DNA from: Faecousia sp. | Lineage (GTDB): Bacteria > Bacillota > Clostridia > Oscillospirales > Oscillospiraceae | Direction of reading: 5' to 3' | Length of the DNA stretch: 64,000 nt | Assembly: GCA_045586205.1 (NCBI GenBank) | Contig: JAZMZW010000149.1 | Coordinates: 4,084 to 68,083, forward strand | In this document: positions 1 to 64,000 of the stretch, piece by piece | How positions within the stretch are numbered: position 1 is the stretch's first letter | How the letters are laid out: every line of letters begins with the position of its first letter | Program-made: the position numbers and the translations under genes | The notes under the pieces: model-generated | Told to the model about the DNA's origin: nothing | What the model saw: only the letters and a program-made list of their open reading frames with translations | Database searches by the model: none

Positions 1-1709
1 ATGAGGCCGTAGGTGCCCTTGGGGGTGCCGTAGCCCTGATATGCACCTGCAGGAGGTGTATTGGTGTAGAAGACCTTCAGGTCATAGCCCATATTGTCCA
101 CCTTGAACAGGGGCAGGGTCTTGGAACAGCTGTTCATGGGAACGGTCAGGCAGTGGTTGCCATAGGGACCGGTATTTGCACAAACCTCCATGAAGATGGC
201 AGTGATGGTGCCGTCCTTCTTACCGCCCATCTTCACACGGCAACGCATGGGATGGCGGGTGGAGTTTGCAATAAATTCTTCCTCACGGGTATTGCGGTAG
301 TAAACGGGCTTGCCGGTGATCCATGCGGCATAAGCGGTCAGCTCTTCTACCAGAATGTCCTGCTTACTGCCGTAGCCGCCGCCTACACGCTCCTTGATGA
401 TGTGGATCTTGTTCTCGGGAATTCCGCAGACCCAACTGCAGATGCGGCGCAGATGGTAGGGAACCTGAGTAGAGGCATTGACTACCAGACGGCCGTTTTC
501 CACATGAGCGTAGCAAACGTGGGGTTCCAGAGGAGTGTGCTGGATCTGGGTGGTCTGATAGGTCACATCCACGATCTCATCGGCCTCTGCGAAGCCCTTC
601 TCCATATCGCCGATGTGTCCCTTGTTGGAAGCGGCGATGTTCTTCTGAATATCTGCATGGAGGGGGAACTGGTAAACGACCTTGCCTTCACGCTCGTCAC
701 CGGCACGGGAGTTGTACTCCTCCAGATCGGCGGGAGCACCGGCGTTGTACTGTACGGGGCCGTTATGTACCAGAGGTGCGCCCTCTGCCATAGCTTCTTC
801 TACGGTAAATACTGCCTCGGTGGGCTCATATTCTACCTTAATGAGGGAGGCGGCCTTGTAGGCGATCTCCTTGGTTCTTGCAACGATACCGGCTACGCGG
901 TCGCCCACGTGACGGACCTTGCGGTTAAACAGACGGCGGTCATGGGGAGAGGGCTCGGGGTTGCCCTGACCTGCCTGCATGTAGTATACATCGGGGCAGT
1001 TGTCGGCGGTGATGATCGCGGCAACACCGTCCAGCTTCTCTGCCTCGGAAATGTCGATGCTCTTAATATAAGCACTTGCAAAGGGACTGCGGAGCACATG
1101 GAGGCTCCAAGCGTTTGCGGGAACCTTATCCTCAACGAAAACAGGCTCGCCGGAAACCAGCGCCGCACCGTCGATCTTATCCACGGGCTTACCTACCACT
1201 TCCAGCTTGGGGCGGAAGGAGGGAGCGATCTCGCTCTGATAAGCACCGGTGTCACGGAGCTCGGTAGCCAGCTTCACAGCCAGATAGTAGTGCTCATAGC
1301 CTGCATCACGGATGAAGATGGAAGTCAAGACTTCCTTGATTTCTTCCTTGGTGGGGTAAGGCTTCTTCTCCAACAGCCAAGTCAGGATCAGGGAGGCGGT
1401 AGCGGCATTGTATGCACTGGCAACGATACCTGCGGAGATCATAGCCTTCTGGACATAGTTCAGTTCTCTGCCCTTCAGCAGACCTTCTGCGGTGCGGATC
1501 TCAGCACCCTCTGCCTGATACAGCAGGATGAAGTTGGAATACTTCAGTTGGTCGTTAAAAATGATGGTATCGGAGCCTGCAAAGCCCTCGGCATCGTCAC
1601 TGTCACGGACAGACAGGTAGCCGTTGCGGTACAGGACATCTCTTAATCTTTCCGTAGGCTCACCGAGCAGACGGATCTGTTCTCCATTGATTCTGCATCT
1701 GTATTCCAT
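1..1709 (-). CDS. xdhD: XdhD/YgfN-like molybdopterin oxidoreductase with degenerate Fe-S N-terminal domain (runs off left edge of window)
   Basis: Not in the ORF track because it has no stop in the window. Manual translation from ATG 1709: MEYRCRINGE...SVRDSDDAEGFAGSDTIIFN...STQVPYHLRR...VGGGYGSKQ...AYQGYGTPKG, collinear with E. coli XdhD as I recall it. RBS GGAGG just upstream. Confidence 0.9.
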   Translation of the reverse strand, partial: MEYRCRINGEQIRLLGEPTERLRDVLYRNGYLSVRDSDDAEGFAGSDTIIFNDQLKYSNFILLYQAEGAEIRTAEGLLKGRELNYVQKAMISAGIVASAYNAATASLILTWLLEKKPYPTKEEIKEVLTSIFIRDAGYEHYYLAVKLATELRDTGAYQSEIAPSFRPKLEVVGKPVDKIDGAALVSGEPVFVEDKVPANAWSLHVLRSPFASAYIKSIDISEAEKLDGVAAIITADNCPDVYYMQAGQGNPEPSPHDRRLFNRKVRHVGDRVAGIVARTKEIAYKAASLIKVEYEPTEAVFTVEEAMAEGAPLVHNGPVQYNAGAPADLEEYNSRAGDEREGKVVYQFPLHADIQKNIAASNKGHIGDMEKGFAEADEIVDVTYQTTQIQHTPLEPHVCYAHVENGRLVVNASTQVPYHLRRICSWVCGIPENKIHIIKERVGGGYGSKQDILVEELTAYAAWITGKPVYYRNTREEEFIANSTRHPMRCRVKMGGKKDGTITAIFMEVCANTGPYGNHCLTVPMNSCSKTLPLFKVDNMGYDLKVFYTNTPPAGAYQGYGTPKGTYGL

Positions 1710-1713
1710 GATA

Positions 1714-2409
1714 TTACCTCCTCAGAGAAAAGACGACACCGGCCAGATATTTCTTGTATTCGGCGCTTCCTGCCAGATCGTCACAGAAGTTCATATTCTC
1801 GGTCAAATCGGGGGTAGTGCCACAGACCAACTCGCTACCCTTCACACTCAGGGCATAGACACCGTTGCTTTCTGCGGCGATAAGGGTGGCATGGCTTGCG
1901 GAGGTGTTGCCAAAACGCTTGACCCAGCCTTCACGAGCCTTTTCAATGACGATGTACTGAAGCAGGCACTTGCAAGCGCCCTTCAGGTAGTCGTAAGCAG
2001 TCTCTTCCTTCTCACCCTTTGCACTCAGGGCAATGATTTTTGCCTCTGCGGCACACAGAGCGGCGGCCAAATAGCTGTCATCCCGGCGGAGAGCCAGGTT
2101 GCCACCTACGGTAGCGGAATTACGTTTGACAAAAGAGGAGCAGAACTTTGCGGCCTCTTTGAGGAATGCGGGGATCAGGTCACTTTCAACCAGCTGTTGG
2201 AGGGTGACACGGGAGCCAATATAGATTTTGCCGTCTTTTTCTTCAATGGTGTCAAATCCCAGTGCGTTGATGTCGATAAGTTCTTTTCCTTCTGCGGCAC
2301 CACCAAGACGCAGGTCATCCGTTCCACCGGCAAGGTAGGCCGTGGTATCGGGCTTTGCATATCGGAGCGCAACCGCTTCGGAAGCCGTCTGAGGACGATG
2401 GATGATCAT
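1714..2409 (-). CDS. ygfM: YgfM-like FAD-binding subunit of molybdopterin dehydrogenase
   Basis: YLAGGTD and RNSATVGGNL FAD_binding_5 motifs. Start moved to MIIHRPQ, which has an AGGAGG RBS. Adjacent to xdhD. Confidence 0.8.
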   Translation of the reverse strand: MIIHRPQTASEAVALRYAKPDTTAYLAGGTDDLRLGGAAEGKELIDINALGFDTIEEKDGKIYIGSRVTLQQLVESDLIPAFLKEAAKFCSSFVKRNSATVGGNLALRRDDSYLAAALCAAEAKIIALSAKGEKEETAYDYLKGACKCLLQYIVIEKAREGWVKRFGNTSASHATLIAAESNGVYALSVKGSELVCGTTPDLTENMNFCDDLAGSAEYKKYLAGVVFSLRR

Positions 2410-2711
2410 AAAGCTAACCTCCTGATAATGGATTCTTTCGTGGATGCCCGTACAGCGTACAGAAACCCACTTTCTCACATAGAGTATATCATAAAATCTC
2501 CTACATTTGAAGAGGCATCGTGATATTATTTATAAAATAACGAAAAATTTTTGTAGATAATTTCTCCTTTTTTGAGTATACTATAATAGCTGAGCCTCAC
2601 AGTCTCTCGGAGGCTCTGTCCCCTCTCCCTTTTTCCTCCGTCGGAAAGCCGTGACAGGAAAAATACATTGCACAATGGGAGAGTACATCAGATTCACAAA
2701 GGAGAGCTCTT

Positions 2712-3299
2712 ATGCAGAAGCTTAAGATCGGCTGTGTTGTTATGGCTGCGGGGAATGCCTCCCGCTTTGGAGAAAATAAGTTGTCTGTCCCCGTAGAAGG
2801 AAAGCCCATGATCCGTCATGCCTTGGAGGCAGTCCCCCAAGGTCTGGAGGTAGTAGTGGTCACACAATATCCGGAGGTGGAGACCCTTGCGGAGGAATTC
2901 GGCTTCAGCTGTATCCGCAACGAACACCCCGATTGGGGCATCAGCCACACCATTTCCCTGGGAACACAGCACCTTTGGAACTGTGACGGCATATTGTATA
3001 TGGTATCGGATCAGCCGCTCCTGCGGAGAGAATCTGTGGAAAAGCTGGTAGAACTCTGGAAAACCCAACCCCACAGAATCGCCGGGGCAAGCCACGGGGG
3101 TAAGCGCGGAAACCCCTGTCTCTTCCCCAAAAAATTCTTCCCGGATCTGTGCTTGTTGCAGGGAGATACAGGCGGAAATGCGGTGATCCGCAACAATGGA
3201 GAGTCCCTGATCCTTGTGGAGTTTGAAAAATCCGAGCTTCGGGATATAGACACACCTGACGCGTTAATGAATATCTATAATAACAGGAATAATTCTTAA
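2712..3299 (+). CDS. mocA: Molybdenum cofactor cytidylyltransferase (MocA/YgfJ family)
   Basis: MAAGNASRFGENKL, DQP, GNP, GDTGG and DIDT motifs. Divergent from the xanthine dehydrogenase genes. Confidence 0.85.
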   Translation: MQKLKIGCVVMAAGNASRFGENKLSVPVEGKPMIRHALEAVPQGLEVVVVTQYPEVETLAEEFGFSCIRNEHPDWGISHTISLGTQHLWNCDGILYMVSDQPLLRRESVEKLVELWKTQPHRIAGASHGGKRGNPCLFPKKFFPDLCLLQGDTGGNAVIRNNGESLILVEFEKSELRDIDTPDALMNIYNNRNNS

Positions 3300-3488
3300 A
3301 TTTATCAATTTCATAGATAGAAAGCCACTGTTTTTCTTCATTTTTGGAAATGAAACCCCTTTCATTTATCTTTTTCATTTATGAAAGAAACAGTGGTTTC
3401 TTTCATAGTTTTTCGCCGATTATTGAACACTATGCACACTTTCAATTGAGCTGTTTAAAATTTTTTAGTTATTTCCACGAAAAAACTC

Positions 3489-3517
3489 TTGCATTTTATC
3501 CAATTATCTGCTATACT
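3489..3517 (+). promoter_or_regulatory. Sigma-A promoter of NCS2 permease
   Basis: TTGCAT-17 bp-TATACT with extended TG. Confidence 0.6.
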
Positions 3518-3574
3518 GCTATCAAGGGGAACGGTTGATCCGTACCCAAATAAATTAAATTAGGAGGGACACTT

Positions 3575-4978
3575 ATGGAAAAGTTCTTTAAACTCAAAGA
3601 ACGACAAACCACCGTTCGCATCGAATTCTTTGCGGGCTTGACCACCTTCATGGCTATGGCTTATATCCTGATGGTCAACGCAGGGATGTTCGGGGAACTG
3701 GGAGACGGCTATTACAACGCCGTGTACATCGCAACCGCCATTTCCGCCGTAGTCGGCACCGTCCTCATCGGTCTACTTGCCAATCTGCCCCTCGCGCAGG
3801 CGTCCGGCATGGGCCTCAACGCATTCTTCGTCTACACCGTATGCTTCACACTGGGCTTCTCTTATGCCAACGCTCTGGTGCTGGTTCTGTTTGACGGACT
3901 GCTGTTCATCGTACTGACTGTCACCGGCCTGCGTAAGATGATCTTTGAAGCCATTCCCAAAGCAGTCAAAGCCGCAATTTCCGCCGGCATCGGCCTCTTC
4001 ATCGCCTTCCTCGGCATGCAGAATGCAGGCCTTGTAGTGGACGATGGAGCAACACTGGTCAATCTCCACTCCTTCAACATCTTCCTCGGTGGCGTCACCT
4101 GGGCAGAGATCATGCCCATTCTGGTCACCATCTTCGCCGTATTCATCATCGCCATCCTCAGCAAGCGTAAGGTCAAAGGCTCTGTCCTGTGGGGCATCAT
4201 CGGCGGTGCCATCCTGTACTATGTACTGGGTCTGCTGACCATCAACGGCTTCTACGATGCAAGCGTTGCACCCAATCTCAGTGCAGACGTATTCGGACCC
4301 TTCAAGGACTTCGGCACTCTGGCATTCGGCAAGGTCTTTACCGAAGGTTTCAATTTCACTCCCTATATCGACAGCAACGGTATGGCAAACTTCATCATCA
4401 CCATTGCTACCACTGCACTGGCCTTCTGCATGGTGGATATGTTCGATACTCTGGGCACTCTCTACGGCGCTTGCTCCGTCGGTGGCCTTGTGGACGAGGA
4501 AGGCAACATCCCCAACATGGATAAGGCCATGCTGGCAGACGCCATTGCAACCTGCACCGGTGCTGTCTGCGGTACTTCCACCGTCACCACCTTCGTAGAA
4601 TCCTCCGCAGGCGTTGCGGAAGGTGGCAGAACCGGACTGTCCGCGATCTTCACCGCACTGTTCTTCTTCATTGCCCTGTTCTTAGCTCCCGTAGCCGCCA
4701 TGATCCCCGGCTGTGCAACTGCCGCCGCTCTGATCTATGTCGGTATCCTCATGATCGGCGGAGTCAAGGACATTGAGTGGGAAGACCCCTGCAGTGCAGT
4801 TCCCGCCTTCCTGACCATGACCCTCATGCCCTTCACCTACAACATCTCCTACGGCATCGCCTTCGGTCTGATCTCCTACATCGTGATCAACCTCTTCACC
4901 GGCAAGGCTAAGGAGATCAAGCTGGGCACCTGGATCATCGGCGCACTCTTCGCCATCATGTTCTTCTTCTCCAGATAA
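3575..4978 (+). CDS. NCS2/AzgA-family purine (guanine/hypoxanthine/adenine) permease
   Basis: TTFMAMAYIL, ASGMGLNAFF, DMFDTLGTL and TTFVESSAGVAEGGRTGL motifs; many TM segments. Confidence 0.92.
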   Translation: MEKFFKLKERQTTVRIEFFAGLTTFMAMAYILMVNAGMFGELGDGYYNAVYIATAISAVVGTVLIGLLANLPLAQASGMGLNAFFVYTVCFTLGFSYANALVLVLFDGLLFIVLTVTGLRKMIFEAIPKAVKAAISAGIGLFIAFLGMQNAGLVVDDGATLVNLHSFNIFLGGVTWAEIMPILVTIFAVFIIAILSKRKVKGSVLWGIIGGAILYYVLGLLTINGFYDASVAPNLSADVFGPFKDFGTLAFGKVFTEGFNFTPYIDSNGMANFIITIATTALAFCMVDMFDTLGTLYGACSVGGLVDEEGNIPNMDKAMLADAIATCTGAVCGTSTVTTFVESSAGVAEGGRTGLSAIFTALFFFIALFLAPVAAMIPGCATAAALIYVGILMIGGVKDIEWEDPCSAVPAFLTMTLMPFTYNISYGIAFGLISYIVINLFTGKAKEIKLGTWIIGALFAIMFFFSR

Positions 4979-4985
4979 GGAATCA

Positions 4986-5018
4986 TTGCCCCCTGCCCGT
5001 TTAGGGGGCAGGGGGCAA
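4986..5018 (+). terminator. GC-rich hairpin after the permease
   Basis: TTGCCCCCTGCCC / GGGCAGGGGGCAA 13-bp stem; weak U tail. Confidence 0.5.
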
Positions 5019-5356
5019 ACTGATCTCACCTTTTCCCGTGGGCGCAGTGCGTGTCCTCTCTCACCCATTTTACCTTCCTTTCTGCCGCACTCACTCCTTT
5101 ACCTGCGTTTCTTTTCCATAACTACGCACTGCGCCCCTTTTTTAAAGACAACGCAGAAGCAAAAGAAAGACATTCCCTCCCTCCAAACTTGCCTTGGAGG
5201 GAGAGTTTTTATGCCTGACCGACAAGTGGCAGTAAATGTACAATGAGTCCAGGTTGATAGTTGACAGTGGATCGTTGCCGCAGCTACCGATTTGTATGAG
5301 TTTGCAATATTTCGTGTCGTGTATTCGGACATTGCATGGTACCAAGTATAAGCACA

Positions 5357-5396
5357 CAGACCCTGTTACGGAGAGAATGATCCGTAACAGGGTCTG
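5357..5396 (-). terminator. Hairpin after the polysaccharide deacetylase gene
   Basis: Perfect 16-bp stem CAGACCCTGTTACGGA / TCCGTAACAGGGTCTG. Confidence 0.6.
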
Positions 5397-5408
5397 CTTG
5401 TCCTTTCA

Positions 5409-6536
5409 TTAAGTTCCTGCGTTGCTGATATAGGATGCAAAGGTATAAATGTCTGTATAACGAGAGACGTAGTAACGGCTGACCTTGTAAGGATTGTCCT
5501 TGGAGGTGTTGTACAGACCGCCCTGCATCTTCAGGCCGAACTGATAATACCGCTCAGCAACCTTGATGGTGGTGCTGTTGTAATAGCCGGTGGGGTAGCA
5601 AAGAACTGTGGGGATCTTTCCGGTAACACGGGTCAGGACTCTCCAAGTTTCTCCCAGTTCGTACTCCAGAGTTGCCTCATCCATCTTATCCATATCGTGG
5701 TGAGTATAACCGTGGGACTGGACGCTGATCAGACCGGAGTCGGAAAGCTCCTTGATCTGCTCCGCTGTCATCTTGTGGGTCTTCCCCATAGCATTACCGA
5801 TGATGAAGACTGTTGCCTTCACATTATACTTCTGAAGCAAGGGGAACAGCTCTGTATAATTGTCATCGTAGCCGTCATCGAAGGTCAGGATCACAGGCTT
5901 GTCGTAATCCTCTACATGGGACAGATCCTGGAACCAGATGGGATCGTAGCCGTTATCTACCAGATAGGCAAGCTGTTTTTCCATTTCGGTAGGCTTGACA
6001 AAAAGCTCGTTGATGCCCCACATATTGTCACTGACAGCATGGTACATGAGAACAGGCACATTCACATCCGCAGGGATCTCAAAGGCCTTGGATGAGGGGG
6101 TGATGTACAAGGTCCCATCCTGATCATCTTCCCACATGGGATAGCCCTGTTCTTCTACCAGAGCAAGCAGATCGATCAGTTCCTCCGCAGTTTCCTCTGC
6201 ACCGATATCTGCAGGGTAAACCATGAGGGTCTCTACACCGTCTACATAGTAGGTTGCCAGTTCCGCCCCCTCGTAGACCACACGCTTCCCACTGCTTTCA
6301 ATCACGGGCAGGGGCTCGGTAGTGGTGGGAGGCTCGGTGGTGGGAGGCTCGGTGGTAGGTGCTTCAGTGGGAGCCTCTGTGGTGGAAGCTTCTGTGACAG
6401 GAGCCTCTGTGGTGCTTACCGTAGGTACTGTCTTGGGGAGCTCGTGCTTTGTATCGATCACATCAAAATACAGCAATCCCGCCCATACCATCAGCACTGC
6501 AAGAATCAGTGATAAATAAAGTGTTACTTTTCCCAT
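5409..6536 (-). CDS. Membrane-anchored polysaccharide deacetylase (CE4, IcaB/YadE-like) with TEAP/TEPP linker
   Basis: N-terminal TM, Thr/Glu/Pro repeats, PVLMYH, LTFDDGY, QSHGYTH, CYPTG. Confidence 0.9.
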   Translation of the reverse strand: MGKVTLYLSLILAVLMVWAGLLYFDVIDTKHELPKTVPTVSTTEAPVTEASTTEAPTEAPTTEPPTTEPPTTTEPLPVIESSGKRVVYEGAELATYYVDGVETLMVYPADIGAEETAEELIDLLALVEEQGYPMWEDDQDGTLYITPSSKAFEIPADVNVPVLMYHAVSDNMWGINELFVKPTEMEKQLAYLVDNGYDPIWFQDLSHVEDYDKPVILTFDDGYDDNYTELFPLLQKYNVKATVFIIGNAMGKTHKMTAEQIKELSDSGLISVQSHGYTHHDMDKMDEATLEYELGETWRVLTRVTGKIPTVLCYPTGYYNSTTIKVAERYYQFGLKMQGGLYNTSKDNPYKVSRYYVSRYTDIYTFASYISNAGT

Positions 6537-6543
6537 AGCTCTC

Positions 6544-6999
6544 TTACTTCTCTTCTAAAATCTTAGTCAGCTCACGCATGAAGCTGTTGATATCCTTAAA
6601 CTGGCGGTACACGGAAGCAAAGCGGACATAGGCAACCTCATCCAATTGCTTCAGACGATCCATGACCAGCTCACCGATCTTGTCGGTGCTGACTTCCCGT
6701 TCCAGAGAATTCTGAACGATCTGCTCGATCTCATTGACAGCCTTCTCAATATCCGCAATGGCTACAGGGCGCTTCTCGCTGGCACGCACCATACCACGGA
6801 GGATCTTGTCACGGTCAAAGGGCTCTCTGCTGTTGTCCTTCTTGACAACGATCACAGGAAGACTTTCCACAGTTTCATAAGTGGTAAAACGCTTCTGGCA
6901 GGACAAGCATTCTCTGCGACGGCGGATGGAATTTCCCTCATCGGAATGACGGGAGTCCACGACCTTGCTTTCCTGATAAGAACAATAGGGACATCTCAT
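6544..6999 (-). CDS. nrdR: Transcriptional repressor NrdR
   Basis: MRCPYC...RRRRECLSC zinc ribbon, ATP cone, AYVRFASVY. Confidence 0.98.
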
Positions 7000-7177
7000 A
7001 ATTATAGAAACCTCCTTAAGGCTACATAGTAGTGTTATTTTACCAAAAACAAAGGAACTTGTCTATCCCTTTTTTCATTTTTCCCGGAGTTTCTGAATTT
7101 TCCGTGAGATAAGAACTTTTTTCCTGAGGGAGGACTGTCTAATTTCGTCATTTTCTCCCAAAAACGCAAGAAATAGA

Positions 7178-7206
7178 TTGCCATTTTTCACGGTACATGA
7201 TATAAT
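7178..7206 (+). promoter_or_regulatory. Sigma-A promoter of the uracil permease gene
   Basis: TTGCCA-17 bp-TATAAT with extended TG. Confidence 0.65.
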
Positions 7207-7252
7207 GGTATGTACCAATTCGTGAAAAACGAAAAATTGACAGGAGGTCTCT

Positions 7253-8542
7253 ATGAAATTGAAAACCGCACTCTGGGGCAACGACAAGCCCGGCCGTGCT
7301 GTGACTCTGGGTCTGCAGCATGTCTTTGCTATGTTCGGCTCCACCGTCCTCGTACCTGCTCTGACAGGTCTGGACCCCGCCGTCACTCTGCTGTGTATGG
7401 GTATCGGCACTCTGATCTTCCACCTGATCACCGGTGGTATGGTTCCCGCTTTCATGGGTTCCAGCTTCTCCTTCATCGTTCCCATTACCGCTGTTGCAGC
7501 CAACTGCGCAGAAAAGGGCATCGACAACTTCGCTTCCTATGTGGGCATCGGCATTATGGCATCCGGTGTTCTGTACCTGATCCTTGCAGGTATGGTCAAG
7601 CTCTTCGGTGCTAAGCGGATCACCAACTTCTTCCCCCCCATTGTCACCGGTTGCATGATCATCATCATCGGCATGATGCTTGCTCCCACTGCAATGAACA
7701 ACATCACCACCGTTACCGACATCCCCGTTTGGAAGAACTGGGTCGTTGCCATCTTCACCGTCATTACCATTCTGGTTGTTATGTTCTTCACCAAGGGCTT
7801 CATTAAGCTGGTTCCCATTCTCATCGGCATCGTTGCAGGCTATGCCCTGTCTCTGGCTCTGGGCATGGTAGACACCTCTGCTGTGACCGAGGCCGCCATC
7901 TTTGAACTGCCCAAGGTTTCCCTGCCCCAGTTCAAGGATTGGAGTGCAATTACTTATGCCATCACCATGATCGCTCCCATCTCCATCGTTACCTTCGTTG
8001 AGCATGTAGGCGATATCACTGCCAACGGCGCTGTTACCGGCAAGAACTACATCGAAGATCCCGGCCTCCATCGCACCCTTGCAGGTTGCGGTCTGGCTTC
8101 CATGTTCTCCGGTCTCATGGGTGGCCCCGCTGCTACCACTTACTCCGAGAACACCGGTGTTCTGGCAGCTACCCGTAACTACAACCCCGCTACCCTGCGT
8201 ATTGCCGCTGTATTTGCTATCATTCTGTCCCTCTTCGGCACTGTTTCCGGCATTCTGGGAAGCATCCCCGCACCTGTTATGGGTGGTGTTTCCATCATCC
8301 TCTTCGGTATGATCGCCTCCGTCGGCCTGCGTATGCTGGTTGAGAATCAGGTTGACTTCACCAGAAGCTACAATCTGGTCATTGCCGCCGTCATGCTGGT
8401 CATCGGTCTGGGTCTGCCCAACGGCATCTCCTTCGGCAATTTCAATGTCAGCGGTACTGCTATCGCCGCTGTTCTGGGTGTCATCCTGGCAAAGGTTCTC
8501 CCCAAGAACGACGCAGAAGAAAAGGAAGCCGCAAAGAACTAA
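7253..8542 (+). CDS. uraA: Uracil/xanthine permease (NCS2, UraA/PyrP-like)
   Basis: GLQHVFAMFG, GSSFSFI, EHVGD and TTYSENTGV NAT signature. Confidence 0.85.
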   Translation: MKLKTALWGNDKPGRAVTLGLQHVFAMFGSTVLVPALTGLDPAVTLLCMGIGTLIFHLITGGMVPAFMGSSFSFIVPITAVAANCAEKGIDNFASYVGIGIMASGVLYLILAGMVKLFGAKRITNFFPPIVTGCMIIIIGMMLAPTAMNNITTVTDIPVWKNWVVAIFTVITILVVMFFTKGFIKLVPILIGIVAGYALSLALGMVDTSAVTEAAIFELPKVSLPQFKDWSAITYAITMIAPISIVTFVEHVGDITANGAVTGKNYIEDPGLHRTLAGCGLASMFSGLMGGPAATTYSENTGVLAATRNYNPATLRIAAVFAIILSLFGTVSGILGSIPAPVMGGVSIILFGMIASVGLRMLVENQVDFTRSYNLVIAAVMLVIGLGLPNGISFGNFNVSGTAIAAVLGVILAKVLPKNDAEEKEAAKN

Positions 8543-8564
8543 TCTTCTCAAAATTCCAATAAAC

Positions 8565-8608
8565 AAAACCGGAAGGTCACTTCATTGAGGCCTTCCGGTT
8601 TCTTTTTT
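8565..8608 (+). terminator. Intrinsic terminator (probably bidirectional)
   Basis: AACCGGAAGG...CCTTCCGGTT followed by a T run. Confidence 0.75.
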
Positions 8609-8616
8609 GTTTTCAG

Positions 8617-10026
8617 TTATTCCACAGGATCGGTTTCCGGCTCCGGATCAGGATAGCCGGAAACGTAAAGGTCTTCGTAAATAACCTTGTACAGGGTATC
8701 TGCCGCACCGTCAAGGTCGTATACAAAATACACATAGTTTCTCGGCCCGAACTTATCTGCCCAGTACTCCACCATGTCGATGAGAGCATAACTCTCCAAG
8801 CTGTAGCCCTGAAGTACCGCCTCCATCATAATACCAAGGATCTCGTTGCTCTCAAAGGAGGTCTTGCACAGCTCCATACCTGCACGGATCAGTGTGGGAT
8901 AGGTAGAGGTGGGGATGGTCTTAGCCTTCTCAAACATGGAAGTAAGAACCTCACGCTGACGACCGGTACGCTTGGCTTCGCTGTCGTTGCGACTGCTGGA
9001 TCTCATTCTGGAATAGGTCACTGCCGCCGCACCGTCCAAGAAGTTCAGACCGTAGCTGAGTCCGTAGTGACCGTAGAAGTTCATATACTCCAGCTCGTCA
9101 TAATCCAGGCGAACCTCTACACCGCCCAGAAGATCCACGATTTGTTCGATCTCATCCATGCGAACAGTAATGTAATCCTTGACATTGAGTCTGTAGTTAT
9201 AGTTGACAGTACTGACTGCGGTTTTCTCCTGACCTGCAGAATAAGCATACGTCAGTTTGGTATAAGAACCCCATTCGGGAATCTTCACATAGCTGTCACG
9301 AGCCAGAGAGATCAGCTTGACCTTTTTGTGTACACGGTCAAAACTCAGGACAATTACCGTGTCGGAAGAACCAACCTTGTCCAAACCGAACAAAAGGTAA
9401 TTCTCGATCTGCGCAGCATCGGGATGGAGATAGCCCGGGCCTGTGGGAGTCTTGCTGTTCATCATGGCCAGACCTTCCTCAGGCACATCCTCGTCCAAGA
9501 GGTATTCCCAATCCAGTTCCTGAAGCTGAAGCTGTTCCTTGACTTCTTCCTCTTCCAGAACTTCAATGACCTCGGGCTCGGTTTCCAGATCGATCATACC
9601 CTCAGCATCCGGTTCCACAATAATCAGTTCCTCCTGCACCTCTTTGAACTCCGTATCATAGTCCATGGTGCCGAACATATAATTGTAGAAATACAAAACA
9701 ACGCCTGCCAGGAAGACGATCAGCAGTGCGAGGATCATAGAAAACACCGCAAGACCTTTTTTCTGCTTTTTGATAAAGAAGGTGACCAATGCGATCAGCA
9801 CAGAAGTTGCCGCCAATGCAACCGCTACTACCGCACCCAAGGTGATCTTATCCAGAAGGTCGGCGCCGATGTTATGCTCCAAATAAGCGGATACGGAGGA
9901 CAGACCCACATACAGCAGTACGCAAATGGACAGGAAAACCGCCAGGAAAGCGATCCAGCCCATAGTACCTTTCCGTTTTATGACTTTCTTTTCGGGAACG
10001 GATGTTCCTGTTTCTATCTGTTCCAT
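8617..10026 (-). CDS. LCP (LytR-CpsA-Psr) family wall-polymer transferase
   Basis: 3 TM segments, LLFGLD, SDT, ISLARDSYV, YSRMR, RTGRQRE. Start at MEQIETG after GAAAGGA. Confidence 0.9.
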   Translation of the reverse strand: MEQIETGTSVPEKKVIKRKGTMGWIAFLAVFLSICVLLYVGLSSVSAYLEHNIGADLLDKITLGAVVAVALAATSVLIALVTFFIKKQKKGLAVFSMILALLIVFLAGVVLYFYNYMFGTMDYDTEFKEVQEELIIVEPDAEGMIDLETEPEVIEVLEEEEVKEQLQLQELDWEYLLDEDVPEEGLAMMNSKTPTGPGYLHPDAAQIENYLLFGLDKVGSSDTVIVLSFDRVHKKVKLISLARDSYVKIPEWGSYTKLTYAYSAGQEKTAVSTVNYNYRLNVKDYITVRMDEIEQIVDLLGGVEVRLDYDELEYMNFYGHYGLSYGLNFLDGAAAVTYSRMRSSSRNDSEAKRTGRQREVLTSMFEKAKTIPTSTYPTLIRAGMELCKTSFESNEILGIMMEAVLQGYSLESYALIDMVEYWADKFGPRNYVYFVYDLDGAADTLYKVIYEDLYVSGYPDPEPETDPVE

Positions 10027-10256
10027 AGGAGATTCCTTTCTGTATTCCTCCCTACGAGGAGGGAAATACCGGTGGTAAGCTTTACGTTTTAGACGAATCC
10101 CAAAAGGAAAAGTTCCGCCTGTTGAATCATTATACCATAGACTTCCGGCATTTTCCACCCCTTTTCAAAAGAAAGGCGGAGGAAAATTCCTCCGCCACAG
10201 GTTTACCAAGCCTTACAGGATCCTACCCCGGTCTCTGTTTCTATGCCAAAAGGAAC

Positions 10257-10430
10257 TCAGCAGCAGCCGTTGTTGTCGCAGCCACAGCCGCAGCTGTTCC
10301 CACAGCCACAGCCACAACCGCCGTTGGAGCCGCTCATGAGGCCGTTGTTAGACCCGCAACCGCAGCAGCAGAACAGCAGGATGAGAATGATGATCCACCA
10401 GCAGCCACCGAAACCGTTGTTATTGCACAT
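10257..10430 (-). CDS. Small Cys/Gly-rich membrane protein (57 aa), clostridial type, possibly spore-related
   Basis: MCNNNGFGGCWWIIILILLFCCCGCG...GCC; AGGAGG RBS. Confidence 0.75.
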   Translation of the reverse strand: MCNNNGFGGCWWIIILILLFCCCGCGSNNGLMSGSNGGCGCGCGNSCGCGCDNNGCC

Positions 10431-10573
10431 ATAGAAGACCTCCTGAAATTTATCGCTGAGCACTGGGCTCATTCCATGTTATGCTAAAACAAGGATTTGG
10501 TGACAGCCCACAGAAAAGATTCCGAAAAAAGGATCTGCTGTAAAAACTCACAGCAGACCCTGATTTTTATTGT

Positions 10574-10912
10574 TTAGTTGAAAGAGCCAAGCTCCTTGCC
10601 ACCCAGAACATGGAAGTGCAGATGCTCCACGGTCTGTCCTGCGTCCTTGCCACAGTTGGTGACTACACGGTAGCCGTCAGAGAAGCCCATGACGGAGGTC
10701 AGATTGCCGATGACGGTAAAGATGTGACCGATCACAGCCTCGTTACCCTTGTCAATGCGATTGGCGGCCTTGATATGCTCCTTGGGGATCACCAGGAAGT
10801 GCTGGGGAGCCATAGGGGCGATATCATAAAAAGCCAGACACAGCTCGTCTTCATAGAGCTTCTTAGAGGGGATCTCCCCTGCGATAATCTTGCAGAAAAT
10901 GCAGTTTTCCAT
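10574..10912 (-). CDS. hinT: Histidine triad nucleotide-binding protein
   Basis: CIFCKI...HLHFHVLGG. Confidence 0.95.
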   Translation of the reverse strand: MENCIFCKIIAGEIPSKKLYEDELCLAFYDIAPMAPQHFLVIPKEHIKAANRIDKGNEAVIGHIFTVIGNLTSVMGFSDGYRVVTNCGKDAGQTVEHLHFHVLGGKELGSFN

Positions 10913-10927
10913 AGTCTGTTCCTCCTA

Positions 10928-13567
<2,640 letters not shown>

Positions 13568-13627
13568 GGTAAAACCTCCAATTTATTATCAAAAAATTAT
13601 AAACACATTCACAGGGGCTACCTCAAA

Positions 13628-13858
13628 TAAAAAACTCACCCCTACGCTACGCATAGGGGCGAGATCAACTCGCGGTACCACCCTATTTCGTCCCCGACAA
13701 ATCGGGAACCTCATTGAGATCCTGTTACGTGGATCGGCCGTCCTGCTCCTCACAGGCCGCTCGGAAGTGGCACACTGTCCCCCAGTCGCAGGGCTTCCAC
13801 CCTCCCCTGCTCTCTATAGACGGAAAAACAGCTTGGCTTCGTCATTGCATTTTCTTTG
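13628..13858 (-). promoter_or_regulatory. T-box riboswitch (Ala) with terminator
   Basis: AGGGTGGTACCGCG T-box at 13671-13684; candidate GCC specifier at 13769-13771; terminator CTCGCCCCTA...TAGGGGTGAG-TTTTT. Confidence 0.9.
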
Positions 13859-13868
13859 ATTCGTCACC

Positions 13869-13897
13869 ATTTTATCAGGGTTTTCTCCCTTTGTCAA
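13869..13897 (-). promoter_or_regulatory. Sigma-A promoter of the alaS leader
   Basis: TTGACA-17 bp-TAAAAT. Confidence 0.75.
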
Positions 13898-14019
13898 TCC
13901 CCATTTTTGCAGTTTTTTAGAAATGTCCCTTCCCAAGAAGACTTCTGCCCTCCACCCATAGAAAAAGCACCCGAAGCGTAGTGCCTCGGGTGCTTTGGAA
14001 ATACATAGGGGGAAAGGAA

Positions 14020-16068
14020 TTATTCTTCCTCTGCCTTCTTTGCGTCTTCGATGATCTTTGCCTGGTTCATCTGAGGAACTTCCTCGTAACGGACAAAGTT
14101 CAGAGCGTAGCGACCACGACCCTGAGTCATGGAACGCAGGTCGATAGCGTAGGAGACCATTTCGCCGATGGGAACTTCGGCTTCAACGATCTGCCAGCCA
14201 CGGTTGTCGCTGTCGGGGTTCATGCCCATAACACGGCCACGGCGCTTGTTCAGGTCGCCAATGATGTCGCCCATGTTTGCATCGGGGATGTAAACCTTCA
14301 GCTCGCCGATGGGCTCCAGCAGGGTGGGAGCTGCCTGGGGCAGGCCTTCCTTGTAGGCGATGCCGGCTGCGGTCTGGAATGCCATATCGGAGGAGTCAAC
14401 AGCGTGGTAAGAACCGAAGAACAGGGTAGCCTTCAGGAAAACTACGGGGTAGCCTGCCAGAACGCCCTTGCCGACGCAGTTACGCAGACCCTTTTCAACG
14501 GAGGGGATGAAGTTCTTGGGAACGCAGCCACCGACGGTCTCGTCAGCGAAGATCATGTCTTCGGACTCGGTCTGGGGCTCGAAACGGATATGAACGTCAC
14601 CGAACTGACCATGGCCACCGGACTGCTTCTTGTGACGGCCGTGCTGTTCGTGCTTCTTCTTGATGGTCTCGCGGTAAGCGATCTTTGCGGGACGGAGCTC
14701 AGCTTCTACCTTGTACTTGGACAGGAGCTTTGCAATGATAACGCTCAGGTGAATGTCGCAAACACCGGCGATGATCATTTCCTTGGTCTCGGGGTCGTTG
14801 CCGTAGGTGAAGGAAGCGTCTTCCTCGCTCAGCTTGACCAGGCCTGCAGCGACCTTGTCTTCCTGACCCTTGTTCTTTGCATAGATAGCCATGCGGTAGC
14901 AGGGAGTATCATAGGTCATGGGCTTAACGGTAGCAACCTTGCCTGCCAGACCCAGAGTATCACCGGTACGGACGGAAGCCAGCTTGGTGAATACGCCGAT
15001 GTCGCCACAGCAAACCTTGGAGGTCTTGTTGTTTTCCTTGCCCTTGGGGAAGAAGGTGTTACCCAGCTTCTCGTTGTCGCCGGTACGGGCATTGATGACA
15101 GTCATGGTGTCCTCGATGTCGCCGGAGATAACCTTGAAGTAGGAGTTCTTGCCATACTGGTCAGCCATGGTATTGAAAATGAATGCCATGGGGCTACCCT
15201 TGGGATCCAGAGCCAGCTCGGATTCCTTGCCGTCTTCGTCAACGACGATAGCGGGCTTGCCTTCCAGAGGAGAGGGAGCGTACTTGATCAGATTCTTCAT
15301 GAGCTGGATGGTACCCAGACCGGTCATAGCACAGCCGCAGAATACGGGAGTAATAGCACGCTGCTTGATGCCGTCCTTAACGCCCTTGAGGAGCTCTTCA
15401 GCGGTGAAGGGCTCTTCCATGAAGAACTTCTCCATGAGCTCTTCGTCGGTCTCAGCGACCTGCTCGTTCAGAGCCATCATGTATTCTTCGATCTTTTCCT
15501 CAGCTTCGCCGGGGAGAGCAACTTCCTTACCGGAAGCGTCGTATGCCTTCTTTTCCAGCAGGTCAACAACAACATTGCCTACGGGGAAGGTGAAGGGGAT
15601 AGCAGATGCACCGAAGGTGCTGTGGATTGCATCATAGGTGTTGAAGAAGTTGGCGTTCTCTTCGTCCAGCTTGGAGACGTAGAACATGGTGGGCAGCTCA
15701 GCATCGGACAGAGCCTTCCAGCCCTTTTCGGTACCGACGGCGATGCCGGACTTTGCAGTCAGGCAGATGATGCCGGTATCAGCAACACGGAGGGACTGTG
15801 CAACCTCAGCAGCGAAGTCAAAGTAACCGGGGTTATCCAGAACATTGAGCTTGCAACGGTCGTATTCTACGGGGATCAGAGAGGTCTTAATGGAATACTG
15901 TCTCTTCTTTTCTTCTTCGTCAAAGTCGGAAACAGTGGTGCCGTCGGCGCGCTTGCCGAGACGGGTGATTGCCTTGGTGAGGTAGAGCATGCTCTCGCAC
16001 AGGGCGGACTTACCGTCGCCGCCATGGCCAAGCAGGGCGATGTTGCGGATATCATTCGCAGTGTACAT
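14020..16068 (-). CDS. fusA2: Elongation factor G-like protein (EF-G2 paralogue)
   Basis: Full EF-G architecture (KKQSGGHGQFGDV, VDSSDMAF, LRSMTQGRG) with divergent G motifs GHGGDGKS, DNPGY and SKLD; not in the str operon. Confidence 0.9.
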   Translation of the reverse strand: MYTANDIRNIALLGHGGDGKSALCESMLYLTKAITRLGKRADGTTVSDFDEEEKKRQYSIKTSLIPVEYDRCKLNVLDNPGYFDFAAEVAQSLRVADTGIICLTAKSGIAVGTEKGWKALSDAELPTMFYVSKLDEENANFFNTYDAIHSTFGASAIPFTFPVGNVVVDLLEKKAYDASGKEVALPGEAEEKIEEYMMALNEQVAETDEELMEKFFMEEPFTAEELLKGVKDGIKQRAITPVFCGCAMTGLGTIQLMKNLIKYAPSPLEGKPAIVVDEDGKESELALDPKGSPMAFIFNTMADQYGKNSYFKVISGDIEDTMTVINARTGDNEKLGNTFFPKGKENNKTSKVCCGDIGVFTKLASVRTGDTLGLAGKVATVKPMTYDTPCYRMAIYAKNKGQEDKVAAGLVKLSEEDASFTYGNDPETKEMIIAGVCDIHLSVIIAKLLSKYKVEAELRPAKIAYRETIKKKHEQHGRHKKQSGGHGQFGDVHIRFEPQTESEDMIFADETVGGCVPKNFIPSVEKGLRNCVGKGVLAGYPVVFLKATLFFGSYHAVDSSDMAFQTAAGIAYKEGLPQAAPTLLEPIGELKVYIPDANMGDIIGDLNKRRGRVMGMNPDSDNRGWQIVEAEVPIGEMVSYAIDLRSMTQGRGRYALNFVRYEEVPQMNQAKIIEDAKKAEEE

Positions 16069-16275
16069 TATTGAAATCTCCTTTCTATGCAGTCAGGCTT
16101 TGACTGCGCGGCATACCATATTGCCACAATTGATACCATTATACACGATAAAACGGAATAATGCAATTCCCAAATCGTGATTTTCTATAAGATTTTCTAA
16201 AATTTTTTCGCAGTTTTTGAAAAAAGGGCTTCCGCTGTAGGTCTTCCATAGTCGAAAGCCCAAAAATTTTCCAAT

Positions 16276-18366
16276 TTAGAACCGTAAAAACACGAAGCCC
16301 ACAAAGCCGGTAACCAAACCCCATAGGATCTGAAAGGCCACGATATGCATGGGGGATGACACGGCTACAGAGTGCCATGCGATCAGAACGATGCACAGGA
16401 GCAGCCCCAAGATCCCCGCAAAGATGGACAGTGCGACTGCAACCAAAGAGGCATTGCGCAGAGTTCGTCCGGCAGCTACGGTAACTGCAAGAGCGCCGAA
16501 GGTATCCTCCGCAATAAGAGCCCCCTGCTCCATAGCCTGCTCCGCATTGGTAGCAGACAGGCGCAGACGCTCGCTGTATTCCGGGAACACCATAGTGTCC
16601 GTGGGCAAAGTATATTTCGCCGCGATCAGCTCCGGGGTAATAAGGAAGTCACGGGTTGCCAGCACAATGGAGAAATTCCTGTTGGCCAGCACATCGTGCA
16701 GACCTGTACGGGTGGAGGCATTGGCCTTATACCGAATGGCAAAGATCCCTGCCAGCACACCGTTGACGGAAACATATACCGCCTGCCGTACCCGTGTTCC
16801 CACAGGCACGGAAATTCCCATAGAACGGATGAAGCCTAAATTGCCCACAAGGACAATGTCATTTCCCACTTCCACACCTACACCGCCCTGTTCATAGAAG
16901 CGGTACTCTCCTACCCGGCTATGCTTGCCGTAATGCTCCTGCAGGAGGGCTTCAAAAAGTCCCACAAGGGGACTGTCCGCCTTCTCCAGAGCCGCCAGCG
17001 CATAGGAGATCACCTTGGCGGCATCAAAGGAGTGGTAGATCTTCATGCCGTTGGAGGCAATGCCCTTCTTGGGGAAGAGATCTCCGTCACGGAGGATGAT
17101 GGTGTGCTTACCGCCGAAGATCCTAGCCCCGTGCCAACCGCACAAGGCTCCGCCGTAGCGGTTCAAGCGTCTGGCAAGAATGCGGAAGGGCTTGGAAAAG
17201 GACTGCATCCCTCCATAGGGCAACGTTCCAAGAAGGAGCAGCAGCCATGTTTGGATAAAGGGCATTTCCCCGTCCCGGGACAGGAAATAAGACAGGATAG
17301 GCAGGAGGAACAGAAGGATGCTGGCATAGACACACAGCAGATCCTGAGGGAAACTGCTACGGGACAGCCGTTCCATAAAATCCTCCACATCTCCGGGATT
17401 GCGACGGAGGGAGTCGGTGTTCTCCAGAAGCTGGGGCGCATTGCACACACCCATGGGAGAACGGAACTCCGAAAGAGTTTTGGCAGTGTAAAAATCTGCG
17501 GCATTTTCGCTGACCAGCGCTTGCATCAGAAAAAACAACTGCAAGGTCACCAAGGGAGCATAGACTGCATCCATACAGGTAACACTGTATATGAGACAGA
17601 CTATGGAAGCTGTCAATGCCTGGGTATACAGGCTGATCCGGAAACGGAACAAGTCCCGTATTCCTCGCCATACCACCGGCAGTGCCAGAAACAGTCCCAG
17701 AAGCAACAAGCCCAAGGTGACCACCTGTCCGTGTTCATTGATCCAAGGGAAATACGCCCACTGCTTGGTGTCATAGAGCAGGACGAACATCCCCAGAAGG
17801 GCATCCAAGCCCAAAAACACACGGCGAAGGAGTAGATTCCCCAATTGCTTGCGCGCCTTTTGCAGAAGCTCCGCAGGCTTCTCTCCCCGTGGTGTTTCCT
17901 CTTCGGGGATGGTTTCCACAATGATGCGGATGGGTGGCTCTTTAGGCTTCCGTGAGGGCTTGACCTTCACATCCTTCAGGGAATGAACGACCTTTACACC
18001 TTCCTCGTCCTCCCCTTCTGCGGAGGGCGAAGGCTGTGGAAGCTCCACCGGAGTAAAGGGACGGGTCTGTTCCAGTTCTTCCCTGACAGACTTAGCCTTC
18101 TTCCGTGGGGTAAAGGTACGCAGAACCTCTTCTTCCTCCTCGGGAGGGGCAGGGCTTACTGTCCCTTCGGAAATCTGTCTGCCTTCTATTTTCAGAGGTG
18201 CAAAGACCGTGGGCTTTTTTTCTCCCTCTTCCTCCACAGGCAAGGCGGAAAAGAGAGGGCTTTCCTTTGGTGTTGCTTTTACGGGAGCAAATTCCTTGAT
18301 GATCTCTTCCAGTTGAAATTTCGAAGAAGCCGATGTCTGCTTGTCTTGTATCGGCTTATGCTCCAT
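16276..18366 (-). CDS. Membrane protein related to P1B-type ATPases, catalytically degenerate
   Basis: N/P-domain-like segment (DSPLV, GGVGVEV, VLVGN, VYVSVNGVLAGIFA, LATRD) but no DKTGT or TGES. Confidence 0.7.
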   Translation of the reverse strand: MEHKPIQDKQTSASSKFQLEEIIKEFAPVKATPKESPLFSALPVEEEGEKKPTVFAPLKIEGRQISEGTVSPAPPEEEEEVLRTFTPRKKAKSVREELEQTRPFTPVELPQPSPSAEGEDEEGVKVVHSLKDVKVKPSRKPKEPPIRIIVETIPEEETPRGEKPAELLQKARKQLGNLLLRRVFLGLDALLGMFVLLYDTKQWAYFPWINEHGQVVTLGLLLLGLFLALPVVWRGIRDLFRFRISLYTQALTASIVCLIYSVTCMDAVYAPLVTLQLFFLMQALVSENAADFYTAKTLSEFRSPMGVCNAPQLLENTDSLRRNPGDVEDFMERLSRSSFPQDLLCVYASILLFLLPILSYFLSRDGEMPFIQTWLLLLLGTLPYGGMQSFSKPFRILARRLNRYGGALCGWHGARIFGGKHTIILRDGDLFPKKGIASNGMKIYHSFDAAKVISYALAALEKADSPLVGLFEALLQEHYGKHSRVGEYRFYEQGGVGVEVGNDIVLVGNLGFIRSMGISVPVGTRVRQAVYVSVNGVLAGIFAIRYKANASTRTGLHDVLANRNFSIVLATRDFLITPELIAAKYTLPTDTMVFPEYSERLRLSATNAEQAMEQGALIAEDTFGALAVTVAAGRTLRNASLVAVALSIFAGILGLLLCIVLIAWHSVAVSSPMHIVAFQILWGLVTGFVGFVFLRF

Positions 18367-18369
18367 AAC

Positions 18370-19140
18370 TTATCCTCTCTGACGGACTGCCTCGTACAGA
18401 AGGATAGCCGCGGCGGCAGAGGCATTAAGGGAGGAGATCTTTCCCTTCATGGGAATACTGACCTTGAAATCACAGCTTTCCGACACGATACGGCTCATAC
18501 CTACGCCCTCGTTACCGATGACGATAGCCGCAGGGCCTGTGAGATCCGTCCGGTACAGAGGAGAAGCTCCCTCTGCGGCAGTGCCGTAGATCCAGACTCC
18601 CTGTTCCTTCAGTTCCCGAATGGCAGAGGCCAGATTGGAAACACGGGCAACAGGCATATATTCGATGGCACCTGCGGAGGCCTTGCCTACCACAGCGGTC
18701 AGTCCTACAGAACGGCGCTTGGGGATAATGACCCCGTGGGCACCGGCGCATTCCGCACTGCGGAGGATGGCGCCCAAATTGTGGGGATCGGACAGCTCGT
18801 CACAGATCACCAGCAAGGGGGCTTCCCCCTTCTCTCTGGCAGAATCCAATATTTGAGCAATAGTGGAATATTCATGGGCAGCTACGGAGGCGATGATGCC
18901 CTGATGAGCTCCGGTGGGGCTCATATCGTTGAGCTTACGGCGATCGATGCGGACTACCACAGCCCCGGCATCCTTTGCCATAGCAGCCAGTCTGCCAAGG
19001 GACTTGTCCACATCACCGTCTGCAAGGAAGACCTTGTTAATGGCACGCCCGCTTTTCAGCGCCTCGGAGACAGCGTTTCTGCCTTCGATCAGACCTTCGC
19101 TCATGGCCTCATCCCGTTCGTAATTGGTTTCTTTTCTCAT
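18370..19140 (-). CDS. rlmB: 23S rRNA (guanosine-2251-2'-O)-methyltransferase
   Basis: IEGRNAV, HQGI, DPHNLGAILRSA, GNEGVG, SLNASAA; start chosen at the ATG after AGGAGA. Confidence 0.95.
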   Translation of the reverse strand: MRKETNYERDEAMSEGLIEGRNAVSEALKSGRAINKVFLADGDVDKSLGRLAAMAKDAGAVVVRIDRRKLNDMSPTGAHQGIIASVAAHEYSTIAQILDSAREKGEAPLLVICDELSDPHNLGAILRSAECAGAHGVIIPKRRSVGLTAVVGKASAGAIEYMPVARVSNLASAIRELKEQGVWIYGTAAEGASPLYRTDLTGPAAIVIGNEGVGMSRIVSESCDFKVSIPMKGKISSLNASAAAAILLYEAVRQRG

Positions 19141-19304
19141 AAGTATTTCTCCTGTTCCGGACTGCTGAGAGTCCATAGCATAGAAAATGTCAATCTTCTG
19201 TTCATTATATCAAAAAAAATCCGTTTAGACAATAGGCAAGGTGTAAAAACTGTCTCCGTCACAAAAATGTTGACGGAATTCACAGAAATTTCATTCCTTA
19301 CGCA

Positions 19305-19333
19305 TTGCAAGAGCAGAGAAAATGTGGTATGAT
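19305..19333 (+). promoter_or_regulatory. Sigma-A promoter of ftsH-mscS
   Basis: TTGCAA-17 bp-TATGAT with extended TG. Confidence 0.65.
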
Positions 19334-19383
19334 TTGCAGTAATACCGTAGTTATAAAGTATTTCCCCAAAGGAGCGTGAAAAG

Positions 19384-21270
19384 ATGTCCATTCCAGGACC
19401 TAACCAAAACCCCAATTCCAAGAAAAATCCTCAAAAGTATTCCTTCCTGTTTCTGATCATTCCCCTTATGATCATGTTCCTGTCCGGCAACCTCATGATC
19501 GACTACCTCTTCGGACCGAAGACCGAGGAAGCTCCCTACAACGAGTTCCTCTCCGCTGTGGAAGAACAGCGTGTGCATTCCGTAGAGCTGACCTATGAGC
19601 GGATTTCCTACACTCTGAAGGAAGATACCCGTGATCCCAAGACCATTTACTACACCACTCCCCTGCCTTATGTGGAGCTGACGGATATGGTTCCCAAGCT
19701 CCAGGCCGGCGGCGCCCGTTTTGAAGGCAAGCTTACGGAAACCAGTGTAGGGCTGATGCTTGTGGAATGGTTGCTCATGCCTGCCATTTTCTTCGTCGGT
19801 CTGTTCCTCATCATGCGTGTCATGTCCAAGCGCGGTGGGGGCATGGGCGGTATCGGCGCTGTGGGCAAGAGCAAGGCAAGAGTCTATATGGAAAAGGAAA
19901 CCGGCGTCACCTTCCGTGATGTTGCGGGACAGGACGAAGCAAAGGAATCTCTGGTAGAGATCATCGACTTCCTCCACAATCCCCAGAAATACACCGCCAT
20001 CGGTGCAAAGCTTCCCAAGGGTGCTCTGCTGGTCGGTTCTCCCGGCACAGGCAAAACCCTCCTTGCCAAGGCTGTTGCCGGTGAGGCTCATGTTCCCTTC
20101 TTCTCCATTTCCGGCTCTGACTTTGTGGAAATGTTCGTGGGCGTAGGCGCAAGCCGTGTCCGTGATCTGTTCAAGGAAGCGGCAAAGGTCGCTCCCGCCA
20201 TTATCTTCATCGACGAGATCGATGCCATCGGTCGCAGCCGTAACAACCGCTTCGGCAGTAACGACGAACGGGAGCAGACCCTGAATCAGCTCCTTGCGGA
20301 AATCGACGGCTTCGACTCTTCCAAGGGCGTGGTCATTTTGGCCGCCACCAACCGTCCGGAAATTCTGGACAAAGCCCTGCTCCGTGCAGGTCGCTTTGAC
20401 AGACGGATCGTTGTTGACCGTCCCAATCTGGAGGGCAGATATCAAACTCTGGTGGTACACACCCGTAGCATCCGACTGGCAGAGGATGTGGATCTGCGGA
20501 AGCTGGCACAGGCCACTGCCGGTGCTGTAGGTGCAGACCTTGCCAATCTGGTCAACGAAGCCGCCCTCCGTGCCGTCCGCAAGGGCAGACAGGCGGTGAA
20601 TCAGGAAGACCTGCTGGTCTCCTTTGAGACCGTCATTGCAGGCACGGAGAAAAAGGGCACTGTCCTGACTGATACAGAAAAGCGTATGGTCGCCTATCAC
20701 GAGGTGGGTCATGCACTGGTTGCCGCCCTGCAGAAGCACTCCCAGCCCGTTTCCAAGATCACCATCGTCCCCCACACCTCCGGAGCATTGGGCTACACCA
20801 TGCAGATGCCGGAGGAGGAAAAATATCTCAGCTCCAAGGACGAGCTTCTTGTGGAGCTTCAGACCCTGCTGGGTGGCAGAGCCGCCGAGCAAGCGGTATT
20901 CGGCACCCAAACCACCGGTGCCGCCAACGATATCCAGCGTGCTACGGATCTGGCACGGCGCATGGTCACCCAGTTGGGCATGAGCGAGAAGATCGGTGTC
21001 ATGTCCCTTGCCACCAACACTAACGAGTATCTGGACGGACAGAGCTATATGGACTGCGCCCAAAGCACCGCCGCAGAAGCGGATCAAGAGATCCGTCAGC
21101 TTCTGACCCAAGCCTACGAGTCCGCCAAGGCTCTGCTGGAGCAGAACCGTGGTCTTCTGGATGAGATCTCCCTGTATCTCCTCCGCAAGGAAACCATCAC
21201 CGGTGATGAGCTCATGTCCTATGTAAATGCCGGCAAGGCTTCCGCAGAAAGCGAGGAGCAAAATGGATAA
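19384..21270 (+). CDS. ftsH: ATP-dependent zinc metalloprotease FtsH
   Basis: 2 TM segments, [18 protein letters not shown] motif, HEVGH. Confidence 0.97.
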
Positions 21271-22054
21271 GCTGAAAGAATTTCTGGGAGGCATCCGTCT
21301 GGATCGCATTCTCCCCACCCTTATGGTACTGGCCATCGGTTTCCTGATCGCCAAGATCCTGCTGAAGCTCTTTGACCGCGGTTTAAGCAAATCAAAGCTG
21401 AACAAAACCCTGTTCAGCTTTGTCAAAACCATCATGCGGATCTTGCTATACTCTCTGGTGGTACTCATTTCCGCAAGCTGTCTGGGCATTGATGTAACCT
21501 CTCTGGTGGCAGTCCTCAGTGTGGTATCTCTGGCAGTGTCTCTGGCAGTGCAGAACACCCTAACCAATGTGGTTGGCAGTCTCAGCCTTTTGGCTACCCA
21601 ACCCTTCCACGTGGGCGACTTTGTTCAGATCGGCTCCGAAAGCGGCACTGTGGAAGAGATCGGTATGAGCTATACCAGACTACTGACCACCGACGGACGG
21701 ACCGTATATATCCCCAACGGAGATGCGGCCTCCGCACGGATCTGTAACTACAGCGTGGCAGGAAAACGGCGTATTGAGCTGAGCTTCACCGCCTCCTACG
21801 ACAACGACATTGAAGCCGTCAAGACCGCCATCCTCCGCGCCGCACAACAACCGGAAGTCCTGCAGGATCCCGAACCTGCGGTATTCCTCAATGCCTATTT
21901 GGACAGTTCCATGGAATACTGCCTCCATGTGTGGGTCAACACCCCGGACTTTTTCCCCGTGAAGCATCGCATCAACGAGGCCATCAAGGGAGAATTCGAT
22001 CGCAACGGCATCTCCATCCCCTACCCTCAGCTGGATGTACATGTACAAAAATAA
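21263..22054 (+). CDS. mscS: Small-conductance mechanosensitive channel (MscS family)
   Basis: 3 TM segments, QPFHVGDFV, GTVEEIG, IPN, IPYPQLDV; overlaps the ftsH stop. Confidence 0.9.
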   Translation: MDKLKEFLGGIRLDRILPTLMVLAIGFLIAKILLKLFDRGLSKSKLNKTLFSFVKTIMRILLYSLVVLISASCLGIDVTSLVAVLSVVSLAVSLAVQNTLTNVVGSLSLLATQPFHVGDFVQIGSESGTVEEIGMSYTRLLTTDGRTVYIPNGDAASARICNYSVAGKRRIELSFTASYDNDIEAVKTAILRAAQQPEVLQDPEPAVFLNAYLDSSMEYCLHVWVNTPDFFPVKHRINEAIKGEFDRNGISIPYPQLDVHVQK

Positions 22055-22061
22055 CTCCAAA

Positions 22062-22100
22062 AGCAGATCCGCCACAAAAAAGCGGATCTGCTTGTTTTTC
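22062..22100 (+). terminator. Intrinsic terminator
   Basis: AGCAGATCCGC / GCGGATCTGCT followed by a T-rich tail. Confidence 0.75.
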
Positions 22101-22239
22101 ATCTTTGCCACAGTGCATAAATTTATATCGGAAAAATTGTGTCAATTGACAGTGGAATTTCAGTTTAAAATAAGATACAATAGGTATACTGCGGATTGTT
22201 TTTCTTGTTCTGCAGATGCTTTTTTACAGGAGTATATAT

Positions 22240-23742
22240 ATGAAACAAAACAGCACCGAGGTGTCTCCTAAGTCGGAGGAAACCGGTAAACAGTCTCCCC
22301 TGCGCGCTGCTTTTAAATTTCTACCTCTGTTGATTTTCGCCTGCATGGTCATTGTGTTCAAATTGGATCTGCTCTTAGCCGCTCCCATTGCCACCTTCTG
22401 TGCTATCGGCGTGTATATCATTTCCGAAAGATCCAACTTTGATCAGGCTTTCGAAAAGTGTCTAAGCTCTGTGAAGCACATTGTGCTGATCTTTTTTATT
22501 CTCATGTTCGCCTACGGTGTGGCAGAGTGCTTCATGGCCACCGGTGTAGGTGCCGCCCTGATCAATCTGGCATTGGAAATGGGTGTCACCGCAAGAACCA
22601 TTGCTCCCGTTTCCATGATCGTCACCTGTCTGCTGTCCATTGCCACAGGCTCTTCCTGGGGTACATTTGCCGCTTGCGCCCCTATTTTCCTGTGGCTGAA
22701 CCATCTGGTAGGCGGCAATATTCTCCTGACTCTGTCTTCCATTGCCGGTGGCTCCTGCTTCGGTGACAATATCGGCATGATCTCCGATGTAACAGTTCTT
22801 TCCTGCGGTATGCAGGATGTAAAGATCATCGACCGCCTGAAGCACCAGCTTGTGTGGGCTTTCGGCTGTCTTGCCGTTGGTCTGGTGATCATTTTCCTTG
22901 CAGGTTCTTCCCTTCCCAATACCCAAGGGGATGTGACTGCCGCCATTGCACAGATCCCCGCCGAGGCACGGCAGGCTCTGGCTGAACAACGCCCCTCCGC
23001 TCTGGCCCTCTTGGAGCAGGTGGAGGCCGGTGTTCCTTATTACATGGTCATTCCCCTGATCGTTGTCATTGCCTTGTCCTTCCTGAAAGTACATACCATG
23101 CTCTGCCTTGCGGCAGGAATGGTCTCCTCCCTGATCTGCGCTTACTTTGCAGGAACGACCACCCTGTCTGTGTGGCTGACAGAACTGCTGTTTACAGGCT
23201 TCTCCGATGCCGGTAGTTGGGTCATTGTCATGATGCTGTGGGTCTCTGCCTTCGGTGGGATCATGAACAGCATGAATGCCTTTGCTCCCCTTGCCAATCT
23301 GGTGGTCAAGCTCTCCCGAAATGTGAACCAGCTTATGGGCTGGTGCGGTATCCTGTGTCTGGCAGGCAATGCCGCCTTGGCAGATGAAGCTGCACAGGTT
23401 GCCACCATCTCCCCCATTATCCGTGACATTGTAGAAAAGCATGTGGAATGCGATGAGGAAAAGGATGCCTACACCCTGCGCCTCCGTCTCGCTACCTTCA
23501 CCTCCGCCATGGGCATCTACGGCTCTGAGATGATCCCCTGGCACTGCTTCCCGGTGTTCTTCGCCGGGATTGCAAGTGCAGTGTATCCCCTGCAGACCTT
23601 CACTCCCATGGAGATCATCGGACGGAACTACATGAGCTTCGTAGTTGTAGGCTCTATCCTGTTCCTGACCTTTACAGGTCTGGATCGCTTCGTCCCCATG
23701 TTCGCCCTCCCCGACAAGCGGAAGGCTCGCCTCATCAAATAA
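22240..23742 (+). CDS. NhaC-family antiporter / amino-acid transporter
   Basis: ATGSSWGT and GSCFGDNIGMISDVT motifs; many TM segments. Confidence 0.85.
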   Translation: MKQNSTEVSPKSEETGKQSPLRAAFKFLPLLIFACMVIVFKLDLLLAAPIATFCAIGVYIISERSNFDQAFEKCLSSVKHIVLIFFILMFAYGVAECFMATGVGAALINLALEMGVTARTIAPVSMIVTCLLSIATGSSWGTFAACAPIFLWLNHLVGGNILLTLSSIAGGSCFGDNIGMISDVTVLSCGMQDVKIIDRLKHQLVWAFGCLAVGLVIIFLAGSSLPNTQGDVTAAIAQIPAEARQALAEQRPSALALLEQVEAGVPYYMVIPLIVVIALSFLKVHTMLCLAAGMVSSLICAYFAGTTTLSVWLTELLFTGFSDAGSWVIVMMLWVSAFGGIMNSMNAFAPLANLVVKLSRNVNQLMGWCGILCLAGNAALADEAAQVATISPIIRDIVEKHVECDEEKDAYTLRLRLATFTSAMGIYGSEMIPWHCFPVFFAGIASAVYPLQTFTPMEIIGRNYMSFVVVGSILFLTFTGLDRFVPMFALPDKRKARLIK

Positions 23743-23747
23743 AAATC

Positions 23748-23790
23748 ACGACATCCGAAAGGGAAAGCCCCCCTTCGGATGTCGTTTTTT
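23748..23790. terminator. Bidirectional terminator between convergent genes
   Basis: ACGACATCCGAA...TTCGGATGTCGT flanked by A and T runs. Confidence 0.75.
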
Positions 23791-26434
23791 ACGCTTCCGT
23801 TAAGCCGTATTTTTCTTTGATGCGGTCTAATTTTTCCAACATAGGCTCTGCGGCTATGAGGAGGAAGATCACTGTTGCACTGCCGTGGATCAGATCCATA
23901 GGGAAGCCGGAAACATAATAAGAAAGGAGCAGCTTCCGGCTGAGGCTTTCGGGATGGTACAGGATAGCCGAAGCAGGATTCATGATCCCACCGTAGATCA
24001 CCAGGGCAGAAAACGCCCCAAAGGCCGCCAAGCTCCCCCGACTGCGACGGAGCAAGCCCTTGCGGAACAGCACCCCCGCAAGGAAGCCGATGATCCCCAT
24101 GCTGAACATCTGCCAGGGTGTCCAAGAACCTTGGGTAAACAGCACATTGGATGCCAGCATGGTTACCGCACCTACCAGAAATCCCGTTTCCCCTCCGAAG
24201 GCCACACCGGAAATGATCACCATTGCCATAACGGGCTTGAACTGGGGAAGCATGAAGAACACCGCCCGACCCGCTACACCAATGGCACACAAAACCGCAA
24301 TGGTCACAAGCTCCCTTGCCTTGGGCTTTCTGCCTTCAAAAATCAGGAAGAAGGGTAGCATGCATTCCATCAGCACCAACAGGGCAACAATATTATACTG
24401 TTGATTTCCCAAATAGACCACTCCTGCAAAAACAGTCAGAGGAATGATGAGCAAAATCAGCACACTTGCCACTACTGTACGACGGCTGAGTTTGCGTTTT
24501 TGCACCGGTGTTTGCAAGACCACAGGCGGGGCGCTTCTCCGTCCCACAGACAGGACAAAGCACCCTAAGCTGAGGATCAGTACCAAATAGAGCCAAAGCT
24601 GTTTCATCCCCTGTTCGCTGAGTCCGCCCGCTTGGATCAGCTTGGATAAATCGGAGATCCCCGTTGCATAGAAGAAGATCCCCAGTGCAACTGTCAGAGA
24701 AAAGCCTGCAAGAAGCTTCCGCCACAGGGGCAGGGGCTTGGGCTTGAAGCCGACTGCCGTCTCCCTAACCTTAGGCAAGGGGCGAATCTCCGACACAGTC
24801 TCCTCTTGAGTAAGCTCCCCTCCACAGCAGACGATCAGATCCTCCACTGTCACCGCCTGCGGTAGCCAAGGCCGTCCCATGCGATTTGCAGAGGTGGTAT
24901 AGAAGCTGTTGCCGGAGAAAAACTCCCTCGGTGTCCCCTCTGCCACAATGTTGCCGTCAAAAAACAGTCCGCATCTGTGGGCATATTCCGCACAGAAGGA
25001 CACATCGTGACTGACCATAAGAATAGTAACCCTCTCTGCGGACAAGCGTCTGAGGATCTTGCCAAAGCTCGCCTTAAACTCTGCATCAAATCCCTTTGTC
25101 GGCTCATCCAGAAGGAGGATCTCCGGCTCTGTCAGTAGGATCTTGGCAAGGGCTGTCCTTTGCTGTTCTCCCCCGGATAAATCGTAGGGATGCCGATCCA
25201 AAAACTCCCGCAATCCGCAAAGCTCTGTGATCCGTGCAAGCTTTTCCTCCTGTATCTCCTTAGACAGCTTTTTCCCACGGAAAACCTCGTAGAGATCCTC
25301 CCGTACCGTCCGCTTCACAAACAAGGTCTGGGGATTCTGGGGCAGGTGTGCCAAAACTCCCTCAACCGCTACAGTCCCCCGATAGGCTGTCCGCAAGCCG
25401 GAGATCAGCTTCAGAGTGGTGGACTTCCCTGCTCCGTTCCCTCCCAGGAGGGCGTAAAACTCTCCCCGTTTCAAGCACAGAGAAAGACCCTTGACCACAT
25501 CGGCACTGTCCTTTTCGTAACGAAACCACAACTCCTCACAGGTCAAAGCCCGCTCCTCGGAACAGATGGGGATTTCCTGTTCCTTTAAGGGGCGCAGGGG
25601 CTGTTCCCCCATACGTTCACGGAGAAAGCCACTGCCGTCCCGTACAGACACAGGACAGGGTAGCGCCGTTTTCACCCCTGCCCAAACACGCATGGCAGTG
25701 GGCATGGCGAGGAACATTCCGTTTCCCTTATCCCGTAGCTGTAAGCCTACCTCTTGGGGACTGCCGTCACAAATCACAGAGCCCTTGTCCATCACCATAA
25801 CTCGGGAAGCAAAGGGAAAGGCCTCCTCCAGTCGATGCTCTGTCAGGATCACGGTGATCCCCAATTCCCGATTGATCTTCCCCAACAGTGCCAAAAACTC
25901 CGAGGCGGCAATGGGATCGAGCTGTGCCGTCGGCTCATCCAGCACCAGCACACTTGGTTGCATTGCCATGACGGAAGCCAGATTCAACAGTTGTTTCTGT
26001 CCCCCGGAAAGCTCAGACACTTCTTTATAAAACCAATTTTCAATGCCGAAAAAGGCGGCGATCTCTGCCACCCTCCGTCGAATGGTAGGGGTATCATAGC
26101 CCAGACTTTCCAAGCCGAAGGCCAGTTCGTGCCAGACCTTGTCCGTAACCACCTGATTATCGGGGGATTGTAGCACATAGCCGATCTGCTGTGCCTGTTC
26201 CCGTTGGCTCAATTCTTCCAGTTTCGTCCCTTGGTATCGGATCTCACCGAAAAACTGTCCGTGGGGAGTCATGATGCTTTTCAAATGTCGCAGGAGTGTA
26301 GTCTTGCCACAGCCGGAAGGTCCGCAGAGGATCACAAACTGTCCCTGTGCTACAGTAAAGGACAGGTCCTTCAGAGCAAGCCTGTCCTCTCCGGGGTAGG
26401 CAAAATTCACATGTCGGAATGAATAGCTTTCCAT
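23789..26434 (-). CDS. ECF transporter double ATPase (A-A') fused to a C-terminal S component (CbrT-like, cobalamin)
   Basis: Two ABC domains (GPSGCGKT/LSGGQ and GGNGAGKS/LSGGE) followed by S-component motifs (LPQFKPV, GFLVGA, WTPWQM). Start at MESYSF after GGAGG. Confidence 0.88.
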   Translation of the reverse strand: MESYSFRHVNFAYPGEDRLALKDLSFTVAQGQFVILCGPSGCGKTTLLRHLKSIMTPHGQFFGEIRYQGTKLEELSQREQAQQIGYVLQSPDNQVVTDKVWHELAFGLESLGYDTPTIRRRVAEIAAFFGIENWFYKEVSELSGGQKQLLNLASVMAMQPSVLVLDEPTAQLDPIAASEFLALLGKINRELGITVILTEHRLEEAFPFASRVMVMDKGSVICDGSPQEVGLQLRDKGNGMFLAMPTAMRVWAGVKTALPCPVSVRDGSGFLRERMGEQPLRPLKEQEIPICSEERALTCEELWFRYEKDSADVVKGLSLCLKRGEFYALLGGNGAGKSTTLKLISGLRTAYRGTVAVEGVLAHLPQNPQTLFVKRTVREDLYEVFRGKKLSKEIQEEKLARITELCGLREFLDRHPYDLSGGEQQRTALAKILLTEPEILLLDEPTKGFDAEFKASFGKILRRLSAERVTILMVSHDVSFCAEYAHRCGLFFDGNIVAEGTPREFFSGNSFYTTSANRMGRPWLPQAVTVEDLIVCCGGELTQEETVSEIRPLPKVRETAVGFKPKPLPLWRKLLAGFSLTVALGIFFYATGISDLSKLIQAGGLSEQGMKQLWLYLVLILSLGCFVLSVGRRSAPPVVLQTPVQKRKLSRRTVVASVLILLIIPLTVFAGVVYLGNQQYNIVALLVLMECMLPFFLIFEGRKPKARELVTIAVLCAIGVAGRAVFFMLPQFKPVMAMVIISGVAFGGETGFLVGAVTMLASNVLFTQGSWTPWQMFSMGIIGFLAGVLFRKGLLRRSRGSLAAFGAFSALVIYGGIMNPASAILYHPESLSRKLLLSYYVSGFPMDLIHGSATVIFLLIAAEPMLEKLDRIKEKYGLTEA

Positions 26435-27297
26435 TGTCTTTCCTCCGCAAGATTGATGACCACGGGCATGGCGCACAGCATTAAGAAAACCATCTGAAAA
26501 CTCAGGGTCATGGGATTCAGGGAAACATAGCGTATTGAGGGATAGTAGCGGAAGCCAAAGCCATTGGCCATAACTCCCGTCAGAAGATACACTCCGCAAA
26601 AGCCCAGAAAGATCATTGCCGAACGGTCTCTCCGGTCAAAGCGGTAGATGGAAAAGGCAGTTCTGCCCTGTAAGCCATAGCCCCGACTTCTCATACTGTC
26701 CCCTGTTTCTATGGCGTTTTCCAGGACCCATGTGATCAGTATGGACAGTACGGTAACAGCGCTTTTTGTCCGTTGGAGCAAGGAGCCTTGGCTCGGATCT
26801 CTGCCCATGCCCCGTTGTGCATCCTTCACCTGCTCCAGCTGTGCCTTGAATCTCGGAATAAACCGCAGGGTCATGCTCAGCACCAGAGACAGTGCCGGGA
26901 TCACCCTGCCGAAAAGATAAATAAACTTATCCGAAGTGATTACCCGATTGAATTGAGAAAACCACAGGATCAGCGTCCCCAAACTCAGCCCCGCAGACAG
27001 GCCGTAGAGAATACTCTCCATGGTCAGGGGATTCCCTGTAGGCAAATACAGAAGAACCGTCACCCCCTCATGGCTGAAGGCAGGATTCATAAATCCTGTC
27101 AGGAGCATCAGAGGAAGACAGTACTTCAAGCAGAACAGAAGTCCCTGCCTCCCCTGAGTCTGCGCAGCGTAGCAGCAGGCACAGAGGAAGGACAGTCCCC
27201 GGGTCAGGGGATGAGCGATGGTCATGGAAAAGCCCATGACCAAGGCGAAATACAGAAAATTTACCAAAGGGTGGTAGCTTGCAAAACGATCCTTCAT
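26407..27297 (-). CDS. ecfT: ECF transporter transmembrane T component
   Basis: HPLVNFLYF, LRFIP, SMRSRGYG (CbiQ/EcfT family). Confidence 0.9.
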   Translation of the reverse strand: MKDRFASYHPLVNFLYFALVMGFSMTIAHPLTRGLSFLCACCYAAQTQGRQGLLFCLKYCLPLMLLTGFMNPAFSHEGVTVLLYLPTGNPLTMESILYGLSAGLSLGTLILWFSQFNRVITSDKFIYLFGRVIPALSLVLSMTLRFIPRFKAQLEQVKDAQRGMGRDPSQGSLLQRTKSAVTVLSILITWVLENAIETGDSMRSRGYGLQGRTAFSIYRFDRRDRSAMIFLGFCGVYLLTGVMANGFGFRYYPSIRYVSLNPMTLSFQMVFLMLCAMPVVINLAEERQWKAIHSDM

Positions 27298-27307
27298 AGC
27301 TTCTTCC

Positions 27308-28429
27308 TCAACCACCTACGGCGTAACTGCCCCCTACATCTACGCCCAGATCGCAGGTGTAGCGCCACTGCACCACATCTCCGTCCTTCAGTTCGTAACG
27401 GGAAGAGCCGTAATTGGGATACCAGCCGTTGACACTGTACATCCAGCCGGACAGACTGCCACAGTCAAATTCATAGAGATTACAGATCCCCTCCACATAG
27501 GCACTGTTATAAATAGGTGTCCAAGAGGCCTCCATATGGATGCCCCTATCCTTGCACAGCCTTTGCAGAACATCGAAGACCGATTCCCCTTCATAGAAGG
27601 TCACGGTGGTTTTTGCAAGAATAGTACCGTTAGAGGGTAGCATTTCCAGCTTATCGGGATCTAACAGCTCCAGATTGTTGACAATGGTGGAGCAATCAAT
27701 GGTAAAGGTGCAGGTCAGAGACTTGGTGGAATCTACAGTCTGATCCTCCGGCTCTACGGGCTTGGGCTTCCCCTCCGGAGTGGGAGAAGTGTAGTACTTA
27801 TCCCTTCCGTTGGTGTAGACCGTTCCGTCAATTTCTACAGTGCCGGATAAATAGCTATCGGTAGCTACCGTGGCCTCTGTAGAATCTGTCTCGGAAGGCT
27901 CGGTGACTTCATCCAACACAGCATCTTCCGTCAGGGCATCGGGGCGAATCACAAATTCTCTCACTGTGCCGTCCAGGGACAGATTCAAAATAGTGTGCTT
28001 TCCCCCTGTGAGGGACACGGATGCCACAGGCTCTGTACCTACATAGGCAGTGGCACTCTGAGCAGCCCAGCTTTCCTGCAAGGTAATGGACAGAAGAAGG
28101 GAATAACCAAAGTCTTCCTCCTGATGCAGGCAGACAGCCACCTCTTCTCCGGAAGACTGCAAGTCTACCATGAGATTCAGCTCCCGAGCTTGTGGAATGT
28201 CGCTACCGAAGACCGTCCACTCGTAGGAGATCCCCTTACTTTCCCCCGCAAAAGTACCGATGGCATTTTCGCTTTGTATCTGTGCCACGATCCCCTGCGA
28301 GATGATCCCGTCTTCCGGAACGGTAAGGGTATCATGTAGATTCACTTGTCCGAAATTTCCCCCACAGCCACAAAGGCTCAACAGGACAGACAGGATCAAA
28401 AGAACTGCGATCTGCTTTTTCATAGTCAT
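27308..28429 (-). CDS. Lipoprotein with C-terminal DUF4430 (transcobalamin beta-like, B12-binding) domain
   Basis: Lipobox-like LSLCGC; GESVFDVL...YVEGICNLYEFDCGSLSGWMYSVNGWYPNYG...LKDGDVVQWRYTCDLG. Confidence 0.88.
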   Translation of the reverse strand: MTMKKQIAVLLILSVLLSLCGCGGNFGQVNLHDTLTVPEDGIISQGIVAQIQSENAIGTFAGESKGISYEWTVFGSDIPQARELNLMVDLQSSGEEVAVCLHQEEDFGYSLLLSITLQESWAAQSATAYVGTEPVASVSLTGGKHTILNLSLDGTVREFVIRPDALTEDAVLDEVTEPSETDSTEATVATDSYLSGTVEIDGTVYTNGRDKYYTSPTPEGKPKPVEPEDQTVDSTKSLTCTFTIDCSTIVNNLELLDPDKLEMLPSNGTILAKTTVTFYEGESVFDVLQRLCKDRGIHMEASWTPIYNSAYVEGICNLYEFDCGSLSGWMYSVNGWYPNYGSSRYELKDGDVVQWRYTCDLGVDVGGSYAVGG

Positions 28430-29052
28430 TCTCCAATTACGATTTTTCCGTGCTTCACTTGCAGGGTATCTGTGGTCATTGCCAGACTTTTCTCCTCCTG
28501 CGTAGCGGCAAAAACAGCATCCTCCAACACCAGATCCAACACATCCCCCTGTCGTACACTGCCACGGAGTCGGAAGGACAGGCGGAGGAGCACATTGTCT
28601 TCCCCTTCCAGAAGCTCCTGCCCGAAGGCATATTTGCCCCCGGTCATATCCAGATACATGAGGTTGACAAGTCCCGATTCATTGGCGGTTTCCACATTGT
28701 AACTCCACTCCGGCAAGCTTTGCCCCGTGGAGCTGTTATTGTCATAAATAAACACATTGCCTTCCTCTACCCCAAGGAACTCCAAACGACCGGGGTCAAA
28801 GCGGAGGCTCATGCTCATAGCCGGATACAGAGCCTCACCCAGATTAGAGATCTCCACATCCAAGGTGAATTCTTCCGTGGAGGAAAGGCTCAGTCTCCCG
28901 GGAGATCCCACGGTCAAAGTTGACTGTCCCAATTCTGTTTCTTGCAGGAACAGCCATACTCCAAGGAGGAGTCCCGCTGCAAGGAACAGTACCAAGATCC
29001 ACGGCCACAAGGGACGCTTTTTCTTTTTTGTATTTTCAATTTCTTCTGCCAC
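28426..29052 (-). CDS. Membrane-anchored cohesin-domain protein
   Basis: KKKKR plus one TM, then FTLDVEI...LRFDPGRLEFLGVEEG...LLRLSFRL...GKIVIG cohesin pattern; GTG start. Confidence 0.75.
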   Translation of the reverse strand: MAEEIENTKKKKRPLWPWILVLFLAAGLLLGVWLFLQETELGQSTLTVGSPGRLSLSSTEEFTLDVEISNLGEALYPAMSMSLRFDPGRLEFLGVEEGNVFIYDNNSSTGQSLPEWSYNVETANESGLVNLMYLDMTGGKYAFGQELLEGEDNVLLRLSFRLRGSVRQGDVLDLVLEDAVFAATQEEKSLAMTTDTLQVKHGKIVIGE

Positions 29053-29074
29053 AAGTCCCCCTCCTTTCTATGTC

Positions 29075-31903
29075 TCAGGGATTGGTGGTAAGGGTGGCGG
29101 CCTTGATGACTACGGCGAAGTCCGTACCCTTGACAAAGTGCTCCACAATGGCAAGGGCATCATAGGTGTTGATACGGCTGTCGCCGTTAACATTAACGGT
29201 AAGGATCTGCCGATCCTCGGTTAATTCTCCCTTGCGCACCCATGCATCTACCGCATTGAGGGCATCCTGTGCATTGATCACTCCATCCCCGTTGGTATCA
29301 CCGAAGGTCAGAGGCTGTGTATCCCCGGAGAATTTATAATGCTTCTCATTGACCAGCTTCTCCATATCCATAGCGCTGTCTACCAGTGCCACGAAGGTTG
29401 CCACACCACTCTTGGTGCTAATCTCAGCACTGTAGGAGAAGTCAAGCTTTGTGTTGCCGTCATCATAGCTCAGCTTGGTATCCTTCTTGATGCCGGTTAC
29501 CGCCACAGCCACAGCCTTCTTATCCGTAGGAATCAGGTCCACACCGTCACCCTGATACAGGCACACGGCACTGAAGGAGATCCCCTCCACGACTTGTACT
29601 GTTCCTGTGGCATTTTGGGTATTTACCACGATCATGGAATTTTCATCCCGAGAGTCGGAATTCAGCTTCACGGACATGCCGGAAAGGGCAAAATTCAGCT
29701 TGCTCCCCTCTGACACAGTCTGTGCTGTAAAAGATAGACTGAACAGTTCTGCCGGATAGTCCTCTCCGCTGACAGTAAGGCTTTGGTTTTGATTGGCATC
29801 AAAGTAGACCACACGGAGTTTTCCGCTGTCGGCTTCTACATTCCAGACCACTTCTCCACCATTGAGGCGGTCGGAAGCTGTGACATCCGTCACCGTGACC
29901 CCTTGGGGGACGGTCATAAGGAAGTCAATCAGTTTGTAGCCTCCCTCGTTATCCCACTTATTGATACCAATGATTCCATGGAAGTCTTCCCCACCATTGA
30001 TCTGCGCAGGAAGCCCCAGAGTGGCGGTCATTTCTTCCTTGGACAGGGAATCCTCTCCGAAGGACACATCACTGTAGTCAAACAGCGCCTTCTCACCCTT
30101 GAGAAAACGGTCATATGCCACCAGTGCGTAACAGGCCTGATCCGTTGCCATAGCGTTGGAGGTTTTTCCCTGATGGGCGAACATGGCCTCCTCTTCCAGA
30201 TAATAGCTCAGAAGATTATCCACTGCGGAAATACCATTCTTGATAAAGCGAGGATCTGTATCGGGGTTAATGCCCCATGCAGTACAGGCAACAATGGCCC
30301 ATACACAGCTTTCGGAAGTCTCCCCCTTGCCGTAGGGGAAGCCGCCGGTCTCTAACTGAGATTCGGATAACCATGTCAGGGCTTCCTCACAAGCCTGTGC
30401 AACCTCCGGCTGATTCCGATAGGGATATAGAGCAACCAAGGTCATACCCGTAATATCCACATTGGAGGGCTGTGCCTTGGCAGTAACCAGAGACCAACCG
30501 CCGTCATTGTGTTGGAAGGACAGAATAGAGTCCACACATTGCTGACGGATGGTGGGATCTGAAGTAGCATAGTTCCCGGAATCCAGTGCAATGAGCGTCC
30601 AAATCGTACCGTTCATTCCCTGCTTGCGGATCCAGTTCATGCCGTTGGCACTGTAGGCCTCTACAAGATCCCAGTCTCCTACAGAGGTAGCATTCCTGCC
30701 GATGGCAGAAAGTGCCACGATCAGACGGGAGTTATCTGTAGATTTGTTCTTGTCCAAAGCGCCGTTCATATTCAAAGAAGGCGCAGTGGTATTCACGTAT
30801 TCCACGATCCGATCATAGTAAGCGGTAAAGTAAGGATCGTTCTTGCCAAAGTAGTTCCCTCTTGCAAGGCCGAACACTGTCCATTCCCCTGCATTTGTGC
30901 CGAAATTCGGCTCAGTGACTGTGGTGGCAAGCTGTGCCATAGTGGCCTGTAGCACCTCGGTAACATCTTGGGACTCAGGGGAAGCACCTGCCGTAACCGT
31001 GACCTTTGCATAGGCGGGAGAGGACACGATGCAGGGCTCTCCGCTTTGGTCGTAGCCATCGCAAGAGTCGTGTGTACCGTCATCCGTGCCCCGGGCACCG
31101 TCACACCACAGATAATAGTCCCCTGCTTCTGCAAAGCTAATCTTTGCAATCCCCTGTTCGTCCGTTACAACAGAGCCTTCTGCCTTGCCGAAGGACTTGC
31201 CGTAATAGATCGTATACTCCGTAGCCTCCTTGACCCAAGACTGACCGAACATCAGGTCACAGAAGGAGTGCTTCAGCTTCACAGACAGGCTCTCTCCCTG
31301 TACTGCGGTATAGTCATGGACATAGTTCCCCTGCAGATCCGCAAAGAGGTGGAAGCCACCCAGCTGATCCCACAGGAAGCTGTAGCAGGAAAAGCTGGCA
31401 ACATCCAGAAAATCTCCTGCCTTCAATACGATGCGGTCGGAGGTTGCACCGATGGTCATACCTTCGGCACTTTGGCTCTCGTCCACAGGGAAATCTCCGT
31501 TGAGGAAGTACACCAGATTCTCCGTAAAGCCGAAGATCCCGTCTTTAAAGTAAGAGCTACCGGGCAGAGGGTCAAAGTCCACATCCGACCAGCTTCCCCC
31601 GTACAGTTCCTCATGGGCATAGATCAGCAGCTGCAAAGCGGTGGTGTCGTACTTCCCGTCCCCATCGGCATCATAAAGAAGCTCCTCCAGACCATAGGCT
31701 TCCAAATCCACGGTGGCTACGGCATCCAGAGGGACAGGATAGTACACAAAGGGATTGCCGTTTTTGTCCTTAATGTATTTCCCGTCATAGCTGACGGAAA
31801 GATACACATATTCCCCCGTTTTTGCCATACCTGCGGAGGGAAGCATCGTCAGTAAGATCCCAAGGATCAGGATCATGCTCCATATCTTTTTGGTAGTTCT
31901 CAT
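29075..31903 (-). CDS. Secreted modular protein: DUF4430-like and Ig-like domains, prenyltransferase-type alpha/alpha barrel, cohesin-like domain, X module and dockerin
   Basis: Signal peptide; EW..GLAR, QHNDGGWS, DITGM.L.AL and NAMATDQA barrel repeats; C-terminal GDTNGDGVINAQD...NVNGDSRINTYD dockerin duplicate. Confidence 0.82.
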   Translation of the reverse strand: MRTTKKIWSMILILGILLTMLPSAGMAKTGEYVYLSVSYDGKYIKDKNGNPFVYYPVPLDAVATVDLEAYGLEELLYDADGDGKYDTTALQLLIYAHEELYGGSWSDVDFDPLPGSSYFKDGIFGFTENLVYFLNGDFPVDESQSAEGMTIGATSDRIVLKAGDFLDVASFSCYSFLWDQLGGFHLFADLQGNYVHDYTAVQGESLSVKLKHSFCDLMFGQSWVKEATEYTIYYGKSFGKAEGSVVTDEQGIAKISFAEAGDYYLWCDGARGTDDGTHDSCDGYDQSGEPCIVSSPAYAKVTVTAGASPESQDVTEVLQATMAQLATTVTEPNFGTNAGEWTVFGLARGNYFGKNDPYFTAYYDRIVEYVNTTAPSLNMNGALDKNKSTDNSRLIVALSAIGRNATSVGDWDLVEAYSANGMNWIRKQGMNGTIWTLIALDSGNYATSDPTIRQQCVDSILSFQHNDGGWSLVTAKAQPSNVDITGMTLVALYPYRNQPEVAQACEEALTWLSESQLETGGFPYGKGETSESCVWAIVACTAWGINPDTDPRFIKNGISAVDNLLSYYLEEEAMFAHQGKTSNAMATDQACYALVAYDRFLKGEKALFDYSDVSFGEDSLSKEEMTATLGLPAQINGGEDFHGIIGINKWDNEGGYKLIDFLMTVPQGVTVTDVTASDRLNGGEVVWNVEADSGKLRVVYFDANQNQSLTVSGEDYPAELFSLSFTAQTVSEGSKLNFALSGMSVKLNSDSRDENSMIVVNTQNATGTVQVVEGISFSAVCLYQGDGVDLIPTDKKAVAVAVTGIKKDTKLSYDDGNTKLDFSYSAEISTKSGVATFVALVDSAMDMEKLVNEKHYKFSGDTQPLTFGDTNGDGVINAQDALNAVDAWVRKGELTEDRQILTVNVNGDSRINTYDALAIVEHFVKGTDFAVVIKAATLTTNP

Positions 31904-33755
31904 TTCGGTTCATCCTTTCCAAGCTCCGAGAATTTCCCTGCCACCCTCCGATTTGCGGAAGCAGGTGGGAAGGGTTTATGCTACATTGAAATACGCAAGG
32001 GCACTGTCGGAGTAGGCAAACAGTGCCTTGCACAGGTCGCCCAAGGCGCCTGTCTTGTTGTTGCCGTAAGTATCTGCGCTGTACTGCAGGGTGCAGGACA
32101 CAGGCGTCTCTCCTGCGTAAACTTGGACAGAAACCACATTCCGCAGTTCTGCCGCCAGAAGTCCGTCAAAGGTAAAGGCGTAGAGACCGAGGGACTCACT
32201 GTATACCGTAGACTCTGTGAGGACTGTATCCATGGATTCCCCGTCCACATCCATATAGTTGATATGCAAGCTCAGAGCTTCGGGTTCTCCCTTGTAAGCA
32301 GAGCAATTTGCAATAAACTTGATCATGACCTTAGAGCCAAGATCCAGAGACTTCCCTGCCCATGTAACGGATGGATTTTCCAAATCCTCCAAAACTCGAT
32401 TGTTATTCCCGAAAGAAAGCCCATCCACATTGCTGAGGTAGCGTTTGTGTTCCTCTGTCATTGCTCCGTCCACAAGACTGTCGGCGCGGTAGTCCTTGTA
32501 GATCTGTGCCGCTGTGCCGTAGCGAAGAAGATCGGCACAAAGGGCCTTCAGTTCCTTGGATGCGGCAGGCTTGTTCAGTTGGGAATATGCATAAGTCCCC
32601 ACGCTGTATTCATCCACAGGGGAGCAATAGAGTTTCCCATCCTTCCTTCCGTAAAGAACAGAAGTCACGCAGTCATTCATCTGCACCGCAGTCAAGCCGG
32701 ACAGGGTAAAGTAATAGAAATTCCCCTTCAGCACAGGCTCCGTGCGGATGATCTTGGTCGCGGTCTTATCATGATTCTCGTATAGCTCCAATGCCGTTTC
32801 CACATAGACCGTATCCATATCGAAGCCCTCCAGATAGGGCTTGTAGAGCATAAGATTTACAGAAATATCACTTGCCAGATTCAGACTGTGGCTCAGCTTC
32901 AGGCTCTGCAATTCTTCAGGCTTTTCCTCGCCCTTGACCGTTACCTTTGCATAGGCCGGGGAGGAAACCACACAGGGCTCCAGATACTCGCCGTAGTGGT
33001 CGCAGGCTCCGTGAGTGCCGTCATCAGAGCCCAAGCCCCCGTCACACCAGAGGTAATAAGTCCCCCCGGTAGGGAAGGTAATTTCTGCATTCCCCTCTCC
33101 ATCCGTAAACGCAGAGCCTTCCGCTTCACCGAAGGTCCTGCCGTAAAAGATCTCGTAATCCGTGGCATCATAGACCCACGCCTCGCCGTACATCAAGTCA
33201 CAGAAGGAGTGCTTCAGCTTCACGGACAGAGCTTCTCCCTCCGGGACAGTATAATCATGGACATAGTTCCCCTCGGGGTCTGCAAAGAGGTGGAAGCCAC
33301 CTAACTGATCCCACAGGAAGCTGTAGCAATTAAAGCTTGCTACATCCAGGAAGTCTCCTGCCTCCAGCACGATGCGGTCGGAGGTTGCCCCTACGGTCAT
33401 AAAGTCGCTCTGTTGGCTCTCATCCACGGGGAAATCTCCGTTGAGGAAGTACACCAGATTCTCCGTAAAGCCGAAGATTCCGTCTTTAAAGTAAGAGCTA
33501 CCGGGCAGGGGGTCAAAGTCCACATCCGACCAGCTTCCCCCGTACAGTTCCTCATGGGCATAGATCAGTAGCTGCAAAGCGGTGGTGTCGTACTTCCCGT
33601 TCCCATCGGCATCATAAAGAAGCTCCTCCAGACCATAGGCTTCCAAATCCACGGCGGCTACGGCATCCAGAGGGACCGGATAGTACACAAAAGACTTTCC
33701 GTTTTTGTCCTTGATGTATTTCCCGTCAAAGCTGACGGAAAGATAAATGTATTCC
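31000..33755. repeat. Direct repeat of the N-terminal module coding region (about 31000-31815 and 32940-33755)
   Basis: For example 31501 TGAGGAAGTACACCAGATTCTCCGTAAAGCCGAAGAT recurs at 33442; near-identical over about 300 bp. Confidence 0.9.
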
Positions 33756-33844
33756 CCCTCTCCGGCAAAGCTTACAGCAGGGAGCAGAGCCCACACCATT
33801 GCAAATACCAAAAAGATCGCCAAGGTTTTTTTCATAAATTTCAT
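31976..33844 (-). CDS. Secreted protein: same N-terminal DUF4430-like/Ig module plus the conserved ~310-aa C-terminal domain
   Basis: Signal peptide; N-terminal ~280 aa highly similar to the downstream gene; C-terminus similar to genes at 47653, 50837 and 54834. Confidence 0.85.
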   Translation of the reverse strand: MKFMKKTLAIFLVFAMVWALLPAVSFAGEGEYIYLSVSFDGKYIKDKNGKSFVYYPVPLDAVAAVDLEAYGLEELLYDADGNGKYDTTALQLLIYAHEELYGGSWSDVDFDPLPGSSYFKDGIFGFTENLVYFLNGDFPVDESQQSDFMTVGATSDRIVLEAGDFLDVASFNCYSFLWDQLGGFHLFADPEGNYVHDYTVPEGEALSVKLKHSFCDLMYGEAWVYDATDYEIFYGRTFGEAEGSAFTDGEGNAEITFPTGGTYYLWCDGGLGSDDGTHGACDHYGEYLEPCVVSSPAYAKVTVKGEEKPEELQSLKLSHSLNLASDISVNLMLYKPYLEGFDMDTVYVETALELYENHDKTATKIIRTEPVLKGNFYYFTLSGLTAVQMNDCVTSVLYGRKDGKLYCSPVDEYSVGTYAYSQLNKPAASKELKALCADLLRYGTAAQIYKDYRADSLVDGAMTEEHKRYLSNVDGLSFGNNNRVLEDLENPSVTWAGKSLDLGSKVMIKFIANCSAYKGEPEALSLHINYMDVDGESMDTVLTESTVYSESLGLYAFTFDGLLAAELRNVVSVQVYAGETPVSCTLQYSADTYGNNKTGALGDLCKALFAYSDSALAYFNVA

Positions 33845-33885
33845 TGTAAATCGTCCTTTCTACATTGGGCAAGGGGTGATCCCCC

Positions 33886-34077
33886 TCAGTTTTTCTCCTT
33901 GGGCGGTTTCAGCCCTGCGGATTCCAAGGCACGGGGCCAAGGGCCGAGAAAAGCCTTAATACGGGCGCAAGTCCCACTGTCGAAATCCTTTTTTCCGGGC
34001 AACCGTCCCAATTCCTCATACTTGCGTCGCAGAAGCTCCTCCGCCCAGGCCTTCTTTTCTTCAGTTGTCACTTGCAT
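33886..34077 (-). CDS. Small 63-aa protein resembling the homing-endonuclease-associated repeat (HNH_repeat)
   Basis: EELGRLP...FLGPWPRALESAGL; AAAGGAGGG RBS; first gene after the riboswitches. Confidence 0.7.
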   Translation of the reverse strand: MQVTTEEKKAWAEELLRRKYEELGRLPGKKDFDSGTCARIKAFLGPWPRALESAGLKPPKEKN

Positions 34078-34109
34078 CCCTCCTTTGCATGAAATTCGCC
34101 TCCCACAAA

Positions 34110-34165
34110 CACAAAAGGGTGCAACCCATTTATCCCCAAGTACGGATAAATACGGTTGCACCCTC
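34110..34165 (-). terminator. Riboswitch-controlled terminator 2
   Basis: AGGGTGCAACC...GGTTGCACCCT-TTTGT on the minus strand. Confidence 0.8.
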
Positions 34166-34187
34166 CTGTCAAAGTGTGAAGACCCCA

Positions 34188-34282
34188 TCAATACAGCAGG
34201 CTCTCTGACTTATGGCATATGCCAAACACAGCAATGGACGGTTGTTTCGGCCTCTCACCGAATCACCTGACTGTACCGAATA
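34188..34282 (-). ncRNA. Short cobalamin riboswitch (class II-like)
   Basis: TACAG...CAGGTGATTCGGTGAGAGGCCGAA...ATTGCTGTG...AAGTCAGAGAGCCTGCTGTA: T-loop hairpin and B12-box-like 3' end, no large P6 extension. Confidence 0.7.
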
Positions 34283-34302
34283 TTCGATTTTTCTTTTTGA
34301 AG

Positions 34303-34346
34303 CAAAGAAAAAACTGCAACAACTCCACATAGAGTTGTCACAGCCG
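34303..34346 (-). terminator. Riboswitch-controlled terminator 1
   Basis: GCTGTGACAACTC...GAGTTGTTGCAGT-TTTTTCTTT on the minus strand. Confidence 0.75.
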
Positions 34347-34397
34347 TTTTTCCGCAACAAAAAACCACAGAATCTGTACTTGAAGAGGCGTGTCTGT

Positions 34398-34590
34398 CCC
34401 CCTTTAAGCAGTTCTCCTGACTTGCGGATCGACAGCACACATACAGCTTTCTCAGCTTACGCCAATGACCGACTTTCGTCTGATATGGGAGCCTCCACGC
34501 ATACAGTGGCGGTACCGTCCGAGATTCTCACTCGGTTTTCTATTCTCCTGTGAGGCTGTTACCGCGTTCACAGGCACTTACGGGGTGTAT
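34398..34590 (-). ncRNA. Cobalamin (AdoCbl, class I) riboswitch
   Basis: AAGTGCCTGTG..CACAGG, AATAGAAAACCGAGTGAGAATCTCGGACGGTACCGCCACTGTA, GTCATTGG..CTGAGAAAG, AAGTCAGGAGAACTGCT. Confidence 0.9.
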
Positions 34591-34606
34591 TCACTTACCG
34601 CAGATG

Positions 34607-34635
34607 ATGATAACACACTTCCCCCGGTTTGTCAA
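34607..34635 (-). promoter_or_regulatory. Sigma-A promoter of the B12 operon
   Basis: TTGACA-17 bp-TATCAT with extended TG. Confidence 0.75.
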
Positions 34636-34648
34636 TGGGAAAAAGGGC

Positions 34649-34677
34649 TTGCTCTGTGGGAGTTTTTAGGATATAAT
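34649..34677 (+). promoter_or_regulatory. Divergent sigma-A promoter of the NUDIX-xth-NlpC operon
   Basis: TTGCTC-17 bp-TATAAT. Confidence 0.6.
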
Positions 34678-34701
34678 ATAGAAAAACAAGGAGGATAGAA
34701 T

Positions 34702-35100
34702 ATGACAGATGTTGTTGCTGCATTGATTTTTGAAGAAGACCGTTTCATGATCTGTCAGAGACCCGCACATAAGAAGCGTGGGCTTCTCTGGGAATTTGTG
34801 GGAGGCAAGGTAGAGCCGGGAGAGAGCAAGGAAGAAGCCCTGATCCGTGAGTGCCGTGAGGAACTGGATGTGACCGTAGAGGTCGGCCCTCTGTTCATCA
34901 CCGTAGATCACCAATACCCCGACCTCCATGTTGTCCTCAGTGTATTCAAAGCCCGTATTGCACAGGGCGTACCCGTACTGAAGGAACACAATGACCTGAA
35001 GTGGATCTCCGTTTCCGAGATCCCCAACTATGAGTTCTGCCCCGCAGACGGCCCTGTATTGGAGGCTCTGCTGAACGGGGAGAAAGGAGAATCACGATGA
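34702..35100 (+). CDS. NUDIX (d)NTP pyrophosphohydrolase (MutT/NudG-like)
   Basis: WEFVGGKVEPGESKEEALIRECREEL Nudix box. Confidence 0.92.
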   Translation: MTDVVAALIFEEDRFMICQRPAHKKRGLLWEFVGGKVEPGESKEEALIRECREELDVTVEVGPLFITVDHQYPDLHVVLSVFKARIAQGVPVLKEHNDLKWISVSEIPNYEFCPADGPVLEALLNGEKGESR

Positions 35101-35861
35101 TCAAATTTATTTCCTGGAATGTTAACGGCATCCGTGCCTGTCTGGACAAGGGCTTCCGTGAGCAATTCGTCAATTTGGATGCGGATTTCTTCTGCCTGCA
35201 GGAAACCAAGGCACAGCGAGAGCAGGTGGCTTTGGAGCTGCCGGGCTATGAGCAATTCTGGTATTCCGCAGAGAAGAAGGGCTATTCCGGCACTGCCATC
35301 TTCGCCAAAAAAGCCCCTCTGTCCGTGACCTACGGTGTAGGTGTGGAGGAGCTGGATCACGAGGGCAGACTGATCTGTCTGGAATACGAGGGCTTCTACC
35401 TGCTGACCTGCTACACCCCCAATGCACAGGATGGACTGAAGCGACTGGATCACCGCATGGCTTGGGAGGATGCCTTCCGTGCCTACTTGCAGAAGCTGGA
35501 TACTGCCAAGCCCGTCATTGTCTGCGGTGACCTGAATGTAGCCCATCAGGAAATCGACCTGAAGAATCCCAAGACCAATCGTGGAAATGCAGGCTTCTCC
35601 GACGAAGAGCGCGAGAAATTCGGCACACTTCTGTCTGCCGGCTTTACCGACAGCTTCCGCCATCTGTATCCCGATGTAACGGGAGCATATTCCTGGTGGA
35701 GCTACCGTGCCAATGCCCGAAAGAACAACGCAGGGTGGCGCATCGACTATTTCTTAGTCTCCGACCGTCTGCAAGGGCTCATCAAGGAAGCCGCCATCCA
35801 CAGTGAGATCTACGGCTCCGACCACTGTCCCGTGGAATTACAGCTTGATATGGAGGTATAA
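35097..35861 (+). CDS. xth: Exodeoxyribonuclease III / AP endonuclease
   Basis: SWNVNG, CLQETK, GDLNVAH, WRIDY, SDHCP. Confidence 0.96.
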   Translation: MIKFISWNVNGIRACLDKGFREQFVNLDADFFCLQETKAQREQVALELPGYEQFWYSAEKKGYSGTAIFAKKAPLSVTYGVGVEELDHEGRLICLEYEGFYLLTCYTPNAQDGLKRLDHRMAWEDAFRAYLQKLDTAKPVIVCGDLNVAHQEIDLKNPKTNRGNAGFSDEEREKFGTLLSAGFTDSFRHLYPDVTGAYSWWSYRANARKNNAGWRIDYFLVSDRLQGLIKEAAIHSEIYGSDHCPVELQLDMEV

Positions 35862-35863
35862 GC

Positions 35864-37474
35864 ATGAAACGATTTCTTTCCCTAATCCTGTGTCTTGCCC
35901 TGTTCCTTGGCTGTGTCCCCTTTGCAAGTGCCTACAGCAATCTGGCATTCTGGGCAGAGGAGGCCGTTACCGCCATGTATGACTTGGGTCTTCTTCCCGA
36001 GTCCTTGCAGAAGGCAGACATGACCCGTGCCATCACCCGTGAGGAAATGTGTAAAATGGCAGTGCTGGTTTTCTCCAACCTCATTGGTGGCTACCCCTAC
36101 CCCGACTCCACCAATCACTTTGACGATACGAACGATTCCGACATTTGCTTCGCCTATGAGCAGGGCATTATTTCCGGCTACGGCAACGGCAAATTCGGCC
36201 CGAAGGATCTGTTGACCCGTGAGCAGTTTTTCAAAATCACCCACAACCTCATGAACACCGCCTACTGCGTTCCTCAAGCAGAGCTTGCTCCCTTGAGCAA
36301 TTTCAAAGATGGGAACAAGGTCAGCAGCTATGCCGTAGAGTCCACACAGCTTATGGTTGCCATCGGCATCGTGCAGGGCTCTAAGGGCAATCTGAATCCC
36401 AAGAGCAACACCAGCTGTCAGGAAGCTATCCTGATGTTCTTCCGTGCCTATGAATACATGACCAACTGGTTCAATGCCCAGACGGAGGAAAGCAAGCAGA
36501 TCATGATCGAAGAGCAGGGTTATTCCGGCATTGCCCCCTGGGCCATCAACTCCGTCATGACCATGCAGGAAAAGTATATGATCCCCGGCAGTCTGAACAA
36601 CTGCAACATGACCCATGCCATTACCCGTGAGCAGATGTGCTCTGTGGCAATGCTGTCCTACCGTGCCGCTACAGGCATCACCTATACCGCCAAGAGCATT
36701 AACCATTTTGATGACACCAAGTCCGCAGATGTCTGTGCCGCCTATGAGCTGGGCATCATTACCGGCTATGGTAACCGTCGTTTCGGTCCCAAGGACAATC
36801 TGACCCGTGAGCAGTTCTTCAAGATCATGGCGAACTTCATGGCAGTCATCGGCTATCCCCGTAATGACAGCAAATCCGTCTCCCTTTCTTCTTACAAAGA
36901 CGGCTCCAAGGTAGCCTCTTGGGCTCAGGCCCCCACCCGCCTGCTGATCTACATCGGCGCAGTCATGGGTGACGGCAAAAATCTGAATCCCAAGGATGCC
37001 ACCACCATTCAGGAAGCCCTGACGGTTTTCCTCCGTTGCTATAACTTCACTGTCAACTGGCAGACAGAGCATCCCGACGGAAAAGATCCCACCGCCACTC
37101 TCATGGAAGACTTGGTTGCCTATGCTCTGAGCTACAAGGGCTATCCCTATGTTTACGGTGGTAACGGCCCCAACAGCTTCGACTGCTCCGGCTTCGTGCT
37201 GTATGTGTATAAGCACTTCGGCTACAGCTTCACCCGCCGTGCCTCTACCCAGTATAATGACGGTGTCAAGGTCAAGAGAAGTGAGCTCCTCCCCGGAGAT
37301 CTGGTCTTCTTCCACAACAAGACCAGCTACATCACCCATGTAGGTCTGTACATCGGCAATGATCAGTTTATCCATGCCGCCAACCCCAGTCAGGGCGTCC
37401 GCATCGACAGCCTGACCAGCAATTATTACTCCACCCGTTATTACGGCGCATGCCGAATCGTAACGGATCAGTAA
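35864..37474 (+). CDS. SLH-domain NlpC/P60 peptidoglycan endopeptidase
   Basis: Signal peptide, two duplicated SLH blocks (GIISGYG..F.P...TRE), FDCSG...HVGLY...HA. Confidence 0.92.
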   Translation: MKRFLSLILCLALFLGCVPFASAYSNLAFWAEEAVTAMYDLGLLPESLQKADMTRAITREEMCKMAVLVFSNLIGGYPYPDSTNHFDDTNDSDICFAYEQGIISGYGNGKFGPKDLLTREQFFKITHNLMNTAYCVPQAELAPLSNFKDGNKVSSYAVESTQLMVAIGIVQGSKGNLNPKSNTSCQEAILMFFRAYEYMTNWFNAQTEESKQIMIEEQGYSGIAPWAINSVMTMQEKYMIPGSLNNCNMTHAITREQMCSVAMLSYRAATGITYTAKSINHFDDTKSADVCAAYELGIITGYGNRRFGPKDNLTREQFFKIMANFMAVIGYPRNDSKSVSLSSYKDGSKVASWAQAPTRLLIYIGAVMGDGKNLNPKDATTIQEALTVFLRCYNFTVNWQTEHPDGKDPTATLMEDLVAYALSYKGYPYVYGGNGPNSFDCSGFVLYVYKHFGYSFTRRASTQYNDGVKVKRSELLPGDLVFFHNKTSYITHVGLYIGNDQFIHAANPSQGVRIDSLTSNYYSTRYYGACRIVTDQ

Positions 37475-37662
37475 GCTTTCCCATATAATACTGTTTCTTG
37501 ATAAAATGGTTAGAAAACCATTTTATCGCAGGATAAATATCCTGCACCGCCTTAGGCGGAAGAAACAGTATTACACGGCATTTCGTGGCGGCCTTGCCGC
37601 CATGCCGCTGATAAGCGGCATAATAAAACGGTCAATCCGTTTTATTAGAAATAAGTATAAGC

Positions 37663-37712
37663 AAAAACATCACCGCAGTCTGAGTAAGCCTCGGACTGCG
37701 GTGATGTTTTTT
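37663..37712. terminator. Bidirectional terminator
   Basis: AAAAACATCACCGCAGTC...GACTGCGGTGATGTTTTT. Confidence 0.85.
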
Positions 37713-38154
37713 AGGTTTCCTCACAGGATTTTCGGAATTGCGCCAGCTTTTGATTCATAGCCTTGGTTTTCTTCCGTGTGGTCAGGTAGATCACCGCCCA
37801 GATCAGGGCATAACTCAGTAGGAAGACGGTGCTGAAGATCAGCATAGCGCGACCTTCCATGGCGAGCCAGCCGTTAAACAGGTAGATCACAAGATAGCTC
37901 AAATACAGCACGCCCCCGTGGATCAGGATGGCGGTGAGTAGAGGCAGGCGTTCCACATGATACACCGCATTGATGCCTCCTGCCACAAAGGCCAGCAGGG
38001 TCACTGTCAGCAGTTCCGAGATCACCTTGTTCACATGCAATTGGCTCACCTGCCCTGTGCAGAACAAGATCCAATAAACGATTGCCCACACCACAGGGCC
38101 GCCCCAAGCCGCAAGAAAGCCCCTGCGGAAAAAGTCCTTTATCCAAGTTTTCAT
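37711..38154 (-). CDS. DUF3021-family membrane protein (LytTR system partner)
   Basis: 4 TM segments, LIH...NGW, MNQKL; overlaps the LytTR gene. Confidence 0.8.
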   Translation of the reverse strand: MKTWIKDFFRRGFLAAWGGPVVWAIVYWILFCTGQVSQLHVNKVISELLTVTLLAFVAGGINAVYHVERLPLLTAILIHGGVLYLSYLVIYLFNGWLAMEGRAMLIFSTVFLLSYALIWAVIYLTTRKKTKAMNQKLAQFRKSCEET

Positions 38155-38594
38155 TTCCGATCTAACCTCCTTCTGATCTCCACAAGACAGCGACGGGAAA
38201 CATAGTCCCGATGTCCGCATTGGAATAGGGCATCTACCCCACCGCTGTAGGTAGGCACAAAGGCTTGGATGCAATGCTCATTGGCAAGGGTAGATTTGTT
38301 AATACGGATAAAATAGGAGGGCAAGGCTTCCTCCAGTTCATACAGTCGCCGGTTGCAACGGTATTTCTTCCCGTCCTCATAGATGGCATAGACCTTCCGA
38401 TCCTCCACAGTGATACAGTGGATTTGTCCCAGAGGCAGGGAACGTGTTCCCCTATGGTCAGATACCTCCAAGGTCTGCTCCTGTACATGGGAGCGCAGGA
38501 GCTCCTCGATTTGGCGGGTCAGTTCACTTGGGCTGTGGACATAGGCAACGATTTTTTCTTCCCCGTCGGGATCTACGATAAGTTCAAACTTCAT
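38151..38594 (-). CDS. LytTR-family DNA-binding regulator lacking a receiver domain
   Basis: RLYELEE.L...FIRINKSTLAN...YVSRR. Confidence 0.92.
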   Translation of the reverse strand: MKFELIVDPDGEEKIVAYVHSPSELTRQIEELLRSHVQEQTLEVSDHRGTRSLPLGQIHCITVEDRKVYAIYEDGKKYRCNRRLYELEEALPSYFIRINKSTLANEHCIQAFVPTYSGGVDALFQCGHRDYVSRRCLVEIRRRLDRK

Positions 38595-38607
38595 CTGTCA
38601 CACTCCT

Positions 38608-39339
38608 TTACTGCTTGCGCATTTGTCTGAGGAACAGTAGCACAGCCACCACAGCCGTAGCCGCTGCATACAGGAGCACAGGGAGCAAATGGTGTAAAAC
38701 TCCACTTCCGTCTCCCGCAAGTGCGGTGCTTTCCAGTGCAAAGCCATGGTAAAAGGGCAATAAGCGGGCGAGCTTCCCGAAGGTCTCCCCCATAAGCTCC
38801 AAATCAAACCAGAGGCCGGACAGCCATGCGGAAACATTGGTCAGCAGGGCTCCACAGATACCTCCCACCTGCTTCACTCCCAAGACACTGCCACAAAGCA
38901 AGCCCAGAGCAATATAGAACAAGGACAGAGGCAGAAGCACAGCTAAGCCACGGAAAATCCCAATACCCCAAGGCAGTCCCAAAGCCACCGCCACCCCGTA
39001 GCAGATCCCCGCCTGTGCCAAAGCAAGAGGGAAAAAGGGCAGACTGTAGCCCAGAAGGAACTCCCAAGCCTTCAGAGGTGTGGTATACAATCTTTGCAGG
39101 AAGGCACTTTCCCGATCCTTTGCCACCAAGGTTGCGGAAAAGAGGGTCAGGAAGGACAGTCCGAATACGCACATGCCCGGAGCAAGCCGTTCCATACGGA
39201 ACAGCTCCACAGAGGCTTTCCGTTGCAGGGCGGTCATAAGAAACAACAAGACCAGAGGAAAACCCAAGCCAAAAAGCACATTCAAGGGGTCACGGTAGAC
39301 CTCCTTCATACAGCGTTTGGAAAAAGCCGTAACTCTCAT
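38608..39339 (-). CDS. ABC-2 type exporter permease
   Basis: RDP..LFGLGFPL, DRESAFLQRLYTTP; 6 TM segments. Confidence 0.88.
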   Translation of the reverse strand: MRVTAFSKRCMKEVYRDPLNVLFGLGFPLVLLFLMTALQRKASVELFRMERLAPGMCVFGLSFLTLFSATLVAKDRESAFLQRLYTTPLKAWEFLLGYSLPFFPLALAQAGICYGVAVALGLPWGIGIFRGLAVLLPLSLFYIALGLLCGSVLGVKQVGGICGALLTNVSAWLSGLWFDLELMGETFGKLARLLPFYHGFALESTALAGDGSGVLHHLLPVLLYAAATAVVAVLLFLRQMRKQ

Positions 39340-40064
39340 ACGCTTCCCTCCTTTACCATCGCCAAAAATGCATCCTCAAAGCGTGCCGTTCCCGTAGCAT
39401 CCATCAGTTCAATGGGTGTTCCCGCAGTCAGAAGTTTTCCTCCTTTTAAGATACCCACACGGTCTGCCAAAGCCTCCGCTTCCTCCATGTAATGGGTGGT
39501 CAGGATCATGGTGACCTTTCCCTTCAAGCTTCTGATCCGTTCCCACAGCTCCCTGCGCCCCATGACATCCAAGCCCAAGGTTGGCTCGTCCAGAAAGAGG
39601 ACGGAGGGCTTGCCGATCAAAGCCAGTGCAATGCTGACCCGCCGTTGCCAGCCCCCGGAGAGCTTCCCTGCCCGTCGGGCAAGGACTTCTTCCAAGCAGA
39701 AGTCACGGGACAGCTCCGAGATCCGTTCTTCGGTCTGCTTTTTGTTCATGCCGTAGATCCCACACAGAAGCTCCAAATTTTCCTGTACCGTCAGATTGGG
39801 CGCGAGGGCGGTTTCCTGAGGGGCTACCCCAAGGAGCCGTTTGACCTTGTCCGACTCCTTGCACACGCAGTAGCCTTCCACAAAGGCCTCCCCCTCCGTA
39901 GGTCGAGTCAAGCAGGACAGCATGCGGATAGCGGTACTTTTCCCCGCTCCGTTGACCCCCAGAAGGGCAAAAAGCTCCCCCTTCAAAACCGTCAGATCCA
40001 AGCCGTCTACCGCTGTGATCTTCCCGTATACTTTTTTCAGACCTTTTGTTTCAATCGCAAACAC
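39336..40064 (-). CDS. ABC exporter ATP-binding protein
   Basis: GVNGAGKS, LSGGW, FLDEPT, TTHYM; GTG start after GGAGG. Confidence 0.92.
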   Translation of the reverse strand: MFAIETKGLKKVYGKITAVDGLDLTVLKGELFALLGVNGAGKSTAIRMLSCLTRPTEGEAFVEGYCVCKESDKVKRLLGVAPQETALAPNLTVQENLELLCGIYGMNKKQTEERISELSRDFCLEEVLARRAGKLSGGWQRRVSIALALIGKPSVLFLDEPTLGLDVMGRRELWERIRSLKGKVTMILTTHYMEEAEALADRVGILKGGKLLTAGTPIELMDATGTARFEDAFLAMVKEGSV

Positions 40065-40094
40065 AGTTTTCCCCTCCTCCGGTGGTTTTTTCTC

Positions 40095-40162
40095 ATTATA
40101 CCACAGAAAAAAGAAAAAATCTGCCCTCTCTGCCTCATCGGTAGCAAGCCCCGCCTCATCGG
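40095..40162 (-). promoter_or_regulatory. LytTR-type promoter: direct repeat CCGATGAGGC-N11-CCGATGAGGC upstream of TGnTATAAT
   Basis: Repeats at 40132-40141 and 40153-40162; -10 box at 40095-40100; no recognisable -35 box. Confidence 0.7.
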
Positions 40163-40245
40163 CAAACCGGAGGACGTTATGAGTTATGAGTGATGTGAAG
40201 TTGAGCGTAGAAATCGGAAGTCTGCAAAACCGGAAATGGAGTTTT

Positions 40246-40278
40246 ACAAAAAACACTCCCTACGGGGAGTAGGGAGCG
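40246..40278 (-). terminator. Intrinsic terminator
   Basis: CGCTCCCTAC..GTAGGGAGTG-TTTTTT. Confidence 0.7.
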
Positions 40279-40295
40279 GAGAGTTTTGGAATGTA

Positions 40296-40778
40296 TTATG
40301 TGTTGGAAAGGAACATTGCCAAATAGGCCGCAGAAGGGATAAGGCATCCAAGCCAATCCAAGACAGAGCTGAAGCCTCTGGTTCTCGTGCGACGGAGAAG
40401 GACAAAATATTGACCGTATTCACGCAGATTCCCATAAGCAAGAGACAGGAACAGCGCCACAGCTTCCACAAGTCCCAGCAGTAGCCCAAGGACCAGAACA
40501 GGGTACTCCAGCCATGAGATCCATGAGAAAAGCATGCCCACAAAGAAGATGCCCAAGCCCCCAAGGAACAGATAGTTGACAGGGTATAAGATACCAAGTC
40601 CCCTCTCCCTGTGAAGCTCCCGATACAACCAGTAATTTGTATAGCCCTTCGTGTGCTTCTTCACAAAGGATCTGCTCATTTTCTTCACCTCGCAGTAAGC
40701 CGATACCCCCATGCGAAAAAAGAAATAAGCAAATACACTGATCAGAAAATATAAAACATTGATCCCAAAAAAGGACAT
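40296..40778 (-). CDS. Hypothetical membrane protein (about 4 TM segments)
   Basis: Hydrophobic segments, AAAGGCGG RBS, downstream terminator. Confidence 0.7.
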   Translation of the reverse strand: MSFFGINVLYFLISVFAYFFFRMGVSAYCEVKKMSRSFVKKHTKGYTNYWLYRELHRERGLGILYPVNYLFLGGLGIFFVGMLFSWISWLEYPVLVLGLLLGLVEAVALFLSLAYGNLREYGQYFVLLRRTRTRGFSSVLDWLGCLIPSAAYLAMFLSNT

Positions 40779-40992
40779 GAGATATACCGCCTTTCGTCAT
40801 GGTGTGAAAAAGAGTTTATCTAATTAAATTATACCATAAATTAAGTTGTTTTGCATACAAGTGATAAGCGATGCAGCTTTGCTGTGATAGGTGATGCGAT
40901 GCGTTCCACACACGCGCTGAAGGCGTGCATCACGGGCGAAGCCTGCATCACGCACGAAGTGTGCATCACGTTCCGCAAGGAACGCATCACTC

Positions 40993-41032
40993 AAAAAGAC
41001 CTCTTTCGCCCAAAAGCGAAAGAGGTCTTTTT
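40993..41032 (-). terminator. Terminator downstream of tRNA-Ser
   Basis: AAAAAGACCTCTTTCGC / GCGAAAGAGGTCTTTTT. Confidence 0.8.
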
Positions 41033-41033
41033 G

Positions 41034-41125
41034 TGGCGGAGAGGGCGGGATTCGAACCCGCGAGACGCTTTTAACGCCTACACGATTTCCAGTCGTGCGC
41101 CTTCGGCCAGCTCAGCCACCTCTCC
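41034..41125 (-). tRNA. tRNA-Ser(GGA)
   Basis: GGAGAGG acceptor stem, CT-GGA-AA anticodon loop, long variable arm, GGTTCGAATCC, encoded CCA. Confidence 0.97.
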
Positions 41126-41157
41126 ATACGCCAGTCTCTCTTGAAACCAGCTTGTTT

Positions 41158-41186
41158 ATTATACTCCATGGTTCCCGATTTGTCAA
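41158..41186 (-). promoter_or_regulatory. Consensus sigma-A promoter of tRNA-Ser
   Basis: TTGACA-17 bp-TATAAT. Confidence 0.85.
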
Positions 41187-41252
41187 GCTTTTTCTTGCAA
41201 AATTTTTGCTATTTTTTGCAAATTGAAAAAAGACTTGGGAAACATCCCTGCA

Positions 41253-42614
41253 TCACTCCGTCATAAGGGCGGTTTTGCAGGCATTGAGCATCTGGCGCAT
41301 CATGGGAATACAGGTCAGGCCACCGGAGCCACCGTCTTCTACAACTACGATAAATGCAATAGGCATTGCCTCATCCTTGACATAGCCGCAGAACAGGGAG
41401 TTGGCCTCCTGTTCTCCTCCGCGCTGGGCTGTGCCGGTTTTCGCACCTACATATAATTCGGCAAAATTCTGCACACCGTAGCTTTCGACCACTGCCCAGT
41501 GCATGGCCTTGTCCAGTCGTTCTGCCACTTCCTCTCGGATCATAGGCTCACACATGGTGGTGGCAGCACGGTAGGCCTCTACTCCCCCTGTGCGGATCTC
41601 CGACACCACATAGGGCTGTGCGGCAACCCCTCCATTGGCGATAGCGCCCATAAAGACCATATATTGGCAGGGATTGATCTGGTTGGTGGACTGTCCGACA
41701 CCTGCCCATGCAAGGGCATTTTCCGACACATTGTTCAGCTCTACCTTACCCTGTGCCGTACGGAAGCCGTCAAAATACAGCCGTTCCGTAATGCCGATCT
41801 CATCCACATATTTCTGAAGGATCTCCGGTCCAAGCTCCACAGCAAGCTGTGCAAAAACAATGTTGCAGGACTTGGAGACAGCTGTATCAAAATTCAGATC
41901 TCCGTGGGTGCTGTGACAGTTGATGATCTCGTTATTTACCTTCCAGCTACCGTTGCATCGGAAGGTGCGGGTTTCCAGATCCTCCAGCTCTTCGATGGCC
42001 GCCACAGAGGTCACCAGTTTGAAGGTCGAACCGGGTGTATAGGTGGAATGGAGGAAGCGGTTGACATACACACCGTCATAAGCACCACTGTCATCCACCA
42101 CAGAGGGATTCAGGGGATCAAAGTTCGGACCGGACACCATACAGAGGATCTCTCCGGTTTTGTAATTATAGATTCCGATAGTTCCCTTGCGACCTGCCAG
42201 AGCATCCTGTGCCGCCTTCTGGATCTGGGCATGGACTGTCAGTTCCATTGTAACTTCCTGATCGGTCTGCCCCCCGCCAAAGAGGTCATAGGAGGTCAGC
42301 TCATCGGAATAGTTTTCGAAAATATAATCGGGAATATTCCCCTGCACATCGCCCAGAAGATGGAGCGTACTGCTCCGCAAAAGGGCATCGTCGGGGTAAG
42401 TCCGTCCATCTGTGGCATCCACCAGAAGCTGACCTGTACGGTCATATACCTTGCCACTGTTCAGATGGCCGTTGGTATATACACTGGTATTACTCTGATG
42501 CATATACCACTCCTGTGAATGCAGTACATAGCGTACCACAATGACGCACAGTCCCAGGAAAAGGGTCACAGCCAGGAGAGTCGCCGCCCAGGCACGATTT
42601 GCGATTTTATTCAT
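41253..42614 (-). CDS. Class B penicillin-binding protein (PbpA-like)
   Basis: N-terminal TM, PGSTFK, SCN, KTGT. Confidence 0.92.
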   Translation of the reverse strand: MNKIANRAWAATLLAVTLFLGLCVIVVRYVLHSQEWYMHQSNTSVYTNGHLNSGKVYDRTGQLLVDATDGRTYPDDALLRSSTLHLLGDVQGNIPDYIFENYSDELTSYDLFGGGQTDQEVTMELTVHAQIQKAAQDALAGRKGTIGIYNYKTGEILCMVSGPNFDPLNPSVVDDSGAYDGVYVNRFLHSTYTPGSTFKLVTSVAAIEELEDLETRTFRCNGSWKVNNEIINCHSTHGDLNFDTAVSKSCNIVFAQLAVELGPEILQKYVDEIGITERLYFDGFRTAQGKVELNNVSENALAWAGVGQSTNQINPCQYMVFMGAIANGGVAAQPYVVSEIRTGGVEAYRAATTMCEPMIREEVAERLDKAMHWAVVESYGVQNFAELYVGAKTGTAQRGGEQEANSLFCGYVKDEAMPIAFIVVVEDGGSGGLTCIPMMRQMLNACKTALMTE

Positions 42615-44328
42615 CTTTTTTCTCCTTTACACGGGCAACCTTGACTGCTACGGAGGCATTCTGTCGGGTATCCGCACCCTTCACGAAGGCCACCAATCCC
42701 CAACTGCACAGCATACTGGAGCCACCGTTGGATACAAAGGGGAAGGTCACACCCGTCAGGGGCAGAAGATCCATTGTGCCGAACACATTCAATATAGCTT
42801 GGGTCATCATGACCGCTATAGCGGCGCTTGCGCTGATGGTATAAAAGCTACTGCGCCCAACCTTGGCGGAACGAAGGACAAAGACCGCAGGGACGAGAAG
42901 CATAAGTACCATGATCACTGCCATAATGAGACCCCATTCCTCGCTGATAAAGGCGAAGACCAGATCCGTATCGGAAGCACCCACAGCCTTTAACCAGCCT
43001 TGTCCCACTCCCAATCCAAAGAGTCCACCAACGGCAATACGGATCATAGAACGGGTCTGCTGATAGCCCAGGTGGGTATTGGCATGCTCCCACACATGAC
43101 CCCAGCCTGCAAAGCGATCCCGTACATGGTTGCCGAAGAACACGATCACGATCGTCGCTGCAAAGACCAATGCCACAATGGCAAGTGCCACCGTTGCCAC
43201 ATTGCCGGAGCGGAGATAAGCAACCACAAGGAAGGTCACAAAGAAAATCAATGCCGCGCCGAAGTCATTCATCAGCACCAGACAACCGCAGACCACCACG
43301 GAATATACAAGAAAGGACAGTACATTCCGCTTGGTGACTACACGATCCATGGTGGACGCTCCCACAAAGATGAAGCACAGCTTCACCAGCTCCGAGGGCT
43401 GGAAACTGAAGCCACCGATGGCGATCCAGTTGCGTGCGCCGTTGATCTCTTTACCGAAGATCAGGTTCGCCGCCAGAAGAAGCATACCACCTACTGCCGC
43501 CGCATAGCGGAACAGCTTGGCAGTATTCAAGCTACGCAGGGACAGGGATATGACCAGATAGATCAACACACCGACGGCAATACAGATCACCTGCTTGTGG
43601 ATCTCGCCGGGACTGTCGGAGGCAATGACCGACAAGCCCAGGGTTGAAAGGAAGAAGCTCAAAAGTTCCACCTCAAAGCCACTGCAACCGGTGGCGCGGA
43701 TGATCAAGAACAGAAGCCACTCGATGCCAATGAGGAGCAGGAAACCGGTATACACCTGCATGGAATAGGCAGGCTTGGTGACCATCCACAGGCACAGCCC
43801 CGTAACAAACTGGAACAGGGTCAGCATAAGCAGGGTCACACTGGGCAGAGCCTGATCCACAGGACGGGTACGCAGGGAGTTCTGCTCTTGGATCTCTCTG
43901 TCCGTCACCGGTGTCAGAGTGAATTCCACACCGCCCAGTGACACCGTATCTCCGTATTGGACAACCGTAGCACTTACCGTCCGACCGTTGACCTTGACAC
44001 CGTTTTTACCGCCGATGTCCGTCACGGACCAGCTCCCGTCGTCATAACGGGTGAGAGCTGCGTGAAAACGGGACACCGTTGAAAATTTCAGAATAATATC
44101 ACTGGATCTGGCACTGCCGATGATGTTCTCCCAATGTGTCACAGGGAGCATCTGACCGTCCTTCATTTTCAGCCAGCCCCAAATCTCCGGCTCTTGACGG
44201 AAGCGGAGCAAGGGCTTGGCGCAACGCCAAAGGATAAACAGTGCCATCACCGGGGCAATATATCGCCAGGCCGATACCATAGCCTGTGCAATTTCTAAGC
44301 CTTCCATTTGGAAGAATGCATTGGACAA
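42607..44328 (-). CDS. FHA domain fused to SEDS glycosyltransferase (RodA/FtsW family)
   Basis: FHA motifs (IGS...VSRFHA...NGVKVNG); SEDS motifs (QPSELVK, DFGAAL, TDLVFA...EEWG, PFVSNGGSS). Confidence 0.9.
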   Translation of the reverse strand: MSNAFFQMEGLEIAQAMVSAWRYIAPVMALFILWRCAKPLLRFRQEPEIWGWLKMKDGQMLPVTHWENIIGSARSSDIILKFSTVSRFHAALTRYDDGSWSVTDIGGKNGVKVNGRTVSATVVQYGDTVSLGGVEFTLTPVTDREIQEQNSLRTRPVDQALPSVTLLMLTLFQFVTGLCLWMVTKPAYSMQVYTGFLLLIGIEWLLFLIIRATGCSGFEVELLSFFLSTLGLSVIASDSPGEIHKQVICIAVGVLIYLVISLSLRSLNTAKLFRYAAAVGGMLLLAANLIFGKEINGARNWIAIGGFSFQPSELVKLCFIFVGASTMDRVVTKRNVLSFLVYSVVVCGCLVLMNDFGAALIFFVTFLVVAYLRSGNVATVALAIVALVFAATIVIVFFGNHVRDRFAGWGHVWEHANTHLGYQQTRSMIRIAVGGLFGLGVGQGWLKAVGASDTDLVFAFISEEWGLIMAVIMVLMLLVPAVFVLRSAKVGRSSFYTISASAAIAVMMTQAILNVFGTMDLLPLTGVTFPFVSNGGSSMLCSWGLVAFVKGADTRQNASVAVKVARVKEKKDE

Positions 44329-44365
44329 AGCTTTCGCCCTCCTTTCCCATTAGACCTCCGAGAGG

Positions 44366-45655
44366 TCAGTCTTCGTAATTGCTGTCTTCCTCTGCATTGC
44401 GGTCATAGCCCAAGGACTCCCGTTGCAGGGGAAGGGGCTTTTCTACCACAGGCAGATCCGTCACCGATGTTACATCGCAATACAGATCCGTGTCTGTCGG
44501 CAAGCGCTTCTTCCGCAGACGCTTGTTCACTCCGTCTGCAATGAGTGTATAGACCACGGCGAAAATCGGCACACCGATGAGCATTCCCATAAAGCCGAAT
44601 ACACCGCCGGAGATCAGGATGGATACCAGAACCCAGAAGTCTGAGATCCCAAGCTTCTCTCCCAAAATACGGTTCTCAATAATATTTCCGTCGATTATCT
44701 GCAAAATCAGAATAAAGATACCGAAATAGACTGCATCAACGGGATTCTCAATGAGCAGAAGAATGACAGAGGGGATCGCTCCAATAAAAGGCCCAAAGAA
44801 GGGGATAATGTTGGTAGCACCCACAAGGACGGAGATCAGGGGTGCAAAGGGTACATCCATGATCAGCAGGGCAATATACGTCACCACACCCACAAACATG
44901 GCATCGATCAGCTTGCCGATCACATACCCACTGAAGATCCGATTTGTCCGACGGGCAACTGTAAAGAACCGATCCGCCCGTTCCGTACGGAAGACAGCAA
45001 TCGCAAGCTTCTTGGTCTGTGCGCACAGCTCCCGTTTGTACACCAGAATATAGACCCCGGCAATGACACCGATCAGCATATTGAACACCGTTGCCATGAC
45101 GCTGTATACGGAGCTGAATGCACCCAGAAGGATCTGTAGCAAATTCAGATTCTTCAGGTAATTTGCCACCATATTCATGAGGTCTTCAAAATTATTCTCC
45201 ATCCAAGTACCCAGAGGAGTCCCCTCAAAGGTTCCGTGCACCCAGTTCATCACCGTATTGTAATAGCCCTGTAAACGCTCCGCAGAAACCAGTTCCACAA
45301 TGCTTGTATAAATGCTGGGTGCGATCATGGCGATGAGGGCATAGATGGCCGCCACAAAAATCAAAACTGTCAGGGTCACAGCGATCCACTTGACCACTGT
45401 ATCCTTCCGCTTATCCTTCCACTTGGTCTTGCGGAACAGCTTGTACAGGCAACGCTCTGCAAATTGCAAAATTGGGTTCATCAAATATGCAAACACACAA
45501 CCGTAGAGCAGAGAGGAAATGATCTTCAAGAAATCCAAAATCAGGGCATACACCCCTCCCAGATTGGAAAAGATCAGCCAGAACAGCACTGCGGCAACCA
45601 GCACCAGAAAGCCTGTTAAGCCCCATTTGAAATACTTATTGTTCCTTTGCAGCAT
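44366..45655 (-). CDS. AI-2E family transporter
   Basis: AYLMNP, NIIPFFGPFIG, QIIDGNII. Confidence 0.88.
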   Translation of the reverse strand: MLQRNNKYFKWGLTGFLVLVAAVLFWLIFSNLGGVYALILDFLKIISSLLYGCVFAYLMNPILQFAERCLYKLFRKTKWKDKRKDTVVKWIAVTLTVLIFVAAIYALIAMIAPSIYTSIVELVSAERLQGYYNTVMNWVHGTFEGTPLGTWMENNFEDLMNMVANYLKNLNLLQILLGAFSSVYSVMATVFNMLIGVIAGVYILVYKRELCAQTKKLAIAVFRTERADRFFTVARRTNRIFSGYVIGKLIDAMFVGVVTYIALLIMDVPFAPLISVLVGATNIIPFFGPFIGAIPSVILLLIENPVDAVYFGIFILILQIIDGNIIENRILGEKLGISDFWVLVSILISGGVFGFMGMLIGVPIFAVVYTLIADGVNKRLRKKRLPTDTDLYCDVTSVTDLPVVEKPLPLQRESLGYDRNAEEDSNYED

Positions 45656-45795
45656 TCCAATACTCCCTCCTCGATATTTGTAAAAATCTGCATATACATA
45701 TATAGAATACCACGATTGAGAAGAATCGTCAAGTGGAGAAAAAAAGCACTTGCCCTTTTCCGACCTTTGTGGTATGGTATGATAGGGTGATAATT

Positions 45796-46788
45796 ATGGC
45801 AAAAACCGAAGGCCAGAAGCTAAAGCTTCTGTATTTGAAAGATTATTTGTGCAAAAACACAGACGAAACTCATCCGGCCTCTGCCCAAGTCCTGCTGGAT
45901 CATCTGGAGAATCTGGGCATCCGTGCGGAACGGAAAAGTCTGTATACCGACCTAGCCGCCCTGAATCTCTACGGGCTGGAAGTAGAATACCGTCGCAGTT
46001 CCCCGGAGGGCTACTATGTCAAAAAACGGGACTTTGAGATCTCGGAGCTGAAATTTCTGGTAGATGCTGTCCTGTCCTCCCGTTTCCTCTCCCCGAAACA
46101 TTCTGCCCAATTGATCCGCAAATTAGCCGCCCTTTCCAGCATTCATGAAGCGGAATTGCTCCGCCGTGAGATCGTGCTGGCAGGCCGTGTGAAATCAGAA
46201 AGTGAAGAAAGCTTCACCGCCATCGACACCCTCCACGAGGCCATCGCCCTGAACCGCAAGATCCGCTTCCGCTATTTTGACTGGGGTGTGGACCTGAAAA
46301 AGCACTTCCGTCAAGGGATCTATGAAGCCAGTCCCTATACCCTGCTGTGGGATGACGAGAACTATTATCTGGTGGCACACAGCAACAAGCACGGACTGAC
46401 CCACTACCGTGTGGATAAAATGGAGGAGATCCACCTGACCCAAGAGCCCCGTACAGTTACGGAGGAAACCCGTGCCTTCGATCCCGGTACATATTCCAAG
46501 GAAATGTTCGGCATGTTCCGTGGGGAGCGACTGCGGGTAAAGCTTCGTTTTGCCTCCTCTCTGGCAGGTGTGGTGGTAGACCGCTTCGGCAAAGAGCTGG
46601 TATTGACCCCCGACGGTGAAGATGCCTTCACCTTTCAGACCGAGGTTGCCCTGTCTCCCAACTTCTTTGCCTGGCTCTGCCGTTTCAGCGGTCGCGCCAA
46701 CATCATCCATCCCCCGGAGGCGGTAGATGCCTACAGAGACTACTGCCGGAAGCTACTGGATTCCGCTGAAGATTCTATTAAAAAGTGA
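45796..46788 (+). CDS. wHTH-WYL-WCX transcriptional regulator
   Basis: TDETHP...ERKSLYTDL HTH; SPY.L...NYYL...YRVDKM WYL domain. Confidence 0.9.
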   Translation: MAKTEGQKLKLLYLKDYLCKNTDETHPASAQVLLDHLENLGIRAERKSLYTDLAALNLYGLEVEYRRSSPEGYYVKKRDFEISELKFLVDAVLSSRFLSPKHSAQLIRKLAALSSIHEAELLRREIVLAGRVKSESEESFTAIDTLHEAIALNRKIRFRYFDWGVDLKKHFRQGIYEASPYTLLWDDENYYLVAHSNKHGLTHYRVDKMEEIHLTQEPRTVTEETRAFDPGTYSKEMFGMFRGERLRVKLRFASSLAGVVVDRFGKELVLTPDGEDAFTFQTEVALSPNFFAWLCRFSGRANIIHPPEAVDAYRDYCRKLLDSAEDSIKK

Positions 46789-46822
46789 TGTCGCTACGCC
46801 GATTGAGGAAAGGAGTATAGCA

Positions 46823-46900
46823 ATGCTGTTTGAGGAGAAGCAAATCATTTTGAAAGACAACACTTATCGTAGCGAGTTCCACATGCAGAAATATCTGTAA
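46823..46900 (+). pseudogene. 25-aa remnant, probably an internally deleted GNAT acetyltransferase
   Basis: Strong RBS GAAAGGAG; MLFEEKQIILKDNTYRSEFHMQKYL looks like the N- and C-termini of a GNAT joined together. Confidence 0.5.
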
Positions 46901-47103
46901 CCCCTTCCAAGCGCAGTTCCGTCTGTTTGATCATACGATCTTTGCATATCCTTTTGCAAAACAGAGCGATAAACCGGAATTTAGCTTATCGGCCTGTTTG
47001 ATGTTTTGTACAAGCTACCGTAAGAATATGTAGCAACCATCATTGATCGGCGTAGATGGCACTTCAATGACTGTCAAGCCTTTCTTCAGAGGTATGCACC
47101 GAT

Positions 47104-47255
47104 CGTAGGGCAAGCTGCCTCAGCTTGCCGGTGCAGGAATCGAAAATTTGTACCGCAGTTCGTTTTCTTGGTGGAACTACCTGATTTGTGCCGTTTTGCA
47201 AGTCACACAAGTCTGCCGCTTCGCGGACGGCAAGCTGGGGGCAGCTTGCCCTACG
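47104..47255. repeat. GTAG-type REP doublet (REPIN-like)
   Basis: CGTAGGGCAAGCTGCCTCAGCTTGCCG and inverted CGGCAAGCTGGGGGCAGCTTGCCCTACG. Confidence 0.75.
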
Positions 47256-47603
47256 GTTAATATGTGCGTTTATATGTCATTTCCCGTTTCTGTAGTGCCT
47301 GCATCGCCGATCAGTGATCGGCGCTACGAAGGAAGTCGATGGTGTGTGCGATGGAAACTATCACAGGCTATAAACAGACCGACAAATTTCAGTTTATCGC
47401 TCTGATGATTTGACGCTTTGTGTCATGAATTGATGCGCGGCATCATGATTTCTCGCTACGCTCCATGATTTGAATTGCCAAAAAACAATGTGCCGTAAGG
47501 CACAAATCATGCCGTAAGGCAAATCATGGCATAGCTAATTCATGCCCGGCAGGGCAATTCATTATCGTACTGAAAGCACGATAAACCGGAATTTGAAGAT
47601 AGG

Positions 47604-47646
47604 AAAAGCCCCTGATCAGGAAGCAAACGCTTGTTGATCAGGGGCT
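47604..47646 (-). terminator. Terminator after the secreted-enzyme cluster
   Basis: AGCCCCTGATCA...TGATCAGGGGCT-TTT. Confidence 0.75.
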
Positions 47647-47652
47647 CGGTAT

Positions 47653-50600
47653 TTATCCGACGAAGTAGGCCTTTGCGCTATCGGAGTAGGCGAAGAGGGC
47701 CTTGCAGACGGTCAAAAGCTGATCGGTTTTGTTGTTGCCGTAGGTATCTGCACTATAGGTCAGGGTGTTGGAAACGGGAGTATCCCCTGCCATGACCCGT
47801 ACGGTTACAGCCGTACGAAGCTCTGCAGCAAGAAGTCCGTAATAGGAGAAAGCGTAAAGGCCGTCTTCCTCTCGATAGACTTCGATCCCTCGGAGGGTCT
47901 CGATCCGTGTTTGTCCTTTATAATCCACATAGGTGACGATCATGGACAGGTCTTCAAGGTTCCCTTGATATTTAGATAGGTCGGCAATGAACTTGATACC
48001 AACCTTGGATTGAAGATCCAGAGTCTTACCCATCCAGACCACAGATGGATCGGACAGTTCCTCTCCCACCTGATTGAGAGATCCGAAGGTCACGGTATCA
48101 AGGCCTGTCAAGTAGCTCTTCTGTTCTTCCGTCATGTTGGCATCTGCAAGGGTATCCGTCCGGTAGCCCTTGTAAGTCTGGATGGCAGAGCCGTACCGAA
48201 GGAGATCTGCACACAGGGTCTTAAGGGTCTGAGGGATAGAGGCTTTCCCCATCTGGGAATAGGCATAGGTTGCAATGCTGTAGGTATCTACAGGGGATCG
48301 GTAGTTCTGCCCATCCTTGGTGCCGTAGAGGGTCGTAGATAAGTCTGTGGTCATGTGGATAGCTGTGAGCCCCTCTAAGGTAAAGTAGTAATAGCTTCCC
48401 TTAAGCTCCGGTTCCAAAATGATCGCCCGCTCTTCCCCCTCTTCATTTCCCACATGGTCGTAGTAGCGGCACTCGGCATAAACGGTATCCATATCATAGC
48501 CTTCCATGGCTTCCACAGCGACAGCAAAGTTCACGGAAATATCGCTTGCTAAGTTAAGAGTATGCCCCAACTTCAGAGCACTGTCTTCCGTCGGTTCGGT
48601 GGGTTCGATGTATTCCACAGCACCGCAGACGCAAATCCCGTCTACAAATGCATGGTCTTTTATGATATTGGTACTGCAATAGACACAGTATGCGCTGTGG
48701 GTTCCGTCTCCCAGATCCGTGTAGCTACTGTAGCTGTGCCCCTTGTCCGGATCTGTGGCAGGGATATTATTGACATCCGTGGGGAAATACAGCACCTGAG
48801 GACCGTAGCCGGATACATAGTCTACCGTACCGATAGCCTTAGTCCACTGTCTTGTGTAATACTGGGTGATACTGTAATCTGCTGTAGCGGCATAGTCCCA
48901 CTTGGGCGTGGGCCAGAGAGCAATGTCCGGATCGATGGCCTCATAGACCACCTGTTGGACATTATTGGTGCCGTGGTGGGCGATCTGGACAATATCGCTC
49001 TTGAGGCTGAAATATTGGGTGCTGTCGGCCTTGTTGGCATCGTGGTAGCGTTTGAGCATAATGCCCGCAGACTGCGCCGCATCTCCGAGGAATAAGATGG
49101 TCTTGCTTCCCATGGTTACACGGAATACCACACTGGAGTTGTTCAGGTTATCTGCTGTCAATTGGGCGATGGTCTCATTGGTGTAGACATGTCCTGCATT
49201 GGCCTTGGTGCCGGAAAACTTGGTGGTAATGTTATCACAGCCCCAGAACAGGTCATCCACCGTCATAAGGATATCAAAATGGACATCATCAAAGTCAAAG
49301 GAAGAATTGCACTTTCCGCTGTGAACAGGATTAACGCTAACGATCCGAGTGGGATTTCCCTGCCGATCCTTTAGCAGTCCCACTTTGTTCAGGATATTTG
49401 CCACAGCATTCTTGATCTTAGTCGGGTTGGCATTATAGAAATATTTGTCTGTTTCCTCCGCCGTAGGCATACGGTGATAGAAGGTATCTACGGTCACTTG
49501 GGAAGCATATTTGTTGGCAAACTCTAACAGGACTCCGTAATGATCCCCGTGGGGATGGGTCAGGAACCAAGCATCAATATGGGGATTGGTCTCCCCCGTG
49601 ACCTTTTGTAAGTAAGAGAACATATATGCACCGTCATACTCGCTCCAACCACCATCAATGACGATGGTCTTCCCCTTCCCGGTGCGGATGACGTAGGACA
49701 TATTCTGCTGATAGTCGTTTTTATCCGTATCGGGATTGACGCAAGGGAGCTGGTGGAGGGTCGCCACTCCCGTACTGTTGGTGATGGGAGAAAGGGTACC
49801 CATGTTCATAAGATCGATGGAATAGATCATCTGCCCATCTGTCCGGGAATTTCCCTCCACGGCAAAATAGATCTTTCCGTTTAAAACTTGCAGACCGTTA
49901 ATAGAAGAAGTGCCTACATTGGCAATGGTGGCCTGACAGAGGAATTTGCCGGAACTGTTCAGCTTGCCGATCATAGGAACCACACCCTCACCGGCACCAC
50001 CGCAGGTAAAGATGGTATTCTTGTCATACAGCTCTACCCCTTGGAAAGAGCCGTTGGGGCGGACGATCTGATCGGCGCCGGATTGGGTCAGGGAATACAT
50101 GATCTTCTTCCGAGGGGCCTCCTTAGATAGGTCAACAGATTGGCTTGCATCCAGCAGCTCGTTGAGTCCCTTGGTGTCATAGCACGCATAGGTAACAGTG
50201 CCTTCCGTGGTCTGTACACGGAAGATGGTGTATTGGCTGTCGGCACAAACATTGTTGCGGTACAAGGTGCCCACACGGGAACCGTCTGTGGTCACATAGT
50301 TCAGGTGATCAAAGCGGTTCAGCTGGGTATAGGTGTAAGTCTTACCTGCTTCATAAGGCACTCTGGCCACCTGTGTGGAATAGTTGGTAGTTGCAGAGGT
50401 GTCGATCTTGCAACCTACATAGAAATACAGCTTATTGTTGTAATAGTAGCCTGCAAGGGATTCTCCGCGACCGCAGTTGTTCAGGGTCATGTGATCCCGG
50501 TAAACTGCCTTATCCCCTTGGATCTCCAATCTGGACAAGTAAGTGATGCCACTTCCCCCGTGCTGGGTTAAATATAAAGTATCACCATCTATAAAAAAAT

Positions 50601-50757
50601 TCTGAACGATAAGCCCATAGGGCAAGCCCGTGAGGGTATAGCGATACTCTGCATTGAGGCTAACGGATTCCGCAGGCATAGGAGCCGCCAACACCGTAGG
50701 AATAGGGGAAAGTAGGAGTGCCAATACCAAGAGAACCGCAAAAATTCTTGTTTTCAT
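47653..50757 (-). CDS. Secreted protein: helveticin-J-like propeller, metallo-beta-lactamase-fold (ComEC/Pce-like) hydrolase and conserved C-terminal domain
   Basis: Signal peptide; THPHGDH, NNSSVV, LFLGDA and QIAHHG MBL motifs; shared C-terminal domain. Confidence 0.82.
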   Translation of the reverse strand: MKTRIFAVLLVLALLLSPIPTVLAAPMPAESVSLNAEYRYTLTGLPYGLIVQNFFIDGDTLYLTQHGGSGITYLSRLEIQGDKAVYRDHMTLNNCGRGESLAGYYYNNKLYFYVGCKIDTSATTNYSTQVARVPYEAGKTYTYTQLNRFDHLNYVTTDGSRVGTLYRNNVCADSQYTIFRVQTTEGTVTYACYDTKGLNELLDASQSVDLSKEAPRKKIMYSLTQSGADQIVRPNGSFQGVELYDKNTIFTCGGAGEGVVPMIGKLNSSGKFLCQATIANVGTSSINGLQVLNGKIYFAVEGNSRTDGQMIYSIDLMNMGTLSPITNSTGVATLHQLPCVNPDTDKNDYQQNMSYVIRTGKGKTIVIDGGWSEYDGAYMFSYLQKVTGETNPHIDAWFLTHPHGDHYGVLLEFANKYASQVTVDTFYHRMPTAEETDKYFYNANPTKIKNAVANILNKVGLLKDRQGNPTRIVSVNPVHSGKCNSSFDFDDVHFDILMTVDDLFWGCDNITTKFSGTKANAGHVYTNETIAQLTADNLNNSSVVFRVTMGSKTILFLGDAAQSAGIMLKRYHDANKADSTQYFSLKSDIVQIAHHGTNNVQQVVYEAIDPDIALWPTPKWDYAATADYSITQYYTRQWTKAIGTVDYVSGYGPQVLYFPTDVNNIPATDPDKGHSYSSYTDLGDGTHSAYCVYCSTNIIKDHAFVDGICVCGAVEYIEPTEPTEDSALKLGHTLNLASDISVNFAVAVEAMEGYDMDTVYAECRYYDHVGNEEGEERAIILEPELKGSYYYFTLEGLTAIHMTTDLSTTLYGTKDGQNYRSPVDTYSIATYAYSQMGKASIPQTLKTLCADLLRYGSAIQTYKGYRTDTLADANMTEEQKSYLTGLDTVTFGSLNQVGEELSDPSVVWMGKTLDLQSKVGIKFIADLSKYQGNLEDLSMIVTYVDYKGQTRIETLRGIEVYREEDGLYAFSYYGLLAAELRTAVTVRVMAGDTPVSNTLTYSADTYGNNKTDQLLTVCKALFAYSDSAKAYFVG

Positions 50758-50836
50758 CCTTTTCTCCTTTCATCAAGGTACAATTATGTTACTTAGCACC
50801 GGAGTACTGAAGCATAGCTCCGGTACTCCTATAAGT

Positions 50837-53800
50837 TCAACTGAAATATGCTTTTGCGCTGTCGCTGTAGGCAAAGAGGGTCTTACAAACTTCCAGAAGC
50901 TGATCGGTTTTGTTGTTGCCGTAGGTGTCTGCGCTATAGGTCAGAGTGCAGGAAACAGGGGTGTCCCCCTCCATGATCTGTACGGTCACGGGGGTACGGA
51001 GTTCCGCCGCCAAGAGACCGTAATAGCTAAAGGCATACAAACAGCGGTTTTCCTTGTAGAGCTCCATATCCTCTAAGATCTCTGTCCGTTGGGTACCGGT
51101 GCGATCTACATAGGTGACCTTTAGGGTAAGATCCTCTTTATTGCCGGTGTAATTGGTGAGGTTTGCAACAAATTTAATACCTACCTTGGATTGGAGATCC
51201 AGAGACTTACCTTCCCAAGTGATAAGGGGCGCGTCCAATTCCGTTCCTACTTGGTTCACAGAACCGAAGGTCAAATTTTCTGTATCCGTGAGGTACAGTT
51301 TCTGCGCTTCGGTCATGTTGCGGTCGGCAAGATCATCTGTACGGTAGCCCTTGTAAACTTGAGTTGCGGAACCGTAACGGAGCAGATCGGCACAGAGAAC
51401 TTTCAGGCTATTGGGGACGGAATCCTTGCTCATCTGGGAATAGGCATAGGTTGCAATGCTGTAAATATCCGTGGGAGAATAGTAAGGCTGTCCGCCCTTG
51501 GTGCCGTAAAGCACAGTGGTCAATTCCGTAGTCATTTGGGTGGCATTGAGACCCTCTAAGGTAAAGTAATAATACTTGCCGTTGAGGACAGGTTTCAGAG
51601 TTACGACCCATTCTTCTCCCTGTTCATTCCCCACATAGGTATTATAACGACATTCGGCATAAACGGTGTCCATATCGAAGCCTTCCAGAGTAGTTACAGG
51701 AACCACAAAGTTTACGGAAATGTCGCTTGCTAAATTAAGAGTGTGGCTCAGTTTCAGGGTGCTGTCTTCGGTCGGTTCCACAGATTCTACTGCACCGCAG
51801 GTACACACGCCGTCTGTATAAACATGAGGTTCTGATGTATATTGAGCGGTAATGAGCGTTTCTGCAACAACTCCTGTCAATGCCTTGTCCCAACCTGCAA
51901 AGGTGTAGTGATAGATTTCGTCACATGGCTTGGTGGGAATCGTTCCGCTGTAAATGGCGGTGTCCCCTTCTGCTACCTGCTCTGTAGAAAGGACAGTGCC
52001 GTCTTCGTTTTGGAAGGTGACGGTGTACAGAGGATCCGGGAGAGTCGCCTTGGGTCCGATGTAGAAATAGTCTACCTCAATGATGCCTTCTCCCTCCTTG
52101 GGCGCCAAATTGTTGATGTAAATACGGAGAGATTGGATCTCGGATTCTTCAATAAAGAAGGAAGGCATGGGTACAGTCACAGTAAAGTAACCGCTGTCAA
52201 TCATGGAAGCATCGTAGTTATGTCTCAGCAAGGGATTATAGTAGAAATCCGTCCGCGCCGCACTGGCGTATGCAATGCCGATGGAAAGAGGCAGGGTCTT
52301 GTCGTTGGCCTCGGCATTGTCAATGCGGATCCTCATCTGCAGATAATCGGTCCGGGAGGGCTTATAGCTCAGGGGACGCTCACTGACGGTAGTTCCCGTC
52401 TGGATATAGTGGTTACCGGCCTCTTTCACACGGGCGATCATGGTTGCGTTGAGAGGATCAAACCACGCACCACGCATAGAAGCAGTACGGGCAAACCATT
52501 GGGTGTTATCATAGTTTACATATCCGTATTTCTCGGTCATGTACCGCATCTCGTCGGTGTCACGATCCGTAAAATCGAAATACAGATAGTCCTTCTCGGG
52601 CAAATGCTCCTTGGGGCCGATATAGACTTCATCAATGGTAATGGAGGCGGTCTTGCCGGTAACGGGAGCAAGATTGGTAAAATACAGGCGGAAGGCTGTG
52701 ATCTCACTTGCATTTACAAAGGTGCTGTTCATGGGCAGAGTGATGACAAAATACTGCCCGTTAAACTGTTCTTCCGTAATGGTTTGGGTCACTCTTGCGC
52801 CGTAGTCGAAGTCTTCCTTTCCGGGGTGTTCATAGACGATACCGGCGGTCATAGAGGTAGTAGCGTCATTGGCGGTGACGTTGGAGATCTTCAGACGCAT
52901 CTGGAAACAGTCACCCTCTTGGGGGATGTAATGGAGGGGTCTGTCCCCTACTACAGTGCCGGTCTGGATATAGTGGTTGCCACCGGCGGTGAGGCTCACG
53001 GTCATGGTTCCGGCGGTATTATCGAGGTTTGCACTGCTCATAGAGGCAGGTCTGGGGAACCAGTTACCGGTGTCATAATTGAGACTGCCATAGATCCGAT
53101 CCTGATAGCGGAATCTCGCAAGTCTCTCGTTGGCAAAGCCAAAGTACATCCCACGGGTAAAGCGGAAGGCATCCAGTGCTACGGTGCCGCTAAACTTCAG
53201 ATAGACCGTATGCTTACCGGGGGTCACATTGGAGATCTTTACCTGTGCAGAGGTGTAGCTTGTGCTGTTAAAGCTGACTGTTCCCACCTTGTTAGCCGCC
53301 GCTGTTCCATCAATGTAGGCAGTAACGGTACAGCTTGTACCGGCGGCCTTGGCGGTAAAGATGTTCTCCGTGCCGTCAAATTCGATATCCTTGTAAATGA
53401 GGGTGTCGATCTTTGTCAGATTGGAAACAACCTTGTTTTTGCCACTGTTCCAATCCTCGGGAACCGAAAAGCCGAAGGTGTCAAAATTGTAGCTTGTAAA
53501 GTGCTCTGCATCAATGCGGTCGGAGGCAGAACGAATACGGTACCGTTCCTGAATGTAGTTAACCAGAGGCCCCGGACGATCCGTCATAACTCCCGTATAG
53601 CCGATATCAAAGAGGTCTGCCCAACCGATCTCACAGTCTACCTTAGCATTTGCGCCCATATAGCTGGGGTCTCCTGTATTGCAACGGAGATAGATCCCCT
53701 GCTCTCTGCAGTAAGGAACCAAGGTATTGCGGATATGATCCTCGTTGGAATCGCTGACACCGGCGGCAAGTCCCAATACACGAATCCCCGCATCCAGAAG

Positions 53801-54610
53801 TTTCTGAATATTTGCAGGCTTATTGTTGTTGTACTCAAAGGAAATGGATGTCTTTACTTCTTCCACGGTCACAGGATCGGAGGGGTATTTCTTATTCCAC
53901 AGCTCTGCCCCTGCATCAAACCAGGGTTCTAACTGGGACAGATTATAATTCCCCTTGAATACCACATATTCCACCATATCCCATTCCCTTGCGCAAACAT
54001 ATGCATGGGCGAAGCTGTCAGCTGTAGTGATTTTATCCATTAGGAGGAAGGCTTGCTTGTCGACCAGCTCCAGAATGGAGTCAAAACGGGAAATGGGCAT
54101 AGTCCCTCCTGCCTTGGCAGTGCCAACATTGGCAACATAGGTAGGAAGGGAGTTAAGAACCTTAGCATCCTCGGCAGTGAGGATATAGGGGGTTCCGGTA
54201 TTCCCCATACCATCTTCCAGTGTATACTTCTTCGCCTGCGCCCAAGTGATCTCATTGATATAAACTAAGGTATTTGCATTGGTCATGCGTCTCAGATTAT
54301 CATCGTGGAGAGCAACAGGGACACCGTCCTTGGTTACATGGAAATCTACTTCAATGATGTCAACACCCATGTTCAGACAGGAATTGATACCCAGAATGGA
54401 AGCCTCAGGAAAATTTCGCCAGTCGGTCTTATGGGAAATGGCCATAGGGATCCCACGCTTTATTTTCTCCCACAGAGGCTGAGTACCAAAGGAAGGAACC
54501 GCATAGTTCCCCTTGGTCTCCGGCTTCTCCTCCGGAAGCTCCGCCGCAAACACCGGCACAGCCCCTAAAAGGAGGCAAAGACATAATAAAATCGCAAAAA
54601 TCCGTTTCAT
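50837..54610 (-). CDS. Secreted glycerophosphodiester phosphodiesterase with CBM6-like domain, 2 CBM-like repeats, B-repeat-like domain and conserved C-terminal domain
   Basis: SHKTDWRNFPE, IEVDFHVTKDG..VALHD, MTDRP; IDAEHF...GKHTVYLKF CBM6-like domain; start at MKRIF. Confidence 0.85.
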   Translation of the reverse strand: MKRIFAILLCLCLLLGAVPVFAAELPEEKPETKGNYAVPSFGTQPLWEKIKRGIPMAISHKTDWRNFPEASILGINSCLNMGVDIIEVDFHVTKDGVPVALHDDNLRRMTNANTLVYINEITWAQAKKYTLEDGMGNTGTPYILTAEDAKVLNSLPTYVANVGTAKAGGTMPISRFDSILELVDKQAFLLMDKITTADSFAHAYVCAREWDMVEYVVFKGNYNLSQLEPWFDAGAELWNKKYPSDPVTVEEVKTSISFEYNNNKPANIQKLLDAGIRVLGLAAGVSDSNEDHIRNTLVPYCREQGIYLRCNTGDPSYMGANAKVDCEIGWADLFDIGYTGVMTDRPGPLVNYIQERYRIRSASDRIDAEHFTSYNFDTFGFSVPEDWNSGKNKVVSNLTKIDTLIYKDIEFDGTENIFTAKAAGTSCTVTAYIDGTAAANKVGTVSFNSTSYTSAQVKISNVTPGKHTVYLKFSGTVALDAFRFTRGMYFGFANERLARFRYQDRIYGSLNYDTGNWFPRPASMSSANLDNTAGTMTVSLTAGGNHYIQTGTVVGDRPLHYIPQEGDCFQMRLKISNVTANDATTSMTAGIVYEHPGKEDFDYGARVTQTITEEQFNGQYFVITLPMNSTFVNASEITAFRLYFTNLAPVTGKTASITIDEVYIGPKEHLPEKDYLYFDFTDRDTDEMRYMTEKYGYVNYDNTQWFARTASMRGAWFDPLNATMIARVKEAGNHYIQTGTTVSERPLSYKPSRTDYLQMRIRIDNAEANDKTLPLSIGIAYASAARTDFYYNPLLRHNYDASMIDSGYFTVTVPMPSFFIEESEIQSLRIYINNLAPKEGEGIIEVDYFYIGPKATLPDPLYTVTFQNEDGTVLSTEQVAEGDTAIYSGTIPTKPCDEIYHYTFAGWDKALTGVVAETLITAQYTSEPHVYTDGVCTCGAVESVEPTEDSTLKLSHTLNLASDISVNFVVPVTTLEGFDMDTVYAECRYNTYVGNEQGEEWVVTLKPVLNGKYYYFTLEGLNATQMTTELTTVLYGTKGGQPYYSPTDIYSIATYAYSQMSKDSVPNSLKVLCADLLRYGSATQVYKGYRTDDLADRNMTEAQKLYLTDTENLTFGSVNQVGTELDAPLITWEGKSLDLQSKVGIKFVANLTNYTGNKEDLTLKVTYVDRTGTQRTEILEDMELYKENRCLYAFSYYGLLAAELRTPVTVQIMEGDTPVSCTLTYSADTYGNNKTDQLLEVCKTLFAYSDSAKAYFS

Positions 54611-54833
54611 AAACAAACTCCCTTCTATCTCCCGATTTCGGGAAAATAGCTATAAAATAACTATATCATACCATGAAATAAAACGCAAGAAATGTTTCCC
54701 AAATCACAGTTTATGAGTGATGAACCGTCCACCGACACCCTCATAGGTCCCTACAGTAAATTTGATGCTTTGTGCTGAAAAACCGAACAGAGGCATCCCC
54801 TGTCCCGGTATTCGATATATTTTCGGCTAATTT

Positions 54834-57800
54834 TCAATTTGTAAAGTATGCCTTTGCACTGTCGCTGTAAGCAAAGAGTGCCTTGCACAGTTCCAGCAGA
54901 GCGCCGGTCTTATTGTTGCCGTAGGTATCGGGGCTGTAGCAGAAGGTGGAGGACACAGCTTGTTCCCCTTCAAAGATCTGTACGGAAAGCACCTCTCTCA
55001 GCTCCGAAGCAAGGAGGCAATCTACGGTGAAGGAATACATACTGCGAGACTCACTGTAGGGCTGAAGCTCCGTCACGGTGACAGACATACTCTCTCCGAA
55101 GTTATCCCTGTAGTTGACCTTCATGGAAAGATCCTCAAGCTTCCCTGTATACGCAGCCAGGCTGAAGATGAACTTCAGAGACACCTTGGAGTCCAGAGAC
55201 AGACTTTTGCCGATCCATGTCACAGAGGGCTCAGCCAGATCTCCCAGGTCCCTGTTGGTCTCCCCAAAGGTCACCGCCTCCAAATCCGACAGATGGGACT
55301 TGTGTTCCTCCGTCATATCTCCATCCGCAAGGGCGCTGAGACGGTACTCTTTATAAACCTGTGCCTTGGAGCCGTAGCGCAGAAGGTCGGCACACAGGGT
55401 CTTGAGACCTGCCGGAACAGCTCCGTTCCCCTTATTCAACTGAGAGTACGCATACTTTGCCACGCTGTACAGATCCGTATTGGAATAGTAGGGCTGTCCG
55501 TCCTTTTCTCCATACAGTACGGAGGAAACCGTATCATTCATCTGCACCGCCGTAATACCTGTAAGGGTGAAGTAATATAAAGCCCCATTTTTTACCGGCT
55601 CTATACGCACGGACTCTGTTCCCAGCAAAGTCTCACCCTCGTAATTCTCAATGGTGCTGACCAGATAAACCGTATCCATATCATAGCCTTCCAGCATGGT
55701 TACGGGAACAAGGTAATTGACGGAAATATCGCTCGCCAAATTCAGGCTGTGGCTGATCTTCCATCCGCTTTCCAACAAGGGCTCTTTCTCTTCCGGCTCA
55801 CCGCAGATACACAGGCCATTTTCATAGCTGTGCTTCACCTCAAGGAAGCGGGCGGTAAAGACCGTGTCTTTACGGATATTTTCAAGGCTCTTATCCCAGC
55901 CTTGGAATACATAGTGGTGTACTCTGTCATGTGCCTTTGCAGGGGTTTTCCCGGAATAGGCCGCCGTATCTCCCTCTTGCACAGAGACGGTTTCCAAAAT
56001 CTGTCCGTCTTCATTGCGGAAGGTCACGGTATACAGAGGCAAGGGCAGGCTTGCCTTGGGGCCTACATAAAGATAATCTACGGTCAGGGACAGATTTTCC
56101 CCTGCTGCATTCTTGACATAAGAAAGCTGAGGACGGAAGCAGGAGATCTCATGGGCGCTCTTGTACTTAGCATGGCTCATGGGGAAGGTCAGGATGAAAT
56201 ATTCCCCATTTCCGTACTGCTCCAAAGAAAAATCTTTATAGCCGGAAGCCACCACAGAAGTTTCCCCGATGCCGAAATACAGGCTGAATCTGGCTGTACC
56301 GTTGGTCTTTGTGCTCACGGCATTTTCGATCTTCAGCCGTACCTGACAGTAGTCCTCCTGTCCCGGACGGAAGGCCAAGGGATATACGTTGTGTGCAGGG
56401 CCACTGTGGAAGTAGTGATCCGTCCGGCTGTCCAACTTGGAATACAGGCTCATGGTTCCCCCTTCTGTCACAGGAGCAGTGGCGTAGGTGGAATTTGTCC
56501 ACCAGCTTTCCGGCAAATCGGGATCGGTATTGCCGTAAAGCTTGTCCTTGTAACGCTCCTGCCCTACAAGATCCCCGTTGAACTCCGCCAGATAATAGGC
56601 ATCCCGTGCAGGCAAGTCTTCTTCCCAACCGATGTAAAGATAATCAATGCTGAAGCGAAGCTGTTCCCCCTCCGCACTTGTAACATCGGAGATCTGAGGA
56701 CGGATGCTGACGATCTGAGGGACGGAAAGATAATTCTTGCTGTCCATGGGGAAGGTGATCGTTGCCCAACCGGCATCCATATACTCTTCCACAGGAAGCT
56801 CCACATAGTCGGAGCCTGCGGAGTTGTTATCCTTTGCGCCGTAAAGCAAGCCCAGACGGATCAGACCCTTGCTGTTGGTGCAGATACCGTTTTCCAAGCG
56901 GATACGCATTTGACACAGATCACCCGCCTTTGGGATGTACTGCAAGGGATACACCCCGAAGGTCTCACAGCTCAGAGCATAGTGCACTGTGGAGGTAGAG
57001 CCCTGAGAGGCTGTGAGGATCAGCACCCCATTTTCCACCTTGGGAGCTTCATCGTTGTTGGAGTTTGTCCACCAGCTTTCGGGGCTGTCCAAATTCTTCT
57101 CTCCGTAGACCTTGTCCCCATAGCGCAGATGGTCGTCATAGGTATCGGTGAAGTCTGCAAAGAGATTTTCCTCCCTTGCGGGAGCAGTGCTTTCCGGCCC
57201 CACATACAGATAGTCTATGTGGAAGGTCACACTCTCCCCCTCTGCGGAGTTCAGACGTCCAAACTGGAAGCGCAAACTGCTGATCTTCTCTCCGGAGAGA
57301 TATTTTTCACTGTCCATGGGGAAGGACAAGGTCACATAGCCCTTGTCGGAAAGCTCCTCCACGGAAAATTCCACCTGATCGTAGCCTGCCGTAGCATTGC
57401 TCCCCATGCCGTAGTACAGTTGGAACACTCCCTTACCGCTGCTTTGGCTACATACTCCATGCTCCACAGAGAAACGGAGCTTGCAAATATCACCCTCCTT
57501 AGGTGTATAGTTCAGGGGGAAAACATTGTGCGTCCATGCACTGTGGATATAGTGGTTGTTCCGTCCCTCTGCATTGGTGGAAGCAAAGGTCAAGATCCCT
57601 TTGTTCACCGTAGGCTCTGTGGCATAGCTTGGATTTGCCCACCAGTTTTCGGGATCGTCGAAATCCGTATTGCCGTAGGCACTGCCTGCATAACGGATCC
57701 GATCCTCTGCACCTGCCTCAAAGTCAAAGAACAAAGAAGTCTGCTCGGGAAGTAAGTCATAGGAACCTACATAGAGGTAGTCCACCGTTAGCTTCCCTGC

Positions 57801-60800
57801 ACTTTCTCCCATACCCAAGCCACTGAAGTTGATGCGCAGGGCTGTAATGTCCGTAAGCTCCCTCTTTTCCTCGGGCACAGGCAGGGTCAGGACAAGCCAC
57901 TGTCCCTGTGCATCCTCCTGTGTCAAGGCGGTCTCCGTCAGCTTGCGGATCCGATCCTTGCCGTTCAGATGGGAGTTACGGGATGTATAATAATAAATAC
58001 CCACCTTTGCCCCGCTTGCTACGGTGAAGTTCTCCAATTTCACCTTCAACTGGATCACCTCTTTGTCTCGGAGGCTCAGTTGCAGGGGGAATTTTTGGGT
58101 CAAATAGGGTCCTGTTTGCAGATATAGGCTTCCACCCTTGGGATCCTGCTCCATGGTCATGGAAACCGCGCCATTTTCATACACGGGAGCGCTCAAGCGA
58201 CTGCTGCTGTAGCTCCAATTTCCCTGTGAAAAATCCACGGAGCCGTATTCTCCCCGATTATATCGAGAGGAGCTTTCAAAATCAAAATAGGTAGAGGAGG
58301 GCGCATTTTTCCGACTGCCGACATAGAGATAATCCATGCTGATCTTCCCTACCGAAGTCTCATCCACGCTCTTGGTATAACGGAACCGCAGACCAAGGGA
58401 TTTGATAAAGTCGCTGCTGCGGAATTCCTCATCCACAGGGATCCGCAAGGTGATATATTCCCCATTGGAAATGGTGAAGGGTACCGTAAGCTCGCCCTTT
58501 CGGCTCACCTCTCCCTTTGCTTCCTTAGTGTACAAAAGGGTAAGTAAAGGTCGTTTCCCCTCCGTTGCCACAAGATCCTCCGTCTTGAAGCGTACTTCCA
58601 GAATTTCCGCAGTCTTGGGATCGTAGGACAGGGCATGACGATTGCGGTCATTCCAGGGATATGTCCCCGCCTGTGCCGTAGTCTCCACATATAGTCCCTG
58701 ATCCGTCCCCGCCGTACCGTTGTATTCCTGTGTCCCATATACCTGCAAGGCTCCACTGTCCACGGAGAAGTAATGTCCCACCCCTGTAGTCAGATTGGTA
58801 GCCCATGCATCTTGGGAATAATCATAGCCACCGTAGGTGCCGGAGCTGTAGGCGGTAATGCTTCTGTCCGAATCAAAGCCAAAGTACAGATCCTCAGGCT
58901 CCTTGCCGAAGGAAAGGTAGTCCACGACTGCCTTTCCGCCCTTCAGCCCGCGGAAAATCAGCTTGATGCCCTTCACATTCCCTTGGGGCAGGCTCAGGCT
59001 CTGCTTGTAGGTCACATAGTCTCCCCTTGTATCGGGACTGCACAGGAGGCTTTCCCCGCTCCACACATCCGTCAAATAGGATAGATAGATCTTGGGACTG
59101 TCGGAAGTAGCTCCCGTGAGCTTCAGCCGAAGTTGCACCGTGATCTCACCGCTTACGGAGAAATTCAGCTTCCCTGCACTGAGCTCCGTCATACCGCTCT
59201 GATCCAGAGGTAGACTGAGGCTTCCCCCGCTGACAGTAGGTGCAGAGGCACTTGCTGTCCAATTACTGCTCACACTGTAGTCCGTGTAGCCGTAAGAGGG
59301 GCTGGAATAAGAGCGATTCTGTGCAAAATCAAAGAGCAGGCAGTCCTCCTTTTCCGTAGCAAAGGTAGCGGCGATGCTCTTGCCCATGGCCTTGCTGAAG
59401 TCTACTTTTATGACTGTTTTTCCGCTGCCGCCGATCTGCAATTCCGCATTGGAGTCCGTCACATACAGACTGCGGTTGACTGTGACAGTGGCAGTTTTCA
59501 GCTCTTGGGTAGGATCGGACAGAGACAGGCTGTAAATGCCGTTCTTTTCCTGCACCATGAGGATCATGGGCTGATCTACGGTGATGCCGTTGTAGCTCCC
59601 TGCCTTCCAGAATACCATGGAGGTAATGCCAAGCTTTTCCTCCCGTACCACATGGAGATCCTCCGTACATTTCACCACGGAAATGTCGGGATCTGCGGAA
59701 TACTCCTTGGTTTCTTCGGGGCTCTTCCCGGGGAGCATCACATAGCTGTAGCGTCCGTTTTCGGGAGTCTTTCCGTGACTGAGCCAGATCTCAAGGAAGC
59801 TGTGACTGCCGTTAATGGGAGAATGGGTCAGATTGATCTTGTTGTAATCGTCGTTGGTGTCATCCCCGTCATTGCTGGACTGACGGAAGCTTTTGTTCAC
59901 ATATACCTCGCCCCCTTGGGGGAAGTAATAGCCACCGAAATTCTCCCCATAGATCCATTGAGGGTCCGTATAATGCTTCGGCTCCGAGAAGCTGTTGACC
60001 TTTTCCAAAAGTGTTCCGTCTACCATAACGTCATCGGTGCCGTAGACGGTCTTTCCTCCCGCCACGGAGCTTTCCAAAAGCTCTCGATTGTCCACATAGG
60101 TGTTGACCCCGTTGTTTCTGGTGGAGAAATCAATATCCGAGCCCACGCAGACGATCTCATCGTCAAAGAGGAAGTAGGATTTTCTGGCACTGAGATCGGA
60201 GACTAAAACCTGCTTCATTTTGTTCCGCTCCGCATACTCGTCGGGCTGCGCGGAATTGTGGATCTTAATGAGCTCCTGTCGGGATTCCTCCTCCGTCCAG
60301 CTATAGGCCTCGAACTCCATGGCGGCGGCAATATACTTTCCGCCTAACTCCACACCGCCTACAAAGGAACAGGCTTTGGAGCCGTCCTCGTCATAGTCCT
60401 GCTTCCAGTCGTCCTTCCCCGCCGCCTCGTTATGGGTGTAGGTCATACCCGTGAAATAAGGGGCACGCTCACTCCAAGGCTGACGGAGGGTGGCATCTTC
60501 TTCCGTGGTGCCGGGCACGCGGTACATATTGGCAAAGCGCTGGAAATTCCCTCCGTATTGGTCATAGGCATAGTTGGTGGTATCGTCATAGACATAGACC
60601 ATGCCGTCTCCCGTATGCCAGCCGTAACGGTTGCAACCGTTGACACATTCATAGGTTCCTATGCGGATGGAGCTCATGGCGATGCCTACGGTATAGCCTT
60701 GGGCATGCTGGACTGCTCGGTCGGTGCTGTAGCGCATATTGGCATAAACTTCATCCCCCACAGGGATGGTCTCATCCATGACAATGTTCTTCAGGGTCTG

Positions 60801-62069
60801 CACCAGATTCACTTCTCCCAGAGAGACCGCAAAGGAGCTGTAGGCCTTTTGGGTATCTGCGGGATCTTCCTGCACCACCATGGAGCGGATAAATTGCTTG
60901 ATCTGCAGATCCTCTGCCTTCCCGAAACAGCCTACCAGACGCAGTGCCGCCTTTAGCACCTCCACCGCATAAGACTGTCCCGAATTGGGAAAACGCCCGC
61001 TGTTCATAGCAAGGAGGATGCCGTTATGTACCACGGGACGGAAGGTCTTCATAATCCACAGGAACTGATTTTCTCTCAGATCCGTTTTTGGCTCAAAGGC
61101 CGTCCCTGCCAGAACGCAATAGGCATCAATAATGCGGTTGCCCAGTACATCCGTGCCGTAAGTACCTTCCATAGGATAGTAGAAATGGCAAATATAAGAA
61201 TAGTCCGCCTTTACCCCGTCCCGCTTGGCAGGATCATCCTCTAAGAAATCCACCAGATTGGTCAGAGATTCTTCCATAAGCTCCGCATTTTTCGTCAAAG
61301 CCGCGATCATGGGAGTCACCCCCAGACGGACACGGCGGTAGCCGATGCTGGTATTATCCGTTTTCCCCGTGTTATTGGGACGGATAGCATTCAGAAGCTT
61401 CAGACAGGTTGCATTGAGGCTGTCATTGATGCTCTGTTCCTTGGCGCTCCGGAAGGGATAGAGGATCAAAAGGGACTGCAAGATCTCCTTCTGTCCCCCG
61501 TAAGTCCAGTCCCACCAATTATAATTGGTGGAAGCAGAACCTGTATGCTGTTTGTCCCAATTCTCGTAGTTAAAAAATATCATAGCCTTTTCCAAACCAT
61601 AGAAAATTGCCTGACGAAGTTCGGGATTTTGGTACAACTCCAAGGTCTGCACGACCCCACTGCTGTCCTTGTAACTATAGCTTGTTCCCGGCGTGCCGTA
61701 AGCCTTTGCCATATAGCACAGGTAAACCAGCTGCTTGCGCATGATGTCACTGGATATGAATATGCTAATATCCTGCGTACCGAAAACTCTACCGGACTGA
61801 TCCCTGTTTTTCTCCAGATCCATCCAATATTTTCCGCCGTTGTAAGCCAGACCGGAGGTGCTGACACCGGAGGAGTTTTTAACCCCAACGATTTTTTGGA
61901 TCTCCGTATCCGACCAATCTACATCAGATTTACCGCAGATGTTTTGCCGATAACGCTCTATAAGCTCATTCCAATCGGCCTCCGTATACCCTGCCCCCAA
62001 AGCCGTCACAGACAGCAGAGACAGAAGCAAAGAAACAAGCAAAGTCAACAATAAGATCCTTTTTCCCAT
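54834..62069 (-). CDS. Secreted polysaccharide lyase family 8 protein (2411 aa) with 6 CBM-like repeats and conserved C-terminal domain
   Basis: NWWDW, SYICH..P..GTYG, GWHTGDG, RVPGTT, ARKSYFLFDDEIVCVG and YSYVMLPG PL8 motifs. Confidence 0.88.
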   Translation of the reverse strand: MGKRILLLTLLVSLLLSLLSVTALGAGYTEADWNELIERYRQNICGKSDVDWSDTEIQKIVGVKNSSGVSTSGLAYNGGKYWMDLEKNRDQSGRVFGTQDISIFISSDIMRKQLVYLCYMAKAYGTPGTSYSYKDSSGVVQTLELYQNPELRQAIFYGLEKAMIFFNYENWDKQHTGSASTNYNWWDWTYGGQKEILQSLLILYPFRSAKEQSINDSLNATCLKLLNAIRPNNTGKTDNTSIGYRRVRLGVTPMIAALTKNAELMEESLTNLVDFLEDDPAKRDGVKADYSYICHFYYPMEGTYGTDVLGNRIIDAYCVLAGTAFEPKTDLRENQFLWIMKTFRPVVHNGILLAMNSGRFPNSGQSYAVEVLKAALRLVGCFGKAEDLQIKQFIRSMVVQEDPADTQKAYSSFAVSLGEVNLVQTLKNIVMDETIPVGDEVYANMRYSTDRAVQHAQGYTVGIAMSSIRIGTYECVNGCNRYGWHTGDGMVYVYDDTTNYAYDQYGGNFQRFANMYRVPGTTEEDATLRQPWSERAPYFTGMTYTHNEAAGKDDWKQDYDEDGSKACSFVGGVELGGKYIAAAMEFEAYSWTEEESRQELIKIHNSAQPDEYAERNKMKQVLVSDLSARKSYFLFDDEIVCVGSDIDFSTRNNGVNTYVDNRELLESSVAGGKTVYGTDDVMVDGTLLEKVNSFSEPKHYTDPQWIYGENFGGYYFPQGGEVYVNKSFRQSSNDGDDTNDDYNKINLTHSPINGSHSFLEIWLSHGKTPENGRYSYVMLPGKSPEETKEYSADPDISVVKCTEDLHVVREEKLGITSMVFWKAGSYNGITVDQPMILMVQEKNGIYSLSLSDPTQELKTATVTVNRSLYVTDSNAELQIGGSGKTVIKVDFSKAMGKSIAATFATEKEDCLLFDFAQNRSYSSPSYGYTDYSVSSNWTASASAPTVSGGSLSLPLDQSGMTELSAGKLNFSVSGEITVQLRLKLTGATSDSPKIYLSYLTDVWSGESLLCSPDTRGDYVTYKQSLSLPQGNVKGIKLIFRGLKGGKAVVDYLSFGKEPEDLYFGFDSDRSITAYSSGTYGGYDYSQDAWATNLTTGVGHYFSVDSGALQVYGTQEYNGTAGTDQGLYVETTAQAGTYPWNDRNRHALSYDPKTAEILEVRFKTEDLVATEGKRPLLTLLYTKEAKGEVSRKGELTVPFTISNGEYITLRIPVDEEFRSSDFIKSLGLRFRYTKSVDETSVGKISMDYLYVGSRKNAPSSTYFDFESSSRYNRGEYGSVDFSQGNWSYSSSRLSAPVYENGAVSMTMEQDPKGGSLYLQTGPYLTQKFPLQLSLRDKEVIQLKVKLENFTVASGAKVGIYYYTSRNSHLNGKDRIRKLTETALTQEDAQGQWLVLTLPVPEEKRELTDITALRINFSGLGMGESAGKLTVDYLYVGSYDLLPEQTSLFFDFEAGAEDRIRYAGSAYGNTDFDDPENWWANPSYATEPTVNKGILTFASTNAEGRNNHYIHSAWTHNVFPLNYTPKEGDICKLRFSVEHGVCSQSSGKGVFQLYYGMGSNATAGYDQVEFSVEELSDKGYVTLSFPMDSEKYLSGEKISSLRFQFGRLNSAEGESVTFHIDYLYVGPESTAPAREENLFADFTDTYDDHLRYGDKVYGEKNLDSPESWWTNSNNDEAPKVENGVLILTASQGSTSTVHYALSCETFGVYPLQYIPKAGDLCQMRIRLENGICTNSKGLIRLGLLYGAKDNNSAGSDYVELPVEEYMDAGWATITFPMDSKNYLSVPQIVSIRPQISDVTSAEGEQLRFSIDYLYIGWEEDLPARDAYYLAEFNGDLVGQERYKDKLYGNTDPDLPESWWTNSTYATAPVTEGGTMSLYSKLDSRTDHYFHSGPAHNVYPLAFRPGQEDYCQVRLKIENAVSTKTNGTARFSLYFGIGETSVVASGYKDFSLEQYGNGEYFILTFPMSHAKYKSAHEISCFRPQLSYVKNAAGENLSLTVDYLYVGPKASLPLPLYTVTFRNEDGQILETVSVQEGDTAAYSGKTPAKAHDRVHHYVFQGWDKSLENIRKDTVFTARFLEVKHSYENGLCICGEPEEKEPLLESGWKISHSLNLASDISVNYLVPVTMLEGYDMDTVYLVSTIENYEGETLLGTESVRIEPVKNGALYYFTLTGITAVQMNDTVSSVLYGEKDGQPYYSNTDLYSVAKYAYSQLNKGNGAVPAGLKTLCADLLRYGSKAQVYKEYRLSALADGDMTEEHKSHLSDLEAVTFGETNRDLGDLAEPSVTWIGKSLSLDSKVSLKFIFSLAAYTGKLEDLSMKVNYRDNFGESMSVTVTELQPYSESRSMYSFTVDCLLASELREVLSVQIFEGEQAVSSTFCYSPDTYGNNKTGALLELCKALFAYSDSAKAYFTN

Positions 62070-62107
62070 AGTAACCTCCTATGCTTTTATTGTAATACTC
62101 TAATCAT

Positions 62108-62136
62108 AGTCTACCACCGTCACAGACAACTGTCAA
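62108..62136 (-). promoter_or_regulatory. Sigma-A promoter of the PL8 gene
   Basis: TTGACA-17 bp-TAGACT with extended TG. Confidence 0.6.
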
Positions 62137-62155
62137 CTTGAATCTCCCGACTTCC

Positions 62156-62193
62156 AAAAAAAGAATGCTCTACCCCAATGGTAAAGCATCCCT
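62156..62193 (-). terminator. Intrinsic terminator after the orphan mal 3' copy
   Basis: GGATGCTTTACC..GGTAGAGCATTC-TTTTTTT. Confidence 0.7.
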
Positions 62194-62224
62194 GAATTAT
62201 GTTTTAACTTATCCCTTTTTGAGC

Positions 62225-62293
62225 TTACCGGATGGCTTTTTCTGCCTTTCTGACTGCCGTGATAAGGTTCATTTCGTTATAGACGATCATGTA
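62225..62293 (-). repeat. Degenerate duplicate of the mal 3' end (att-like direct repeat with 63181-63230)
   Basis: 44/50 nt identical by manual alignment; translates to YMIVYNEMNLITAVRKAEKAIR*. Confidence 0.85.
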
Positions 62294-62331
62294 TCACTCG
62301 ACATATCAAATTGTCCATGAATAGCCTCACC

Positions 62332-62517
62332 TTATTCGTCAATCTGAATATTCTCCACCCCATGAGCTAAAATGAGATTGATCAGCTCATTGCGGGAGTA
62401 GTTAGCTTCTGATGAAATACGGTCCAACGCCGCCAAAGTTTCTTCCCGAATACGAACAGTAATAATTTTACTGCCATCCTCTCCGCGTTTCTTTATTTTC
62501 AGAGGTTCGTTCATCAT
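62332..62517 (-). CDS. CopG/ribbon-helix-helix DNA-binding protein
   Basis: IITVRIREETLAALDRIS...SRNELINLIL; GGGGAG RBS. Confidence 0.85.
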   Translation of the reverse strand: MMNEPLKIKKRGEDGSKIITVRIREETLAALDRISSEANYSRNELINLILAHGVENIQIDE

Positions 62518-62558
62518 ACAGTCTCCCCACAATCTATTTATATTTATTATATTATATA

Positions 62559-62622
62559 TTGACAAACCTCATCATAATATACTATAATATGATAGCATAT
62601 TGTATTACAATATGCTATCATA
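62559..62622 (+). promoter_or_regulatory. Promoter (TTGACA-18-TATAAT) overlapped by a perfect inverted repeat with 17-bp arms
   Basis: TATGATAGCATATTGTA-T-TACAATATGCTATCATA at 62588-62622. Confidence 0.7.
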
Positions 62623-62643
62623 AACAAAGGAGAGATAATACCT

Positions 62644-63039
62644 ATGGAGCAAACTCAAAATCAGCAAGAAACTCCGGTTAAAACCAAGTTTTGCAAGCAC
62701 TGTGGCGGCAAAATTCCCGAAGCAGCGGTCATTTGCACTCTTTGCGGCTGTCAGGTAGAGACCATGGCCAAGGCTGAACAACCCAATATCGTGATCAACA
62801 ATACCAACACCAATACTAACACCAATACTATCGCGGGCGCATTTGGCATGCGCGCTCGCAACAAATGGGTTGCCTTCCTCCTCTGCCTGTTGCTTGGCTT
62901 TGCAGGCGCCCACAAATTCTACGAAGGCAAAGCCGGTATGGGAATTCTGTATATTCTCACCGGTGGTCTTTTCGGCATTGGCTGGTTCATCGATCTGATC
63001 TCCTTGCTCTGCAAGCCCAATCCCTACTATGTAAGATAA
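62644..63039 (+). CDS. Zinc-ribbon plus TM2-domain membrane protein
   Basis: FCKHCG...CTLCG; NKWVAFLLCLLLG.AGAHKFYEG...GWFIDLI. Confidence 0.9.
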   Translation: MEQTQNQQETPVKTKFCKHCGGKIPEAAVICTLCGCQVETMAKAEQPNIVINNTNTNTNTNTIAGAFGMRARNKWVAFLLCLLLGFAGAHKFYEGKAGMGILYILTGGLFGIGWFIDLISLLCKPNPYYVR

Positions 63040-63045
63040 TCAAAA

Positions 63046-63092
63046 ATCAATGGCTCTGCATCCTCAAGGAGGTATGCAGAGCCGTTGATTTA
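63046..63092 (+). terminator. Terminator of the TM2 gene
   Basis: AATCAATGGCTCTGCAT...ATGCAGAGCCGTTGATT. Confidence 0.7.
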
Positions 63093-63122
63093 TATGTAGA
63101 AGCTTATTTCAATGCTGTAAAG

Positions 63123-63160
63123 AAGGCTCTGTATTCCTATGTCGGAATTCAGAGCCTTTT
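63123..63160 (-). terminator. Hairpin after mal
   Basis: AAGGCTCTG..CAGAGCCTT. Confidence 0.6.
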
Positions 63161-63167
63161 GGGATGT

Positions 63168-64000
63168 TTACTTCTTTCTTGCCTTGCGGACTGCCATGAT
63201 GCGGTTCATTTCGTTGTAGACGATCATGTAGCCTTCATCTACGCCCATACCGGGCTTGGCAAGGATCTGTACGGGCTGAGTTGCCATAGCGCAGTGGACA
63301 CAGACCTGTGCGGAGCGGTCGGTCTCGTTGCAGGTACCGCCCTGATAGGCGCCGATGCCCTTTTCCTTGCAGTACAGCACAGCCTCGATGGTGTTGTTGA
63401 TACCGCCCAGATCGGGGGTCTTGATCTGCACCATGTGGCCTGCCTTATTGTCGGCAAAGAGCTTGATGTCTTCCAGAGTATTGCACCACTCGTCGGCTAC
63501 CAGTTCCACGTCACAGCCACGGTCATCCAGCTCCTTGGTCAGACCTGCCAGAGCGATCATCTGAGTTTCACGGTCGCAGTCGCAGTCCATAGGGCCTTCG
63601 ATACGGAGCTTGAAGGGACTTGCGATCTTGCCCAGTTCTTCGATGTAATCGGCCATTTCCTTGTAGTTGTTGTTGCCGAATGCGGCGCCGATGGTGCCGT
63701 ATACATCCATGTGCATGACAGGAGCGTAGCTCTCATCACTGCGGAACTGCAGGATGCGGTCACGGAGCCATGCTACATACTCAGCCAGCTTTTCGCCCTT
63801 ACGGCCAAGCTTGCTGTCGATGTTGTTGATGAGAGCGTGGGGCAGAACCTGTGCGCCCTTAATGATCATCTTGTCGGCATTGTTGTAGCGGTCGTCGCCG
63901 GACTGGGTGAAGATGGCAATGGGAGTTTCGGAAACTTCACAGCCGTATTCCTCTGCAACCACTTCGCACATAAGCTTGCCCTGTGCCTTTGCCACGGCAT
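63168..64000 (-). CDS. mal: Methylaspartate ammonia-lyase (N-terminus outside the window)
   Basis: PIAIFTQSGDDRY, LPHALINN, HMDVYG, RIEGP, VADEWCN, QIKTPDLG, GGTCNET, KPGMGVDEG. Confidence 0.96.
   Translation of the reverse strand, partial: AVAKAQGKLMCEVVAEEYGCEVSETPIAIFTQSGDDRYNNADKMIIKGAQVLPHALINNIDSKLGRKGEKLAEYVAWLRDRILQFRSDESYAPVMHMDVYGTIGAAFGNNNYKEMADYIEELGKIASPFKLRIEGPMDCDCDRETQMIALAGLTKELDDRGCDVELVADEWCNTLEDIKLFADNKAGHMVQIKTPDLGGINNTIEAVLYCKEKGIGAYQGGTCNETDRSAQVCVHCAMATQPVQILAKPGMGVDEGYMIVYNEMNRIMAVRKARKK

Follow-up and report, generated by a model that had tools for sequence, protein, structure and literature searches.

The DNA analyzed here (the window) is a stretch of 64,000 nucleotides from a Faecousia sp. 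contig. It contains an operon consisting of a promoter, a cobalamin riboswitch, and seven tightly packed genes, which runs from 34635 to 23748 entirely on the minus strand. Intergenic distances reach at most 72 nt, and some neighboring genes overlap by 4 to 28 nt. The original prediction had described a co-directional run of tightly spaced or overlapping genes, and every element of it was located at the coordinates given, on this strand. The features are as follows.

34607..34635 (-), sigma-70-type promoter (TTGACA, 17 nt, TG-extended TATCAT; 11 of 12 matches), directly 5' of the riboswitch
34390..34596 (-), cobalamin riboswitch aptamer RF00174 (74.2 bits; covers the full model, 1-189)
34312..34345 (-), intrinsic terminator in the expression platform of riboswitch 1 (15-pair stem, then a T run)
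about 34188..34290 (-), second cobalamin aptamer (candidate), short and with a motif resembling the B12 box (conservation and alignment)
34115..34165 (-), second terminator-like hairpin with a T-rich tail, read from the sequence and kept in relatives
33886..34077 (-), 63-aa HNH_repeat miniprotein (P0001 from an internal ATG; PF18780, 37.4 bits)
31976..33844 (-), P0002, 622-aa secreted paralog (signal peptide, SLBB-like and Ig-like head)
29075..31903 (-), P0003, 942-aa secreted putative capture protein (AF2 model with a mean pLDDT of 88; Pfam)
30980..31822 (-), P0003 residues 28-308, SLBB/DUF4430-like beta-grasp and Ig-like sandwich (structure matches)
30053..30973 (-), P0003 residues 311-617, alpha6/alpha6 toroid (Prenyltrans, TED, and structure matches)
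29579..30031 (-), P0003 residues 625-775, internal cohesin-like beta-sandwich (fold and hhalign)
29126..29308 (-), P0003 residues 866-926, dockerin with two Ca-loop/helix repeats (Pfam, PDB dockerins, Foldseek)
28426..29052 (-), P0004, 208-aa type-II membrane protein with a single cohesin (Cohesin, 27.3 bits; cut-off, 24.1)
27308..28429 (-), P0005, 373-aa lipoprotein with a C-terminal DUF4430/SLBB domain (DUF4430, 62.2 bits; lipobox-like LCGC at residues 19-22)
26407..27315 (-), P0006, EcfT, CbiQ-family transmembrane component (22.7 bits, just under the cut-off of 25)
23789..26434 (-), P0007 (from Met56), EcfA-EcfA'-S fusion (two ABC_tran domains and an ECF S-component)
23748..23785 (-), strong operon terminator (17-pair stem and T run)

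The RF00174 aptamer, for which the Rfam gathering score is 31.5, is the only Rfam match here, and the 241-nt spacer gave none even at an E value of ≤10. Riboswitches in the plural had been proposed; one is therefore secure by Rfam, whereas the second escapes Rfam yet is probable from its relatives. The candidate short aptamer is conserved in three of the related loci (L001, L003, and L004), its L004 copy reaches 20.8 bits against the AdoCbl model RF01482 (E of 0.09, subthreshold), and it can be aligned core for core with two short aptamers of genome G297 that both lie above the Rfam threshold. For these reasons, a second, short aptamer probably lies upstream of the seven genes.

The first gene encodes the HNH_repeat miniprotein, which occupies the same position in L001-L004, L026, L031, and L032. 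The two secreted proteins that follow had been predicted to share a DUF4430-like N-terminal module, and this was borne out by 75% identity over their first 310 residues and by structure matches to beta domains. Among 48,161 PDB representatives, the best matches of this module from either protein were the beta domains of haptocorrin, transcobalamin, and intrinsic factor together with the DUF4430 structure 3U7Z; for P0003, the Z scores were 7.7 for haptocorrin beta, 7.5 for 3U7Z, 7.0 to 7.2 for transcobalamin beta, and 6.8 for intrinsic factor. DUF4430-annotated Atlas clusters matched the P0003 module with TM scores of 0.68 to 0.69. The DUF4430 HMM itself gave no match on this module, and the hhalign probability was only 58%. 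Beyond its head, P0002 consists of two ~150-aa repeats without a known family. No anchor was recognized in its sequence, and it may act as a freely released binder.

In P0003, the head is followed by an alpha/alpha barrel that had been called transcobalamin-like. The toroid itself is clear, with a Pfam Prenyltrans match at residues 428 to 586, but the fold is generic: its best structural matches were terpene cyclases (squalene-hopene cyclase, Z of 23.5), ahead of the whole alpha domains of transcobalamin in the TC:CD320 complex (Z of 18.7) and of intrinsic factor (Z of 18.2). The next module is cohesin-like, with TM scores of 0.71 to 2XDH and 0.69 to 5NRM_A by Foldseek and an E value of 0.065 for 2XDH in a separate search, and it aligned with the P0004 family over 127 columns at an hhalign probability of 72%. 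An Ig/X-like module (residues 776 to 860) precedes the dockerin. The predicted C-terminal dockerin with two Ca-binding loops was confirmed by a Dockerin_1 match above the cut-off (residues 868 to 919; 26.2 bits against 22.9), with both repeats visible, and in Foldseek searches the C terminus of P0003 matched the CipA Coh-X-Doc chains 3KCP and 4FL4.

P0004 consists of a basic stretch, one transmembrane helix, and a Cohesin domain above the cut-off, as expected for the membrane-anchored cohesin originally proposed, and belongs to a conserved family with 2,260 relatives. The complex model of the P0003 dockerin with the P0004 cohesin reached an ipSAE of 0.81 in three runs, whereas the best control reached 0.04; the partner pLDDT was 72 or higher, with at least 97% of the contacts shared. 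Of 80 solved complexes, 58 attained this mark, as did 2 of 110 mismatched pairs; the counts are only approximate because our own alignments and Ca were used here. The high score may stem from the large number of cohesin-dockerin structures already solved and not from the specificity of this pair. The modeled interface covers the most conserved face of P0004, where 22 of 29 columns are near invariant, compared with 66 of 136 elsewhere. In homologous toroid-DUF4430 proteins from other sources, C-terminal SLH domains take the place of the dockerin, which therefore occupies an anchoring slot. The claim that the dockerin docks on P0004 thus finds support in the modeled contact, but adjacency of the genes alone cannot settle the partner because P0003 has a cohesin-like module of its own.

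The remaining genes encode the predicted DUF4430 lipoprotein, whose identity was upheld by its domain score and lipobox-like motif, and the ECF importer. For EcfT the family match is below the cut-off; its positional counterpart in L028 contains PF02361. The A-A'-S fusion scored 335.8 bits against the ECF ATPase equivalog TIGR04520 (cut-off, 315). Its S part (about 23789-24532) is CbrT-like, with a single significant match among solved structures, to CbrT (6FNP_A; E of 2.8e-8 over about 170 residues).

The order of dockerin protein, cohesin, DUF4430 protein, and ECF genes recurs in eight other loci, in genomes from three families of the order, and the arrangement through EcfT and A-A'(-S) is kept in relatives at about 31 to 42% identity. 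A riboswitch precedes the cassette in seven of these eight (L001, L004, L026, L027, L028, L031, and L032); the one locus where it is absent, G138, has a minimal form of the cassette in the same order. The synteny check proposed earlier was thereby answered in favor of a conserved cassette. The operon contains no carbohydrate-active enzyme, consistent with the noncarbohydrate setting suggested for its cohesin-dockerin pair. In the genome (86% completeness), the only other cobalamin riboswitch precedes a lone DUF4430 gene, B12-binding domains are encoded, and CbiC and CobS were not found. The host, an Oscillospiraceae-type gut bacterium, uses B12 and probably cannot make it.

The domain identities, the riboswitch, the conserved gene order, and the modeled dockerin-cohesin interface are direct results of computation. 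On this basis we favor, with reasonable but not high confidence, the reading that the operon encodes B12-repressed corrinoid capture and import in which P0003 is tethered to P0004 through its dockerin. It is conceivable, if unlikely, that the operon serves B12 uptake while the dockerin has another partner and P0004 holds something else. With nine cohesin matches and three dockerins in the genome, and a cohesin-like module in P0003 itself, other pairings are possible, and the complex score cannot tell apart close cousins of the true partner. The dockerin might then bind the internal module of another P0003 copy and form head-to-tail chains, since the cohesin fold, X-like module, and dockerin of P0003 reproduce the layout of the CipA scaffoldin C terminus, or it might bind a cohesin from the two further cohesin-dockerin loci of the genome. 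Those loci, however, have their own dockerins beside their own cohesins. The transmembrane cohesin gene lies immediately 3' of the dockerin gene in 9 of 9 loci, G138 retains it although its dockerin protein has no internal cohesin, and the P0004 surface engaged in the model is its most conserved one; all of this argues for P0004.

Somewhat less probable still is a cargo other than cobalamin, whether a different tetrapyrrole (heme, for example) or an incomplete corrinoid like cobinamide. ECF-CbrT reportedly carries cobinamide too, and a homologous five-gene Lactobacillus sakei operon, Lsa1836-1840, was reported to function in heme uptake (10.1101/864751). Against this, a cobalamin riboswitch is present in eight of nine loci, the second B12 riboswitch of the genome also controls a DUF4430 protein, and the S part resembles only the B12 carrier among solved structures. 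The failure to find CobS does not favor salvage of incomplete corrinoids, nor does it exclude it. We regard as very improbable that the toroid protein is a terpenoid-cyclase-like or lyase-like surface enzyme whose activity the operon couples to transport. Squalene-hopene cyclase and other class II terpene cyclases are its closest structures, and its Pfam and NCBIfam matches are to prenyltransferase and squalene cyclase families, but these lie far under the family cut-offs (TIGR01787, 19 bits against 322.7), and P0003 is secreted. Terpene cyclases bear a DxDD motif, where P0003 reads N-V-D-I in an alignment made by eye. The combination of toroid and SLBB domain is instead the architecture of transcobalamin, and such bacterial proteins have been assigned to B12 binding (PMC1796856).

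Under the tethered-capture reading, P0003, which has no wall anchor of its own, would be held at the cell surface by binding of its C-terminal dockerin to the single cohesin of P0004, presumably in a Ca-dependent manner. The transcobalamin-like parts outside the membrane would be the lipoprotein P0005, with its SLBB/DUF4430 domain, and the large P0003, with its SLBB-like head and toroid; the tether would keep the toroid close to the SLBB domain of P0005 and to the importer. Toroid and SLBB domain could close around a corrinoid in the manner of the transcobalamin alpha and beta domains and then hand it over to the S-component, and the ECF module would carry it through the membrane. The corrinoid binding itself, and a relay that passes the ligand from the capture protein to the lipoprotein and on to the ECF transporter, are purely inferred. 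Cohesin-dockerin pairing, best known from cellulose-degrading complexes, would here seem to clip a B12 binder to a membrane anchor.

Several known systems come close to this scheme. Mammalian transcobalamin, intrinsic factor, and haptocorrin likewise combine an alpha6/alpha6 toroid with a beta-grasp (SLBB) domain, but P0003 has these domains in the opposite order and separated by an Ig spacer, sequence identity amounts to about 13%, and the toroid is structurally nearer to terpene cyclases. ECF-CbrT of Lactobacillus delbrueckii (6FNP; PMC5997447) shares the T component, two ATPases, and a CbrT-type S-component, whereas the present operon joins A, A', and S in a single 881-aa protein, and its dedicated, riboswitch-controlled module is accompanied by four genes for extracellular accessory proteins, which are absent from ECF-CbrT. 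The L. sakei operon (bioRxiv 10.1101/864751) comprises S, A-A', and T with separate beta-like and alpha-like transcobalamin subunits, a split alpha/beta logic shared with the minimal G138 cassette; its assigned role is heme uptake, and it is not described as having a cohesin-dockerin pair. The Bacteroides lipoproteins BtuG and BtuH (PMC8941943) are also riboswitch-linked, surface-exposed accessories that capture B12 for a transporter, but they have unrelated folds, act at a Gram-negative outer membrane with the TonB-dependent BtuB, and involve no cohesin-dockerin pair. The C-terminal layout of P0003 resembles that of cellulosomal CipA CohI9-X-DocII bound to the SdbA type II cohesin (3KCP, 4FL4), and, as in the cellulosome, a large secreted protein would be attached through its dockerin to a cohesin on the cell. 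In this operon, by contrast, the cargo is no glycoside hydrolase, and anchoring would rely on a lone cohesin with an uncleaved transmembrane helix instead of an SLH protein; there is one pair per operon and no multicohesin scaffoldin. A further precedent is that of Burroughs et al. in 2007 (PMC1796856), who predicted that bacterial surface proteins combining SLBB domains with alpha/alpha toroids, encoded in CbiO/CbiQ operons, scavenge B12, so the core idea of transcobalamin-like surface scavengers is not new. Their systems show the same domain vocabulary, operon partners, and predicted role, including paralogous extracellular SLBB proteins in one operon, but they have Gram-positive anchor motifs and fusions to Ig, FIVAR, fasciclin, and propeller domains, and the words "cohesin" and "dockerin" do not occur in that paper. 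The cohesin-dockerin tether thus appears to be the part of this B12-scavenging scheme that had not been described.

Two of the seven products of the operon carry modules predicted to form a complementary tether. The original prediction of a dockerin with two calcium-binding loops at the C terminus of the 942-aa secreted putative capture protein (P0003) and of a cohesin in the 208-aa membrane protein (P0004) was borne out by Pfam matches above the cutoffs for both. The dockerin (PF00404, 26.2 bits versus a cutoff of 22.9) has D/N-rich loops of 12 residues at positions 869 to 880 and 904 to 915, and its family profile matches dockerins in the PDB. P0004 consists of a lysine-rich N terminus, one transmembrane helix, and a cohesin (PF00963, 27.3 bits versus a cutoff of 24.1). 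A complex of cohesin residues 44 to 208 (32-row alignment) and dockerin region residues 850 to 942 (40-row alignment) with two calcium ions was modelled, and the two proteins docked as anticipated, with an ipSAE of 0.80 to 0.81 in three runs compared to 0.04 for the best control; the cohesin chain had a pLDDT of 92, the partner pLDDT was at least 72, and at least 97% of contacts were shared. In the calibration of the tool, 58 of 80 solved complexes reached the mark for a complex, as did 2 of 110 mismatched pairs; these counts apply only roughly to this model because it used its own alignments and a ligand. Modelled contacts run between both dockerin helices (871 to 890 and 913 to 926) and one face of the cohesin (77 to 82, 117 to 122, 130 to 138, and 178 to 194). 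Near-invariant columns of P0004 made up 22 of 29 positions at the modelled interface and 66 of 136 elsewhere, which is indicative only, as the sequences are related. The model supports binding of the P0003 dockerin to the P0004 cohesin, though it may reflect likeness to solved complexes. Many cohesin-dockerin complexes have solved structures, and the result therefore speaks to likeness to known complexes rather than to binding by this particular copy or to a preference for P0004 over other cohesins.

Cohesins and dockerins call to mind a cellulosome, a reading that we rejected. Searches of the seven products against Pfam and NCBIfam found no glycoside hydrolase, lyase, esterase, or carbohydrate-binding module family, and P0004 contains a single cohesin rather than the several of a multicohesin scaffoldin. 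The genome has two further noncellulosomal cohesin-dockerin loci, on contigs C16 (L021) and C58 (L022), and each of them supplies its own cohesins and dockerin. The loci center on giant LRR/Flg_new surface proteins (1,880 and 1,945 aa) that have a cohesin and a dockerin close to the N terminus, with several small cohesin proteins encoded on their flanks; C16 also encodes a heparinase II/III-like protein. Cohesin-dockerin pairs in this genome seem to be locus-private connectors, with no cellulosome present.

An AF2 model of P0003 (40 homologs, mean pLDDT of 88) resolved the following domains behind the signal peptide:
Residues 1-27, signal peptide
Residues 28-175, beta-grasp domain
Residues 177-308, Ig-like sandwich
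Residues 311-617, twelve-helix toroid
Residues 625-775, cohesin-like beta-sandwich
Residues 776-860, second sandwich, Ig/X-like
Residues 866-926, dockerin

The twelve helices of the toroid, at residues 315 to 601, form an alpha6/alpha6 arrangement. A transcobalamin-like alpha/alpha barrel had been predicted, and the fold agrees with that prediction in comparisons with the complete alpha domains of transcobalamin (4ZRP_B; Z of 18.7, 253 residues aligned, rmsd of 3.3) and intrinsic factor (Z of 18.2), but the closest structural match does not, since squalene-hopene cyclase ranked best (Z of 23.5, 267 residues aligned, rmsd of 2.9), with further class II terpene cyclases also among the best. The modelled toroid is a generic alpha6/alpha6 fold that is compatible with a B12-binding toroid without being specifically closest to one. 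Complement C3 and alpha2-macroglobulin chains dominated the Foldseek matches of full-length P0003 and were rejected as kinship, as they reflect a shared multidomain look of TED toroid plus beta-sandwiches.

The N-terminal head, comprising the SLBB/DUF4430-like and Ig-like domains, was folded alone (pLDDT of 91.5) and compared exhaustively with 48,161 PDB representatives. The top matches of its first domain were the beta domains of haptocorrin (Z of 7.7), transcobalamin (Z of 7.2 and 7.0), and intrinsic factor (Z of 6.8), together with the DUF4430 structure 3U7Z (Z of 7.5, 90 of 96 residues); generic beta-grasp proteins such as MoaD ranked below all of these. The two-domain head also superimposed on DUF4430-annotated ESM-Atlas clusters (TM of 0.68 to 0.69) and matched an SLH-anchored Atlas cluster with the eukaryotic Cobalamin_bind family in 19% of its members. 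These beta-grasp matches emerged only in the exhaustive search and not with Foldseek, whose matches for the head alone (Ig-like proteins and "Zcp" metal-binding entries) had TM scores of 0.24 to 0.29 and an rmsd above 12 and were uninformative. The DUF4430-like module proposed earlier thus holds at the level of structure but not of sequence: Pfam gave no DUF4430 match in the head of P0003 or its paralog P0002, an iterated DUF4430 HMM gave none even with filters off, and hhalign of the head against DUF4430 reached a weak probability of 58%. Because sequence methods were weak, it is by its modelled structure that the head qualifies as DUF4430-like.

Residues 625 to 775 resemble a cohesin in Foldseek comparisons (2XDH, TM of 0.71; 5NRM_A, TM of 0.69), in hhalign against the P0004 family (probability of 72%, 127 columns), and in a profile match to 2XDH (E value of 0.065), and Foldseek aligns the C-terminal third of P0003 with the CipA scaffoldin (3KCP and 4FL4) at its cohesin-X-dockerin end. 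An imaginable, although improbable, reading is that P0003 is itself a miniscaffoldin: its internal cohesin-like module would receive a dockerin from another P0003 molecule or from a different binder, and B12-binding heads would build up in chains or small complexes that start at the membrane cohesin and extend outward across the wall, while at the membrane the dockerin-tethered toroid and the SLBB domain of the lipoprotein would act as a split transcobalamin feeding the ECF S-component. If true, this would be a cellulosome-like machine for a vitamin.

The operon that encodes the putative tether spans positions 34635 to 23748 with every feature on the minus strand, and the co-directional, tightly packed run of genes noted earlier behind a riboswitch was confirmed. 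Its seven genes are separated by gaps of at most 72 nt or overlap by 4 to 28 nt; unrelated neighbors encode a Na/H antiporter, a NUDIX protein, an exo/endonuclease-phosphatase family protein (Exo_endo_phos), and an SLH-NlpC/P60 protein. Features located individually were as follows, the last two being unrelated to the operon:
34635-34607, minus strand, near-consensus promoter, from the sequence
34596-34390, minus strand, cobalamin riboswitch (Rfam RF00174, full-length match, 74.2 bits versus a gathering score of 31.5)
34345-34312, minus strand, terminator hairpin after the riboswitch
34077-33886, minus strand, P0001, 63-aa HNH_repeat protein read from an internal ATG at 34077
33844-31976, minus strand, P0002, 622-aa paralog
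23785-23748, minus strand, strong terminator closing the operon
13652-13854, minus strand, T-box leader (93.5 bits, barely reaching the gathering score)
41037-41125, minus strand, tRNA gene

More than one riboswitch had been proposed. The first is secure, whereas Rfam searches of the spacer after the first terminator (about 230 to 241 nt) gave no cobalamin-clan match at an E value of 10 or below. The spacer does contain a motif that resembles a B12 box, as well as a second, T-tailed hairpin. This element is conserved in close relatives; its copy at locus L004 gives a full-length subthreshold match to the AdoCbl family RF01482 (20.8 bits, E value of 0.09, gathering score of 50), and two short aptamers of genome G297, both of which pass the Rfam threshold (33.3 and 41.4 bits), can be aligned with the element across the conserved core. 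On these grounds, the spacer probably holds a second, short cobalamin aptamer as a candidate.

Downstream of P0004, the operon encodes a predicted uptake system. P0005 (373 aa) begins with a signal of the lipoprotein type and ends in a DUF4430 domain (PF14478, 62.2 bits), a domain of the SLBB beta-grasp clade characterized by a hairpin insert (PMC1796856). P0006 is a CbiQ/EcfT-like membrane protein (PF02361, 22.7 bits, slightly below the cutoff of 25), and the gene at the equivalent position in locus L028 carries PF02361. P0007, read from Met56, fuses two ECF ATPases to an S-component. The ATPase portion (TIGR04520, 335.8 bits versus a cutoff of 315) has two ABC_tran stretches, the two EcfA-type domains of a group I (dedicated) ECF transporter. 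Residues 690 to 936 match CbrT (6FNP_A, E value of 2.8e-8, chain residues 10 to 178 of 182), the sole significant PDB match of this part and the S-component of ECF-CbrT, a characterized vitamin B12 transporter (PMC5997447). By homology, the S part of P0007 is a CbrT homolog and a predicted cobalamin-specific S-component.

P0002 and P0003 both have signal peptides and share the 310-residue head at 75% identity. Beyond the head, residues 305 to 622 of P0002 form two repeats of ~150 aa (29.5% identical, E value of 8e-5) that have no sequence match in Pfam, NCBIfam, or the PDB (best PDB E value of 0.26) and match only unnamed clusters in the ESM-Atlas; a match to an Shr heme-binding domain was not significant (E value of 0.94). 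No recognizable anchor was found in P0002. The same architecture occurs in the relatives P0263 and P0275; a P0002-type gene is absent from loci L001, L004, L026, L027, and L028, and genomes G488 and G297 have a second head-like gene. The HNH_repeat miniprotein stands at the head of the cassette in L001 to L004, L026, G488, and G297 and is absent from L027, L028, and genome G138. In G297 (L032, 13028 to 13738), its gene is flanked by two short cobalamin aptamers, both above the Rfam threshold, and the miniprotein and capture genes each have their own switch, an arrangement unlike that of the window.

Relatives of the tethering proteins are numerous, with 1,275 for P0003 and 2,260 for P0004 in a 90%-clustered collection and 5,204 for P0003 at the 50% level. 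Eight other loci were inspected, and the gene order recurred in them, in minimal form in G138. The close relatives L001 to L003 and L004 keep the riboswitch, HNH-repeat gene, dockerin protein, and cohesin. L026, L027, and L028, with about 31 to 42% identity to P0003, keep the riboswitch, dockerin protein, cohesin, DUF4430 protein, EcfT, A-A'(-S), and S, and G488 and G297, which represent two further families within the order, have the entire cassette with its riboswitch. The minimal cassette of G138 encodes a 491-aa toroid-dockerin protein that has neither an SLBB domain nor an internal cohesin, a transmembrane cohesin, and a bare SLBB lipoprotein, followed by ECF genes; no cobalamin riboswitch was found at this cassette. 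Related proteins elsewhere that combine a toroid with DUF4430 end in either SLH domains or dockerins, which suggests that the dockerin fills a cell surface anchoring role.

Among species genomes, the cassette was found in 3 of 201 from the family (one protein query) and in 3 of 401 sampled from the order, in three families (family profile). Cassette proteins from the window, G488, and G297, representing three different families, are 55 to 69% identical, and the distribution of so rare a cassette is therefore patchy. Such identity across three families, though only 3 of 401 genomes carry the cassette, suggests that it spread horizontally.

At L001, L002, and L003 (about 13500 to 16700 of L001), the operon stops after the cohesin gene, and a ParB_N gene, a Tn916-type Xis, and an integrase replace the DUF4430 and ECF genes. 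On the upstream side are genes for a second Xis/integrase pair, for an OLD-TOPRIM ATPase and a UvrD helicase that together resemble Gabija, and for a Fic protein. Mobile elements look to have inserted into or beside the cassette.

The genome assembly, which is 86% complete, has two genes with B12-binding domains, and CbiC and CobS were not found in it, a gene content consistent with B12 auxotrophy but short of proof. The sole other cobalamin riboswitch (C4:22925-23110, 42.8 bits) precedes a lone 148-aa DUF4430 gene with no transporter beside it (whole region, L025, 426 to 1119).

The domain identities, gene order, regulatory signal, and modelled docking were established computationally, and to this extent the original interpretation was supported in part; the identity of the ligand and the flow of corrinoid through the system we infer. 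When B12 is scarce, the leader would let transcription proceed. P0004 would be inserted in the membrane with its cohesin facing outside, P0005 would be held by its lipid anchor, and P0003, once secreted, would dock on P0004 through its dockerin. Corrinoid might then be bound by the toroid together with an SLBB domain (of P0003, P0005, or both), much as by the alpha and beta domains of transcobalamin, before the CbrT-like S-component takes it over and the ECF ATPases power import. In G138 the toroid and the SLBB domain belong to two different polypeptides, each with a tether of its own, which suggests that the tether serves to join the two at the membrane.

To our knowledge, extracellular competition for scarce corrinoids among Gram-positive gut anaerobes is largely uncharacterized. 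The well-studied surface capture proteins BtuG and BtuH are from Bacteroides (PMC8941943), and the cassette offers a set of defined components for Clostridia-type bacteria that can be put to the test. Relatives of the putative capture protein number in the thousands in gut and other metagenomes, yet it is patchy among species genomes. The cohesin-dockerin pair of the cassette may be of use in surface display and would be a clear case of such a pair used for nutrient capture, not polysaccharide breakdown. As a private, one-to-one pair of adjacent genes, it would also make a compact system in which to study cohesin-dockerin specificity.

Bacterial transcobalamin-like surface proteins with SLBB and toroid domains, encoded in CbiO/CbiQ operons, have been described and predicted to scavenge B12 (Burroughs et al. 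2007, PMC1796856), in a text that mentions neither "cohesin" nor "dockerin". A homologous operon of L. sakei has been studied and assigned to heme (10.1101/864751), and ECF-CbrT (PMC5997447) is a characterized importer whose CbrT is matched by the S part of P0007. Among the papers searched, none tied cohesin-dockerin modules to a cobalamin riboswitch or to B12 uptake; those that name dockerin, cohesin, and vitamin B12 together treat the topics separately. Given these precedents and the result of that search, the type of B12-scavenging operon is already known, and the proposed cohesin-dockerin tether is its new part.

Follow-up and report, generated by a model that had tools for sequence, protein, structure and literature searches.

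Introduction

In R. albus the species-specific module CBM37 occurs in 51-102 copies, is placed at the C-terminus and fixes enzymes to the cell wall (PMC4081043). CBM37 binds many polysaccharides (PMC4081043); it is sometimes found in tandem and almost never with dockerins, and has been reported to attach to the cell-wall carbohydrates of the producer (PMC4081043; Ezer et al. 2008, cited therein). SLH triplets (PF00395), which consist of three ~55-aa repeats with a helical fold, are terminal non-covalent wall anchors of diverse secreted proteins. The type I dockerin of the dockerin-cohesin pair (PF00404, PF00963) is a ~60-aa Ca-binding EF-hand pair that forms a modular tail localising many enzymes. 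In Bacteroidota, the T9SS C-terminal domain (TIGR04183) is an Ig-like sandwich of ~80-100 aa, carried by scores of unrelated secreted proteins per genome, which serves outer-membrane translocation in diderms and is cleaved off.

Uncultured bacteria of the genus Faecousia and related Oscillospiraceae abound in the guts of ruminants, pigs, poultry and humans. The literature found on Faecousia comprises community surveys, with nothing found on the domain described here. Giant secreted proteins with this single unannotated domain at their end take up almost a fifth of the genome in one Faecousia clade, and a name for the domain would improve the annotation of thousands of proteins and would mark the surface proteome of the organism, including GAG lyases, phosphodiester-cleaving enzymes and BspA-type adhesins.

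Results

Four secreted proteins in the window share a C-terminal domain

The window is a stretch of 64,000 nucleotides from a Faecousia MAG (Oscillospiraceae; 3.03 Mb, 86% complete) of an uncultured organism. A sequence-only reading of it had proposed that one C-terminal domain (CTD), built of two related halves, is shared by four unrelated secreted proteins. Translation and alignment bear this out, since the motif H(S/T)LNLASDISVN...AYSDSA.AYF lies at the C-termini of all four minus-strand ORFs (Table 1), and the CTD starts read from the translations (residues 319, 732, 958 and 2107 of the proteins of 622, 1034, 1259 and 2411 aa, with 302-305 aa to the stop) place the original coordinates within a few codons. 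In a four-copy alignment the CTDs are 54-59% identical to the first copy, with a mean column identity of 73% and 155 of ~318 columns invariant. As the parts upstream are unrelated, this similarity is far beyond chance.

Table 1. Positions of the CTD copies and associated features, numbered within the window.
Feature	Position	Strand	Description
CTD copy 1	31976..32935	(-)	C-terminal ~305 aa + linker of a 622-aa secreted protein, ORF 31976-33844
Passenger of the 622-aa protein	32936..33844	(-)	Signal peptide, then ~310-aa head
CTD copy 2	47653..48609	(-)	Ends 1034-aa protein, ORF 47653-50757
CTD copy 3	50837..51790	(-)	Ends 1259-aa protein, ORF 50837-54616
CTD copy 4	54834..55796	(-)	Ends 2411-aa protein, ORF 54834-62069
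Cys/His-rich mini-module (H-x-[YF]-x-x-G-x-C-x-C-G) + acidic/Pro linker, example	48610..48690	(-)	Precedes copy 2; read directly
Context gene, 942-aa paralogue of the 622-aa protein	29075..31903	(-)	Same head; type I dockerin in place of the CTD

Three of the passengers assigned from sequence were upheld by Pfam, which recognised the metallo-beta-lactamase (MBL) fold, GDPD (with CBM6) and PL8. The 1034-aa protein has the MBL hydrolase behind a beta-propeller-like N-terminus; the 1259-aa protein has the GDPD phosphodiesterase and CBM6, together with CBM-like modules and a Listeria-Bacteroides repeat; and the 2411-aa protein has the PL8 polysaccharide lyase with repeated CBM-like modules. The head of the 622-aa protein, a putative B12 head in the sequence-only reading, matched no family in the Pfam scan. 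All four proteins have evident signal peptides and, as had been claimed, no SLH, dockerin or LPXTG: Pfam searches of the four gave no SLH match at E<=0.1, no Dockerin type I (PF00404) match and no CWB2 (PF04122) match, the last being absent from the whole genome, and the CTD end (...AYSDSA.AYF) is free of a hydrophobic segment. Equivalents of the mini-module and linker that precede copy 2 were read directly upstream of copies 3 and 4.

The CTD is a high-copy terminal module

A whole-genome search recovered 153 CTD-bearing ORFs, four of them within the window (copy 1 at positions 36068-37015 of contig C149, E 1e-178); many contig breaks fall inside CTD genes. The four copies first noticed were a large undercount, the genome having at least 150 matches and a family of some 125-150 CTD proteins. 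The CTD resembles CBM37 in being high-copy, lineage-specific and C-terminal: there are 124 full-length CTD ORFs with one copy per protein, 123 of which end 0-4 residues before the stop, and only a single clade of Faecousia shows the expansion. CTD proteins total 184,122 aa, or ~18% of the 3.03 Mb genome, and a hydrophobicity heuristic found a Sec-type signal peptide in 104 of 112 complete ones. The strict motif H-x-[YF]-x-x-G-x-C-x-C-G precedes the CTD in 59/120 copies genome-wide, and C-x(1,2)-C-G lies at most 70 aa upstream in 81/120. Passengers across the genome include MBL, NAGPA, GDPD, EEP, metallophosphoesterase, PL8, heparinase-like, M4 peptidase, BspA LRR and cohesin domains, as well as proteins with pseudomurein-binding repeats. 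This diversity fits a common role in location better than a common substrate.

The CTD is a predicted duplicated beta-sandwich that matches no named family

In a 32-paralogue alignment, half 1 and half 2 of the CTD matched each other by hhalign with a probability of 94% (E 1.2e-7; 25% identity over 122 columns), and the final helix is homologous to an internal helix of half 1. An AF2 model of the copy 2 CTD (pLDDT 92.5) predicts two FN3/CBM-like beta-sandwiches with helices after each, the final helix being packed confidently. Structural comparison with VIA-align gave half 1 a Z of 8.2 to the IL-6 receptor FN3 domain (rmsd 2.7, 97 aligned residues) and 7.0 to CBM56, and half 2 matches of Z 7.8 to 6.1, all generic resemblances within the noise range of the tool; the best match overall, at Z 8.4, is likewise generic and uninformative on function. 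Foldseek against the PDB with the whole CTD returned generic FN3/Ig/CBM sandwiches only, with TM-scores of ~0.2. Thioester, isopeptide and cohesin structures are absent from the fold-search matches listed, and such an absence is not an exclusion. The CTD is rich in Tyr (7.8%), and many positions are invariably Tyr, Asn, Asp or Lys. It is acidic, with a median pI of 4.6 and a net charge near -15; 35 columns are at least 95% identical among 123 paralogues.

The sequence-only reading had been made dependent on the CTD not matching a characterised family, and sequence searches of Pfam, NCBIfam and the PDB brought up none. There was no named Pfam family for the CTD (four proteins, E<=0.1), no NCBIfam match and no sorting-signal model (two CTDs and one full protein, E<=1), and the PDB profile search gave 0 matches at E<=10. 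In addition, tblastn against 72,556 plasmids gave no match, and an ESM Atlas search found unnamed Bacillota clusters only. In public protein data, 6,146 cluster representatives of the CTD family (E<=1e-3) are all labelled hypothetical. A profile of 32 CTD sequences showed no detectable homology to the one CBM37 sequence used (hhalign probability 0.25%, E 0.24). The CBM37 query was the last 110 aa of the GH11-CBM22-GH10-CBM37 xylanase of R. albus 7 plasmid pRUMAL02 (L157:1150-1479:-), a GH11 search on pRUMAL01 having found nothing. CBM37 also differs in size, being ~100 aa against ~305 aa, two sandwiches and three helices in the CTD, and in its passengers: those of the CTD are for the most part phosphodiesterases, GAG lyases and LRR adhesins rather than plant-cell-wall CAZymes.

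A thioester domain, suggested by LCAD and conserved Gln residues, was rejected: no TED match was found in Pfam, the distance between Cys and Gln within their common helix is too great, and the second conserved Cys is replaced in the subfamily of a sister genome (G121). A homodimer prediction from two CTD copies and the 32-sequence alignment scored 0.00 against a mark of 0.42, a value that points neither way and is not evidence.

The CTD sits where homologous proteins carry known anchors

The genome encodes 41 SLH ORFs, none of which carries a CTD, and a regex scan found ~5 genuine LPXTG tails, none of them in a CTD protein. SLH and CTD have different folds, show no sequence match and never occur in the same protein. 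Where passengers are homologous, within this genome or between it and sister species, the C-terminal place filled by the CTD in one protein is filled by an SLH triplet in another; in the wider family either module can be found at the N- or the C-terminus. Similarity of at least 150 aa to the passengers of CTD proteins was found in 15 of 29 SLH proteins, one example being a pair of adjacent genes with 50% identity over 734 aa. In CTD-free genomes of the same genus, giant NAGPA enzymes have at their end either three SLH repeats or wall repeats of the choline-binding type. First-look SLH counts across the genus, a rough impression from unconfirmed candidates, showed no inverse relation to CTD counts, and the idea that SLH compensates for a missing CTD was rejected on this ground.

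A similar exchange involves the dockerin. The head of the 622-aa protein is 75% identical (231/310, BLASTP) to that of the 942-aa paralogue, whose Dockerin_1 match in Pfam scores 26.2 bits (cut-off 22.9). Dockerin matches in the genome number three only, in ORFs of 1882, 944 and 1946 aa. The genome's strongest cohesin match belongs to a protein with the order signal peptide-cohesin-LRR-CTD, and other families contain small proteins built signal peptide-half-module-...-cohesin; neither type shows another recognised anchor.

Copies within a genome may be matched to one another

Some ten sister species have 80-170 candidate CTD copies each, and elsewhere in the order (Oscillospirales) there are 1-7 copies, sometimes internal or N-terminal, directly after the signal peptide. 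In G121 the CTDs share 86-98% identity among themselves, their passengers share only ~22%, and the identity of these CTDs to those of the present genome (G000) is only 28%. Such homogenised variants would be predicted if a single lineage-specific partner had to accommodate every copy in a cell. Concerted evolution within G000 is unsupported: median identity is 63% to the best paralogue and 67% to the best match from another genome.

Discussion

On balance, the comparisons made here suggest that the CTD is probably a lineage-specific, non-covalent module for retention at the cell surface, analogous to CBM37 and not detectably homologous to it. CBM37 is the precedent for a lineage-restricted, beta-sandwich-type module placed C-terminally on many unrelated secreted enzymes in the same bacterial order. 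Architecture and copy number (single terminal copies on diverse passengers, among them BspA-type LRR adhesins), exclusivity with SLH and LPXTG, a position equivalent to that of known anchors, the cohesin-bearing proteins, the fold and composition, and the genome-matched variants all point in this direction. The anchoring or docking role proposed from sequence, likened to that of SLH or CWB2, is partly supported by terminal single copies on proteins with signal peptides, by the same exclusivity, and by exchange of position with SLH, choline-binding repeats and dockerin; the accompanying term 'sorting module', in the sense of a strict C-terminal signal, is weakened by the N-terminal or internal copies of relatives in other families.

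In the proposed mechanism, enzymes and adhesins would be exported through the N-terminal signal peptide, and the terminal CTD, a duplicated FN3/CBM-like beta-sandwich whose two halves are predicted to be packed together by the helices, would then hold them on the envelope non-covalently through a component common to the whole cell surface. This component would most likely be a glycopolymer associated with the wall, a surface protein being less likely, and the Cys/His-rich stalk and acidic linker may project the catalytic or adhesive head outward. Against surface retention stands the acidity of the CTD (pI 4.6), many wall-binding modules that grip anionic polymers being basic, as does the abundance of SLH anchors already in the genome, with no obvious need for a second wall anchor. 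The generic nature of the structural matches and the source of the sequence, an incomplete MAG whose contigs often break within CTD genes, also count against it. If anchoring is true, the CTD would add a class of Gram-positive surface retention to SLH, CWB2, LysM, GW, choline-binding repeats and CBM37, and its genome-matched variants would offer a natural system for the co-evolution of display modules with their ligand.

It is possible, though unlikely, that the CTD is instead a dockerin-like docking module for a dedicated surface receptor (a scaffold, an S-layer protein or an SLH-anchored receptor) and not for a wall glycopolymer. The matching of variants within a genome (86-98% within G121, 28% between G121 and G000) recalls species-specific cohesin-dockerin pairs, the same head is found on dockerin or on CTD, conservation is very high over the whole CTD, and an acidic CTD would suit a basic protein partner. 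However, the CTD has no sequence or fold similarity to dockerin, no candidate receptor equivalent to cohesin was found, and ~150 clients would need a very abundant one. Among non-CTD families next to CTD genes, the only one specifically enriched is a RiPP-like cassette (HprK-related/ScmC-like, radical-SAM and small-peptide genes), which flanks CTD genes in 4/5 cases. As this cassette family is present in 44/55 genomes of the genus, CTD-free ones included, no specific link to the CTD follows, and the cassette was rejected as its partner. In an extended and equally tentative form, the CTD might be the client half of an undescribed display system, in which ~150 enzymes and adhesins per cell would dock on one co-evolving receptor or lattice to give an enzyme coat in the role of a cellulosome or S-layer, built without cohesin-dockerin pairs; each Faecousia lineage would keep such proteins on the producer cell by its own homogenised variant.

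It is rather improbable that the CTD directs its many enzymes to a shared external target, such as host mucus or glycans, food particles or the surfaces of other microbes, and gathers them there without tethering them to the producer. The CBM/FN3-like halves, with matches to CBM56, GNBP3 and the Wzt carbohydrate-binding domain at Z 6-7, and the Tyr-rich composition would suit such a role, and CBM37, too, has many polysaccharides as ligands (PMC4081043). The polymers that many passengers attack belong to the host or to other cells (PL8, GDPD, NAGPA and the pseudomurein-binding-repeat proteins), and scaffoldins also carry substrate-binding CBMs, so that the cohesin argument for retention is not exclusive. 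Nevertheless, one specificity is hard to rationalise for nucleases/phosphodiesterases, lyases, proteases, LRR adhesins and a cohesin protein alike, genome-specific homogenised variants fit a self-encoded partner better than an environmental ligand, and homologous passengers in relatives bear true wall anchors at the CTD position.

A C-terminal sorting or secretion signal (T9SS CTD-, autotransporter- or sortase-like), recognised and perhaps removed or covalently linked by dedicated machinery, is very unlikely: the Ig-like sandwich, the single copy per protein and, in the expanded clade, the strictly C-terminal position with the stop 0-4 residues after the conserved motif recall T9SS CTDs, but in relatives the domain can be N-terminal or internal, the last helix has a homologue within half 1 and is confidently packed in the model, NCBIfam (E<=1) gave no sorting-signal match, TIGR04183 included, the host belongs to the Bacillota, its signal peptides are of the Sec type and a second membrane is not evident, and no co-distributed machinery was seen.

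As to expression of the window genes, contigs from metatranscriptome libraries include fragments of 170-407 nt that are nearly identical to parts of the MBL and GDPD genes and, DNA carry-over being possible, give only a weak hint that these genes are transcribed.

Results

A sequence-only reading had assigned a shared C-terminal tail to four secreted proteins encoded in the window, and translation and alignment showed this tail to be real and placed accurately to within a few codons. In each open reading frame the C-terminal domain (hereafter CTD; ~305 residues) starts at H(S/T)LNLASDISVN and ends at ...AYSDSA.AYF, with the stop codon 0–3 residues further on. The four tails are 54–59% identical to the first and approximately half of the alignment columns are invariant; the regions upstream of the CTD are unrelated among the four carriers. 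The CTD itself gave no match in Pfam or NCBIfam. Since a gene for an SLH-anchored peptidoglycan hydrolase is located between the CTD genes, a classical SLH anchoring system is apparently active in the same locus.

Coordinates of CTD carriers and other features in the window, its source genome (G000) and other genomes
Feature	Location	Strand	Description
CTD carrier, 622 aa	window 31976-33844	minus	passenger without Pfam match
CTD carrier, 1034 aa	window 47653-50757	minus	metallo-beta-lactamase fold (Pfam)
CTD carrier, 1259 aa	window 50837-54616	minus	GDPD and CBM6 (Pfam)
CTD carrier, 2411 aa	window 54834-62069	minus	three-domain PL8 lyase (Pfam)
SLH-anchored hydrolase	window 35864-37474	plus	NlpC/P60
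Stalk repeat example	window 48610-48690		Cys/His-rich
CTD protein L150	G000:C48:3048-7034	minus	frame continues past CTD
CTD protein L146	G000:C192:14666-18142		PMBR-bearing
CTD protein L152	G000:C158:3651-7967		PMBR-bearing
Cassette	G000 C16:7516-8658		RiPP-like
Cassette	G000 C4:28564-30574		RiPP-like
Cassette	G000 C187:594-2660		RiPP-like
Cassette	G000 C57:18525-19394		RiPP-like
Cassette	G000 C118:17029-17745		RiPP-like
Half-module protein	L134:993-2531 (G352)		small, secreted; C-terminal cohesin
Half-module protein	L135:2273-3688 (G408)		small, secreted; C-terminal cohesin
~3,950-aa protein	L118:593-12430 (G235)		orthologues in G224, G226, G223, G105

A structural model of the CTD was generated with AlphaFold2 from an alignment of 32 paralogous tails, and is confident (pLDDT 92.5, pTM 0.86). 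In the model, a first β-sandwich (residues 15–110) is followed by helices at residues 112–121 and 127–147, and a connector of ~30 residues leads to a second β-sandwich (residues 179–286) and a terminal helix (residues 296–317). Profile–profile comparison of the two halves (94% probability, E 1.2e-7) aligned ...YS.A.YAYSQ..K...LCADLLRYG with ...YSADTYGNNKT..L..LCKALFAYS, which bears out the earlier suggestion that the halves are related. This homology points to the CTD having arisen by ancient tandem duplication of a ~150-residue unit composed of a sandwich and a helix. Structure searches with either half found no more than generic sandwiches of FN3, Ig and CBM56-like type (best Z 8.4), and the CTD profile, searched against all sequences in the PDB, had no matches. 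With a median pI of 4.6 and a net charge of about −15 the domain is acidic; it is also rich in Tyr (7.8%) and has an invariant Tyr/Asn/Asp cluster (YAYSQ, YSADTYGNNK).

The source genome of the window, a metagenome-assembled genome (3.03 Mb in 245 contigs, 86% complete), contains 153 CTD open reading frames as judged by a six-frame HMM search. The CTD is full-length in 124, with one copy in every protein, and the remaining 29 are mostly contig-end fragments. The full-length carriers (median 1,446 aa, maximum 3,573 aa) total 184,122 aa, or ~18% of the genome, and in 123 of them the stop codon lies 0–4 residues after the domain. A Sec signal peptide was obvious in 104 of 112 complete carriers, using a simple heuristic. 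The paralogues have a median identity of 50%, yet 35 columns are conserved at 95% or more. Short pieces matching carrier genes are present in RNA-library contigs, a hint of possible transcription. In the lone exception to the C-terminal rule, L150, no stop follows ...AYSDSAQSFF, and the frame goes on to encode a thermolysin-type propeptide with an M4 peptidase. The explanation is either gene fusion in frame or chimeric assembly.

A representative library of 1.84 billion proteins yielded 6,146 CTD clusters at E<=1e-3 and 737 at E<=1e-30. The domain is C-terminal in all of the best 150 matches, and named relatives are without exception annotated as ‘hypothetical protein’ and come from Oscillospiraceae metagenome-assembled genomes; the related loci come from Faecousia and Oscillospiraceae assemblies of animal and human guts. 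Within the genus, 30 of 55 genomes gave a match, about ten species having 80–168 first-look candidates each, and several complete genomes gave none. Matches were found in 10/201 genomes and 8/134 genera of the family, and in 24/301 genomes and 11/30 families of the order, where there are 1–7 divergent copies each.

In distant relatives the domain is mostly C-terminal, and alternatively lies directly behind the signal peptide or internally. In two genomes the signal-peptide-adjacent form consists of one half-module, with Flg_new repeats, LRR and a C-terminal cohesin behind it. These small secreted proteins (L134 and L135), from other families of the order, would show that the ~150-residue half is a functional unit by itself. 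The internal form occurs at about residues 2284–2586 of a secreted protein of ~3,950 aa, conserved in several sister genomes, where it is the sole CTD-like domain and is followed by a WbsX/GH99-like and then a Cu_amine_oxidN1 domain. The ancestral host of the CTD may have resembled this protein.

Six carriers of another genome of the genus (G121) have CTDs that are 86–96% identical to one another, their upstream 180 residues being only about 22% identical, and these CTDs share only ~28% identity with those of the window's source genome. Near-identical domains on unrelated passengers, distant from the other set, indicate a probable homogenised, genome-specific variant, and the paralogues of the source genome appear to be older than those of G121. 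For the G121 set L162–L166 the range of mutual identity is 86–98%, and these domains lack the Cys of the last helix.

Passengers were surveyed with Pfam on 17 randomly sampled carriers, together with precomputed Pfam assignments for 120 homologues. The enzymes comprise MBL hydrolases, NAGPA phosphodiester glycosidases, GDPD, EEP nucleases/phosphatases, metallophosphoesterases, PL8 and heparinase-like lyases, M4 and M20 peptidases and transglutaminase-like domains; BspA-type LRR adhesins and one cohesin were also found. Ahead of about two-thirds of CTDs lie Cys/His-rich mini-modules (H-x-[YF]-x-x-G-x-C-x-C-G) with an acidic KEPVLD-type linker. The mini-modules, possibly metal-binding, match nothing in Pfam. 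The repeat pattern of this stalk, ...PTCT..G....C..C......H.Y.......H...C..C......H.[YF]..G.C.CG, is seen in the window and upstream of other CTDs, and an enzyme of a sister species (L160) has mini-modules ahead of its SLH triplet.

In the source genome, which encodes sortases, the CTD never occurs together with SLH (41 proteins) or LPXTG (about five proteins). Passengers are shared: 15 of 29 SLH proteins have long passenger similarity to CTD proteins, one adjacent SLH/CTD gene pair is 50% identical over 734 aa, and the head of the 622-aa carrier is 75% identical to an adjacent 942-aa protein with a dockerin end. Giant NAGPA enzymes of CTD-free genomes of the genus end in three SLH repeats (G212) or choline-binding-type wall repeats (G234). 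On homologous passengers, then, the CTD and known anchors are interchangeable in position. The protein with the strongest cohesin match in the source genome is built of signal peptide, cohesin, LRR and CTD, so that the CTD is the terminal module of a cohesin protein with no other recognised anchor.

Neighbourhood analysis of the CTD genes found no partner gene. Their sole enriched neighbour is a RiPP-like cassette comprising an HprK-related/ScmC-like P-loop protein (~285 aa), a radical SAM/SPASM enzyme and a small Cys-containing peptide (MKKSYFKP...). Four of the five paralogous cassettes in the source genome, all outside the window, directly flank CTD genes, and a homologous cassette lies 3' of the ~3,950-aa protein in four sister genomes (L112, L113, L116, L117). 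Cassettes of this family occur in 44 of 55 genomes of the genus; as these include CTD-free ones, the cassette was dropped as a partner.

Discussion

The most economical reading, plausible from comparative architecture, is that the CTD is a terminal, non-covalent surface-retention module and a functional analogue of SLH triplets. The original proposal of a surface-anchoring or sorting module is partly supported. The CTD is unlikely to be a strict C-terminal sorting signal, because relatives carry the domain N-terminally and internally and because the last CTD helix has an internal homologue. For a retention module, a glycopolymer ligand is favoured by the resemblance of the fold to CBMs and by the conservation of aromatic and polar residues; a protein receptor is also plausible, given the genome-matched variants and the acidity of the domain.

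The closest functional analogue proposed is CBM37 of Ruminococcus albus, a species-specific, C-terminal module present in 51–102 copies that reportedly attaches enzymes to wall carbohydrates of the producer (PMC4081043). Comparison with one CBM37 example, from R. albus 7 plasmid pRUMAL02, detected no similarity (hhalign probability 0.25%), and therefore the likeness is functional and architectural rather than one of family membership. The CTD defines a new and as yet unnamed domain family, which would belong to a known functional kind and stands out chiefly for its scale.

The passengers are rich in phosphodiester cleavers (NAGPA, GDPD, EEP, metallophosphoesterase, MBL) and in glycosaminoglycan-type lyases (PL8, heparinase II/III-like). 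This repertoire suggests an organism that lives by scavenging polymers from the host matrix and from microbial walls or capsules. Two CTD proteins (L146 and L152) join PMBR pseudomurein-binding repeats to an MBL hydrolase or GHL10-type glycosidase, a combination hinting that some of these enzymes may target methanogen cell walls.
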